Below, piece by piece: positions 1 through 64,000 of a DNA stretch of 64,000 nucleotides. How positions within the stretch are numbered: position 1 is the stretch's first letter; every line of letters starts with the position of its first letter. The notes beneath the pieces were generated by a model. That model had not been told where the DNA came from. It did not search any database and saw only the letters and a program-made list of their open reading frames with translations. The translations under genes and the position numbers were made by a program. Location of the stretch: NCBI GenBank assembly GCA_032718475.1, contig JAUCBJ010004858.1, positions 6,414-70,413 of the forward strand, written 5' to 3'. Source of the DNA: Nemertoderma westbladi. Taxonomy: Eukaryota > Animalia > Xenacoelomorpha.

Positions 1-174
1 AGGAGGCGTGTTGTCTGGCATCCAGGTATTGGTTCTTCACGTTCACTGCATACTCTGGGATGTTGGCCGTGCAATTATGGGAGAAGTCGTAGGTGCAAGC
101 GCCTTGGAACGCGTAATGCATTTTGTCGAAGGTGGTGTAATGGGGGTCTCCGCAAGCCTTGCAGTAACTACAAC
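1..174 (-). CDS. Exon 18 (partial): VWD domain 2 start (GDPH)
   Basis: CSYCKACGDPHYTTFDKMHYAFQGACTY...VNVKN; acceptor ...cccatccgaag|. Confidence 0.9.
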
Positions 175-3100
175 CTTCGGATGGGAATAGTAAAAGTGAG
201 TGGTGACAACAATTGGTACACACAGTGATATTTATTGCTTCATTTGAGATTTGGTTAAATTTTTTCGTCATAAAATAATCTCTATTGGAAACTATTAATA
301 GCGATGGAGGAATAATGTTCACATTATGTTCGATTTATCAATATATTATATTCCTCGGTTGTATGAATTTATTACAATATTCCAGTTGCAATGAAGTATT
401 TCGGATGATGAAACCCTTTGGTTTATGATTTCACGCTAGCTTTCTCATGATTAAATTAGTTAACATGCTAAACTTTATCATAATGGCTGATTAGCCCCGA
501 CGACAGAGGGCCGGCAAAGTCATCCGAAAACTTCTGCAAGCTGTGACAGTAACTGGAATACCACTTCCTATAAACTTCTTATACAGAACAATAGCGACAA
601 TGTGTTGTGGTGGGAGCCAGGGGGGGGGGGGGGGGGGGGGCGAACAATTCCCAACCGCACAATCCGTCCCATCATTTTTTTTTAGAAATAATATATACTG
701 GAATATGCTTGCAATAATAATATATCTACTAGGATCGGCATGCTGCATTGCAGCTGCATTTTTAAGAATGCTGTGCCGGCTTATCGACAAAATTGCACCG
801 CCACAACTCCCTATCACCCATGACATTTGCTAGATCATCCGCATCTTCAAGGCCAGTGTCCTTTAAGATGCGTCTCAAGAAAGTCATGGGCTGTCCACCA
901 TGCTTATTCACTCCATGAGGCTGCCAAAGTACAAGATTATGCACTGGCTGGTCCTCACGGCGAAAGCAATGTCCTGCAAAGCGGAGGCGATTTTGTTCTA
1001 GTGTCAAGCTTGGGGGAACCAATGAGACGCCTCCAATAATATATCAAATGATATTTGAACTCTCACTCACAGTTGTATATCTAATATAAGGTTTCCAACA
1101 ATAAACAAATTATAAAAAAATATTGATTCCGGACATTTCTGCACGGCCAATTCCGAACTGCTACAAAACTGGACAGTACCGAATATGATAATGAAGAATA
1201 TCATATTTTTCATGTGACCCCGAAATAACTATTGAGAATCAAAAAAGCGCACGTTATCGTTTCATCACGTTATCGTCGCAGGAGCTTTTATTTACCTCGG
1301 ATTTATTTACTTTTGAGTAATGGATGGGGCCATGTCTCAACTTTATTTGTGAAATTTTCGTATGTTTTCATTATTCTGCTTTCAGTAGTATCCATTTCAT
1401 AAATTATTCAGGTATAACAGATTCTCAGGAAATTTAATATCACTTGAAATTTTAATGATGGGAATTTGAAAAGTTCCAGAACACTAGAAAATTTCAATTA
1501 TGAAAACTGTGTTATCGCAAGAAATATTTTTGAGAAATATTCTGGGATATTTAGATATTGTTTCGGCGACAACACTATATATCTATGTAAACAGCTGCAT
1601 AACTCTGGGAACAATTATGACTCACCCCTCGTATCGAAACAGGCGTCCCGTCTGTTTCTCCGTCGTCGTCGGCATTTGTAACCGTTACCCCGGTAACCAC
1701 GGTTGCAGTAGCAACTCCTTCGACCCCGTCGCACGATGCATTGCGCGTTAGCGTCGCAAGATGGTCGCTGGTAGCAACGGATAATACCGGCTCCTTTGCA
1801 AATACACTGCTGACGACAATCGGAGGAAACCCACCTCTCCCCTTTCTAATAAAATAATAAAAAATAAAAACATCAGGAGAAAAAAACAAATCAGAAATAC
1901 AAACGCTTAAATCATTTAATATGCAACACAAATTTCCATTCCAGATTTCAATAACAGGTAACTTCCTCTAGGAACACCAATCAATAACTCGCACTCACTA
2001 GCCCACAGGTTAACTTCCTATAAGAACACCAATAACTCGCACTCACTGGCCAACTGGGTAATTTCCTCCAAGAACACCAATAACTCGCACTCACTAGCCC
2101 ACAGGTTAACTTCCTATAAGAACACCAATAACTCGCACTCACTGGCCAACTGGGTAATTTCCTCCAAGAATACTAATAACTCGCACTCACTGACCAACTG
2201 GGTAACTTCCTCCAAGAACACCAATAACTCGCACTCACTAGCCCACAGGGTAACTTCCTATAAGAACACCAATAACTCGCACTCACTGGCCAACTGGGTA
2301 ATTTCCTCCAAGAATACTAATAACTCGCACTCACTGACCAACTGGGTAACTTCCTCCAAGAACACCAATCAATAACTCGCACTCACTGACCAACTGGGTA
2401 ACTTCCTCCAAGAACACCAATAACTCGCACTCACTAGCCCACAGGGTAACTTCCTATAAGAACACCAATAACTCGCACTCACTGACCAACTGGGTAACTT
2501 CCTCCAAGAACACCAATAACTCGCACTCACTAGCCCACTGGGTAACTTCCTCCAGGAAAACCAATCAATAACTCGCACTCACTGGCCAACTGGGTAACTT
2601 CCTCCAGGAACACCAATCAATAACTCGCACTCACTGGCCAACTGGGTAACTTCCTCTAGGAATACCAATCAGTAACTCGCACTCACTGGCCAACTGGGTA
2701 ACTCCCTCTAGGAACACCAATCAATAACTCACACTCACTGGCCGACTGGGTAACTTCCTCCTGGAACACCAATCAATAACTCGCACCCACTGGCCAACTG
2801 GGTAACTTCCTCTAGGAACACCAATCAGTAACTCGCACTCACTGGCCAACTGGGTAACTTCCTCTAGGAACAGCAATCAATAACTCGCACTCACTGGCCA
2901 ACTGGGTAACTTCCTCCAAGAACACCAATAACTCGCACTCACTAGCCCACAGGGTAACTTTCTCCAGGAAAACCAATCAATAACTCGCACTCACTGGCCA
3001 ACTGGGTAACTTCCTCCAGGAACACCAATCAATAACTCGCACTCACTGACCAACTGGGTAACTTCCTCCAGGAACACCAATCAATACTCGCACTCACTGG

Positions 3101-6100
3101 CCAACTGGGTAACTTCCTCCAGGAACTCCAATCCTCGCACTCACTGGCCAACTGGGTAACTTCCTCTAGGAACACCAATCAGTAACTCGCACTTACTGGC
3201 CAACTGGGTAACTTCCTCTAGGAACACCAATCAATAACTCGTATTCACTGGCCAACTGGGTAACTTCCTCCAGGAACACCAACCAATAACTCGCACCCAC
3301 TGGCCAACTGGGTAACTTCCTCCAGGAACACCAATCAATAACTCGCAGTCACTGGCCAACTGGGTAACTTCCCCCAGGAACACCAATCAATAACTCGCAC
3401 CCACTGGCCAACTGGGTAACTTCCTCCAGGAACACCAATCAATAACTCGCAGTCACTGGCCAACTGGGTAACTTCCCCCAGGAACACCAATCAATAACTC
3501 GCACTCACTGACCAACTGGGTAACTTCCTCCAAGAACACCAATAACTCGCACTCATTGACCAACTCGGTAACTTAGAAAATACTTCAGATAATTACTATC
3601 CCACACTCCGCCGACTTAATTTATTTTTAATCATTCTTACTTTAATTATTATTTAATACTTTGTTCATTTGGCCACCAGTTGTGTAATAAATAAACATTC
3701 ATTATTTACATTTACTTATTTAAAAATGATATAATTATACGACATTCTGGTAGAAACTCAATAGTCTATCCGGTGTAACTTGGATTGTAATTATTGTTGG
3801 CTGACTAGTGACTAGCCCTGGTCGCTAAATATAAATAATTATAGCATATAGTGGAATAAAGACAGTGGTAGTTAGTACGTATTTTGTGTGACAATTAATG
3901 TTTTGTAACACTTATTTTTCATTCAAACTCACTAAGAATTAGCCCTGACCTTGGTTTAAACTGACTGCATCTGAGCATTCAACAATAATATCTTTATTGG
4001 GTTTTATTAATTATTGAATGCACAGGGTGATATTGTATTCTATACAGCATATTATGCATATTATTATTACTGCACGCACATGGAATCATATAATAATAAT
4101 AGTCAATGATACAGGGGAGCCGCAGATGTACCGGTACATTAGAAACCGGAATTATTTATTACCAGTATCGCTAAGTCGTATCAACACACTCATTGTTGTA
4201 GCATATGTTGGTTTATAATATACGTAGGCCCTACACATATTACCTTATTGAAGCAAATACTGTACATTTTATAGCAGACAAGAGCTTCCAGTTCACTATA
4301 TCGACTGCGAGACTGCGACAGGACAATTATTGACAAACAATTCGAAGAATAGATTGTTCCACCACAAGGCGGAGGCCAATTATTGTAGCGTGATCTACAG
4401 TACAGTACAGGCAAGCTTGCTGCCTACCGCTACGTGGCAAAACAACAACCCCATGACTCATTCATTTTATCTTATGTAAAGAATTATTACCGCCAGTAAT
4501 AATAGTTCAGTTGTTCTTTGCTTATCATAAGTTTTACTTGTGATAGAATACCAAGAAATATTTTATTTTATCGGAAGTTAAAAATGCGTTGCAATTGGTC
4601 GATGTAAACAGCTTACTTACTGATAAATAATTGCCATCCTCCTCGCTCACTGGCGAATGCACACAATCACATAGAGATAAGTACTGTACGATAGTCGTAT
4701 ATTTATTGTATATTAGATTATATTTAATTTCTTGGACACGGCACAACTTTTACTTTTACTAAAATTGCATCTAAATTTACTTTATTTTCATACAATCGAT
4801 ATGGATAAATTATTGTATTCTTGTTTTGTTTCTGTATCGCTTTGATACATTTTATTCTCATATATTATTGCTACCAATCTATAATTATTGATATATTCAC
4901 TTTACATGAGATCTGATATTTTTTAAATCAGAATAAGTCAGCAATATAAGTCTGAGTCTGCTAAGTATTTTTACAAACCGGTTTTACAACTATTAAGATA
5001 AAGATTTGTACCCAGCCGGCCTGGCCTGACATATTATTACGCGGCATGCGGCATGTTGTAATTAATATCTTTGGTTACCGGGCAACAATATATCCAATAA
5101 TCATTATTAATTTATGGCGTATTTCCATAAGAAGCTTATGTAGGCATTAGTACAATTTAAAATGGCAGTAGCGAATCATAATGCTTAACACAAGGTATAT
5201 TAATGATTTATTATTCAGTTATATATGACATCTTCCATCGCACATGAAGCTCGCTATATTACTTTTTAATTTAAATAAACAATTTTGTTGATATATTGAT
5301 ATATACGAATTATTAAATGTCCTCTACTCACCGTTACTATTAACTGCTAATTTGTTATGTAGCACATTATAACTTTTAGAGGATAACACATTTAGTCCAT
5401 TTAAGAGCAAAGTTAGACAAGTTAGTTAAGTGGCTTAGGTAAGTTAGGTAAGTTAGCAAAGTGTAGACTTTACAATGATTTATTGACTATTCAATTTACA
5501 ATAAATTAGTGAGTCTGAAACTCGAATGTGAAGAATACCAGACTTTCTGCTGTTATATTGCACTTTGCAGTTACCCCCATGTGAAGAATACCAGGTTTTC
5601 ACTAAAACCACAGGTTTCAGAACGGCTGATTACAACCAAAACAATAAACGAATTAGTATATGTAAAGGTTATATGACAGAAATAAGCGCTTAAACATTTA
5701 ATAAGGAGAAATAAATAAAAATACAGATTCTTCACATAAAATTCCAGCAGAATTTCGATCGAAAAGTGAAAACATGGTATTCGGTTTGTTGCGGAATCTT
5801 CTTCAAACAGATCTTGTTATTAATAATTATAGATACTAGCTAAATACCAACTTGCACACTATACCGATACAGGTACAGGCATAGATACTAACTAAATACC
5901 AACTCGTACACTGTACCGATACAGGTACAGGCATAGATACTAACTAGCTAAATACCAACTTGCACACTGTACCGATACAGGTACAGGCATAGATACTAGC
6001 TAAATACCAACTCGTACACTGTACCGATACAGGTACAGGCATAGATACTAGCTAAATACCAACTCGTACACTATACCGATACAGGTACAGGCATAGATAC

Positions 6101-9100
6101 TAGCTAAATACCAACTTGCACACTGTACCGATACAGGTACAGGCATAGATACTAGCTAAATACCAACTTGCACACTGTACCGATACAGGTACAGGCATAG
6201 ATACTAGCTAAATACCAACTCGTACACTATACCGATACAGGTACAGGCATAGATACTAGCTAAATACCAACTCGTACACTATACCGATACAGGTACAGGC
6301 ATAGATACTAGCTAAATACCAACTTGCACACTGTACCGATACAGGTACAGGCATAGATACTAGCTAAATACCAACTTGCACACTGTACCGATACAGGTAC
6401 AGGCATAGATACTAGCTAAATACCAACTTGCACACTGTACCGATACAGGTACAGGCATAGATACTAGCTAAATACCAACTCGTACACTGTACCGATACAG
6501 GTACAGGCATTTTCTAAGGCGCAAAATGTATGCATCCTATGTAATTCCTAAAAAAAATAGCACAATATTACAACATTTATCAAGGGTAACCAAAGTTATT
6601 GGCCATTATTTCCGTGACACTGACATCGTCACGGTGTAGTTGCCCATTATTTAATTTTTGCATTACTTGGTTTGTGTCGTAAAGAGAAGAAACAGAAGAA
6701 CAATATTTATAATTTTAGGTTCAGAATCTTGTCATTTCACAAGTCCGCAGCTATAAAGTCTACATTTTATTTCTCTACTGGATATAAAGTACAGTTGAGT
6801 TGAGTTATAACGTGCTATATTTGAACTTATCACTGACAGAACTAATGGTGTTAATTAATAATGAAATTTTATTTAATAATATTTATAAATATATCATGTA
6901 ATTGAATAGGCGATTGAATGCATGGGATTTAGAATAAAGGAGAACGATACTTTGTCATACCGGTATATTATTTATCCCCCAGCCAAACAACAATGGAATC
7001 TAACACTTCCGATATAGAACGTTAACAGTTCAACTTTATTTTACTCATTCGCAATCCCTTTAGAAATGGATCCGCTACTTCGGAAATAAATACACTTGAA
7101 ATAAAAAATGGTTCAATTAAAACCGATATAATTCCTTCATGTGATGAAGTTCGGACACCTGGGAAGAATATATTGAGCTCATCCTCATCTTGAAATTGTA
7201 TATCAGATACCAAGGAAAAGGAACCGGGTAATAATGACTACGAAATCGAACTGCCCACTTTGCACCGTTCTCCTACCCAATATCGACGAAGTATTTGCCC
7301 GACATATACTCAACCACCATCCATTTCATTTGACAGAAAAAATTGCTGAGCTTCTCATTGAAAAAACCTTTACGTCATATCATATTGGAGTTTTCTACCG
7401 GTGCAAAATTTGCAGAAACTACAGCGAAAGTAAAGCCGTGGTCGTTAAACACATGGTGAGTCATTGCCCTGGCATTGAATACGAGCAAGCCAACAATTCC
7501 CATCAATTAGCAAGCAATGCTTTGGCAAGAATCAACCAATCACAACCAAGACAGATAGAATCAGATGAGCCACAAAGGAGTCAGAAAAAACCTAAAATGG
7601 TAGAATCTCCTGTTAAACAACAATTCGACATTCTACGATACACAACGTATCCACTAGATTGTGTTCCATCTCGATATCCGATACCAATGGCGTCTCCCAC
7701 ACACAAAGGGTCCCAACAACTACCCCCGAAACCGGTGGTGGGCGGCTTTGCTCCACCGGTTTATCCCTCAGCCACACGCTGTCTCTATCCTGGTCCTCAA
7801 TACCGCATGTACCAATCCTGCGCGCCGACACTCTTGGGGCCTTTCATCGATCCCCAGACGATGGGATACCCCCCTCGGCATCCACACCTACCGGCCCACC
7901 AACACCAGGTTGTCGAGCAGCCCTACAAACTTTTGTCGGAACGCACTTCAGCCAATTATCCACCCACGATGCAAACGGGAGTTTCTCTCGAAACATTAAG
8001 GAATTCGCATAGAAATCAAAACCAAACGAGGTCCACCAACATTGATGGGAGACACGATGTTCATCAACCAGATGTAATCTGGTGCGGTGAAAAACGCCCA
8101 TGCAATTCTGCGTCCGCGAGCGTTGAGCGGGAATCCAGGGAGATGTTTAGAAATGTTCTACAGCGTAACCGGATATCATGTAGTAAACCTAAAGATCCGT
8201 TGTCATCGAAAACATCGGAATCGCCGCTAATCGTTGAACCGGTTTCTCCGGCCGCAAATTATCCAAATAATTTGAACATTCCGTGCCCCAATGTAAAACC
8301 ACAAGAACATCGAAGTCAACATCATCAACAAATATCTAGAAACGACACGAACTCATCCTCACTTCCACCGAAGAAACGAAAATATGTCCGGAAGTCTTTG
8401 ACTAACAGAGTTCGGAAAGGGAATCAGCAGCCACCCGAAGTTCACCGGAAACATCCGATCTTACCATCCGTGTCAGCAGCCCTTCGAGAGGAGCTGAGCG
8501 ATGCCACTGGGCCGCTAACAGGACATATATCAGAGTTCATGTTCCCTTCCATGTTAAAAGTAAATGTACAACCTTCTTCCGCAATTCAGACGCGAGCGGA
8601 ATCATTGCTAACATTGTCAGATTCAGCACACACGCGCTCCACATCAACGCAAAAGTATTCAACGATGATTAAAACAGCACCGATCCAACCGCAACTATCT
8701 CCAATGCTACATAATCTTTCGCCAATATTAATACAACACCCTCCAATGATATCGCAACTGTCACCTGCGCTACCCCATCTATCACCAATGCTGCCACAAG
8801 TATCACCAATATTAAAAGAACCCTCGCCGATGCTAACTCCAAACCAGCCGATGCTAACTCCAAACCAGCCGATGCTAAAGAGGGACCAGCCAATGCTAGC
8901 GCGACACCATACTATGCTAACAGGATCCCAACCGCTGCTAACAGGGTCCCAACCGCTGCTAACACATCAACATCCCATGCTTACACTATCCCAGCCAATT
9001 ATATCTGGTTCGCAACCCATTCTAGCGCCACAGCAGCCAATGGTAACACAACCCACGCCGAGGCTAAAGAGACACCAACAGATGCTAACAAATTCTCAGC

Positions 9101-12100
9101 CTTTGCTAACAGGAGCCCAACCGATGCTAACCCCTCCTATGCAAATGCTATCTCAAACCGCACCGATTCTAACTCGAGCAATACCAAATGCTACACAACC
9201 CGTGTACGGTATAGATCCGATGGTTCACCTGTCAGATGCAGGGCGCAGTACTAGGGTAGGAAGAGGCGGTTTGCCCGTTCAATGTGGTGCGCAGCTGGCC
9301 ACTCAAATACTCGACTGCCTATAAGAAATCATTTCGATACATTTAGATAATATACCCTGATTTAAACCTAATAAAGCCGATAGCTGTGCCTTTATCAGAA
9401 GACTCAGTAATTCAACCTTTTGTTTACAGACTGTTTTGTGTGTGTCTGTCCGCTCAACCCTAGTGTTTAAATTGAGTTTATACGAATAAACATTTTCTAT
9501 TGTTTGATTTTGTTATTGCTTTTTTGGATAATGTACTGTTTGTCTCCATACAATATCATTCATTTTTTACTTATAGAAAAAAAGCAATTTATAACCTTAA
9601 CATATAGCAATAATAAGAAATATTACATACGTCCTGCAATAGTTTCGAGCCAAAATTACGAATCTCACATACCCTGCGATAATAGTCATCTCCATCAGTA
9701 CATCCGCAGTATTTCTGATTGATACATTGAGATCCGCTAAGTACGTAACCGGCAACGCAAGCGCAGCCTGGGGCGGGGGGCGAAGAGCAACGGAGGGGGG
9801 CGTTGGGGTCCCTGCAGGTTGCCGGGCAACGGGGAGCAACTTCCGTATAAGCGCTGTTCGTGTTGCATTGTTCCGCTGCGGGAAAAAAAGACGAACATTT
9901 TATTATCCAGAGGAATCATAATAAATATTTATTTACAAAATATTTTTTATCTTTTCCTTATTTTAGTCTTGAGTGTTAAGAAAAATAAATATAATGTTTT
10001 TTTCTTCAGAAAAAAGTAAAATTATAAGTAATTTAATTTCACAATTTAAACATTTGCCCTTGACGGAAAGTGATAATTATATTCGATTAAAAAATGTAAA
10101 ATGACAATTATAATGTAAAATAACACTTTTTGTTACAATTTTAAATTGACCGAATTTCAATATTTAGTAAGAAATAGTTGTAGTTGTGGTAGAATTGGGT
10201 TTTGCGCATAAGGTCTTCAGTAACTTAAATTTACAAACAATATCGTAGCAAATACAGTAACATGTAGAGAGAAATACTAACGGCAGAATGATGGCGACCT
10301 CCAAATGATACTGTCACCAACAGATGAGGGGTAACCCATATCTAGCAACGCTCGACGACATACGGCCTCGAAGAATGCGATGTAACGGCACAATACTTTC
10401 ATATCGCCCTTATAAAAATAACAGAATATAAAAAATATGGAGTGAGAATTCCACTAAAATAAGAAATGTGACTTGAATGACAATTCTCAGTTGTATTACA
10501 TACAGTATGGCTCAACAGTATGGCTTCCATTATCGGAAATGTTCGAGGGTCAGAAATTTGGTAATGTGTGCAAAGTGCATACTGTACAACTGTAAAATGT
10601 ACGAAACAACAAACACACGCAAACCTAATCAAACACATTATTTATTTTCAATTAATAACGAAATTCTACTCACGCCATAGGTACAGACATCGACAACTCA
10701 CGGAATAGGCGCAGACATCGACAACTCACGGCATAGGTACAGACATCGACAACTTACGGCATAGGTACAGACATCGACAACTCCCGGCATAGGTACAGAC
10801 ATCGACAACTCACGGAATAGGTACAGACATCGACAACTCACGGAATAGGTACAGACATCGACAACTCACGGAATACTGTAGGTACAGACATCGACATCAC
10901 ACGGAATAGGTACAGACATCGACAACTCCCGGCATAGGTACAGACATCGACAACTCACGGAATACTGTAGGTACAGACATCGACATCACACGGAATAGGT
11001 ACAGACATCGACAACTCACGGCATAGGTACAGACATCGACAACACAAAGCATAGGTACAGACATCGACAACTCACGGCATAGGTACAGACATCGACCACA
11101 CGGAATAGGTACAGACATCGACATCACACGGAATAGGTACAGACATCAACAACACACGGGATAGGTACATACATCGACAACTCACGGCATAGGTACAGAC
11201 ATCGACATCACACGGAATAGGTACAGACATCGACATCACACGGAATAGGTACAGACATCAACAACACACGGAATAGGTACAGACATCGACATCACACGGA
11301 ATAGGAACAGACATCGACAACTCACGGCATAGGTACAGACATCGACATCACACGGAATAGGTACAGACATCAACAACACACGGAATAGGTACAGACATCG
11401 ACAACTCACGGCATACGTACAGACATCGACATCACACGGAATAGCTACAGACATCGACAACCCACGGCATAGGTACAGACATCGACAACTCACGGAATAG
11501 GTACAGACATCGACAACTCACGGCATAGGTACAGACATCGACAACTCACGGAATAGGTACAGACATCGACATCACACGGAATAGGTACAGACATCAACAA
11601 CACACGGAATAGGTACAGACATCGACAACTCACGGCATAGGTGCAGACATCGACAACACACAGAATAGGTACAGAGATCGACAACACACGGCATAGGTAC
11701 AGACATCGACAACTCACGGAATAGGTACAGACATCGACATCACACGGAATAGGAACAGACATCGACAACTCACGGCATAGGTACAGACATCGACATCACA
11801 CGGAATAGGTACAGACATCAACAACACACGGAATAGGTACAGACATCGACAACTCACGGCATACGTACAGACATCGACATCACACGGAATAGCTACAGAC
11901 ATCGACAACCCACGGCATAGGTACAGACATCGACAACTCACGGAATAGGTACAGACATCGACAACTCACGGCATAGGTACAGACATCGACAACTCACGGA
12001 ATAGGTACAGACATCGACATCACACGGAATAGGTACAGACATAGACAACACACGGAATAGGTACAGACATCGACAACTCACGGCATAGGTGCAGACATCG

Positions 12101-15100
12101 ACAACACACAGAATAGGTACAGAGATCGACAACACACGGCATAGGTACAGACATCGACAACTCACGGCATAGGTACAGACATCGACAACTCACGGAATAG
12201 GTACAGACATCGACATCACACGGAATAGGTACAGACATCGACAACAAACGGAATAGGTACAGACATCGACAACTGACGGCATAGGTACAGACATCGACAA
12301 CACACGGAATAGGTACAGACATCGACAACTCACGGCATAGGTACAGACATCGACAACTCACGGCATAGGTACAGACATCGACAACTCACGGCATAGGTAC
12401 AGACATCGACAACTCACGGCATAGGTACAGACATCGACAACTCACGGCATAGGTACAGATATCGACAACTCACGGCATAGGTACAGACATCGACAACTCC
12501 CGGCATAGGTACAGACATCGACATCACACGGAATAGGTACAGACATCGACAACTCACGGCATAGGTACAGACATCGACAACTCACGGCATAGGTACAGAC
12601 ATCGACAACTCACGGCATAGGTACAGACATCGACATCACACGGAATAGGTACAGACATCGACAACTCACGGCATAGGTACAGACATCGACAACTCACGGC
12701 ATAGGTACAGACATCGACAACTCACGGCATAGGTACAGACATCGACAACTCACGGCATAGGTACAGACATCGACAACTCCCGGCATAGGTACAGACATCG
12801 ACAACTCACGGCATAGGTACAGACATCGACATCACACGGAATAGGTACAGATATCGACAACTCACGGCATAGGTACAGACATCGACAACTCACGGCATAG
12901 GTACAGACATCGACAACTCACGGCATAGGTACAGACATCGACAACTCACGGCTTAGGTACAGAAATCGACAACTCACGGCATAGGTACAGACATCGACAA
13001 CTCCCGGCATAGGTACAGACATCGACAACTCACGGAATACTGTAGGTACAGACATCGACATCACACGGAATAGGTACAGACATCGACAACTCACGGCATA
13101 GGTACAGACATCGACAACTCACGGCATAGGTACAGACATCGACAACTCACGGCATAGGTACAGACATCGACAACTCACGGCTTAGGTACAGAAATCGACA
13201 ACTCACGGCATAGGTACAGACATCGACAACTCCCGGCATAGGTACAGACATCGACAACTCACGGAATACTGTAGGTACAGACATCGACATCACACGGAAT
13301 AGGTACAGACATCGACATCACACGGAATAGGTACAGACATCGACAACTCACGGCATAGGTACAGACATCGACAACTCACGGCATAGGTACAGACATCGAC
13401 AACTCACGGCATAGGTACAGACATCGACAACTCACGGCATAGGTACAGACATCGACAACTCCCGGCATAGGTACAGACATCGACAACTCACGGAATACTG
13501 TAGGTACAGACATCGACATCACACGGAATAGGTACAGACATCGACAACTCATGGCATAGGTACAGACATCGACAACTGACGGCATAGGTACAGACATCGA
13601 CAACACACGGAATAGGTACAGACATCGACATCACACGGAATAGGTACAGACATCGACATCACACGGAATAGGTACAGACATCGACAACTCACGGAATAGG
13701 CGCAGACATCGACAACTCACGGCATAGGTACAGACATCGTAAAACTCACGGCATAGGTACAGACATCGACAACTCACGGCATAGGTACAGACATCGACAA
13801 CACACGGAATAGGTACAGACATCGACCACACGGAATAGGTACAGACATCGACATCACACGGAATAGGTACAGACATCAACAACACACGGGATAGGTACAT
13901 ACATCGACAACTCACGGCATAGGTACAGACATCGACATCACACGGAATAGGTACATACATCGACAACACACGGAATAGGTACAGACATCGACAACTCACG
14001 GCATAGGTACAGACATCGACAACTCACGGCATAGGTGCAGACATCGACAACACACAGAATAGGTACAGAGATCGACAACACACGGCATAGGTACAGACAT
14101 CGACAACTCACGGCATAGGTACAGACATCGACAACTCACGGAATAGGTACAGACATCGACATCACACGGAATAGGTACAGACATCGACAACAAACGGAAT
14201 AGGTACAGACATCGACAACTGACGGCATAGGTACAGACATCGACAACACACGGAATAGGTACAGACATCGACAACTCACGGCATAGGTACAGACATCGAC
14301 AACTCACGGCATAGGTACAGACATCGACAACTCACGGCATAGGTACAGACATCGACAACTCACGGCATAGGTACAGACATCGACAACTCACGGCATAGGT
14401 ACAGATATCGACAACTCACGGCATAGGTACAGACATCGACAACTCCCGGCATAGGTACAGACATCGACATCACACGGAATAGGTACAGACATCGACAACT
14501 CACGGCATAGGTACAGACATCGACAACTCACGGCATAGGTACAGACATCGACAACTCACGGCATAGGTACAGACATCGACATCACACGGAATAGGTACAG
14601 ACATCGACAACTCACGGCATAGGTACAGACATCGACAACTCACGGCATAGGTACAGACATCGAAAACTCACGGCATAGGTACAGACATCGACAACTCACG
14701 GCATAGGTACAGACATCGACAACTCCCGGCATAGGTACAGACATCGACAACTCACGGCATAGGTACAGACATCGACATCACACGGAATAGGTACAGACAT
14801 CGACAACTCACGGCATAGGTACAGACATCGACAACTCACGGCATAGGTACAGACATCGACAACTCACGGCATAGGTACAGACATCGACAACTCACGGCTT
14901 AGGTACAGAAATCGACAACTCACGGCATAGGTACAGACATCGACAACTCCCGGCATAGGTACAGACATCGACAACTCACGGAATACTGTAGGTACAGACA
15001 TCGACATCACACGGAATAGGTACAGACATCGACAACTCACGGCATAGGTACAGACATCGACAACTCACGGCATAGGTACAGACATCGACAACTCACGGCA

Positions 15101-18100
15101 TAGGTACAGACATCGACAACTCACGGCTTAGGTACAGAAATCGACAACTCACGGCATAGGTACAGACATCGACAACTCCCGGCATAGGTACAGACATCGA
15201 CAACTCACGGAATACTGTAGGTACAGACATCGACATCACACGGAATAGGTACAGACATCGACATCACACGGAATAGGTACAGACATCGACAACTCACGGC
15301 ATAGGTACAGACATCGACAACTCACGGCATAGGTACAGACATCGACAACTCACGGCATAGGTACAGACATCGACAACTCACGGCATAGGTACAGACATCG
15401 ACAACTCCCGGCATAGGTACAGACATCGACAACTCACGGAATACTGTAGGTACAGACATCGACATCACACGGAATAGGTACAGACATCGACAACTCATGG
15501 CATAGGTACAGACATCGACAACTGACGGCATAGGTACAGACATCGACAACACACGGAATAGGTACAGACATCGACATCACACGGAATAGGTACAGACATC
15601 GACATCACACGGAATAGGTACAGACATCGACAACTCACGGAATAGGCGCAGACATCGACAACTCACGGCATAGGTACAGACATCGTAAAACTCACGGCAT
15701 AGGTACAGACATCGACAACTCACGGCATAGGTACAGACATCGACAACACACGGAATAGGTACAGACATCGACCACACGGAATAGGTACAGACATCGACAT
15801 CACACGGAATAGGTACAGACATCAACAACACACGGGATAGGTACATACATCGACAACTCACGGCATAGGTACAGACATCGACATCACACGGAATAGGTAC
15901 ATACATCGACAACACACGGAATAGGTACAGACATCGACAACTCACGGCATAGGTACAGACATCGACAACACACGGAATAGCTACAGACATCGACAACCCA
16001 CGGCATAGGTACAGACATCGACAACTCACGGCATAGGTACAGACATCGACAACTCACGGAATAGGTACAGACATCGACAACTCACGGCATAGGTACAGAC
16101 ATCGACAACTCACGGAATAGGTACAGACATCGACATCACACGGAATAGGTACAGACATCGACAACACACGGAATAGGTACAGACATCGACAACTCACGGC
16201 ATAGGTGCAGACATCGACAACACACGGAATAGGTACAGACATCGACAACACACGGCATAGGTACAGACATCGACAACTCACGGCATAGGTACAGACATCG
16301 ACAACTCACGGCATAGGTACAGACATCGACAACTCACGGAATAGGTACAGACATCGACATCACACGGAATAGGTACAGACATCGACAACACACGGAATAG
16401 GTACAGACATCGACAACTCACGGCATAGGTACAGACATCGACAACACACGGAATAGGTACAGACATCGACAACTCACGGCATAGGTACAGACATCGACAA
16501 TACACGGAATAGGTACAGACATCGACATCACACGGCATAGGTACAGACATCGACAACTCACGGAATAGGCGCAGACATCGAAGAGACATTCGTCGTAGGA
16601 AATCATAACGTCGATGAAGTTGGCGCACAACCCGAAGGGCCCGGTTGGGTCTGTTAGCAGCCCACACTGCTGGGCGGCGAAGGCCTGTACCTCAGCGGAA
16701 CAGCTGACAGGAACCACGGGGCCATTGTAGTGGCAACTGAATATAGAAGAAATAGAATATATACAACAGTTGATAAACCAAGTTTACGAGCAAACAGTAA
16801 GAACAGATAATTCATTACCGGATATACGATAGACCGGATAGACGTCGATCATTTTCATTAGACGTTTTAATTAAGGGTGTAACGGTTTTCGCCGCCGTTT
16901 TTTTTAAATAAAACAATTACGTTAGTCCAATGTCTATTTTGACTTCTCCAGGCCGTCCCGTCTTCAGGGTAAACATATGTAATAAATAGTATTCAAAAAC
17001 AGAGTAAGGCCCGCCGCACTCTAGAGATACAAGATGCAAGATACCAGATGCAAAAATCGTTCCCGACGTACACTAGAGATGCAAGATGCAAAAATCGTTC
17101 CCGACGTACACTAGAGATGCAAGATGCAAGATGCATCGTATTTTATTTTATATATTGATAGCTTTTATGTTATTTATTTATTGCGTTTAAAATTTATTCC
17201 CATTATATATATCATTTCACGAGAGCATTATTGGATAAATCCAATAAATTACAAGACACCTGTGGCTGGCGTTATGGCAAAGTTATATAATCAACTGCGA
17301 GATGATCCCGACACCACATACATTTGCGAATGATACTCTCATGTCCGTTTGGTACATTTGTTGCACTTTTGTCCCTAATTGATGGAAACATCCGAAAGTG
17401 CAGCGCCAAGTTTAGAAAAGCGATTGGAGCGAAGGAAAAACTGTTAGTCACACTGAGGTGCAGTATAATATAATATTGGGTGGCAACACATGCTAATTAA
17501 TATATTACTTTGATTATTTTAATGTATATTTCAAAGAATTTATCTCACTGCATCTCTAGTGTGCGTGCCTCCCATAGGATCTACATGTATTCTATAATTC
17601 GAGATGCAAAAAATTGAACATCGTGCATCGTCCTTCTTTGCATCTTGCATCTCTAGTGTGCGGCGGGCCTAAGGTGGCAGGCAGATATAGTCTGTGCGAG
17701 AAATACTAATACTGGGCTAAAAACTACACGGTTCAGAAATTCGTATTGGGCGTAAGGTATAATATTACAGCGATAATCGGGCCTTAAATGTAAAGTAGAG
17801 TAAAAAAATTTTTCGACCGCTATACTAGGGATTACGCAGAAAGCATTCTTACTATACTTACAGTATTTCCAGTGTGGTCCACTCAGAACTCTACACCCAG
17901 ACGAAACTGGTACTCAAATAGTAGCCATTCATGGATGCAAGAGTTGCGCTCCGGCTAGTCCATTTAAAGCATTCGTTACGAAACAAATACCACCCCCCCC
18001 CCCCCCCCCCCCCCCCCCCAGCTGGGATCGAACCCACGACCTCCAGATAGATGTAAATTTAATACAACTATGGCGAATTAATGGGACTATGGCTTTGATC

Positions 18101-21100
18101 TTAACTTACGGTCACTGCGGTAACGGGCAGTACATTAAAGCACCGCGGTACCAAGGATGCACTCTCTAAATTAACTTACTAGTACTGGAGATAATATCGC
18201 GATAACTAAGGATATAACTTACTAGTACTGGAGATACTGGAGATAATATCGCGATAACTAAGGATATAACTTACTAGTACTGGAGATACTGGAGATAATA
18301 TCGCGATAACTAAGGATATAACTTACTAGTACTGGAGATACTGGAGATAATATCGCGATAACTAAGGATATAACTTACTAGTACTGGAGATACTGGAGAT
18401 AATATCGCGATAACTAAGGATATAACTTACATAGTACTGGAGATACTGGAGATAATATCGCGATAACTAAGGATATAACTTACTAGTACTGGAGATACTG
18501 GAGATAATATCGCGATAACTAAGGATATAACTTACTAGTACTGGAGATACTGGAGATAATATCGCGATAACTAAGGATATAACTTACTAGTTCTGGAGAT
18601 ACTGGAGATAATATCGCGATAACTAAGGATATAACTTACTAGTACTGGAGATACTGGAGATAATATCGCGATAACTAAGGATATAACTTACTAGTACTGG
18701 AGATACTGGAGATAATATCGCGATAACTAAGGATATAACTTACTAATTCTGGAGATAATATCGCGATAACTAAGGATATAACTTACTAGTACTGGAGATA
18801 CTGGAGATAATATCGCGATAACTAAGGATATAACTTACTAGTACTGGAGATACTGGAGATAATATCGCGATAACTAAGGATATAACTTACTAGTACTGGA
18901 GATACTGGAGATAATATCGCGATAACTAAGGATATAACTTACTAGTACTGGAGATACTGGAGATAATATCGCGATAACTAAGGATATAACTTACTAGTAC
19001 AGGAGATAGTGGAGATAATATCGCGATAACTAAGGATATAACTTACTAGTACTGGAGATACTGGAGATAATATCGCGATAACTAAGGATATAACTTACTA
19101 GTACTGGAGATACTGGAGATAATATCGCGATAACTAAGGATATAACTTACTAGTACTGGAGATACTGGAGATAATATCGCGATAACTAAGGATATAACTT
19201 ACTAGTACTGGAGATACTGGAGATAATATCGCGATAACTAAGGATATAACTTACTAGTACTGGAGATACTGGAGATAATATCGCGATAACTAAGGATATA
19301 ACTTACTAGTACTGGAGATACTGGAGATAATATCGCGATAACTAAGGATATAACTTACTAGTACTGGAGATACTGGAGATAATATCGCGATAACTAAGGA
19401 TATAACTTACTAGTACTGGAGATACTGGAGATAATATCGCGATAACTAAGGATATAACTTACTGAGTACTGGAGATACTGGAGATAATATCGCGATAACT
19501 AAGGATATAACTTACTAGTACTGGAGATACTGGAGATAATATCGCGATAACTAAGGATATAACTTACTAGTACTGGAGATACTGGAGATAATATCGCGAT
19601 AACTAAGGATAGAAATTACTGGTACTGGAGATACTGGAGATAATATCGCGATAACTAAGGATATAACTTACTAGTACTGGTGATACTGGAGATAATATCG
19701 CGATAACTAAGGATATAACTTACTAGTACTGGTGATACTGGAGATAATATCGCGATAACTAAGGATATAACTTACTAGTACTGGAGATACTGGAGATAAT
19801 ATCGCGATAACTAAGGATATAACTTACTAGTACTGGAGATACTGGAGATAATATCGCGATAACTAAGGATATAACTTACTAGTACTGGAAGATAATATCG
19901 CGATAACTAAGGATATAACTTACTAGTACTGGAGATACTGGAGATAATATCGCGATAACTAAGGATATAACTTACTAGTACTGGAGATAATATCGCGATA
20001 ACTAAGGATATAACTTACTCGTACTGGAGATAATATCGCGATAACTAAGGATATAACTTACTAGTACTGGAGATAGCTGGAGATAATATCGCGATAACTA
20101 AGGATATAACTTACTAGTTCTGGAGATACTGGAGATAATATCGCGATAACTAAGGATATAACTTACTAGTACTGGAGATGCTGGAGATAATATCGCGATA
20201 ACTAAGGATATAACTTACTAGTACTGGAGATACTGGAGATAATATCGCGATAACTAAGGATATAACTTACTAGTACTGGAGATACTGGAGATAATATCGC
20301 GATAACTAAGGATATAACTTACTAGTACTGGAGATAATATCGCGATAACTAAGGATATAACTTACTAGTACTGGAGATACTGGAGATAATATCGCGATAA
20401 CTAAGGATATAACTTACTAGTACTGGAGATACTGGAGATAATATCGCGATAACTAAGGATATAACTACTAGTCTGGAGATACTGGAGATAATATCGCGAT
20501 AACTAAGGATATAACTTACTAGTACTGGAGATACTGGAGATAATATCGCGATAACTAAGGATATAACTTACTAGTTACTGGAGATAATATCGCGATAACT
20601 AAGGATATAACTTACTAGTACTGGAGATACTGGAGATAATATCGCGATAACTAAGGATATAACTTACTAGTACTGGAGATACTGGAGATAATATCGCGAT
20701 AACTAAGGATATAACTTACTAGTACTGGAGATACTGGAGATAATATCGCGATAACTAAGGATATAACTTACTAGTACTGGAGATACTGGAGATAATATCG
20801 CGATAACTAAGGATATAACTTACTAGTACTGGAGATACTGGAGATAATATCGCGATAACTAAGGATATAACGTACTAGTACTGGAGATACTGGAGATAAT
20901 ATCGCGATAACTAAGGATATAACTTACTAGTACTGGAGATACTGGAGATAATATCGCGATAACTAAGGATATAACTTACTAGTACTGGAGATAATATCGC
21001 GATAACTAAGGATATAACTTACTAGTACTGGAGATACTGGAGATAATATCGCGATAACTAAGGATATAACTTACTAGTACTGGAGATACTGGAGATAATA

Positions 21101-24100
21101 TCGCGATAACTAAGGATATAACTTACTAGTACTGGAGATACTGGAGATAATATCGCGATAACTAAGGATAGAAATTACTAGTACTGGAGATACTGGAGAT
21201 AATATCGCGATAACTAAGGATATAACTTACTAGTACTGGTGATCCTGGAGATAATATCGCGATAACTAAGGATATAACTTACTCGTACTGGAGATAATAT
21301 CGCGATAACTAAGGATATAACTTACTAGTACTGGAGATACTGGAGATAATATCGCGATAACTAAGGATATAACTTACTAGTTCTGGAGATAATATCGCGA
21401 TAACTAAGGATATAACTTACTAGTACTGGAGTTGGAGATAATATCGCGATAACTAAGGATATAACTTACTAGTACTGGAGATAATATCGCGATAACTAAG
21501 GATATAACTTACTAGTACTGGAGATAATATCGCGATAACTAAGGATATAACTTACTAGTACTGGAGATACTGGAGATAATATCGCGATAACTAAGGATAT
21601 AACTTACTAGTACTGGAGATACTGGAGATAATATCGCGATAACTAAGGATATAACTTACTAGTACTGGAGATACTGGAGATAATATCGCGATAACTAAGG
21701 ATATAACTTACTAGTACTGGAGATACTGGAGATAATATCGCGATAACTAAGGATATAACTTACTAGTACTGGAGATACTGGAGATAATATCGCGATAACT
21801 AAGGATATAACTTACTAGTACGGAGATACTGGAGATAATATCGCGATAACTAAGGATATAACTTACTAGTACTGGAGATACTGGAGATAATATCGCGATA
21901 ACTAAGGATATAACTTACTAGTACTGGAGATACTGGAGATAATATCGCGATAACTAAGGATATAACTTACTAGTACTGGAGATACTGGAGATAATATCGC
22001 GATAACTAAGGATATAACTTACTAGTACTGGAGATACTGGAGATAATATCGCGATAACTAAGGATATAACTTACTAGTACTGGAGATACTGGAGATAATA
22101 TCGCGATAACTAAGGATATAACTTACTAGTACTGGAGATACTGGAGATAATATCGCGATAACTAAGGATATAACTTACTAGTACTGGAGATACTGGAGAT
22201 AATATCGCGATAACTAAGGATATAACTTACTAGTACTGGAGATACTGGAGATAATATCGCGATAACTAAGGATATAACTTACTAGTACTGGAGATACTGG
22301 AGATAATATCGCGATAACTAAGGATATAACTTACTAGTACTGGAGATACTGAAGATAATATCGCGATAACTAAGGATATAACTTACTAGTACTGGAGATA
22401 CTGGAGATAATATCGCGATAACTAAGGATATAACTTACTAGTTCTGGAGATAATATCGCGATAACTAAGGATATAACTTACTAGTACTGGAGATAATATC
22501 GCGATAACTAAGGATATAACTTACTAGTACTGGAGATACTAGAGATAATATCGCGATAACTAAGTACTGTATATAACTTACTAGTACTTGAGATACTGGA
22601 GATAATATCGCGATAACTAAGGATAGAACGTACTAGTACTGGAGATACTGGAGATAATATCGCGATAACTAAGGATATAACTTACTAGTTCTGGAGATAA
22701 TATCGCGATAACTAAGGATATAACTTACTAGTACTGGAGATACTGGAGATAATATCGCGATAACTAAGGATATAACTTACTCTTCGTCTGTCCCGGTTTT
22801 CCAGCAGTTTCCCCAGTCGTTCGGGTCGCCGTGAGCGACTCCTCCACAGACGTCATCGTTCGAAGGGTTCGCGTCGCAGTTACCGCACATACCATCAACC
22901 TATAAATTTAGATGATATTGTATGGAGAACATTGTGTATAAAGTTTAATAAACTGGAGGTGAGGCATCGTAATTAAAGGGGGTGATTGGGAGTTGTGGCG
23001 ACGCAATTTTGTCGACAATCCGGCATAGCACACTTAATAATATGTATATAGACCTATATCATGCATGCCGACAGTAATAATTGTTAATGTGTTGATTATT
23101 TACTACAGTATATAATATACTTTTTTTGGAAATCTTTTATTCTTATCGAATAAAAGTCTTGGAAATATAAATATCACTTAATAATTGAAAGTTATTTATG
23201 ACACTGCCGAACAGATTAGTTTCAAGGTCAAGGAACAATATGGCTGGCCAGCAGATATTATCTATGTAATATCTCACACTCTATTTACACCGAAATGTTT
23301 CACATAGGAGAAGGTGAAGGTTATTCACCTCCCTGTGACAATACAGATACAGATAATTAAATAAATAAATAATTAATTTGATAAAAGCTTTTATTGAGTT
23401 TATTATCAGCAAGTGATGATTACCTTTCCAGCGAAGGTTGGTGGCAGCGCGACCATTGCGCTGTAACGTGTATCATACACCACCCAGAGTCCGAAATCTG
23501 TCTTAATCAAAACTCTCTGGTTGCAAAGTTCAATTGTGACTTTGTTCTCTAATGGCACATAAGGCATGTTCACAGCAACACCATCAACCTAAAGGTAAAA
23601 CAAAAATATCAGCAAGAAAATCAACAATAAATTCTGCGTTTGAACCTTGACAAGCTTACTTATGCCTACATGTCGCGTAAAATAAACACATTCATTCATT
23701 TTAAAATAAACAACCAGACTGAATTGAACTTACACTCAAATAGAGAAAATTTAAATTAACATAAATCTATCGCAAATTTCTCGTACAAACATATTAAACG
23801 ATTAAGAGATAAAATTATTATCGCGCAAACTTACAAATATATCTCCTCCGAAATAAACTTCTATATGGAAGCCGTAGACCTTAACATCGACCAGTGCAAC
23901 GGAGGTACTCATGTGAAGCTCCTCCCAGTTGTGTTCCCTATTCTTAACATTGACCTCGAACGACGGGATATCGTTGGCGGTATTCTTCGTCCACAGATAC
24001 TGGCAGCTGCCTTGGAAACTAACCCGACGACCATCGAAGCTCTCATAATGTGGATCGCCGCTGCCCCAACAAATACAATAACCTGAAATAACGAGCAAAA

Positions 24101-27100
24101 ATAATATACGTTAATATAGTTTCTTAACCATCAAACAGAAACACTGGTGTTGCCCTAGGAACGGGTGTTCACATACAGACCATGACCCGTAATATAGTGT
24201 CATTTTCTGATGACACAGATCTACAAAGCTTTACCATATTGCTTGAAATTTGGAACACAACTAGTGTAAACTCACAGTCAAATTCCACACGAAGCTCGAA
24301 TTGTTAATTCCGCCTTTACATTTTTTATAGGCGTGCAAAGTCGCACCCTTCGTATCGTGGCCATTCTTCCCATTATTAGTCAAGAATTAGTCGTATGATT
24401 TATAATATCATTATAAAGCTTTAAATACAAGGTTTCCACAAATGTAACAATGTATAGGCGTTCAAAGATTGCAAGAATAATCGTACGCTGGAGGATTTAT
24501 TATATTTAATAAATACACAACATTCTATAGTAATGTGTACAATAAAATAATTGTAACATTCATACCGAGAAGCATATATAATTACAAACCTGGAGGTGGG
24601 TTGTCACAAACACTGGCTCTGTCTCGTCTGGGGCAACAATATTTAACTTCGTAGTTGTAACAAAGCCCATCCGGCTGGGCCAGATTCACACATTCGAACC
24701 CGGGAATCGCAGTCGCGCTCGAGAATATCTCGCCCGTAGCGGTTGCTGGTTGTTTGCCCTGCGGTGTTGGAGGGCAGTTAGTTAGTTATAGGTATGGGAA
24801 CATTGGCAAAGTAAGGCGGGAGGATTAATAAGGCAGACGTTATTATCAACCTTATATCCAGCACACAGCACACAATACAAATTCCACACTCTTATTATAT
24901 TTGGGAAGCAAATTGAAAAGCAATTACTTATGGGAAACCATGGAATGTTATGACGTATATTTTGGTAAAGATTGAATTATCGAATCGATGTGTGGTGCAA
25001 GATTGTTGGCTCACCTGTTTGGTTCTAGCCTACCAGGTTATCGGCTTACCACTTTGGTTCTAGCCTACCAGGTCATTGGTCTACTTCTTTGGTTCTAGCC
25101 TACCAGGTCATTGGTCTACTTCTTTGGTTCTAGCCTACCAAGTCATTGGCCTACCTCTTTGGTTCTAGCCTACCAGGTTATTGGCCTACCTCTTTGGTTC
25201 TAGCCTACCAGGTTATTGGCCTGCCTCTTGGGTTATAGCCTACCAGGTTATTGGCCTACCTCTTTGGTTCTAGCCTACCAAGTCATTGGCCTACCTCTTT
25301 GGTTCTAGCCTACCAGGTTATTGGCCTACCTCTTTGGTTCTAGCCTACCAGGTTATTGGCCTGCCTCTTGGGTTATAGCCTACCAGGTTATTGGCCTACC
25401 TCTTTGGTTCTAGCATACCAGGTCAATGGTCTACCTCTTTGGTTCTAGCCTACCAAGTCATTGGCCTACCTCTTTGGTTCTAGCATACCAGGTCAATGGT
25501 CTACCTCTTTGGTTCTAGCCTACCAAGTCATTGGCCTACCTCTTTGGTTCTAGCCTACCAGGTTATTGGCCTACCTCTTTGGTTCTAGCCTACCAGGTTA
25601 TTGGCCTGCCTCTTGGGTTATAGCCTACCAGGTTATTGGCCTACCTCGTTGGTTCTAGCCTACCAGGTTATTGGCCTAACTCTTTGGTTTTAGCCTACCA
25701 GGTTATTGGCCTACCACTTTGGTTCAACCTACCAGGTTATTGGCCTACATCTTTGGTTCTAGCCTACCAGGTTATTGGCCTACCTCTTTGGTTCTAGCCT
25801 ACCAGGTTATTGGCCTACCTCTTTGGCTCTAGCCTACCAGGTTATTGGCCTACCTCTTTGGTTCTAGCCTACCAGGTTATTGGCCTAACTCTTTGGTTTT
25901 AGCCTACCAGGTTATTGGCCTACCACTTTGGTTCAACCTACCAGGTTATTGGCCTACATCTTTTGTTCTAGCCTACCAGGTTATTGGCCTACCTCTTTGG
26001 TTCTAGCCTACCAGGTTATTGGCCTACCTCTTTGGTTCTAGCCTACCAGATTATTGGCCTACATCTTTGGTTCTAGCCTACCAGGTCATTGGCCTACCTC
26101 TTTGGTTCTAGCCTACCATGTTATCGGCCTACCTCTTTGGTTCTAGCCTACCAGGTAATTGGCCTACCTCTTTGGTTCCAGCCTACCAGGTTATTGGCCT
26201 ACCTCTTTTGTTTTTGCCTACCAGGTTATTGGCCTACCTCTTTGGTTCTAGCCTACCATGTTATCGGCCTACCTCTTTGGTTCTAGCCTACCATGTTATC
26301 GGCCTACCTCTTTGGTTCTAGCCTACCAGGTTATTGGCCTACCTCTTTGGTTCCAGCCTACCAGGTTATTGGCCTACCTCTTTTGTTTTTGCCTACCAGG
26401 TTATTGGCCTACCTCTTTGGTTCTAGCCTACCATGTTATCGGCCTACCTCTTTGGTTCTAGCCTACCAGGTTATTGGCCTACCTCTTTGGTTCCAGCCTA
26501 CCAGGTCATTGGCCTACCTCTTTGGTTCTAGCCTACCATGTTATCGGCCTACCTCTTTGGTTCTAGCCTACCAGGTTATTGGCCTACCTCTTTGGTTCCA
26601 GCCTACCAGGTTATTGGCCTACCTCTTTTGTTTTTGCCTACCAGGTTATTGGCCTACCTCTTTGGTTCTAGCCTACCAGGTTATGGGCCTACCTCTTTGG
26701 TTCCAGCATACCAGATTATTGGCCTACCTCTTTTGTTCTAGCCTACCCAGTTATTGGCCTACCTCTTTTGTTCTAGCCTACCCTGTTATTGGCCTACCTC
26801 TTTGGTTCTAGCCTACCAGATTATTGGCCTACCTCTTTTGTTCTAGCCTACCCTGTTATTGGCCTACCTCTTTGGTTCTAGCCTACCAGATTATTGGCCT
26901 ACCTTTTGGTTCTAGCGTACCAGGTTATTGGCCTACCTCTTTGGTTCTAGCCTACCATGTTATCGGCCTACCTATTTGGTTCTAGCCTACCAGGTTATTG
27001 GCCTACCTCTTCGGTTCTAGCCTACCAGGTTATGGGCCTACCTCTTTGGTTCTAGCCTACCATGTTATTGGCCTACCTCTTTGGTTCTAGCCTACCAGAT

Positions 27101-30100
27101 TATTGGCCTGCCTCTTGGGTTCTAGCCTACCAGGTTATTGGCCTACCTCTTTGGATTTAGCCTACCAGGTTATTGGCCTACCTCTTGGTTCTAACCTACC
27201 AGGTTATTGGCCTACCTCTTTGGTTCTCGCCTACCATGTTATTGGCCTACCTCTTTGGTTCTAGTCTACCATATTATTGGCCTACCTCTTTGGTTCTAGC
27301 CTACAAGGTTTATGGCCCGCCTCTTTGGTTCTAGCCTACCAGGTTATTGGCCTACCTCTTTGGCTCTAGCCTACCAGATTATTGGCCTACCTGTTTGGTT
27401 CTAGCCTACCAGGTTATTGGCCTACCTCTTTGGTTCTAACCTACCAGGTTATTGGCCTACCTCTTTGGTTTTAGCCTACCAGGTTATTGGCCTACCTCTT
27501 TGGTTCTAGCCTACCAGATTATTGGCCTACCTCTTTGGTTCTAGCCTACCCTGTTATTGGCCTACCTTTGGATTCTAGCCTACCAGATTATTGGCCTACC
27601 TCTTTGGTTCTAGCGTACCAGGTTATTGGCCTACCTCTTTGGTTCTAGCCTACCATGTTATCGGCCTACCACTTTGGTTCTAGCCTACCAGGTTATTGGC
27701 CTACCTCTTTGGTTCTAGCCTACCAGGTAATTGGCCTACCTCTTTGGTTCTAGCCTACCATGTTATCGGCCTACCACTTTGGTTCTAGCCTACCAGGTTA
27801 TTGGCCTACCTCTTTGGTTCTAGCCTACCAGGTTATTGGCCTACCTCTTTGGTTCTAGCCTACCATGTTATCGGCCTACCACTTTGGTTCTAGCCTACCA
27901 GGTTATTGGCCTACCTCTTTGGTTCTAGCCTACCAGATTATTGGCCTACCTCTTTGGTTCTAGCCTACTAGGTTATTGGCCTATCTCTTTGGTTCTAGCC
28001 TACCAGGTTATGGGCCTACCTCTTTGGTTCTAGCCTACCATGTTATTGGCCTACCTCTTTGGTTCTAGCCTACAAGATTATTGGCCTACCTCTTTGGTTC
28101 TAGCCTACCAGGTTATAGGTCTACCTCTTTGGTTCTAGCCTACCAAGTCATTGGCCTACCTCTTTGGTTCTAGCCTACCAAGTCATTGGCCTACCTCTTT
28201 GGTTCTAGCCTACCAGATTATTGGCCTACCTCTTTGGTTCTCGCCTACCAGGTTATTGGCCTACCTCTTTGGTTCTAGCCTACCAGGTTATTGGCGTACC
28301 TCTTTGGTTCTAGCATTCCAGATTATTGGTCTACCTCTTTGGTTCTAGCCTACCAGGTTATTGGCCTACCTCTGGTTCTAGCCTACCATGTTATTGGCCT
28401 ACCTCTTTGGTTCTAACCTACCAGATTATTGGCCTACCTCTTTGGTTCTAGCGTACCAGGTTATTGGCCTACCTCTTTCGTTCTAGCCTACCAGGTTATT
28501 GGCCTATCTCTTTGGTTCTAGCCTACCGGGTTATTGGCCTACCTCTTTGGTTCTAGCCTACCAGGTTATAGGCCTACCTCTTTGGTTCTAGCATACCAGA
28601 TTATTGGTCTACCTCTTTGTTTCTAGCCTACTAGCTCTAAGTTATTGGCCTACCTCTTTGATTCTAGCCTACCAGGTTATTGGCCTACCTCTTTGGTTCT
28701 AGCCTACCAGGTTATTGGCCTACCTCTTTGGTTCTAGCCTACCAGGTTATTGGCCTACCTCTTTGGTTCTAGCCTACCAGGTTATTGGCCTACCTCTTTG
28801 GTTCTAGCCTACCAGGTTATTGGCCTACCTCTTTGGTTCTAGCCTACCAGGTTATTGGCCTACCTCTTTGGTTCTAGCCTACCAGGTTATTGGCCTACCT
28901 CTTTGGTTCTAGCGTACAACGCGGTCGGGTCTGTGCAGAGGTTCGGGTGAACGGAAGAAATGGCGGCGAGAGTTTCATCGTCTCCTAGGCCTCCCTCATC
29001 GTCTACATCGTAAAAGTTTGTCCACGACCCTTCGCAATCCGGTTCTGGAGCTGCATTAGAGATTATAGAAGGAAGGTCTATTAGTATGAGAAATATCGAA
29101 TTTTAGGAGTGAAATTAGAAAATTATTTATTTTTGAACGGTGTTTTTAAATATGAAATAATAATTAAAAAGTAATGTGGGGTGTGTAGAATAGGAATTAA
29201 ATATAATCGTTATATTCCGAGAAGAATGAGCTAAATTGCATGCATAAGCAAAGACTAAAGTGATGATGAACAAATGATTTGGTGTATGCAAATCCTCGAT
29301 CAGCTGACAGCAGAACGACTGGTTTCACACCGCATGATATTCAACCTAATGTATGGTTGAATGAAATAATAGAATCTAGAGAGAGTATGTGCTTTGAAGT
29401 GGGGTCAAATCACGGGAAGCAGGACAATTCGGTCCCGGACAATTCGGTCCCGGACAATTCCGTCCCGTACAATTCGGTCCCGGACAATTCGGTCCCGGAC
29501 AATTCGTTCCCGGACAATTCGGTCCCATTAATTTTGTGTTTTGGGACCGAATTGTCCGGATACTGACTAGGACAATTCGGTCCCAAAACATGCATATTAA
29601 TGGGACCGAATTGGGCCCATGTGAAGAATACCAGACTTTCTGCCGTTATATTTCACTTTGCGGTTACCCCCATGTGAAGAATACCAGGTTTTCACCAAAA
29701 ACACAGGTAACAGAAGGGCTTAATCTAACCAAAACAATAAACGAATTAGTATATGTACAGGTTATACGAACGAAATAAGCGCTATAAAACACTTAAAAAA
29801 AACACTAGCTACCATATAATAATATATATTAAGGTTCTAGAACATTCACCATTATATTGTACCAATTAAATTCGGTCCCGGACAATTCGGTCCCGGACAA
29901 TTCGGTCCCGGACAATTGGGTCCCATTTATTTAGTGTTTTTGGACCGAATTGTCCGGGACCGAATAGTCCGGGACCGAATTGTCCGGACCGAATTCTTCG
30001 GTACCGAATTGTCCCGGACCGAATTGTCCTACATCCAAATCACGTAAGGGCCTTATTTCAATAAAGGGCTTCACAATTAATTATTTTTTTAGATTATTTA

Positions 30101-33100
30101 TAATAATTTTATTTATCATTAGGGCATATATCAACCGATAGTAAAATATACAATAGCACAAGAATGTTAAAAACTGTAAAATATGTATTTAATTATGAAA
30201 CAAGGCAACTCTTATGTTAAAATGATGAGAAGATATTGTATTTGGAGAACTGGAGAGACACAAAACTAGATACAATTATTATTTTATTTTAATTATTTCT
30301 AGGTAACTGTAGACTAATATGATTTGATATATATGTATATATCACAATAACAATTGATAATAAATAACCAACCACATATAATGAATAAATAATGAATGAC
30401 TATGTACTTGTATGCTAACTCTTATGTTAAAAAAATTGTATAAATATAAAAATGGTTCGTTAAAAGTTCAGCAACGGGAGTTAGCCTTGCACCTCGCAGT
30501 TTGAGTTGGCTAATATTATGGAGGTGTCGGCAACTGGATGATCACAATTAATTAGTTAACTAATTTTAAAATTAATCAAGCTACTCTAAAAGTATTAGAA
30601 TCAAATACTATTAATTAATTTTTAATTTTAATATTAAACTCACGTTGAGGACAGCAGTATCGAACTCTATAATCGAAACAGCTTACTCCGGCGGGCTGCA
30701 ATGCATTCAAACAAACCAAGCCCGCACTGGGATCGTAAGCGGCAAATACTTGGCCCGTGTTGGCTGCAGGATTGTTGGTTGTCTTCTCGCGGGCGTCAAT
30801 TGCTCTGAAAATAATTAAAACGTAAATAGTATAAGTCTTCATGTAATAAAGATAAATAAATATAAATAGTAACTATTATCATAACAATTTTTTAGGTAAC
30901 AATTAATTTATGCATAAATTAATATCAACCTATCAACCTACAGGAAAAAAGACAATATCATAAGAATGTTAAAAAAAAAACTGTAAAACACGTATTTTTT
31001 AATTATGTTGCTGTTTTTTTTAATTAAATTAGAGTTTCTTCATTAAAATAGTAAAATAGGAAAAAACTCCCATAGACAGGAAATCCTGGAAAGAAAGTAG
31101 CGTGGGTAATAGTAGCTGGGTGCAGCTGCTATAGAGGATCGGGCAAAAAATAAGGATTAGAAATATGAAGGAATAAAAATATGGATTGGAACCCAGCAGA
31201 CTCTGCAGCAGACGCGAAGCGCTGCCTGCTGTCTGTCCTCATCGCTGCCGGAATATCAAACGGACGCCAAGGTCTAACCGACGCATCTCACCTGCCAGCC
31301 CGAGAATAAAAACAACTAAGTTTGAATTTCTCGCGGAAAATTCGAGTAAACTAAAACAACTAAACTAAAGTTAGCTACAAATTTACTGCTTATCGCATTG
31401 CCATTACACACTTACTCTGGATTGTTACACATAAACACGTTGGCAGGGATGGAAACAAGTAGACTAGCTAATGACTCATCCTCGCCAATGTTATCCGGTT
31501 GACCGACATCAAAGTATCCTGTCCAGGATCCACGACTGCACTCAACAATCGGATCTGAAAATAAAAAAAATACAACCTCTTTACATTTTATAGTTTGTCA
31601 CTCATGGCGGTTTCCGTATGTAGTTCTCGTATGGCTTGTATCGCATGTACACTGCCCGGCTGCATGAGCCCGGCTAGGTAATACCCGATTATCTTCTGTT
31701 TGTGAAAGTATTTATGCAGACAAACATTAAAAAAAGTAATTATGTGCCACTTAGTGGAGTGCCGTAGCGAAAAAATCATTACCAATGTGCCAATAGTTAG
31801 TTACCTTGTTGCTATGTCAAAAATCAATTTTGCTATAAGGAAAGAAACATTGAAAGTGATAATAATTTCTGATTTTTTTGAGCATGGGAATTTTGTAATC
31901 TTGGTACTTACAAAAAAATTTGGTACATTTGCCACAATTTCAGCTTTTTTACGTCGATAAGCCATTCCACTATCTTGGTAGCGCCACAAATTTGCAGGCT
32001 AGTTATTAGAAATAATTATATTTATTCCAAAATTGTAACATTACTCAACGCCGTTAGTATTAACAGCGAGTTGTTATTTAGCACTTTACAACTTTAGAGG
32101 ACTTTACAGCATTGTATTGGCCTGTACATTTAGTATTGTATTTGGTGTTATTGTTTACGTGGTAACCCATGACGGCGTTAAGTAATGTCCCCCTAGTGGA
32201 CATTACTTAACGCCGTCATGGTTACCACGTAAACAATAGGTGGTAATTTGCCTGACAGCCAGATAGGCCTACTGCATTACCTACCGGTAGGCGGGGTATA
32301 GGCTATTAATGACCAGTAGGGCCTAGCTATATTATTATTACATGGCTCCAAACGCCACCAGAAATATAAGCTAACTTATTTATAACATAATTTATGTCAT
32401 TTTTACATTTATTTATACGCAACTAATATAATTTGTGCAGTTTCTATCACTTATAATGTATATGTACAATCATTTCGTACTGTTAAAATTTTGGAATAAA
32501 ACTACATACATACTTGTTGCAAAGTACTTTACAGTGTTCTGATCCTCGTGGATTTATTTTCACTCACTCACTAACGTTCGTTCGTGTAACAAAGCCACTC
32601 GGATCATCACACTGTAAAGTGCTACTTTACACACAAGTATGTAAATAGTTATTGCTACACATTGTAGACAATAAACAATATTGATAACTGTTCAATTTTA
32701 TGATTACAGATCACAATAATAAGTTCAAAAAACTACCAATAATTATAGCCATGACAACCAACATATTCCCTAACCGTTCTGGGGGCAACAGAAGCGGACT
32801 TCGTAATCGTTGCAATCCTCTCCGTCGGGTTGGTCGGCGTTCCGGCAGGCTATCCCGTTCCGATCGAAGTGGAAGAGAACGTCGTCCGTGTGGAAGGGGT
32901 GGTAGTGGGCGTTGGTTGTACGAGCTTCCGAGAACACCGGAGTCAGACAATCGTGGTTCTCGAACCCTAGAAATATGTGACTTTCGTTAGCATTATAATT
33001 CCAACATTAATGTAATAAATTATTCAAATAGAAAACTTCAATTTAAATATTAAATATGTTAAAAATACACGATTACAACCTTGCCGTATTTGATATTAGT

Positions 33101-36100
33101 CTATTTTAGAATATAATAATTATTGTTGATTGTTATTAATATTCAAATTAATATATTTTAATATCTACTTATACAGTCTACAGCTGTGTGACTATCTACT
33201 AACTTACGGCTGTGACTATCTACTAACTTACATAGTCTACTGCTATGACTATCTACTAACTTACATAGTTTACGGATGTGACTATCTACTAACTTACATA
33301 GTCTACGCCTGTGACTATCTACTAACTTACATAGTCTACGGCTGTGACTATCTACTAACTTACATAGTCTACGACTGTGACTATCTACTAACTTACATAG
33401 TCTACGGCTGTGACTATCTACTAACTTACATAGTCTACGACTGTGACTATCTACTAACTTACGGCTGTGACTATCTACCAACTTACATAGTCTACGGCTG
33501 TGACTATCTACTAACTTACATAGTCTATGGCTGTGACTATCTACTAACTTACATAGTCTACGGCTGTGACTATCTACCAACTTGCGGCTGTGACTATCTA
33601 CCAACTTACATAATCTACGGCTGTGACTATCTACTAACTTATGTAGTCTACGGCTGTGACTATCTACTAACTTACATAGTCTACGCCTGTGACTATCTAC
33701 TAACTTACATAGTCTACGACTGTGACTATCTACTAACTTACATAGTCTACGGCTGTGACTATCTACTAACTTACATAGTCTACGGCTGCGACTATCTACT
33801 AACTTACATAGTCTACAGCTGTGACTATCTACTAACTTACATAGTCTACGGCTGTGACTATCTACTAACTTACATAGTCTACGGCTGTGACTATCTACTA
33901 ACTTACGGCTGTGACTATCTACTAACTTACATAGTCTACGACTGTGACTATCTACTAACTTACGGCTGTGACTATCTACTAACTTATGTAGTCTACGGCT
34001 GTGACTATCTACTAACTTACATAGTCTACGACTGTGACTATCTACTAACTTACGGTTGTGACTATCTACCAACTTACATAGTCTACGGCTGTGACTATCT
34101 ACTAACTTACATAGTCTACGGCTGTGACTATCTACTAACTTATATAGTCTACGGCTGTGACTATCTACTAACTTACATAGTCTACGGCTGTTACTATCTA
34201 CTAACTTACGGCTGTGACTATCTACCAACTTACATAATCTACGGCTGTGACTATCTACTAACTTATATAGTCTACGGCTGTGACTATCTACTAACTTACA
34301 TAGTCTACGGCTGTGACTATCTACCAACTTACGGCTGTGACTATCTACCAACTTACATAATCTACGGCTGTGACTATCTACTAACTTATATAGTCTACGG
34401 CTGTGACTATCTACTAACTTACATAGTCTACCGCTGTGACTATCAACTAACTTACATAGTCTACGGCTGTGACTATCTACCAACTTACATAATCTACGGC
34501 TGTGACTATCTACTAACTTACATAGTCTACGGCTGTTACTATCTACTAACTTACGGCTGTGACTATCTACCAACTTACATAGTCTACGGCTGTGACTATC
34601 TACCAACTTACATAGTCTACGGCTGTGATTATCTACCAACTTACATAGTCTACGGCTGTGACTATCTACCAACTTACATAGTCTACGGCTGTGACTATCT
34701 ACCAACTTACATAGTCTACGGCTGTGACTATCTACCAACTTACATAGTCTACGGCTGTGACTATCTACCAACTTACATAGTCTACGGCTGTGACTATCTA
34801 CCAACTTACATAGTCTACGGCTGTGACTATCTACTAACTTACATAGTCTACGGCTGTGACTATCTACTAACTTACATAGTCTACGGCTGTGACTATCTAC
34901 CAACTTACATAGTCTACGGCTGTGACTATCTACCAACTTACATAGTCTACGGCTGTGACTATCTACTAACTTACATAGTCTACGGCTGTGACTATCTACC
35001 AACTTACATAGTCTACGGCTGTGACTATCTACCAACTTACATAGTCTACGGCTGTGACTATCCTCCAATATACTGGCGAGGAGTTCCCAGTCTCCTGTTC
35101 CAGTCGCGTCGTCCCGATCGATCCATGAACTGAAAGCTCCAGCGCAATCTCTCGATGCTGAGAAAATGTGTAAAAATAATAATAATTTATTTATTAAGAG
35201 TGCAATACAGAGCAATGTCGAGTGCGCGTTACAAGCGGAGATTTTAATTAACAGTTAAGGTAGGGCGGGTTGACCTCAGTTTGACCTCAGTGAATTATTA
35301 ATCGTTTATCACATTTTAAATTTCCAGAAGGGAATGTCAATAACTTTACTTGTACCGGTGCGACGGTGATCCCGTCACACGAACGTTTTAACATCCAAAA
35401 TATACCCTCTATAGAGTCAGACTATTATACCCTGCTCCATAAAATGTCAAAAAGTCACGAGATAACAAATAAGAATCGCATCTAAAATAAAACTCACGTG
35501 GAGTTGGTTGGGTTGGGTCGCCGTCGGAACAGAATACATTGACAGCCGAATTACCACCGCACCATTGATTCGCGTTGCCAAAGCAATGAATGTCGCACAT
35601 CTCCTCAGCCTCCATTTCGGGTGGCATATGGTAGGAGCAGCCGCACTAAAATAAAAAGAGTAAATAAAAATTACGAATTTTGCTATGCTCCAGTAGTTAG
35701 CAATAAATTGGCGAATGATGTTGGCCTTAGACGTAGTCGTACTAAATTAAATAGTCTAGACACTGCCTCATCATCACTTGGAAACTTACCGGCACCACGT
35801 CTGACTTACTGGGGTAAAGTATCTTACTAAGTTGAAAGAGCAATCAGCAGCAGCTCTCATCAATAATAAGTTCAAGTAAAGTAAATAGTTACTAGAAGCA
35901 GTTACTCTTACGATGCTCAATTAAGCGTAAAATCGCTATGGTTACGGCAAAAATGTCGAATTTATCGCAACCTCGACAATGTAGGAAGTATCTTACCTTA
36001 TTTCCTTGTCCCAGAATGGTAAAGGGAAGCATAAACATAGCGCACATCGTCTGGCAATAATTCACAGTCATTACGGCGGATATGTCTGTAGCGACAAACA

Positions 36101-39100
36101 TAGCTATCGCATCGGAATAGCGTGGGGAAAAACATCCCTTGAAGCAGTAATCAACTGAAAAATTCAATACAAAGGAATACCGCGTATTAATTAATGAGAC
36201 TTTATGAGATTAACGCGACTTAATGAGATTGTATTAATTCAGTGACTTGGACCTTATTGAGATTGTATAAATTCAGTGACTTGGACCTTAATGAGATTGT
36301 ATTAATTCAGTGACTTGACCTTAATGAGATTGTATTAATTCAGTGACTTGGACCTTAATGAGATTGTATTAATTCAGTGATTAGGACCTTAATGAGATTG
36401 TATTAATTCAGTGACTTGGACCTTAATGAGATTGTATTAATTCAGTGATTAGGACCTTAATGAGATTGTATTAATTCAGTGACTTGGACCTTAATGAGAT
36501 TGTATTAATTCAGTGACTTGGACCTTAATGAGATTGTATTAATTCAGTGACTTGGACCTTAATGAGATTGTATTAATTCAGTGACTTGGACCTTAATGAG
36601 ATTGTATTAATTCAGTGATTAAGACCTTAATGAGATTGTATTAATTCAGTGACTTGGACCTTAATGAGATTGTATTAATTCAGTGATTAGGACCTTAATG
36701 AGATTGTATTAATTCAGTGACTTGGACCTTAATGAGATTGTATTAATTCAGTGATTAGGACCTTAATGAGATTGTATTAATTCAGTGACTTGGACCTTAA
36801 TGAGATTGTATTAATTCAGTGACTTGGACCTTAATGAGATTGTATTAATTCAGTGATTAGGACCTTAATGAGATTGTATTAATTCAGTGACTTGGACCTT
36901 AATGAGATTGTATTAATTCAGTGATTAAGACCTTAATGAAATTGTATTAATTCAGTAACTTGGACCTTAATGAGATTGTATTAATTCAGTGACTTGGACC
37001 TTAATGAGATTGTATTAATTCAGTGACTTGGACCTTAATGAGAGTGTATTAATTCAGTGACTTGGACCTTAATGAGATTGTATTATTTCAGTGACTTGGA
37101 CCTTATTGAGATTGTATTAATTCAGTGACTTGGACCTTAATGAGATTGTATTAATTCAGTGACTTGGACCTTAATGAGATTGTATTAATTCAGTGACTTG
37201 GACCTTAATGAGATTGTATTAATTCAGTGACTTGGACCTTAATGAGATTGTATTAATTCAGTGACTTGGACCTTAATGAGATTGTATTAATTCAGTGACT
37301 TGGACCTTAATGAGATTGTATTAATTCAGTGACTTGGACCTTAATGAGATTGTATTAATTCAGTGACTTGGACCTTAATGAGATTGTATTAATTCAGTGA
37401 CTTGGACCTTAATGAGATTGTATTAATTCAGTGACTTGGACCTTAATGAGATTGTATTAATTCAGTGACTTGGACCTTAATGAGATTGTATTAATTCAGT
37501 GACTTGGACCTTAATGAGATTGTATTAATTCAGTGACTTGGACCTTAATGAGATTGTATTAATTCAGTGACTTGGACCTTAATGAGATTGTATTAATTCA
37601 GTGACTTGGACCTTAATGAGATTGTATTAATTCAGTGACTTGGACCTTATTGAGATTGTATTAATTCAGTGACTTGGACCTTAATGAGATTGTATTAATT
37701 CAGTGACTTGGACCTTATTGAGATTGTATTAATTCAGTGACTTGGACCTTAATGAGATTGTATTAATTCAGTGACTTGGACCTTAATGAGATTGTATTAA
37801 TTCAGTGACTTGGACCTTAATGAGATTGTATTAATTCAGTGACTTGGACCTTAATGAGATTGTATTAATTCAGTGACTTGGACCTTATTGAGATTGTATT
37901 AATTCAGTGACTTGGACCTTAATGAGATTGTATTAATTCAGTGACTTGGACCTTAATGAGATTGTATTAATTCAGTGACTTGGACCTTAATGAGATTGTA
38001 TTAATTCAGTGACTTGGACCTTAATGAGATTGTATTAATTCAGTGACTTGGACCTTATTGAGATTGTATTAATTCAGTGACTTGGACCTTATTGAGATTG
38101 TATTAATTCAGTGACTTGGACCTTAATGAGATTGTATTAATTCAGTGACTTGGACCTTAATGAGATTGTATTAATTCAGTGACTTGGACCTTAATGAGAT
38201 TGTATTAATTCAGTGACTTGGACCTTAATGAGATTGTATTAATTCAGTGACTTGGACCTTAATGAGATTGTATTAATTCAGTGACTTGGACCTTAATGAG
38301 ATTGTATTAATTCAGTGACTTGGACCTTAATGAGATTGTATTAATTCAGTGACTTGGACCTTAATGAGATTGTATTAATTCAGTGACTTGGACCTTAATG
38401 AGATTGTATTAATTCAGTGACTTGGACCTTAATGAGATTGTATTAATTCAGTGACTTGGACCTTAATGAGATTGTATTAATTCAGTGACTTGGACCTTCA
38501 TGAGATTGTATTAAATTTGAAACAGAGATAGTTGCACCTCCCTCCTCCTTGCTGGGTGAGCCAGAATTTTTATTTTTGCTTTCATTCTTTAGCTACAAGC
38601 GTTTAAAAAAGTGTCTCCGTCGATATTGCAAGAATTCAGAATAATGTAACGCAATCTGAATTACGTTGAAAAATAGCTGAGATAATATGGGCGTCCGAAA
38701 GTTGTATGGGTTTACATCTGCGTGAAGCTATTTAATTCAGTATAAAAAAACGCACAACATTCTGTAACATTTTGCATATCTATAAATAGCTGCGCAATAG
38801 TAATATTGTACACCATCTCCCTCAATACAACAACCATTTTTAGCAAGTCGGAGTCCCGGAGTCTCTATTAAACTTGTATGAAGATAGTTCGACACCTATT
38901 CTTACCGCTGCTCTGGCAGGGCCGGATTTTTCCACTTTCAAATCATTTAGCTACAACAAGCCGTTAAAAATGCATATTTAGCAATATTTGACCTCCTCTT
39001 AATTTTAATCTTTTGAATGAAATCTAGATAGAACCGCTTTCATCTGCAGATTCCGAATCTAAAAACCGTTTTCATTTTCACCAATAACTTCCGGATATAT

Positions 39101-42100
39101 TATCATTTTTCTAAGAAATCCTTCATGACACACCGATTAAGTAGGAGGGATTTAAAACTAACTCTTTTTCAAATTTCATTAGGATTATGTATAAAAATTT
39201 GGTGGGGATCCAAGTTACTGAAGGAATTTACTATATTCTAGGACATGGTGTAAACAGTGTCAACATGATGTGCTTCGAACATTAAATCCAGAGGGATCTA
39301 AAGTTGAACTTTATTAAACTTTGGCGACGACGTTAACTTTGGTTATATTAACTTTGGTTTTATCTACCAACTTTGGTTATATCTACTAACTTTGGTTTTA
39401 TCTACCAACTTTGGTTATATCTACTAACTTCATTTAGGTATATCTTCTTACTTTAGTTATATCTACTTCATGTAGGGCGGGGTAGCTCAGTTGGTTGAGC
39501 GCCGGGCCTGCAATCTATTGGTTGTAGGTTCAGCCCCGCCAGGGTCCACTCTGCCTTTCATCCACTGGGGTCGATAAAATGAGTACCAGTTAAATAACTG
39601 GGAGCAAATCTTGGGATAGGAGTAGCGCCCACCCCTACCCTCGGGTAGCAGCTATCGAAAGAGGAGCCTTCGGGTCGCCTCCGGCTTCGGCCGACTGTTT
39701 GCTTTGCTTGCTACTTCATTTAGGTATATCTTCTTCCTTTAGTTATACCTACTAACTTTGGTTTTATCTACCAACTTTGGTTATATCTCCTAAGTTTGGT
39801 TTTATCTACCAACTTTGGTTATATCTACATCCTTTCGTTATATCTACTAACTTTGGTTACATCTACCCCCTTTTGTTATATCTACTTCATTTAGTTATAT
39901 CTTCTTCCTTTAGTTATATCTACTAACTTTGGTTATATCTACTAATTTTTGTTATATCTACAAACTTTGGTTATATCTACGAACTTTGGTTATATCTACT
40001 AACTTTGGTTTTATCTACCAACTTTGGTTATATCTACATCCTTTCGTTATATCTACTAACTTTGGTTACATCTACCCCCTTTTGTTATATCTACTTAATT
40101 TAGTTATATCTTCTTCCTTTAGTTATATCTACGAACTTTAGTTATATCTACTAACTTTGGTTATATCTACGAACTTTGGCTATATCTACTAACTTTGTTA
40201 TATCTACTCCGTTTAGATATATCTACTAACTTTGGTTATATCTACTAACTTTGGTTATATCTACTAACTTTGTTATATCTACTCCGTTAAGATATATCTA
40301 CTAACTTTGTTATATCTACTAACTTTGTTATATCTACTAACTTTGTTATATCTACTAACTTTGTTATATCTACTAACTTTGTTATATCTACTCCGTTTAG
40401 ATATATATACTAACTTTGTTATATCTACTCCGTTTAGATATATCTACTAACTTTGTTATATCTACTTCATTTAGGCATATCTTCTTACTTTAGTTATATC
40501 TACTAACTTTTGTTATATCTACAAACTTTGGTTATATCTACTAACTTTGGTTATATCTACTAACTTTGTTATATCTACTCCGTTTAGATATATATACTAA
40601 CTTTGTTATATCTACTCCGTTTAGATATATCTACTAACTTTGTTATATCTACTTCATTTAGGCATATCTTCTTACTTTAGTTAAATCTACTTCATTTAGG
40701 CATATCTTCTTACTTTAGTTATATCTACTTCATTTAGGTATATCTTCTTACTTTAGTTATATCTACTTCATTTAGGTATATCTTCTTACTTTAGTTATAT
40801 CTACGAACTTTGGTTATATCTTCTTCCTTTAGTTATATCTACTAACTTTGTTATATCTACTCCGTTTAGCTATATCTACTAACTCTGGTTACATCTACTC
40901 CCTTTAGTTATATCTATTCCATTTAGGTATATCTTCTTCCTTTAGTTATATCTACTCCGTTAGGCATATCTTCTTCCTTTAGTTATATCTACTCCATTAG
41001 GTTATATCAACGCAGTTTGTTTATATTATATACGAATATATTTAGGTTATAGTTACTCATTTTGTTATATAGACTTACTTTTGTTATTCCCTATGGTTAT
41101 ATATCTACTCACTTTGGTTATATCTTGGATTTGATGGATCTATCCCGCTCGTGTCCAGGTTATTCTCAGCATCTTCATCTGACGTAACTCCTTCAAAGGT
41201 TTCCAATCCATCTGAAAGTTACAAGAGAGTTTTTATACAGAATTACATTCAATGTATTTGGCTCTAATCTCGGACATTCCGCATTATTACATTCAATGTA
41301 TTTGGCTCTAATCTCGGACATTCCGCATTATTACATTCAATGTATTTGGCTCTAATCTCGCACATTCTGCATTATTACATTCAATGTATTTGGCTCTAAT
41401 CTCGGACATTCCGCATTATTACATTCAATGTATTCGGCTCTAATCTCGGACATTCCGCATTATTACATTCAATGTATTTGGCTCTAATCTTTGACATTCC
41501 CCATTATTACATTCAATGTATTTAGCTCTAATCTCGGACATTCTGCATTATTAATTCAATGTATTTGGCTCTAATCTTTGACATTCCCCATTATTACATT
41601 CAATGTATTTAGCTCTAATCTCGGACATTCTGCATTATTAATTCAATGTATTTGGCTCTAATCTCGAACATTCCGCATTATTACATTCAATGTATTTGGC
41701 TCTAATCTCGGACATTCTGCATTATTAATTCAATGTATTTGGCTCTAATCTCGGACATTCCGCATTATTAATTCAATGTATTTGGCTCTAATCTCGGACA
41801 TTCCGCATTATTACATTCAATGTATTTGGCTCTAATCTCGGACATTCCGCATTATTACATTCAATGTATTTGGCTCTAATCTCGGACATTCCGCATTATT
41901 ACATTCAATGTATTTGGCTCTAATCGCGGACATTCCGCATTATTAGATTCAATTTATTTGGCTCTAATCTCGGACATTCCGCATTATTAGATTCAATTTA
42001 TTTGGCTCTAATCTCGGACATTCCGCATCATTACATTCAATGTATTTGGCTCTAATCTCGGACATTCCGCATTATTACATTCAATGTATTTGGCTCTAAT

Positions 42101-45100
42101 CTCGGACATTCCGCGTTATTAGATTCAATGTATTTGGCTCTAATCTCGGACATTCCGCATTATTACATTCAATGTATTTGGCTCTAATCTTTGACATTCC
42201 CCATTATTACATTCAATGTATTTAGCTCTAATCTCGGACATTCTGCATTATTAATTCAATGTATTTGGCTCTAATCTCGAACATTCCGCATTATTACATT
42301 CAATGTATTTGGCTCTAATCTCGGACATTCTGCATTATTAATTCAATGTATTTGGCTCTAATCTCGGACATTCCGCATTATTAATTCAATGTATTTGGCT
42401 CTAATCTCGGACATTCCGCATTATTACATTCAATGTATTTGGCTCTAATCTCGGACATTCCGCATTATTACATTCAATGTATTTGGCTCTAATCTCGGAC
42501 ATTCCGCATTATTACATTCAATGTATTTGGCTCTAATCGCGGACATTCCGCATTATTAGATTCAATTTATTTGGCTCTAATCTCGGACATTCCGCATTAT
42601 TAGATTCAATTTATTTGGCTCTAATCTCGGACATTCCGCATCATTACATTCAATGTATTTGGCTCTAATCTCGGACATTCCGCATTATTACATTCAATGT
42701 ATTTGGCTCTAATCTCGGACATTCCGCGTTATTAGATTCAATGTATTTGGCTCTAATCTCGGACATTCCGCATTATTACATTCAATGTATTTGGCTCTAA
42801 TCTCGGACATTCCGCATTATTACATTCAATGTATTTGGCTCTAATCTCGGACATTCCGCATTATTACATTCAATGTATTTGGCTCTAATCTCGGACATTC
42901 CGCATTATTAGATTCAATTTATTTGGCTCTAATCTCGGACATTCCGTATTATGAATACGCATTATTTCAATTCAGAGGGATTGTTCATTTTGCCATTTTG
43001 AATGCATTTACTACAACAACTGTATAGTAAACAATTTTAGACTTAGCATACAATTTCTGTTACCACGCTAGGGAGATGTAGAATACTCGAGAGGCGTTCT
43101 AGTAGTTTATTGTTTTAAGTTATTAATTAGGCTACTTTGCAGCGATCCGTTTTATAGGCCGCAACGATTCTTTAAACTTTTTTGTGTTTCGCGGATATCA
43201 CTAAAGCGCTAACAAAATTATATAAAGTTAAACTACGGTGGCTCCTTTAGGTTAATTAAGTTTCCATTTATTATTGGAGGAGATACTAAGTCAGGCCCGG
43301 AGATACTATCTCAGGGCCTGAGATACGATCTAAGGCCCTGAGATACTAAGTCCGGCCTGGAGATACTATCTCAGGCCCTGAGATACAAAGTCCGGCCCGG
43401 AGATACTATCTCATGCCCAGAGATACTATCTCAGGCCCTGAGATAGTATCTCCAGGCCGGGCTTAGTATATCCGGCCCGGAGATAAAATACAGAACAAGT
43501 TCATAGACATTATAGCGCTGACACAGCAATCAACAGAAACAAATTGCAGCCAATCAGCTAACCAAATAGATCGTGTCACACGGAGATATGGAGGGGACCA
43601 CTACCCCCAATGATATATCCCACTCAGGGAAAGTCGACGAACCCGAGGGGCGAAGCACAGCCAACGTTGAAGGAGCCTGCATCCCTACCGTCGAGAGCGC
43701 TGGAAGTTCAAGCGATGGGAAGGCAACACTCATCGACGCGCTGAAAACTAGAATTGAGCTACCACCCGTGGAGCCTTTCAAGTTTGATGGTAGCAAGCCG
43801 GAAGAATATCTACAGTTGCGGAGGATGTATACTAATGAGGTTTTGACAAAAAATCTCACACAGACGGAGTGCCTTAAATACCTACAAGTCTATACAGGGG
43901 GGCCAGCTTACGACATCGTGAGGCAATACCAAGGTATTGAAGCAGGATTCACGACCGCATGGAGAGCCCTGGACAGGGAATTTGGCCATCTTGCGAAGAT
44001 TATCCGACAAACCTTAAGGGGAATAACATCAGGCGGACTCGCAGATTACCCCGTTAGCATCAAGACTTTCGCTAACAAAGTAGAGAAAGCGCTAATAGTG
44101 TTAAAGACCCTAGATGCACCTTACGAACACAATGCATCGAACAACATCACCATGATAGCGCAGGCACTACCGATTTGGCTAAGAAACAAATGGAGAAAGA
44201 TCGCTTTCTCCACTCGAGAAAAGAAAGGTGCAGAGCAAGGGCTGGAGGAGATGTCGAACTTCCTTAACTACGAGGCGGAGCTAATAACGGATCCAGTCTA
44301 TAGTGAGGACAGTCTAGGCAAGGTACCGAAACTACCAATCTAACTCTAGAGAATTCATGGAAGCCATAGATGATAAACAACCGGAGGTAAAGATAGATAA
44401 ACATATGACGGTAAAGGAGCAGATCATGGCGGACAAGAGAATAGAATCGCAGCAGAAGGTACTAGGGATCGTATGGAACCGGGAGACAGATGAGTTGGAG
44501 TATTTACTAAGTCAGGAGGGCGCTGGGATCCATACTAAACGGGGCTACGTGTCATACATAGCAAGGATTTACGATCCGCTATGTCTAGCGTCCCCATTGT
44601 TGGTCACGGGGAAACAAATATTGAAGAAGGTCTACAAGATTAAAGACGACTGGGACGCAGAGGTCCCAGTGGAGATGAGCAAACAGTGGGAGAAATGGAC
44701 AGGGAGCCTCGCAGAAATGGGGACTTATAGTATGCCACGTGTATACTTCCCGGATGGGGACATGGGCGATTTAGAACTACATATGTTCTCCGATGCATCC
44801 CTGAAGCATATGGTGCGGCACTTTATTTGGTACAGCGGAAGGGGACTCACAAGCCCAGGCTTGCGTTTAGTAAAGCGAGGTCGACGCCACCAGATTCAGC
44901 ATCAGTGCCGAAACTCGAGCTAACGGCTGCAAGACTAGGAGTGAGAGCGACAGCATACTTGGTGGACACGATACCAAGTATAGTAGAGACACACTACTGG
45001 ACAGATTCCATTGGAATGGTTGCATAACGAGAAGACGCGTAATCCCATATTTGTGGCGAATAGAGTGGATGAGATAAGAGCAACATCAGATTTGGAGAAG

Positions 45101-48100
45101 TGGCACTACTGCCCAACTGACGAAAATCCAGCGGATCTGCTATCGAGGGGCGTTGTACGCCACGCTTTCTCGAGGAAGCAGGAGTTGTGGCAGCATAGAC
45201 CGCACTTCCTTAATGACAGGTCGAACTGGCCACCGATGAGGAAGTTAGATCCAAGTACAGAGTAAGTGACAGTGGAGGAGGAGGGAGAGGAATCAGAAGG
45301 GGAGGAAATATTTAGTCAGCTAGTGAGGGAGGTTAAGGAGGCGCCACCACGATCAAAGGCGATAGAGTTATGCGATAACCCAACGGATAGGCTGCTCAGT
45401 TACAGCTCCAGCTGGTACAAGATGAACAAGCTAGTAGCATATCTGAGGGCCTACAGATAATTCCTTAGGGGAGCTGGTAAGGATACCAAGATGAGACCCG
45501 CCATCGATCTGGAAGGAGCAGCCAAAGCCATGATACGATACGAACAAAGGAAGGGATACGGAGATGAGGTAGACCGCATCAGCAAGCAACAATGCCTTCG
45601 TCAAGACAGCGAGCTCAACGCCCTGTCACCATAATTAGATAACGCATGAACTCCAGGGTGGTGAACAACATCAGCCCCGTAATCCCACCAAATCCGATAA
45701 TAATCCCCAACAAGTCACCAATAGTCCACCAGATCATATGGGACGCCCATAAGTCCATACTACATGGGGGTACCAACCAGACCCTAACGGAGATTTGAAA
45801 GATATTCTGGGTAATCCAGCTCAGGAAGATGGTGAAGGCGGTAGTGGGGCAATGCCAGACGTGCCAAACGGACGAAGAAGGAGAGGGCCGTACAGGAGAT
45901 GGCGCCATTGCCGACCAACAGGGTGAGGCATCACGACCCACCGTTCACACACTGTGGCGTGGACATGTTCGGGCCGATTAAAATAAAGGTGATGCGGTAT
46001 ATGGAGATGACAGGATGACAGATGACATGATTATCAACAATCACTGGAGGTTGGCTAGGGTAGTGGAGATGGACCCCGGCAAAGATGGAAGTGATGATCG
46101 GAGGGAAGATAGGGGCCAGAGATAGGAAGACCTACAGGAGGGCGGTAGGGAAGTGTTGCCTATTGGAGGGGTCACCCTAAACTAGTTGAGTCGTCCAATA
46201 TATTGGACTGAGGGGGTGGGATTGAGGGTGAGACGCCCTTCCCACACACTAAAAAAAATTTAAATAAAAATAAGTAGTAAAAATACTAGTACCAAGGTAT
46301 GCTGTAGGTAGACATTATGTACGTCTGATGGGTACGGACGTACTAACGTACATAATATATAGGTGTAGGTAGTTACAATTATGTACATCGGACGGGTACA
46401 AATGTACCAACATACCTAATTTACATACGCACTATTGTGGGCACTGAGGGCGCCACGTGAGGAGTTGAGGGGGGGTTTGTACGCATACCGTAGTAGAAGG
46501 GTACATAGTACCGTAAATACGTAATACGCACTATTGTGGGCACTGAGGTCGCCACGTGAGGAGTTGATAGGGGGTATGTACGCATACTGTAGTAGAAGGG
46601 TACACAGTACCATAGTGAGGATTAGCAGGGGTATATATTGCGCACGTCTGATGGGCACAATGTGCCAACGTACGTAATAAATACCAGCACAAGCTGGGTT
46701 AATGGGACCAATAACACGTAATACGTACTATTATGGGCATTGAGGGCGCCACTTGAGGAGTCGAGGGGGGTATGTAGGCATAGTAGAATAGACCGTATAG
46801 GCCGCACAAACTAGACTACTGTAGCGCATAGCCCATAATACAGACTTAGGGTATTGTTACAGACCCAGGAGACTGTCTGGTAGGAAGCTAGTACGACAAT
46901 AGGAAAACTGTAGCTAGTCTTCTCTGTATACAAGTAGGAATGGATTGCTTACATAGTAATCAAGTAGCAGATAGAATAATAGCACATACGGGGGAGAATA
47001 TAAAAAAGAACAAAATTAATAAAATTATAGCAACTGGGAAGAAAAATAAGTTAAACCGGTTGCTGAGCATGGTGCAGGAGCTAGTGAGACTGAAAACTAC
47101 GGTCAAGGTGGGATCGGCGATACATGGCGATGTAGACAGAATTATTGGACCGGGCACCCCAAATATTCTGGACATGCAGGTAGCCTACATGGCTATGACG
47201 AAACCAGACGGATTGGGATTGGTGGACAACACGGGACATTACGGAGCCGTGGCAATGGACCAACTGATGGGACTCATGTGCCACAAGCCGATGGACTGGA
47301 ACAAGTTCCGGGAGGAATACGGAGGGGAACTTGCAAACTCACTCAAGTGGGGAGCGAGACCGGGGAAGGATGAGCTATATCACTTCTGGAAGGGAGCGAT
47401 AAAGATATGTCAGAAGAGATATATCCTACAGGAGGACTGGATAATGATAGGTTTACTAAACCTATTCATCACGGTGATTTTCGGCAGGGAGCCGACGGCG
47501 TTTCTACTATCGGCATCACCTCTGAGCCACAGGAGAGCCTTTAAGGTGGCCCTAGAAGGTTTTGTAGACCACCTGGGGGTGAAGGGCGAGTCGGTATATT
47601 GCAATACCCAACACCTGGTGGACAGAGAGGTAGACACACCGTACAAGCGATGGGAGAAACAGGGGGCGGATAGGGTTGAGGAGAGGATACTAGAGGAAGT
47701 CGCCAGGAGAGAGAGAAGGAAAACAGCGGGCAGAAAGGCATATATAAGGGGAGGGGAGTACGAGTTCGAAGCCCAAGACTTGGACGAGTTGAGGTGGGGA
47801 TTGGAGACCTTGGGCGAGTTTGGCTGGGGGACGAACTGGGTTGGATGGAAGAGACACCGATACAGTCTACATCGGGGCTGCAAGGAATGCTGATGCCTGC
47901 GGGGTCTGAGGGCGACTTCGGAAGGAAGAGACCGAGGGAGGTAGAAGGGTGGAAGGCCATGAGTGAATACCAGGCCGGAAAGGGACACAGTGGATTAACC
48001 GGGATCCCGGGTTTGGATCCGCTCCCGGCAGGGGATGAGGAGGAGGACGAGTTCGGGACGATGCCATCGATAGAGAGGATCGGCCACTCAGACACGGACT

Positions 48101-49464
48101 GGGTGGACGGGAGAGTGGTGACAGCCACCGGGGCGAGAGCCTTCTGGGACGCACCCGGCAAGCGGACCTGGGAGCATGGGGAGCCGGCAACGGACTTCCC
48201 AGCGAACACGATCCGACTGGGCGAGCAACCGGGAGCCGTGTTTGGAGAAACGATGCCGAGGGAGGAGGAGGACATCGATATGGGTAGGGAAGACAACGTC
48301 GAGATGTTTGCCTACCAGCGGCTCCACAGACCCAGGAGGCATCGTGGAGCCAAGGACGACTTGGGGCGAGAGACAATGATAGACGGTTGCGATTACTGTG
48401 GGAGACTAACCCATCAGCAAAAGAACTGTCTATACCGTTACCAGAATGGGACGGCGTGTCTTTACTGCCGCGAGTCTACGCACAGGATGGGCGCATGCCC
48501 GAGGTTGCACCACAGGTGTTCGAAGTGCAAGTTTAGGGGGCACATTGAGCGCCAGTGTGACTGGATGGAGGACGAGGAGAAGTTTCGCATTTTCGAGGAG
48601 TGGGCCGACGTCGGAGTCATGACACGACAAAGGATGAAGGCCCAGGAGTACTAAGAGTACCAAAGAATACTAGATTGGATTCCAGCAGAATTGAAGCGCA
48701 CTTAAGGTTGATGCTATCTTCTCACCGGGAAGATAGCATGGGGGGGGGGGAGTGTAAGCGGATTAAATTCCCTGCACTACCCAGCGGAAAATGGGCAAAG
48801 TGGCATTTTACCAATTATAGTTGAGAAGGTGACATTACTAATATAATGTCACCTAATAACCAACTTAGGCGATACACATCGCCAGCCACAAAGAAAGTTG
48901 AGAGGTCATAAACCATCTCAAAGGGACAAAGGGGCTAGCAGGGCTAGCACGTGGGGATAGTGGCAGCAGGGATTGGCGAGATGGAAATTAATTAGGTTAA
49001 CCAATGATGGGAGGGGAAAACAGGTTATTTGAACGCATCTATTGGCCAGGCCGCTCAGTACAGTAGGAGTAATTAATATGTGTTAACAATATAACCGTTG
49101 TATTTATTGCTTATGATTCAGTTGGTATCTGTAGAGTTGTGAGACACACACCGGTCGGGGTTCAAACCGCCAACTCAATTGGATCCCGTCACATGGCCTA
49201 AATCAGGCACCGTACTAAAGCAGCCTACGGTGTAGCTTAGCTAGGCCTATATCACCTTAATATACATTACACACATGACGATTTCTTACATTGAAACACA
49301 AAAATAAATGTACTAACGGAATATATACTGTACGAAATAAATACTGAACGGGGAACACTGTACTGTTTGTGTATATCCACTAACTTACCCGTGATTGTTG
49401 AAATGGATGTCAAGGCTATGAACCAGAGAATTAACATTCTGGTAGTTTGACGAAACGGCAACAT
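1..49464 (-). CDS. Multi-exon gene (whole span, truncated at window start): secreted FCGBP/zonadhesin/mucin-like protein, SP-WSC-3xWxxW-VWD-C8-TIL-TILa-EGF-VWD
   Basis: 18 exons joined by GT-AG introns with matching phases: 49389-49464, 41113-41211, 35997-36154, 35498-35645, 35041-35157, 32775-32966, 31416-31554, 30644-30804, 28899-29050, 24590-24758, 23835-24082, 23424-23588, 22781-22899, 16562-16736, 10282-10408, 9673-9875, 1626-1845, <1-174. The spliced frame is open and the Cys patterns fit the named domains. Confidence 0.88.
762..1022 (-). mobile_element. 5'-truncated non-LTR retrotransposon (RTE-like) ORF2 C-terminal remnant
   Basis: RLRFAGHCFR...LVLWQP...DRELWR, typical of the post-RT C-terminus of RTE-clade LINEs. 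Confidence 0.7.
1626..1845 (-). CDS. Exon 17: TILa/VWC-like + EGF-like + polybasic site
   Basis: KGERWVSSDCRQQCIC...CDANAQC...CYCNRGYRGNGYKCRRRRRNRRDAC. Confidence 0.88.
1955..3572. repeat. Minisatellite, 48-52 bp unit, ~32 copies
   Basis: aacaccaatcaataactcgcactcactggccaactgggtaacttcctccagg; each unit has GTGAGT on the minus strand. Confidence 0.95.
5527..5700. repeat. Dispersed repeat, second copy at ~29619-29790
   Basis: atgtgaagaataccagactttctg...cccccatgtgaagaataccaggttttcac...aacaataaacgaattagtatatgta present at both sites. Confidence 0.8.
5830..6510. repeat. Minisatellite, 52 bp unit, ~13 copies
   Basis: atagatactagctaaataccaacttgcacactgtaccgatacaggtacaggc. Confidence 0.95.
7234..9324 (+). 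CDS. Nested intronless gene: C2H2 zinc-finger protein with NLS and C-terminal heptad repeats (696 aa)
   Basis: 2.1 kb non-repetitive ORF; CPLC..HILNHH and CKIC..HMVSH fingers; PPKKRK NLS; AATAAA at ~9370 and ~9485; tataaa near 6752 and 6784. Lies antisense in the exon 16-17 intron. Confidence 0.8.
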   Translation: MTTKSNCPLCTVLLPNIDEVFARHILNHHPFHLTEKIAELLIEKTFTSYHIGVFYRCKICRNYSESKAVVVKHMVSHCPGIEYEQANNSHQLASNALARINQSQPRQIESDEPQRSQKKPKMVESPVKQQFDILRYTTYPLDCVPSRYPIPMASPTHKGSQQLPPKPVVGGFAPPVYPSATRCLYPGPQYRMYQSCAPTLLGPFIDPQTMGYPPRHPHLPAHQHQVVEQPYKLLSERTSANYPPTMQTGVSLETLRNSHRNQNQTRSTNIDGRHDVHQPDVIWCGEKRPCNSASASVERESREMFRNVLQRNRISCSKPKDPLSSKTSESPLIVEPVSPAANYPNNLNIPCPNVKPQEHRSQHHQQISRNDTNSSSLPPKKRKYVRKSLTNRVRKGNQQPPEVHRKHPILPSVSAALREELSDATGPLTGHISEFMFPSMLKVNVQPSSAIQTRAESLLTLSDSAHTRSTSTQKYSTMIKTAPIQPQLSPMLHNLSPILIQHPPMISQLSPALPHLSPMLPQVSPILKEPSPMLTPNQPMLTPNQPMLKRDQPMLARHHTMLTGSQPLLTGSQPLLTHQHPMLTLSQPIISGSQPILAPQQPMVTQPTPRLKRHQQMLTNSQPLLTGAQPMLTPPMQMLSQTAPILTRAIPNATQPVYGIDPMVHLSDAGRSTRVGRGGLPVQCGAQLATQILDCL
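9673..9875 (-). CDS. Exon 16: TIL domain
   Basis: CNTNSAY...CPATCRDP...PGCACVAGYVLSGSQCINQKYCGC...YY; ttcccgcag| and |GTATGT. Confidence 0.9.
10282..10408 (-). CDS. Exon 15: C8 domain, C-part
   Basis: GDMKVLCRYIAFFEAVC...IIWRSPSFC|GTTAGT. Confidence 0.85.
10668..16580. repeat. Minisatellite, 28 bp unit, ~210 copies, made from exon 14 end + donor
   Basis: ggtacagacatcgacaactcacggcata; minus strand reads tgtcgatgtctgtacctatgcc|GTGAGT. Confidence 0.97.
16562..16736 (-). CDS. Exon 14: C8 domain, N-part
   Basis: CGLLTDPTGPFGLC...YDECLFDVCAYS|GTGAGT. Confidence 0.88.
17008..17669 (+). mobile_element. Non-autonomous PIF/Harbinger element
   Basis: TIRs ggcccgccgcac(t/a)ctagagat; 3-bp TAA TSD at both ends; internal transposase remnant FRKAIGAKEKLLVTLR. 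Confidence 0.85.
18172..22780. repeat. Minisatellite, 52/43 bp unit, ~90 copies, starting at exon 13 donor
   Basis: aacttactagtactggagatactggagataatatcgcgataactaaggatat; each unit starts with GTAAGT on the minus strand. Confidence 0.97.
22781..22899 (-). CDS. Exon 13: VWD domain 1 end
   Basis: VDGMCGNCDANPSNDD...WGNCWKT; its donor is the first GTAAGT of the 52-bp array. Confidence 0.9.
23424..23588 (-). CDS. Exon 12: VWD domain 1 middle
   Basis: VDGVAVNMPY...KTDFGLWVVYD...VALPPTFAGK. Confidence 0.9.
23835..24082 (-). CDS. Exon 11: VWD domain 1 start (GDPH)
   Basis: [27 protein letters not shown]. Confidence 0.92.
24590..24758 (-). CDS. Exon 10: WxxW domain 3, C-part
   Basis: GFECVNLAQPDGLCYNYEVKYCCP...CDNPPP; donor GTTTGT, phase 1. 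Confidence 0.85.
25008..28913. repeat. Minisatellite, 35 bp unit, ~110 copies, made from exon 9 end + donor
   Basis: tacctctttggttctagcctaccaggttattggcc; minus strand reads gctagaaccaaagag|GTAGGC. Confidence 0.97.
28899..29050 (-). CDS. Exon 9: WxxW domain 3, N-part
   Basis: CEGSWTNFYDVDDEGGLGDDETL...LCTDPTALYARTKE|GTAGGC. Confidence 0.88.
29415..30036. mobile_element. Foldback/MULE-like non-autonomous TIR element with 15-bp subterminal repeats
   Basis: Termini ggaagcaggacaattcggtcc / ggaccgaattgtcctacatcc; 8-bp TSD aaatcacg on both sides; (ggacaattcggtccc)n in both orientations. Confidence 0.8.
30644..30804 (-). CDS. Exon 8: WxxW domain 2, C-part
   Basis: AIDAREK...GLVCLNALQPAGVSCFDYRVRYCCP. 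Confidence 0.88.
31416..31554 (-). CDS. Exon 7: WxxW domain 2, N-part
   Basis: CSRGSWTGYFDVGQPDNIGEDESL...MCNNP; ttttcag| and |GTAAGT. Confidence 0.88.
32150..32238. repeat. Near-perfect ~40-bp inverted repeat (hairpin)
   Basis: ttgtttacgtggtaacccatgacggcgttaagtaatgtcc-ccctagt-ggacattacttaacgccgtcatggttaccacgtaaacaa. Confidence 0.9.
32508..32643. mobile_element. Small MITE-like hairpin element, diverged copy at ~50341-50452
   Basis: acatacttgt...acaagtatgt termini, internal tttacagtgt/acactgtaaa arms, shared core ttcactc..acgttcgttcgtgtaac. Confidence 0.55.
32775..32966 (-). CDS. Exon 6: WxxW domain 1, C-part
   Basis: WFENHDCLTP...GIACRNADQPDGEDCNDYEVRFCCP; not in the frame shown in the ORF track. 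Confidence 0.88.
33166..35062. repeat. Minisatellite, 33/24 bp unit, ~58 copies, made from exon 5 end + donor
   Basis: Minus strand reads gatagtcacagccgtagactat|GTAAGTtggta. Confidence 0.97.
35041..35157 (-). CDS. Exon 5: WxxW (Mucin2-type) domain 1, N-part
   Basis: CAGAFSSWIDRDDATGTGDWELL; ttctcag| and first |GTAAGT of the 33-bp array. Confidence 0.85.
35498..35645 (-). CDS. Exon 4: WSC domain, C-half
   Basis: CGCS...CDIHCFGNANQWCGGNSAVNVF; ttttag| and |GTGAGT. Confidence 0.88.
35997..36154 (-). CDS. Exon 3: WSC domain, N-half
   Basis: YCFKGCFS...MTVNYCQTMC...GQGNK; tttttcag| and |GTAAGA. Confidence 0.85.
36190..38512. repeat. Minisatellite, 34 bp unit, ~67 copies
   Basis: ttaatgagattgtattaattcagtgacttggacc; ends ~40 nt from the exon 3 acceptor. 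Confidence 0.97.
39335..41125. repeat. Degenerate minisatellite, ~18-19 bp unit, made from exon 2 end + donor
   Basis: actaactttggttatatct; minus strand agatataaccaaa|GTTAGT versus the real junction agatataaccaaa|GTGAGT. Confidence 0.9.
39475..39710 (+). mobile_element. tRNA-derived SINE inserted in the 19-bp array
   Basis: A box gtagctcagttgg, B box ggttcagccc, central gcctttcatcc..gggtcgataaaatgagtaccag (recalled as Meta/Sauria-type SINE core, unverified), (ttgc)n tail, flanking ctacttcat(g/t)ta repeat. Confidence 0.85.
41113..41211 (-). CDS. Exon 2: acidic linker (D)GLETFEGVTSDEDAENNLDTSGIDPSNPRYNQ
   Basis: ctttcag| acceptor, AAA|GTGAGT donor, 99 nt, phase 1-1. Confidence 0.75.
41243..42950. 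repeat. Minisatellite, 44 bp unit, ~39 copies
   Basis: ttacattcaatgtatttggctctaatctcggacattccgcatta; ends ~30 nt from the exon 2 acceptor. Confidence 0.97.
43573..44343 (+). CDS. Bel/Pao gag (DUF1759-like), truncated
   Basis: LPPVEPFKFDG...LKYLQVYTGGPA...AWRALDREFG...LPIWLRNKW. Confidence 0.8.
   Translation: MSHGDMEGTTTPNDISHSGKVDEPEGRSTANVEGACIPTVESAGSSSDGKATLIDALKTRIELPPVEPFKFDGSKPEEYLQLRRMYTNEVLTKNLTQTECLKYLQVYTGGPAYDIVRQYQGIEAGFTTAWRALDREFGHLAKIIRQTLRGITSGGLADYPVSIKTFANKVEKALIVLKTLDAPYEHNASNNITMIAQALPIWLRNKWRKIAFSTREKKGAEQGLEEMSNFLNYEAELITDPVYSEDSLGKVPKLPI
44357..46180 (+). pseudogene. Bel/Pao pol remnant (Pao A17/RNase H region, integrase zinc finger, C-terminus); protease, RT and integrase core deleted
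   Basis: Motifs spread across several frames with stops; no YxDD RT core seen. Confidence 0.85.
46940..48654 (+). CDS. Extra ORF region of the LTR element: two overlapping ORFs (or one frameshifted ORF) ending in three CCHC zinc knuckles
   Basis: 317-aa and 286-aa ORFs overlap at 47794-47893; CDYCGRLTHQQKNC, CLYCRESTHRMGAC, CSKCKFRGHIERQC. Confidence 0.65.
48753..49193 (+). repeat. Putative 3' LTR
   Basis: Follows the PPT; tgtaagcgg...ccgtcaca termini; no matching 5' copy in the window. Confidence 0.55.
49389..49464 (-). CDS. Exon 1: signal peptide MLPFRQTTRMLILWFIALTSISTIT
   Basis: ATG at 49464 directly after ttgcag, second ATG at 49437; basic then hydrophobic stretch; donor G|GTAAGT, phase 1, fits next exon. 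Confidence 0.7.
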
Positions 49465-49610
49465 CTGCAACATTACAATATCACTTTAATTTGCTGTATG
49501 GTACTAGCTCAGTATAATGATTGAAGTACCTGATCTAATCCCTTAAACTTGATGCCATTTAACTTCTAAAATTAAATTTTGGAATTCCACTAAATATTGT
49601 GGGGAAGGGG

Positions 49611-50193
49611 AGCCGTTACCACCAAAAAGAAGATATAAAGTCAGAATAGAGAATAGAAGTCAAATCAAGAGCTTCAGATAACGGAATACATTAAAAAAAA
49701 GGATGTCATACTGTACAAGATAATAAGAAGTTAGAAAACGGAAGTCAGATCAGAAAAATAAATGTACGTTGAAAAGCAGTCAATCTGGGACTAATCTCCA
49801 TCTGATTCTGAAGTTGATAGACAAAGTTCACTAAGTTGAAGATTGATAAAAAAATTAAAAAGTGTCTCATAAATTAGGCATGCAATACATTGTATGCTAT
49901 CATTCCACCGGTACCAATACCGGTAGCGGCACATCCAGAAAGGTACGATAGGCTTTCGTTGTTCTCAGCATAAGATATTTCAGAAGCATTTCTGACTTCA
50001 ATTTCTCTATTTTGACTTCTTGTTCTGACTATCGCTTTCTAACAGAGTCAAATCCTACATTTTTATGATTTCCATTAATTTTTCTAATTCCAATTCATTT
50101 ATTCTGACTTCCATTTATTTTTTCTAACTTACTATTTTTTTGTAATTTTTTCTTTATATTCTGTATTGTGAATTCACTTTGGTGGTAACGACC
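49611..50193. mobile_element. Degenerate MITE-like inverted repeat
   Basis: gccgttaccaccaaa...tttggtggtaacgac termini with mirrored (aagtcagaa)/(ttctgactt) subterminal motifs. Confidence 0.5.
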
Positions 50194-52100
50194 AAATGGC
50201 CGTTACCACCACATAATTTTTTAATTACATGGTATATTTTTTTAAATAATATAATTTATAATTATAATTTTTTTTAACAACAAAAAGTTTCATCAGCAAT
50301 AATTTGGTAATGTTAGATGTTAGAATAAACCTATAGTCCTACATACTTGTTCCAAAACAATTTTTAAAAAGTTCTGCACCTCGAGAATTTTCACTCATTA
50401 CGTTCGTTCGTGTAACTCGGATCGCGACACTGCAAAGTGCACCTTTACATACAATGAATTATGTACATCGATATTAATCAAATTGCATACCGTTTTAGTG
50501 AACATGATTTCATTAGAAATGTTTAGTCTTGTGGTTTATACTTTATAGTGATAAAAATTATGGATTTCTATAGAATTGACGCCTGTAATATATGTACGAC
50601 GTATCGTTGCGCAGAATGTTTATACGTTGATGTAATAATAAATACGTACGGTAGTAGTAGTTGCTGTAACGAGGCGTTACTGACGCCTCTATAACGTTAT
50701 AAAGACCACAGTCTGCAAGAATCCCAAATAATGTTTATGAGTGTTAATTGGTGATAATAATCGCCGATCATAAAATTAATTATTAAAATTGAAAATGTTA
50801 CAAATACCAATTACTTAAATTTTAAAATTTAAATGTAACAGCTTGATGGATAAATCTCTCCACAATGGGGTGTAGTTACACATGTATATATAGTCACCAT
50901 CCCATTTATATACCGTTCTAAAGTTAGGAAAGATAGGCAAGGACTACATTATTTTCACTCGACTAACCTTCAGAAACTCCTTACAAAGAGAAATGGAACG
51001 AACAATACTTGGACTGGTACCAGATGTATGTCGTGTTAATCTGAAAACTATTAAGCTATCCTTAGCGACTCCGATCGAGTGTAAATCTAGTGGAACTCGC
51101 TTCATTATTTCCTTTTAATATTCAGCGTTTGTCAACCGAAAGAGAAACTCCCTTCTCTCTTAGCGCAGTTGTTAACATAAACAATAGCTCCGAAGCTAAA
51201 GATTATGAATTCCTGGAATTGCCTATGGAACTACGCCATCATAAAGGCTTAGTGATGTCGTGGTAACTAGCCAGACGTCGGAAGTCTGGTAGTGCAGGGG
51301 GTATAACCGTAATGCATTAATTAATTTATTGCTTAGGCCCAGCTGAAAATACAGGCCATTTTCTCTTCGAGTACAGTACTTCCTCTGAAAAAAAAGGTGT
51401 TCCATTAGTCTCCCCTAGCTTGACACTTGAACAGAACGTAGTGATGTTGTAAATTGGAAACCTTTTTTTGAAATATGATTATTTTGGAAGCAATCTCCTC
51501 ATGGTCCGTGTTCCATTAATATGTTTACTATGTATATTACTTTATTATATGTATTATTGTACCAGCCAAAATGGTTATAAAATTATAAGGAAAAAATTGG
51601 GAAAAAACGGCACCATTAATAGTTACATTGTTTCATCCATGCATTTATTCAAAATCCATGAAAAAATATAGAAAAATATTTTAAGTTGGCAGATTTCCCC
51701 TGCACCAATTTTTCTCAATTTTCAGTTTAACTTCTCTGAAGAAAAAAAAACTATTGCTAATTATTTATCTATTTAAAATAAAAAAAAAATTTCAAAGAGA
51801 ACATCCATCACCACAACTGCCTGAATTAGCCATTCCTTTACTTTTCCGTATACAGTAAATAGAAATAAATGAGAATCAACATGGCTGGAAAAAGTTATAA
51901 TATACAAAAGTAGAGCGTATTTCAAATGTAGGTATAAAATTTAAAGATTTTCCCTTATCACCAATCGATGAGAATAACAAATTTTGCAAGAAACGCATGC
52001 AAAGCGCAGATAGGGAAACTGGACGCAAAGAAAATTAATCCCTCTCCAGGGGAAATTGGACTCAAATAACAGCTGATTACTCTCAAAAATAAAACTGTAC

Positions 52101-55100
52101 CTGTTCTATTGTTTTTAGTTTATTGTTTTGGTTAAAATAACGTGCCACTGTAACCTGCTCCCTTATCTGCAGAGCACAGGTAGAAGATAGAGGACCACTG
52201 TATCTGTAGAGCACAAGTAGAAGATAGATGACCACTGTATCTGTAGAGCACAGGTAGAAGATAGAGGACCACTGTATCTGTAGAGCACAAGTAGAATATA
52301 GAGGACCACTGTATCTGTAGAGCACAGGTAGAAGATAGAGGACCACTGTATCTGTAGAGCACAAGTAGAAGATAGATGACCACTGTATCTGTAGAGCACA
52401 AGTAGAAGATAGAGGACCACTGTATCTGTAGAGCACAGGTAGAAGATAGAGGACCACTGTATCTGTAGAGCACAAGTAGAATATAGAGGACCACTGTATC
52501 TGTAGAGCACAGGTAGAAGATAGAGGACCACTGTATCTGTAGCGCACAGGTAGAAGATAGAGGACCACTGTATCTGTAGAGCACAGGTAGAAGATAGAGG
52601 ACCACTGTATCTGTAGAGCACAGGTAGAAGGTAGAGGACCACTGTATCTGCAGAGCACAGGTAGAAGATAGAGGACCACTGTATCTGCAGAGCACAGGTA
52701 AAAGATAGAGGACCACTGTATCTGGAGAGCACTAGTAGAAAATAGAGGATCACTGTATCTGCAGAGCACAAGTAGAAGATAGATGACCACTGTATCTGGA
52801 GAGCACAAGTAGAAGATAGAGGACCACTGTATCTGGAGAGCACAGGTAGAAGATAGAGGACCACTGTATCTGTAGAGCACAAGTAGAAGATAGAGGATCA
52901 CTGTATCTGTAGAGCACAAGTAGAAGATAGAGGACCAATGTATCTGTAGAGCACAAGTAGAAGATAGAGGATCACTGTATCTGTAGAGCACAAGTAGAAG
53001 ATAGATGACCACTGTATCTGGAGAGCACAAGTAGAAGATAGAGGACCACTGTATCTGTAGAGCACAAGTAGAAGATAGAGGACCACTGTATCTGTAGAGC
53101 ACAAGTAGAAGATAGAGGACCACTGTATCTGTAGAGCACAGGTAGAAGATAGAGGACCACTGTATCTGTAGAGCACAGGTAGAAGATAGAGGACCACTGT
53201 ATCTGTAGAGCACAGGTAGAAGATAGAGGACCACTGTATCTGTAGAGCACAGGTAGAAGATAGAGGACCACTGTATCTGCAGAGCACAGGTAGAAGAAAG
53301 AGGATCACTGTATCTGTAGAGCACAAGTAGAAGATAGAGGACCACTGTATCTGTAGAGCACAAGTAGAAGATAGAGGACCACTGTATCTGTAGAGCACAG
53401 GTAGAAGATAGAGGACCACTGTATCTGTAGAGCACAGGTAGAAGATAGAGGACCACTGTATCTGTAGAGCACAAGTAGAAGATAGAGGACCACTGTATCT
53501 GTAGAGCACAGGTAGAAGATAGAGGACCACTGTATCTGTAGAGCACAGGTAGAAGATAGAGAACCACTGTATCTGTAGAGCACAAGTAGAAGATAGAGGA
53601 CCACTGTATCTGTAGAGCACAGGTAGAAGATAGAGGACCACTGTATCTGTAGAGCACAGGTAGAAGATAGAGGACCACTGTATCTGTAGAGCACAGGTAG
53701 AAGATAGAGGACCACTGTATCTGTAGAGCACAGGTAGAAGATAGAGGACCACTGTATCTGTAGCGCACAGGTAGAAGATAGAGGACCACTGTATCTGTAG
53801 AGCACAGGTAGAAGATAGAGGACCACTGTATCTGTAGAGCACAAGGCGAAGATGGAGGACCACTGTATCTGTAGAGCACAGGTAGAAGATAGAGGACCAC
53901 TGTATCTGTAGAGCACAGGTAGAAGGTAGAGGACCACTGTATCTGTAGAGCACAAGTAGAAGATAGAGGACCACTGTATCTGTAGAGCACAGGTAGAAGA
54001 TAGAGGACCACTGTATCTGTAGAGCACAGGTAGAAGATAGAGGACCACTGTATCTGTAGAGCACAGGTAGAAGATATAGGACCACTGTATCTGTAGAGCA
54101 CAAGTAGAAGATAGAGGACCACTGTATCTGTAGAGCACAGGTAGAAGATAGAGGACCACTGTATCTGTAGAGCACAGGTAGAAGATAGAGGACCACTGTA
54201 TCTGTAGAGCACAGGTAGAAGATAGAGGACCACTGTATCTGTAGAGCACAGGTAGAAGATAGAGGACCACTGTATCTGTAGAGCACAGGTAGAAGATAGA
54301 GGACCACTGTATCTGTAGAGCACAGGTAGAAGATAGAGGACCACTGTATCTGTAGAGCACAAGTAGAATATAGAGGACCATTGTATCTGTAGAGCACAGG
54401 TAGAAGATAGAGGACCACTGACAAACTTAATTTTTAACTTTACATACAAAACTAGATTTCACAATGCCATAATAATAATGGAATAGTAGTAATGGAATAT
54501 AGACAATATAGTTGACATTGCCTACATACAACAAATAGTTCCTATAAATTATTATTATTCTGGGAGTTTCTGGATTACAATAATGAAATAATGTTTATTT
54601 ATGTTTTTATTTTGTTTGTTTGTTTATTTATTATGTTTCTCTAAAAAGTTTTAGAAAATTGGATCAATGCTATGCCTAAAGGAACAAAGTGATTTAAAAA
54701 GTTAAATATTAATATATTAAGTAATTAATATAAGTATTCTGATGACTGAAGATTTACATCCCGCGTGCTTGCACGCCCTATTATAGTTAACTCGTAATAG
54801 TCATACGTAGTATTACTTAATTATTTTAGTTTTTTTTAATTAAATTTTGCCTTAATTTTTCGATCTATTGTTTTTGTATAATTTTGGTAACTTTACCTTT
54901 ATTATTTTATATTATAATTACTCAGCAACCGGAGTATTTGACGAATTAAGAAAACAATAATTAATTATTAATCAAATATTGGGCGTGTAGATGATAGCAC
55001 GATAGTACAAGTTAGTGTTATTATTGCTCATACAAATTAGTTAAATTAGAAATAAAATTAAATTTAGAATCAACTCACGAATGACTTACCTCAGCTGGCG

Positions 55101-55158
55101 TACATGTTACTAATACTTCACCAGACTCACTTGACATTGTATTAGTTGTACATTCCAT
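52101..55158 (-). CDS. Possible small exons of an unknown gene: 55090-55158 (MECTTNTMSSESGEVLVTCTPAE) and 52101-52166 (IREQVTVARYFNQNNKLKTIEQ)
   Basis: ATG...GAG|GTAAGT, then pyrimidine-rich ctctgcag| 66 nt |GTACAG; both phase 0. No recognisable homology; could be non-coding upstream exons. Confidence 0.35.
52164..54421. repeat. Minisatellite, 37 bp unit, ~61 copies, each an acceptor-like sequence
   Basis: Minus strand reads agtggtcctctatcttctacctgtgctctacAG|atac. Confidence 0.97.
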
Positions 55159-55245
55159 TGTATAACACCAGCGGCAGTTAGTTTCTTTAAAAAAATCGCA
55201 AGTTTATTTTCCTTTCCACCAAAGTGATCACATTTGCCGCCCCCT

Positions 55246-57157
55246 AATCTATATTGTGTGGGGCATGGTATATATATACACCATACACCTACCTATATTG
55301 TGTGGGGCATGGTATATATATACACCATACACCTACCTATATTGTGTGGGGCATGGTATATATATACACCATACACCTACCTATATTGTGTGGGGCGTGG
55401 TATATATATACACCACACACCTACCTATATTGTGTGGGGCATGGTATATATATACACCATTGATACACCTACCTATATTGTGTGGGGCATGGTATATATA
55501 TACACCATACACCTACCTATATTGTGTGGGGAATGGTATATATATACACCATACACCTACCTATATTGTTTGGGACATGGTATATATATACACCATTGAT
55601 ACACCTACCTATATTGTGTGGGGCATGGTATATATATATACACCTACCTATATTGTGTGGGGAATGGTATATATATACACCATACACCTACCTATATTGT
55701 TTGGGACATGGTATATATATACACCATACACCTACCTATATTGTGTGGGCCATGGTATATATATACACCATACACCTACCTATATTGTGTGGGGCATGGT
55801 ATATATATACACCATACACCTACCTATATTGTGTGGGGAATGGTATATATATACACCATACACCTACCTATATTGTGTGGGGCATGGTATATATATACAC
55901 CATACACCTACCTATATTGTGTGGGGAATGGTATATATATACACCATACACCTACCTATATTGTTTGGGACATGGTATATATATACACCATACACCTACC
56001 TATATTGTGTGGGGCATGGTATATATATACACCATACACCTACCTATATTGTGTGGGGAATGGTATATATATACACCATACACCTACCTATATTGTGTGG
56101 GGAATGGTATATATATACACCATACACCTACCTATATTGTTTGGGACATGGTATATATATACACCATTGATACACCTACCTATATTGTGTGGGGCATGGT
56201 ATATATATACACCATACACCTACCTATATTGTGTGGGGCATGGTATATATATACAACATACACCTACCTATATTGTGTGGGGCATGGTATATATATACAC
56301 CATACAGCTACCTATATTGTGTGGGGCATGGTATATATATACACCATACACCTACCTATATTGTGTGGGGCATGGTATATATATACACCATACACCTACC
56401 TATATTGTGTGGGGCGTGGTATATATATACACCATACACCTACCTATATTGTGTGGGGCGTGGTATATATATACACCATACACCTACCTATATTGTGTGG
56501 GGCGTGGTATATATATACACCATACACCTACTTATATTGTGTGGGGCATGGTATATATATACACCATACACCTACCTATATTGTGTGGGGCATGGTATAT
56601 ATATACACCATACACCTACCTATATTGTGTGGGGCATGGTATATATATACACCATACACCTACCTATATTGTGTGGGGCGTGGTATATATATACACCATA
56701 CACCTACCTATATTGTGTGGGGCGTGGTATATATATACACCATACACCTACCTATATTGTGTGGGGCGTGCGTGGTATATATATACACCATACACCTACC
56801 TATATTGTGTGGGGCATGGTATATATATACACCATACACCTACTTATATTGTGTGGGGCATGGTATATATATACACCATACACCTACCTATATTGTGTGG
56901 GGCGTGGTATATATATACACCATACACCTACCTATATTGTGTGGGGCGTGGTATATATATACACCATACACCTACCTATATTGTGTGGGGCGTGGTATAT
57001 ATATACACCATACACCTACCTATATTGTGTGGGGCGTGGTATATATATACACCATACACCTACCTATATTGTGTGGGGCGTGGTATATATATACACCATA
57101 CACCTACTTATATTGTGTGGGGCGTGGTATATATATACACCATACACCTACCTATAT
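55246..57157. repeat. Minisatellite, 44 bp unit, ~43 copies
   Basis: acctacctatattgtgtggggcatggtatatatatacaccatac; minus strand has atatAG|GTAGGT in each unit. Confidence 0.97.
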
Positions 57158-58490
57158 CCAGTTAAAGGTTCGAGGATAATGCTAATAATATTTTACACTC
57201 ATTTCCAATACGTCATCATATTTTATTACATTTTGCATTTCAAAATTGAAATGAAACATGAAAAATGAAACATTTCATTGAAACATCATTTTTTGAGTGG
57301 GAAGGCGACGTTTTATTTAGGTTATTGATAAAAGGCCCGGGTAACATAAGCTTTCAACCGAAAACTTTCAATAAGCGTTAGTCCTGTGTTCATCTTAACT
57401 GGAAGTTGAAAGCGAACATTTATTGCATTATTGACAACCAATCAGAAGAAACAACTCTTTTATATCCGGTTATTTGAAAGTTGAAAGATTTTGTGTGATC
57501 CTTATTCTAGAAACATATTTACACCAATAAAGTTCCACGTTTTTTCCCATGTAATACGTAATTTTATTCTTAAATTGGTACTTTTTTATTGCTCAATTCT
57601 TTAATAGTGTTACATTACAAAATATATTGAACTGCAGTATTTTACTATATTTGCTTCTATAGTTACTGCGATTTATATTGTTGTACTCTTCAACTCCTGA
57701 TGCGCCAAAATTGTTTAGGAAAACGATTGCAACTGTTGTATTATATTATCCAACCAATAATGTATGTAGGATGTGTAGGGAAATAAGTTGCCATTAACTC
57801 ACATCCATCCTTGGTAGGAAAAAGTACAATTACACTTTGAGAACAAAATCAAAACATTAAATTATTAATTTTGATCAAAAACTATCATTGTATTGTATTG
57901 ACACTAACTATAAGATATAAATATATATCAAAGATATTTTCCTCAATGTTTGTAAACCTAAAATTTATAACAAACAGCACAACCAACCGCGTCGCTTATT
58001 CGACATTTAAATTGTAAATTTGAATTAAAAAAAGTTGTAATTTCGTGACAAATGAAAAGGTCCTAAGTGAAATCGAGTCTACAATTTTACATATCCAGTA
58101 TAATTAACATATAAATAATTTAATTAACTCATTAATATTAGTTTCCAATGAATCTGTAATGGAAACCGAACCACATAAATAATTATTTACTTATTATGAT
58201 AATGAAAAAGTTTTTATCATTTACAAAACCAGTAAATAACGAGGAAATGCAGAACAATTCGTTTAGGATACAGACGGAACGGATGGGAAACAATAGAGGC
58301 TGAGTGTGTGACGTCATTGAGTTGCGTTGAAATCAAATAAATACAAAGAGATCAAAGAGAGTGACAGCTGATAGCACAGGCAGTCCGAGACACGGGACAT
58401 GGAAGTTAAACCGTCAGACTGCTAAATTATTATAGGTTAGCGTGGATTAGTTAGGCCTATCGTAGGGACTGGGTGGGGTGGGGGGATACG

Positions 58491-59792
58491 CTACCCTTCC
58501 TGGCCAAAGTCTCGGGCAAACTCTTCGTATCTCCTTAGGTCGTCTTGATTTACGGAAGGCCGAGTGTTGGACAATGCTTTGAGCATATCCTTCATGGTAA
58601 CAACAGGTTCGTTGAGCTTGTCGCTATCGACTTGCGTCCAGTTCATGGCCATGGCGCCGTGGTCCCCGGGGGAGCACGGCTGCAGCAAGTCGTCCACGAT
58701 GACGTTGGGGTCCGCTCTCGACGGCCCCCTAACGTATTTGAAGTGAGTGGCGGCCTGGACCTTCCGAACGGGTAACATCAGCGCCTCCCGGACGACTATC
58801 CCGATATCGGCGCCGGAGTAACCCACCGAGCGGTTCCCGAGGTCCCGGTAGTTCGCCTCCGTTAGGTTGTGCGGAGTCTCGCCGAGGTTCATCTTGAACA
58901 TGTGGGATCTGGCGCCCTCCTCCGGGAGCGGGATGTGGATGCGTTTCTCGAAGCGTCTGCGAACCGCGTGGTCCAACGCCCACGGGAGGTTGGTCGCTCC
59001 CAGCACCAGGATGTCCGACATGTCGTTACCGACGCCTTGCATCTGCACGAGGAACTCGGTTTTAATACGTCGCGCCGACTCGCTTTCACTGTCGCTTCGC
59101 GCCGAACACAAAGAATCGACCTCGTCGATAAAGATAATAGCGGGTTTCATCTCTCTCGCTAACTCAAACAAATTCTTTACTAACTTTTCACTCTCCCCGA
59201 GCCACTTCGAGACCAGATCCGAGGAAGAAACGCTTAGAAACTTAGAGTTGTTAGCCTCGGTAGCAACGGCTTTAGCGAGGAAAGATTTACCGGTTCCGGG
59301 CGGACCGAAAAGTAGTATTCCCCTCCATGGCTCCCGTTTCCCGGTGAACAGATGGGGGAATTTGATGGGTAAAATGACGGCTTCCTTTAGTGACTCCTTG
59401 GCCACCCCGAGACCTGCGACGTCATCCCATTTTATATTTGGCGTTTCCATAAGAATTGAGCTGGAAAGTTTATCTTGGAATTTCTTTCCTTCGCTGTCAG
59501 CGTCGTCGTCGTCATCGTTACCCGACGATTTAATCGGTTTGTGTTTTTTATTCGAAGTTCCGCCTTTTATATGAGACTTTAGCTTCTCGGCTCGCTCCAA
59601 ATAATCGTTGCATTTCGCCCGGATTGAATCTCTGGCCTGTTTGCCCGGCGCCTCATATTTAATGGCGTGTAGGAAGTATTGGATGGCCATCTCGTAATGG
59701 TGCAATGCTTCATCGTATTCTTCGTTCCTGTCCTTTTCGGTAGCCTTAGTAACATGTTCAATAGCTTTCGTAAGAGCTGGAGTATTTGCCAT
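58491..59792 (-). CDS. VPS4: Vacuolar protein sorting 4 AAA+ ATPase (ESCRT), intronless CDS
   Basis: MIT domain, Walker [24 protein letters not shown], Walker [12 protein letters not shown], Vps4_C ending [10 protein letters not shown]. Confidence 0.97.
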
Positions 59793-60653
59793 TATACTGT
59801 TATAATATTGCGTACAGTACAGTGTACAGCAGTACCGTGCCGGTATCGGCGGTACGGTAACCTGTCTGGATGTCTGATTTTAAATGAAGGTTTAGGCCCT
59901 ATCTTCCGCTTTAGCAGGCCTATTCAACAGCATACAGGCATAACTAACAGTCAGGTAGCAGGTAGGTAAACATTGCAGGTGCGCTGCACTGCACTATTCA
60001 GCTATTGTCTACCGGTATACGACGTACTATTCGTGTGGGGCGAGTTAAAAAAATGCGAGCCAATATACAGTAGGCCTCCGGTAGGCCCTACTGCGGTATA
60101 AGTGATACCGGTACCGATAATAAAACTGTATATGATAAGTGTTCGCTGAGATGGCATGCCTGTAGGCTGTACTACTACTGTACGTGTACGTACATACGGT
60201 AAAATAAACTTATCCAAAAGGCCTACCGTGGAAGTACTTATTAAGCGAACTGCGAATTGCATACTGTACGTGTACATCCGTGTTGAACACATAGAGCTCA
60301 CTATACGATACAGTGATACAGATTACCAAACATGGCAGCATGGGCCGAAATTCTACCATTCTGTCCGAGCGAGTGTATCAAGTCAAAGAATGGAATATAC
60401 ACTAGGCCCTACTGATATTATTCAATGTTTTAGAGGTTGAAAGTTATATGTAAGTTTTACCAGAACTCGGTAATTAGTTATACTTTTTATTGCTAAATAA
60501 GTTTTAGTACTACACTGTAGTAATAATTAACATATCTCGTAGAAAAGTAGTGTAGTGAAAGGAAGGGTCGTTGGTTCGAGTCACTGTGATTTCGTCAACT
60601 TTTTATATAATTATAATAAATGTGTATTCAAATGAAATCATGTCTATCTATAT

Positions 60654-61125
60654 TTAGGTATGATGCACGCGATGACATACTGAGCAGTTGAAATGGACAT
60701 ACATCGTTAACGTATGCGTAATGACATACTGAGAAATAATGTTGGATATGTCGCCCTGAACCATTTGGTAGTTCGAAATTAATTCCACACTAATAAAGGG
60801 GAACGCAAAGCTGTGAGTCAACAAAAATGATGTCGCGTCCTGATCTTGCAACGATCTGTAGTCTAAAAAACTAAAATTCAAGTAGAGACTTTGGTCTACT
60901 GAAACCAGCGATTGTAAAACATCGAATGCTAGCCGGTTACATTCACAAACGATCTCATGGTATGGGGTAAACACTAAAACAGCCATATGCAGAACTGACC
61001 TTGTTTCAGCCAATGTTCGGAGGCTGGTCAAGAGAAACTCTTTATTTATCTCGGATGGGGGGGTGGGCAACCATTCGACATTAGATGGCTTCTGTATGTG
61101 ACGACGCCAGAATAAACTAGTGGAT
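60654..61125 (-). CDS. Possible terminal exon of an unknown gene (~157 aa open frame)
   Basis: Non-repetitive stop-free frame in AT-rich DNA; ctacag| at 61125 is phase-compatible with a short upstream exon ATGTATCTGCGCAG|GTATGT at 62555-62568. No motif recognised. Confidence 0.3.
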
Positions 61126-62785
61126 CTGTAGGTCTACTACGGAGAACATCCTTGGGAAAACTGCCCCGCTGAAAAAAATATAATTAGTCTTATCTCATAG
61201 AAAAACCATAGACAACCATTACTGCACCTTGTGGCTTATAGAAGGATAATTAAATTATCCAATAAAAACGAAGGGGCTGGGATGGGAGTTTCACATTATG
61301 TTGTAAGTTAACATTCACTAATGCTGATAGGAAAATTGTGAATTTTAGTTTATAGGGTGTCTTTAGGTCGGCTTTTTTTATTCAGACTGCGATAATTTTA
61401 TGGTGCCAAAAAAATATTAACGTCTTATTTTGTACATATATCCTGCACCTCTTACATGTATTATTTCAAATTTACAGGTTCGCGCTATATATCTTTACGG
61501 TGCAAAGATTGATATTGTGGATGAATTTATAATTACTTATTAGGTCACATTATTCATAGTAGTGCTGACGATGACATTAAGACACGCAGACTCAGTGCTT
61601 ATATGCCAGAGGTAATTTTAATTTTCTAGCCCGAAAGTTTGGTGCGTGTAGCAATAAGGTAAAAGCTTGTCTATTTGGTGCTTTTTGTTCTAGTATCTAT
61701 TGTAACGCCCTTTGGGCTAAACGTAATTATTCTGAATCTGTGCACGAAAAAATAACATTATTCGTGCGGTGTCTAGAATCTACGCTGTAAATAGGATTTC
61801 TAGAATACAGGAAATGTGCACTACGTCGACTTGGTATTAACGTATATTTTGTGCTATAGATTAGTACAGTACTATCATTAATTGATATATTTAGTAAGCA
61901 AGGAAGATGAATCAATACGGAAGATCACCCATGTCGGTGAATATGAATTCCCTGGTTTACTAATCATAATCGTTTCTCACATTCAAAATTCATATTTGTC
62001 ACAGTCGGCGATAAGGTACCAGGGGAGATATGTATATTCCCAAGGGGCGATAAGGGAACATTTGAGGGGCGATAAGTTCCCATGGACGATAAGGTACATG
62101 GTCGGTAAAGGTGCAAGGGGCGATAAGGCCCTACAATCGTACACTTTACATCCCGTCGGATATAAAGAGCCTTATATTCCTTTAAAATCCCGTGATAAAT
62201 CCGGTAATTTTTAGGAATAAATATTAAATTACCAATTATGAATATGAGAATATTAAATACGATATTCAGTGGTTTGATTTGTAACTATTATACTGTTTAT
62301 TAACAATATATGGAAGTTAAAGACGAAACTACCGTAGCTGAGTTTCCCCCAAAATAGAACCCCTTTGTCCTGTAACCTACGGGTTTGACAACAAACTCGC
62401 TTGACATCTAGGCCCCAACAAGTCTACCAACCTAGATCCCATCACACTTACACTACTTTTTTTATCTCTACAAAAGTAAAGAATAGTAAAAAATAGGTAT
62501 TCTTTACAAGAGTAAACAATACCTTTATTTTATTACTTATTATTATAAACATACCTGCGCAGATACATTTCCAGGTTATGACTCTAAATCAGTCATCATT
62601 TACTTGAGGAAAGTCACATGATCTCTAAATTCCGACAAACATTACCTGTGCCCGGTGGTGGATTAAGATAAGCAAAGTTAACCAATGACCTTTGTATACT
62701 GTATAAATTTATTTAACTTTATAATGGATGGCGTATTTATCACACACTAGTTTATCCGTACCCAGATCCGACGAACGTTGAAATT

Positions 62786-64000
62786 ATGGATTTTAAATTT
62801 ACAACTTTCAAATTGCTTTTCGCAGTAACAGGTATCACCTTAATTTCCGCGGGGGCCAACCCATACTACAACGCTCGGTTAGCAGTTATCGACAACCGCT
62901 TGGGTAAAAACTTCACTCATGTGTTTGTGACGGCGGACGTTCTGTACTGGCAGTTGGCAGTCCAGCGTCCAAGGAAAATTCGTCAGTCTAGGGAAACCTG
63001 ACGGGGTGCCGGCCCTGGTGTCCAACCCAAGCGTCGTGCGACTACCGACCAATCAAACTCAAGTTTTCGTGCAAGGGTCGGACGGCCAGGTGTACGCCAG
63101 GACGCAAACGTTCACTCCCACGATATACTCTCCGTGGTTCAAGGTTGGCGACAAGCTGCCTTCGCCTCCGAAACGATTAACCTTTACGTCTAAAACCCAG
63201 GGGCGTGATGCCATAACTGCGACTGTCTTTAAGGGGAAAACAACAGTGTTTGTTACATCGATCGGAAATCCCAGTCAACTGTGGTGGATCAAAGGTACGG
63301 CAGAGAAATTCCCGAAATGGAGCAACATAGGTGGGAATCTAATGTCCGACGTTTCGGTCGTGTATAACAAGTATTCTGGTTATTTCGAGGCCTTCGCTAT
63401 ATTCACGGACAAAAAGGCGCATCGGATGTGGCAGAGGTCGGACGATAGTTGGTCTGGTTGGCGAGTTCAAGGGATCAACCCCCCGAGCCCCGTTCCACTG
63501 TCCCGACCCACCGCCCATGGGATGACTCAAACGGTGTTCAACGGAATGCTCGAGGTATTTGTGCTGGGCACCGACGGCCGCGTGCATCACATCTGGCAGA
63601 CGACCTGCGATGGAGTCGACAACCCATGGGGTTGGTGCACCTGGTGGACTTGGGAGCGATTAGCTAACAGTTACCCGAGTCCTGGGTCGCCGATAAACGC
63701 GCTAACGTCCGGGAGGAACGTACACGGAGGGAACGAATTGTTTACAGTCGATGTTCACGGCACATTGTGGTACTCCTACCAGCTGAAAAGGGATGGAAGT
63801 TGGAAAGACTGGCAAGCCATTAAGTCACGCCTTCCAATTTCAAATTTGCCGCGTTTAGTACAAAGTGATTCTGGTTGGTGGAGCGCCTATGTACTTCAAG
63901 GTAGTGGTTTATCTGTTGGGGTAATAACTCAACCCAGTGAGATAGTTCTAGACAAATCTACAATTGGTTTTGGAGGAAACTTCACTGTCCATTGGTCAAT
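62786..64000 (+). pseudogene. Secreted PLL/fucose-lectin-like beta-propeller protein, intronless, frameshifted near 62955 (runs off window)
   Basis: Signal peptide, then blades QVFVQGSDGQVY..SPW, FEAFAIFTDKKAHRMWQ..WSGW, LEVFVLGTDGRVHHIWQT..WWTW, ELFTVDVHGTLWYSYQ..WKDW in the +1 frame, open to 64000. Confidence 0.7.

Follow-up and report, generated by a model that had tools for sequence, protein, structure and literature searches.

The window analysed here, a stretch of 64,000 bases from Nemertoderma westbladi, carries a gene for a predicted secreted protein of the FCGBP/mucin-like type, of which 18 predicted exons lie in the window and which runs on past its edge at base 1 (Table 1). These exons were predicted from the open frame together with domain homology. 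The spliced frame is free of stops over 959 amino acids, the introns are bounded by GT..AG in 17 of 17 cases, and Pfam lays the protein out as a signal-like N-terminus, WSC, three Mucin2_WxxW domains, VWD, C8, TIL, TILa/EGF, and a further VWD, with matches in the PDB to FCGBP, MUC2, and MUC5. Among the best 150 of 940 HMMER matches, FCGBP/mucin-like proteins were found at 32–47% identity only. Word searches with exons 11 and 6 brought up no orthologue (weak evidence), and in the PDB exons 9 and 5 met with chance-level matches only. The window also encodes a VPS4 protein, with at most 72% identity to any sequence compared, and contains transposon/ZnF DNA. In a VPS4 tree of 44 sequences (the window plus 20 named and 23 unnamed ones from 120 matches), the window sits on a long branch, in no clade that gained support.

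Table 1. Host gene, selected exons, and long tandem arrays, in window coordinates
Feature	Position	Strand	Remarks
Host gene, FCGBP/mucin-like, predicted secreted	1..49473	-	18 predicted exons in window; runs past window edge at base 1
Exon 2	41113..41211	-	last 13 nt + GTGAGT = first 19-bp unit
Exon 5, first half of WxxW domain 1	35041..35157	-	uncertain 3' end
Exon 9, WxxW domain 3	28899..29077	-	last 15 nt open the 35-bp unit
Exon 13, end of VWD	22781..22899	-	exon model
Exon 14, first half of C8 domain	16562..16736	-	last 20 nt code for conserved C-x-F-D-x-C region
Exon 15, second half of C8	10282..10408	-	restores frame between exon 14 and TIL exon
19-bp donor array (exon 2)	39719..41125	-	TRF 39719-40993, degenerate copies on to 41125; ~75 units
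33-bp donor array (exon 5)	33205..35062	-	TRF; 59 units
35-bp donor array (exon 9)	25006..28917	-	TRF; 112 units
52-bp donor array (exon 13)	18183..22781	-	TRF; 92 units
28-bp donor array (exon 14)	10668..16581	-	TRF; 211 units
44-bp array	41242..42952	-	ends 30 nt short of exon-2 acceptor; no acceptor copy inside
34-bp array	36219..38514	-	ends 64 nt short of exon-3 acceptor
52-bp array (not at donor)	1957..3574	-	ends 111 nt short of exon-17 acceptor

Exons 2, 5, 9, 13, and 14 each have a tandem array at the donor; the units measure 19, 33, 35, 52, and 28 bp, with 59–211 units per array and 17.7 kb in all. TRF (which set the array limits; units were counted by wrap-around alignment) and the exon model agree on this, reproducing both the placement and the exon numbering of a preliminary description. 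That description also held the five units to be unrelated, which blastn bears out: with three units taken per array, there was no match of 14 nt or more among the five arrays, and a shared transposon-like unit is thus rejected. It further had each array begin at the exon/intron boundary. All five starts do lie within 22 nt of the donor, reaching into the exon by 13 nt (exon 2), 22 nt (exon 5), 19 nt, of which 15 are exact (exon 9), 1 nt (exon 13), and 20 nt (exon 14). As for the donors themselves, taken as real from the outset (GTGAGT for exons 2 and 14, GTAAGT for exons 5 and 13, GTAGGC for exon 9), the stop-free frame and the domain homology speak in their favor, but the exons that they close are predicted ones.

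The introns were likewise said to open with some 58–210 donor copies each. GT is indeed mostly kept in the donor slot of the downstream units (62/74 in the 19-bp array, 57/58 in the 33-bp, 104/111 in the 35-bp, 90/91 in the 52-bp, and 209/210 in the 28-bp), but the hexamer of the true donor is found in fewer (0/74, 44/58, 92/111, 85/91, and 104/210, in the same order). The 19-bp array is the oldest-looking, with 79% matches and its GTGAGT hexamer in the exon copy only. In the 33-bp array, 50 units measure 33 nt, 8 measure 24 nt, and 1 is partial; the distal copies of the 35-bp array are diverged and have better-consensus donors; and the 52-bp array, which starts exactly on the donor, shows an identical 9-nt donor motif at both ends. 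In the 28-bp array, 1171 nt are exactly duplicated at an offset of 1946 nt, and exact internal blocks are present in all five arrays, as are structured unit variants. Diverged units are distal in the 35- and 33-bp arrays and proximal in the 19-bp array; that likeness to the exon copy changes steadily from one end of an array to the other was rejected as a consistent rule, the trend being clear in the 33-bp array only.

Where do the units come from? The 28-bp unit carries codons of an ancient C8 motif that can be aligned to FCGBP, and because the exon-14 unit holds this conserved motif, sequence comparison indicates that the array arose from the exon-14 junction and not the reverse. Similarly, the 35-bp unit carries exon 9 codons that can be aligned to a conserved WxxW position, which identifies it, on alignment, as a derivative of genuine exon 9 sequence. 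The statement that four of the units include the last 13–22 exon nucleotides stands for exons 2, 9, and 14 (13, 15, and 20 nt), although exon 2 has no homologue by which to trace its unit. Exon 5 is the doubtful one: because a degenerate first unit of its array begins 33 nt upstream, the 22 exon nucleotides in the 33-bp unit may have come from the array itself, and the exon share would be either 22 nt or 0. The exon could end at GTAAGT (35040) or at a weak GTATAT one unit upstream (35073), in frame, and profile comparison gives a tie (28.8 versus 29.2 bits).

It is important to see how far the arrays depart from chance placement. Within the host gene, 5 of 17 donors have arrays, and 5 of the 9 large in-gene arrays start no more than 25 nt from one of these donors (P = 2.7e-7; 2.1e-6 with the transposon/ZnF DNA left out). 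Under a null in which no array leaves its own intron, P falls between 2.5e-6 and 5.7e-6 for a distance of 25 nt and between 7.7e-5 and 1.7e-4 for 50 nt; when all merged TRF loci in the gene are counted, small ones included, 5 of 21 are at donors (P = 3.7e-5 to 2.5e-4). Please note that these P values are uncorrected and apply within one window, itself picked for showing the array-at-donor pattern. Arrays thus recur at donors above chance within the host gene, and the preliminary description was right to speak of recurrent amplification of splice junctions, the arrays being copied exon-intron junctions.

The window is rich in minisatellites in any case. Eleven long arrays occupy 28,163 of its 64,000 bases (44%), and six of them lie away from any modelled donor; the units of these six are not significantly donor-like (P = 0.17–0.77 against shuffles) nor acceptor-like on the gene strand. 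This richness, and the choice of the window for its pattern from a very large set, would favor the reading that we are looking at the chance extreme of a minisatellite-rich genome without a true donor preference. We think this very improbable, since every null gave a P of at most 2.5e-4 and since several lancelet genes with such arrays have been reported (PMC3087553, PMC3902484). Our literature search, conducted mostly without subscription papers, brought up no study that tests across a whole genome whether minisatellites are enriched at donors. Three of the arrays away from donors stop short of an acceptor by at most 111 nt (P = 1.3e-4 to 1.0e-3 in an own-intron test made post hoc).

Could the arrays have been made at exon ends by the assembler? 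We find this scarcely credible. The 52-bp unit forms a high-depth circular contig in runs X1, X2, and X3 (two samples and two studies, X1 maybe being the assembly source), and the distal end and tandem junction of the 35-bp array are present in contigs of the same three runs, which join unique intron DNA to distal 35-bp units; these units carry a copy of the exon tail and donor at a distance of 3.9 kb from exon 9. The structured unit variants found in every array also tell against an artefact. In its favor, the look at raw data covered two of the five arrays (those of 52 and 35 bp, whose units were found in contigs of both DNA samples), and no listed contig joins exon 13 to its array, which proves nothing, positions 22812–22965 being uncovered in all runs. 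Run X4 (share 0.06) covered dispersed repeats only.

The preliminary description knew of no named feature class for such arrays. There is one: the five donor arrays are “mirage” minisatellites. Canestro et al. 2002 is reportedly the original paper, on Adh3. Amphioxus mirages are described for Adh3, the globins BflGb6 and BflGb9, troponin C, and PGBD5 (PMC3087553, PMC3902484), and single human cases are also on record (PMC1557585, PMC5954066). As in lancelets, exon-intron boundaries have been copied in tandem into the intron. The unit spans the boundary at exons 2, 9, and 14, runs from the donor plus 1 exon nucleotide at exon 13, and lies at the donor of exon 5; it is exon-derived at exons 14 and 9, splice signals recur in many, although not all, intron copies, and the copies show concerted evolution. 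Unit lengths are similar (19–52 bp here versus 10–72 bp in Adh3), concerted evolution together with divergence of the boundary copies is described for lancelets as well (PMC3087553), and PGBD5 bears two such arrays. The globin and PGBD5 cases consulted differ in having 2–7 units, against 59–211 units (1.4–5.9 kb) in five arrays here, and lancelet mirages include acceptors, with units of 150–160 bp (PMC3087553), whereas all five of ours are on the donor side.

The human cases are worth consulting for how such introns are spliced. In PMC1557585, a 37-bp VNTR in intron 7 of F7 is described alongside similar arrays in IFI6 (6-16), CBS IVS13, LMNB2, and PDGF. Their first unit lies across the boundary and identical pseudo-donors follow downstream, as here, and scanning for the first donor was shown experimentally in F7 with 5–9 copies. 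In that group, use of the most upstream donor was tested by experiment, and there is one array per gene with 5–25 copies, against five arrays with up to 211 copies here. The 25-bp VNTR in intron 18 of ABCA7 begins on the donor GT, as does our 52-bp array, but it is a single locus, for which minor one-unit retention and length-dependent exon skipping were shown (PMC5954066). Downstream copies are reportedly used to some extent in IFI6 and CBS (PMC1557585) and in ABCA7 (PMC5954066).

A further known system is intron gain from tandem duplication (the Rogers model), for which Rogers 1989 and Zhuo 2007 are cited. That the introns here were built from tandem arrays is rejected: each has its own acceptor, 238–1446 nt or more past the array end, in unrelated DNA of its own. 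Three of the five introns measure 238, 247, and 259 nt without their arrays, the shortest array-free intron being 246 nt. In one of the five arrays (exon 9), the intronic portion of the unit is weakly similar to the head of the next exon (shuffle P = 0.024, uncorrected). Internal tandem repeats in human segmental duplications and intron gain by tandem duplication are treated in PMC2812944; border repeats able to shift gene structure are common to that system and ours, but here the arrays do not make up the introns. Capture of a unit at exon 5 is a possible instance of such a shift.

In our judgment the five arrays probably go back to separate duplications of exon-edge junctions, followed by ordinary minisatellite growth and tolerated through choice of the first donor. 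A stretch of 19–52 bp across or at the junction would first be duplicated in tandem; exons 14 and 9 show this, and at exons 2 and 13 it is likely. Unequal exchange and slippage would then enlarge each dimer to kilobases, in a window so full of long minisatellites; we infer this growth because of the internal block duplications and the homogenized variant units. If the most upstream donor is used, by analogy with human and lancelet experiments, the extra copies would be spliced out and nearly neutral. Finally, selection would filter what survives: we infer that arrays inside exons are purged and those covering donors are kept. Short arrays over a branch point or acceptor would also be purged (three stop 30–111 nt short of an acceptor), a filter that must be limited to short units because lancelet mirages cover acceptors with their larger ones.

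Several points favor such an origin by duplication and tolerance, namely the exon codons held in the 28- and 35-bp units, the ordinary size of three of the introns once the arrays are subtracted, the exact blocks, the non-donor arrays in the window, and a frame that stays open, over the predicted exons, when the first donor is used. Reading through an array meets a stop within 2–49 codons in the four whose unit length is no multiple of 3. We also count in its favor that the second sample differs mostly outside exons (15 sites in 1994 covered nucleotides, of which 582 exonic; 1 exonic difference, synonymous; P = 0.04). First-donor use is not guaranteed, because in the 52-bp array the true donor is a poorer match to a U1 consensus than 84 of the 90 downstream donors. 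In addition, neutral tolerance alone does not yield 5 of 17 donors, so that a mutational bias toward exon edges must be assumed to obtain the excess there. A simple GC rule for this bias is unsupported: with a GC content in the last 30 nt of 0.46 against 0.49 (P = 0.71), array-bearing exons are not GC-richer than others, and a GC-rich exon tail as seed is rejected.

One specific form of this bias would be a DNA lesion coupled to splicing, in which a paused polymerase, an R-loop, or the spliceosome assembling on the 5' splice site leads to germ-line breaks or slippage right at donors and, through repair, to short tandem duplications. The preliminary description had also put forward R-loop or spliceosome-coupled seeding, together with re-insertion of small junction circles, another candidate route. 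The closeness of all five starts to donors, with the 52-bp array right on one, is what such a lesion would produce, as may be the three arrays that end near acceptors; moreover, the mirage class is little studied, and its origin and generating mechanism are called unclear in PMC3087553. Against it stand the six long arrays off modelled donors with units not clearly donor-like, and a secreted mucin-like gene would be no obvious germ-line transcript. A literature search on R-loops at splice sites as a source of tandem duplications and minisatellites brought up nothing relevant by title or start of abstract. We hold the lesion to be rather unlikely, and equally doubtful its corollary, that splicing would leave a mutational footprint in DNA, with 5 of 17 donors seeded and the end of exon 5 then shifted by its array by one 33-nt unit.

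A different proposal is that selection keeps the arrays as regulators of splicing, through U1 loading, definition of weak exons, or recursive or variable splicing; in one variant, the 33-bp array would supply in-frame, Cys-containing inserts of 11 residues. Recursive-splicing (ratchet) sites consist of a polypyrimidine tract and YAG directly before GT. YAG|GT occurs 1, 0, 8, 0, and 0 times in the 19-, 33-, 35-, 52-, and 28-bp arrays, in no case with at least 70% pyrimidines upstream, and the recursive-splicing device of the preliminary description is hence rejected. Its selected U1-loading device fares poorly as well, given that donor positions, set against the remaining positions of the unit, are less variable in three of five arrays but more variable in two (0.119 versus 0.033; 0.272 versus 0.069). 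Array-bearing donors are slightly weaker (6.2 U1 matches versus 7.0, P = 0.12), which would suit a regulator, and the length of the ABCA7 VNTR does change splicing (PMC5954066). Read in the frame of exon 5, the 33-bp array runs for 627 codons without a stop and has frame-keeping length variants (33 and 24 nt), but 12 of its 17 distinct substitutions are non-synonymous and the chance of meeting no stop is 0.5. The depth of the 52-bp contig relative to unique DNA (55 in X1, 26 and 30 in X2 and X3) hints at about half the copies in the second sample, a weak measure given that depth is no copy number. All told, maintenance by selection strikes us as improbable.

With arrays at five of seventeen exon ends, this gene is an unusually dense mirage case. 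For those who annotate such genomes, the arrays lengthen introns some 4- to 24-fold and present hundreds of false donors. Five arrays with up to 211 copies also put first-donor scanning, the rule known from F7, to a strong natural test, the 52-bp array being the sharpest case. An excess at donors that held true across the whole genome would suggest that some mutational process targets exon edges, and would offer a way for exon ends to slide.

Eleven arrays longer than 600 bp, as called by Tandem Repeats Finder, make up 28,163 of the 64,000 bases of the window, and short minus-strand exons are interspersed between them. The predicted gene model has 18 exons, 17 GT..AG introns and a stop-free frame of 959 residues, and it continues past the window edge. 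From its Pfam domains (WSC, three Mucin2_WxxW, two VWD, the second of them after TILa/EGF, and C8, TIL and TILa/EGF) and from the matches of exon 14 to chains of FCGBP, MUC2, MUC5AC, and MUC5B, we predict that the host gene encodes an FCGBP/mucin-like secreted protein of an animal. A second sample differs from the window by 15 substitutions over 1994 covered bases, 582 of them exonic; the single exonic substitution is synonymous (P 0.04), a pattern that lends weak support to a working gene.

Features of the window. For donor arrays, the last column gives start inside the predicted exon; units; downstream units keeping GT in the donor slot; downstream units with the exact donor hexamer.
Feature	Position	Strand	Observation
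19-bp donor array, exon 2	39719-41125	-	13 nt; 75; 62/74; 0/74
33-bp donor array, exon 5	33205-35062	-	22 nt; 59; 57/58; 44/58
35-bp donor array, exon 9	25006-28917	-	15-19 nt; 112; 104/111; 92/111
52-bp donor array, exon 13	18183-22781	-	1 nt; 92; 90/91; 85/91
28-bp donor array, exon 14	10668-16581	-	20 nt; 211; 209/210; 104/210
Further 19-bp unit copies	39333-39464		past a ~250-nt insertion
Exon 15	10408-10282	-	part of 18-exon predicted model
Second 52-bp array	1957-3574	+	starts at donor-like CAG/GT
44-bp array	55249-57157	-	begins on donor-like AG/GT, ends on AG; then a 160-nt stretch with a strong donor at its end (55088)
37-bp array	52164-54420	-	ends on CAG
Dispersed repeats	22966-23042; 24121-24582		very high copy; summed contig depth up to ~275,000; first lies ~70 nt upstream of exon 13
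Intronless VPS4 ATPase gene	58491-59792	-	54-70% identity to 120 matches listed; long branch
Pao/BEL-type retroelement pieces	43500-48900	+	intron 1; DUF1759, Peptidase_A17; second gag-like frame with weak zinc knuckle
715-codon open frame	7177-9321	+	weak C2H2 zinc-finger match; 21-bp coding repeats; nested antisense within intron 16
356-codon open frame	62931-63998	+	Trp-rich repeats, presumably resembling a beta-propeller lectin; Pfam match absent at E 0.1; truncated by window edge

Five of these arrays sit on donors and, as the preliminary description held, they are unrelated, with no sequence common to the five. That description named sequencing data as a check, and the 52-bp unit of exon 13 and the distal 35-bp units of exon 9 are present in contigs of three DNA sequencing runs, X1, X2, and X3 (two samples from two studies, X1 possibly being the source); these two arrays are therefore not assembly inventions. 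A bridge from exon 13 into its array is absent among the contigs listed. The five-array feature is real, and we regard an artefact as a very improbable reading. Given the unit copies past the insertion, a small element has probably split the exon-2 array, whose full length would then exceed the scored one.

Of the nine long in-gene arrays, five have their start no more than 25 nt from a donor, the gene model having 17 donors (P 2.7e-7; 2.1e-6 once transposon and zinc-finger DNA are left out). If arrays may be shuffled only inside the intron that holds them, P lies between 2.5e-6 and 1.7e-4, by distance limit (25 or 50 nt) and masking; a count of all 21 merged TRF loci gives 3.7e-5 to 2.5e-4. 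These values describe a within-gene pattern and not genome-wide enrichment, since the window was picked for this very pattern. That the gene is a chance extreme is a less likely reading, and one to which we give little credence. Three of the four other long in-gene arrays stop 30, 64, and 111 nt short of an acceptor, which itself stays uncovered (own-intron P 1.3e-4 to 1.0e-3 in a post hoc test); the fourth is mid-intron.

Read on the + strand, the second 52-bp array has a unit score of P 0.045 before correction and might be part of an antisense transcript, for instance that of the nested zinc-finger gene. The 44-bp and 37-bp arrays could be the donor and acceptor arrays of non-coding exons; their motif scores are not significant against shuffles. 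The VPS4 gene may be a retrocopy, or its long branch may reflect a lineage that evolves fast.

The direction of origin can be read from the exon parts of two units. That of the 28-bp unit encodes a C-x-F-D-x-C region aligning with FCGBP C8 domains, and its 35-bp counterpart falls on a conserved WxxW position when aligned, so these alignments indicate that both arrays derived from the junction, rather than the exon from the array. Stripped of their arrays, introns 5, 9, and 14 measure 238, 247, and 259 nt; the shortest array-free intron is 246 nt. Both ends of the 52-bp array, which begins on the donor, carry an identical 9-nt donor motif, as would fit an initial duplication between two short direct repeats.

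In the 35-bp unit, the intron part (28898-28879) also resembles the head of exon 10 (24758-24736; shuffle P 0.024), with an equal score in none of 15 other exon heads. One of the five arrays tested showed such a likeness, which hints faintly that the intron arose by duplication.

In exon 5, a degenerate 33-bp unit opens at a weak, in-frame GT that lies 33 nt farther upstream. A profile was built from 23 WxxW-like domains, found in 8 of 150 homologues, and the two candidate exon ends score alike on it (28.8 versus 29.2 bits). In the long form the first cysteine lies 20 residues away and in the short form 9, compared with 8-14 in the homologues. Exon 5 may thus have captured one array unit, in which case the 22 exon nucleotides that the unit was said to hold would themselves be array-derived.

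Exact internal blocks, the longest of 1171 nt with an offset of 1946 nt, and variant-unit families occur in all five arrays, as expected of unequal exchange. We consider it probable, and the most likely account, that short duplications at junctions, biased to exon edges, would seed arrays, that these would grow by ordinary minisatellite expansion, and that they would be tolerated through first-donor choice. Seeding at donors by a splicing-coupled mechanism is possible, if rather doubtful.

In four arrays, splicing from a later donor would shift the frame, with read-through reaching a stop within 2-49 codons. The 33-bp array is open for 627 codons in the exon-5 frame but shows no sign of selection for coding: of 17 distinct substitutions, 12 are non-synonymous, and an array free of stops has a probability of 0.5 by chance. 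That the arrays are kept for a selected function is again a less likely reading, and we think it unlikely: compared with the other unit positions, donor positions are more variable in two arrays and less so in three, and the recursive-splice motif is absent from all five, against the earlier suggestion of recursive-splicing devices. Scored against a U1 consensus, the donors that carry arrays fall marginally below the others (6.2 vs 7.0 matches, P 0.12), and 84 of 90 downstream donors in the 52-bp array outscore the true one; perfect first-donor use should therefore not be assumed.

Precedents exist. In human F7, the exon-intron boundary falls within the first 37-bp unit, and the most upstream donor alone is used; IFI6, CBS, LMNB2, and PDGF are cited there as similar cases, with next copies used to some degree in IFI6 and CBS (PMC1557585). 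The ABCA7 VNTR is described as starting on the donor GT, with minor one-unit retention (PMC5954066). Within the limited coverage of our literature search, we found no genome-wide test of minisatellite enrichment at donors. The preliminary description knew of no named feature class, but exon-intron boundary tandem duplications in lancelet Adh3, and likewise in two globins, troponin C, and PGBD5, already carry the name "mirages"; splicing is reported as undisturbed, length as unstable, and origin as unclear (PMC3087553, PMC3902484). The five-array gene of Nemertoderma westbladi is an unusually dense case of this known class.

Follow-up and report, generated by a model that had tools for sequence, protein, structure and literature searches.

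The window, the 64,000-nt stretch of DNA analysed here, carries on its minus strand a gene whose exons were placed by eye and by reading frame. Eighteen exons were modelled, all with AG/GT edges, and joined together they give 947 codons without a stop. The encoded domain order is a hydrophobic N-terminus, WSC, three WxxW domains, VWD, C8, a Cys-rich TIL-like exon, TILa/EGF, and the start of a second VWD. Pfam searches with single exons placed Mucin2_WxxW on exons 5+6, 7+8, and 9+10 and also recovered VWD, C8, TILa, and EGF; WSC on exons 3–4 was below the cut-off. For the WxxW halves (Pfam PF13330), matches were obtained to the CysD domains of MUC5AC (8ov0) and MUC2 (6tm6), and the closest proteins found were 35–39% identical, including mucin-5AC-like proteins of Saccoglossus (acorn worm) and Branchiostoma (lancelets). 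No longer protein was found with exon 6 alone as the query, and an exon 6 search returned four loci at 39–43% identity, none orthologous and none with an array like that of intron 5 near the match. The features of intron 5 and its flanking exons are listed below; all coordinates are positions in the window, and the array and the host gene are read on the minus strand.

1..49464, minus strand: host gene model, 18 exons in the window, running off the window (AG/GT edges, open frame, Pfam)
35041..35157, minus strand: modelled exon 5 of 117 nt, entered and left in phase 1, encoding the N-terminal half of WxxW domain 1 (AG/GT edges, open frame; weak PF13330 match, profile 2–28, E 0.1)
35035..35040, minus strand: first GTAAGT donor, TAT/GTAAGT, presumed authentic (donor strength, open frame)
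33166..35062, minus strand: 33/24-nt minisatellite of intron 5 (TRF, unit alignment in donor register)
32967..33165, minus strand: remainder of intron 5, AT-rich and non-repeat, holding the acceptor (sequence)
32775..32966, minus strand: modelled exon 6, encoding the C-terminal half of WxxW domain 1 (PF13330 profile 32–88, E 1.4e-09)

We infer that exon 5 ends at 35041. The exon 5/exon 6 numbering and the placement in WxxW domain 1 given in a preliminary description of this DNA agree with the gene model (35157–35041 and 32966–32775, with a phase-1 intron). The intron site differs among the three WxxW domains (28899–35157), lying in phase 1 before the linker Cys, in phase 2 after it, and in phase 0 further on, and these differences in place and phase suggest independent intron gain or movement.

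The array takes up about 1.84 kb of the 2.07-kb intron 5, which would measure about 230 nt without it. TRF reported a period of 33, 58.5 copies, 88% matches, and a score of 2855, and alignment in the donor register gave 59 unit starts from 35040 to 33207 on the minus strand. A 2-nt insertion breaks the last unit, which ends near 33166; the other 58 are complete (49 of 33 nt and nine of 24 nt). The 24-nt unit, which corresponds to a 9-nt deletion between two GTA triplets, is the sole internal length variant of this array. On the gene model, with its predicted boundary, a unit is composed of 22 nt from the end of exon 5 and 11 nt from the start of intron 5; its exon bases and the intron start are alike at 7/11 positions. 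GTAAGT stands at 53 of the 59 unit starts, which is the first donor and 52 copies, and the GT has been lost at the remaining six (five to AT, one to GC). Donors 2 onward match donor 1 at −3 to +6, with 44 copies of TAT/GTAAGT, and all unit starts share phase 1 with the donor at 35041/35040. Past that donor the exon 5 frame stays open for 627 codons, reading (CKLVDSHSRRL)n up to a stop at 33158–33160, and any of the 52 downstream GTAAGT copies would give an in-frame, stop-free joining to exon 6. Just one three-unit block recurs within the array, and clear block duplication is not claimed. Substitutions bunch on the CCG/CGT bases of the unit (columns 22–24 hold 6 of the 19 distinct changes), as expected from CpG decay. 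The preliminary description had counted about 58 in-frame donors in units of 33 or 24 nt, nearly all keeping GTAAGT in phase 1, with the exon frame stop-free throughout as (CKLVDSHSRRL)n. The array is real, with unit lengths, phase, and frame as described, but its donors number about 53, since six unit starts have lost the GT.

Several other features were observed in the window. Intron 1 (~43500–49000, plus strand) holds a broken retroelement-like insert, one frame of which matches DUF1759 (E 6e-09), a domain known from BEL/Pao LTR retrotransposon Gag. Intron 16 contains, antisense to the gene, an open frame of 715 codons (7177–9324, plus strand) that carries short 21-nt repeats, lacks a Pfam match, and is probably a mobile element. 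An intronless VPS4 gene (58527–59792, minus strand; MIT, AAA, and Vps4_C) adjoins the intron-rich gene and is 54–71% identical to the 120 matches listed, across fishes, insects, molluscs, and a lancelet (Branchiostoma, 68%). At 62931–64000 on the plus strand, a Trp-rich open frame of at least 356 codons runs off the window and has no Pfam match.

Donor-reiterating arrays in the host gene

Near-copies of each junction were sought in its own intron, for the 17 donors and 17 acceptors of the modelled gene. Donor-reiterating arrays were found at 5/17 donors, in introns 2, 5, 9, 13, and 14 with periods of 19, 33, 35, 52, and 28 nt, respectively, and acceptor-reiterating arrays at 0/17 modelled acceptors. 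Besides that of intron 5, the junction near-copy search yielded the following arrays:

39335..41126, minus strand: 19-nt array on the end of exon 2 and its donor, out of frame
25006..28917, minus strand: 35-nt array that repeats the exon 9 donor in ~108 near-copies, with an in-frame stop at codon 3
18183..22781, minus strand: 52/43-nt array from the exon 13 donor, 81 CTA/GTAAGT copies, in-frame stop at codon 1
10668..16581, minus strand: 28-nt array that repeats the exon 14 donor in ~200 near-copies, out of frame

Least clear of these is the intron 2 array, whose copies are weakened (GTTAGT) and diverged near the donor. A non-repeat insert of ~200 nt, which looks SINE-like by eye and has a tRNA-like end, interrupts it at 39500–39700; ARAGORN called no tRNA in the window. 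In the 52-nt array of intron 13, 12 spacings are 43 nt, a 9-nt variant like that of intron 5 despite the out-of-frame period, which speaks for a neutral origin of the intron 5 array.

Donors were ranked with a simple U1-match score devised for this analysis. The GT sites scoring at least as high as the first donor number 160 in intron 9 and 86 in intron 13, none of them in frame before the first stop, and in intron 14 only 1 of 121 such sites is in frame before the first stop. Nearly all downstream donors of introns 2, 9, 13, and 14 would lead to a frameshift or an early stop. Since the 18-exon frame is intact despite these out-of-frame donor copies, a first-donor rule is suggested: among many equal donors, the animal most likely picks the first.

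The window contains 11 large minisatellites, which make up 28,587 of its 64,000 bases (~45%), and the intron 5 array is the only one of the 11 whose period is a multiple of three. Five of the nine large arrays inside the gene span a donor. The P value for this clustering, which was noticed post hoc in one gene and calculated under our own simple null, lies between 2e-6 and 5e-3 depending on the assumed pre-expansion intron length. This points to arrays sitting on donors more often than the simple null allows, a bias in where repeats start or survive. Acceptor-spanning or exonic duplications would be purged more often, but such purging would not account for the excess over intron interiors. Of the four other arrays in the gene, three span no donor and stop short of an acceptor by 30, 64, and 111 nt (41242–42952, 36219–38514, and 1957–3574), so the bias may perhaps be toward exon edges generally. 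Further upstream, a 44-nt array (55249–57157, minus strand) starts at a donor-like ATAG/GTAGGT. An acceptor-like CAG immediately precedes the ATG of the first coding exon, and 55091–55185 resembles a non-coding exon (AG ... GAG/GTAAGT); a 5' untranslated exon may thus bear a sixth donor array, the 44-nt one.

The open frame and the choice of donor

That a stop-free frame can arise by chance from a homogeneous unit had been allowed for in the preliminary description, and our simulations bear this caveat out. Units built from the real exon part, GTAAGT, and five random intron bases were stop-free in 74% of cases, and the frame was still open after 19 neutral substitutions 63% of the time. Among hypothetical donor-spanning duplications of 15–60 nt in the gene, 16% were both a multiple of three in length and stop-free; at this rate the probability of at least one such array in five is 0.58, so that one in-frame array is expected by chance. 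The distinct substitutions within the array comprise 6/19 synonymous changes against 5.8 expected (p 0.54), no stops against 0.45 expected, and 2/19 changes in donor columns against 3.5 expected, both of them in the GT. The donor columns are not protected, and the substitutions look neutral and give no sign of purifying selection on codons or donors in the array, at the low power of 19 distinct changes. Weighted by copy, 32/52 changes are synonymous, or 12/32 without the commonest variant; the three commonest GT-keeping variants (20, 5, and 4 copies) are synonymous.

One plus-strand frame across the array is also open, as had been pointed out, and runs for 667 codons. It was rejected as a gene, as it has no Met before the second-last residue and no Pfam match. 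The 37- and 44-nt arrays upstream likewise give open frames, of 511–791 codons. The read-through frame gave Pfam matches that fell short of the curated cut-offs throughout; no single stretch passed by itself, and the matches were treated as repeat artefacts. The array unit was also sought outside the window with a 22-nt exact pattern, which was found in 0 metagenome stretches.

We consider it probable that the array is a neutral donor-reiterating minisatellite across the exon 5/intron 5 junction, with splicing mainly at the first GTAAGT and the 52 copies leaving with the intron. A short junction-spanning duplication would have seeded the array, perhaps helped by the 7/11 likeness of exon and intron, and slippage or unequal exchange would have amplified the units and spread variants, including the 24-nt unit. 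A first-come, exon-definition-type donor choice would make such arrays harmless at donors, and the period of 33 and the open frame would both be chance. Several points speak against the first-donor reading. Both unit lengths are multiples of three and the copy-weighted changes lean synonymous; leaky use in intron 5, unlike in the other four arrays, would meet no premature stop; and the published CBS and 6-16 arrays use two extra donors and that of ABCA7 one. The first-donor scanning rule, moreover, was demonstrated in mammalian cells, and the host here is a non-mammal.

Other mechanisms were considered. RNA structure as a donor switch was rejected: the fold of the region has a z of −3.4 against plain shuffles, but the unit is ordinary against periodicity-keeping shuffles (RNA z −0.86, DNA z −1.01), and donors 1–7 are equally accessible in a fold model. 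Hairpin-prone seeds were not supported as a common cause, with a shuffle fraction below 0.05 in 2/11 units as DNA and 0/11 as RNA. Intron gain by tandem duplication of an AG/GT proto-splice site would derive both intron ends from the duplicated unit, with the acceptor in the last copy; instead, the acceptor is in unrelated AT-rich DNA, 199 nt past the end of the array, and acceptor-junction copies are absent.

The exon 5 edge and rival readings of donor use

The end of exon 5 itself resembles the array:

35041..35073, minus strand: 'unit 0', the last 33 nt of exon 5, 29/33 identical to unit 1 in register, starting with a donor-like GTATAT, phase 1 (alignment)

Because unit 0 matches unit 1 at 29/33 positions, one unit may already have been exonised. 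On this tentative and not very likely reading, compatible with a neutral array spliced mainly at its first donor, the array would have started exactly at a former donor at 35074, that donor would have decayed to GTATAT, splicing would have moved one copy on, and 33 nt would have been added to the exon; a unit with a stop or out of frame would not have allowed such a step. The first 11 bases of unit 0 match unit 1 at 7 positions, and 0.7% of the gene's coding 11-mers match so well. A donor at 35041 gives domain 1 an E-to-C linker of 20 residues, against 10–14 in 185 of 215 homologous domain matches in 150 homologous proteins; the others comprise 14 linkers of at most nine residues, nine of 15–21 residues, and seven matches of at least 25 residues, most of them running across two domains, which were discounted as artefacts of the pattern. 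Without unit 0 the linker would shrink to nine residues and the domain would score 69.9 rather than 63.5 bits. The available text on F7 gives a precedent, in that the next copy becomes active once the first donor is lost (PMC1557585). Other observations pull the opposite way. The four differences between unit 0 and unit 1 are all confined to the first 11 bases (p 0.008 under even divergence), a pattern equally compatible with a short-likeness seed and with an edge effect. The residues LASIL are similar to LASLL and LAAIS in the helix of domains 2 and 3, so the codons there look like old exon. A nine-residue linker is itself rare (only 14/215 are that short or shorter), a donor at 35059 scores equally well (70.0 bits), and no orthologue was found. 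A weak upstream site may also be the donor in use today.

A short leak down the array seems rather unlikely. The first donor would be dominant, donors 2 and 3 would be measurably used, and WxxW domain 1 would gain 11 or 22 residues as splicing noise. The identity of donors 2 onward with donor 1 at −3 to +6 and their equal accessibility in the fold model favour such leakage, as do the two extra donors of CBS and 6-16 and the one of ABCA7. With a unit of 12 nt and three in-frame isoforms, 6-16 would be a short ladder of the sort put forward in the preliminary description. The linker that would receive the insert is the one whose length varies most in the WxxW domain (7 to 21 residues in homologues), and the unit-bearing mRNAs would meet no premature stop. 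However, F7, LMNB2, and PDGF use the first donor only, and each 33-nt unit would bring an extra Cys into a six-Cys domain, with the best-domain score falling from 62.8 to 43.5 bits with one unit. A combination of the two readings, in which the 35074 donor decayed, the loop of 9 residues grew to 20, and continuing use of the next donors suffices for a short in-frame ladder of loop lengths, so that the repeat would feed the domain unit by unit, is improbable.

We regard it as very improbable that the whole array is exonic, with the last donor (33207) in use and ~600 residues of (CKLVDSHSRRL)n inside WxxW domain 1. The frame is open throughout and both unit lengths are multiples of three, but the substitution pattern is neutral, a compact domain would be split with ~45 extra Cys (52 vs 6), and a last-donor rule would break the gene at introns 2, 9, 13, and 14.

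The splice-tunable protein length put forward in the preliminary description, a selected ladder in which many of the 53 donors would be chosen to set the length of a Cys/Arg/His-rich insert, is not supported and appears most improbable: all 53 donors are in phase and stop-free, and the arithmetic of nth-donor isoforms holds, with 52 copies joining exon 6 in frame, but there is no sign of use, the frame, codons, and unprotected donors carry no mark of selection, the four sister arrays are out of frame, each unit adds a Cys, exon 5 would exceed 280 nt after five units, and use beyond the first three donors is absent from the published cases compared, as far as their available text goes.

Comparison with known donor-reiterating repeats

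Donor-reiterating minisatellites are already known from human and lancelet genes, and the intron 5 array as likeliest read adds little to them. Five arrays, one in frame and four not, offer a natural test of donor choice outside mammals, and exonisation of one unit, if true, would provide a rare, visible example in which an exon edge shifted by a whole repeat unit. In the literature searched, which leaves out most subscription journals, no paper on a long in-frame donor ladder was found.

At the level of the protein, exons 5+6, 7+8, and 9+10 encode three domains of the WxxW/CysD type, but the domain 1 linker, at 20 residues under the 35041 donor, is longer than in nearly all homologues examined. 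At the level of the repeat, the array shares with the F7/CBS/mirage class its head-to-tail units in the 10–160 bp range, a first unit that spans the predicted exon/intron boundary, and a donor consensus that recurs in later units.

In the human F7 intron 7 37-bp VNTR, up to nine identical donors are present and the most upstream alone is used, even where later ones keep the frame, according to the available text of Borensztajn et al. (2006, PMC1557585). As that text describes F7, the first unit spans the exon/intron boundary and identical donors trail the authentic one in both arrays. F7 has 5–9 units of 37 bp with 4 exon bases, whereas the intron 5 array has 59 units of 33/24 nt with 22 exon bases, in frame and stop-free; on the same text, first-donor use was demonstrated in F7 and is predicted for the intron 5 array. 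The CBS intron 13 31-bp VNTR, 6-16 (IFI6) intron 2, LMNB2 (100 bp), and PDGF (81 bp) are likewise described in the available text as donor-reiterating arrays, of 10–25 units, with two extra proximal donors used in CBS and 6-16 and the first only in LMNB2 and PDGF (PMC1557585). Relative to these, as there described, the intron 5 array has about 2–6 times the copy number, lies in an invertebrate-like gene, and is accompanied by four more arrays. The human ABCA7 intron 18 25-bp VNTR begins at the donor GT, has a minor isoform that keeps one unit, and reaches up to ~427 units, in the available text of De Roeck et al. (2018, PMC5954066). In contrast to the intron 5 array, that of ABCA7 is, on the same text, out of frame, and its one-unit isoform has a premature stop; length polymorphism was shown in ABCA7, whereas the intron 5 array is known from one sequence.

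The amphioxus 'mirage' minisatellites of Adh3, the globins BflGb6/BflGb9, troponin C, and PGBD5 are described, in the available text of Ebner et al. (2010, PMC3087553) and of PMC3902484, as 10–160 bp tandem repeats across exon-intron boundaries at several loci that reportedly leave normal splicing undisturbed, and were proposed there as a route to new exon-intron structure. On those descriptions, the likeness is one of invertebrate boundary-spanning repeats at several loci, and the difference is that mirages occur at 5' and 3' boundaries, whereas the present gene has arrays at 5/17 donors and 0/17 acceptors. On the features compared, the intron 5 array is a donor-reiterating minisatellite of the F7/CBS/ABCA7/mirage type, with its donor use predicted from sequence.
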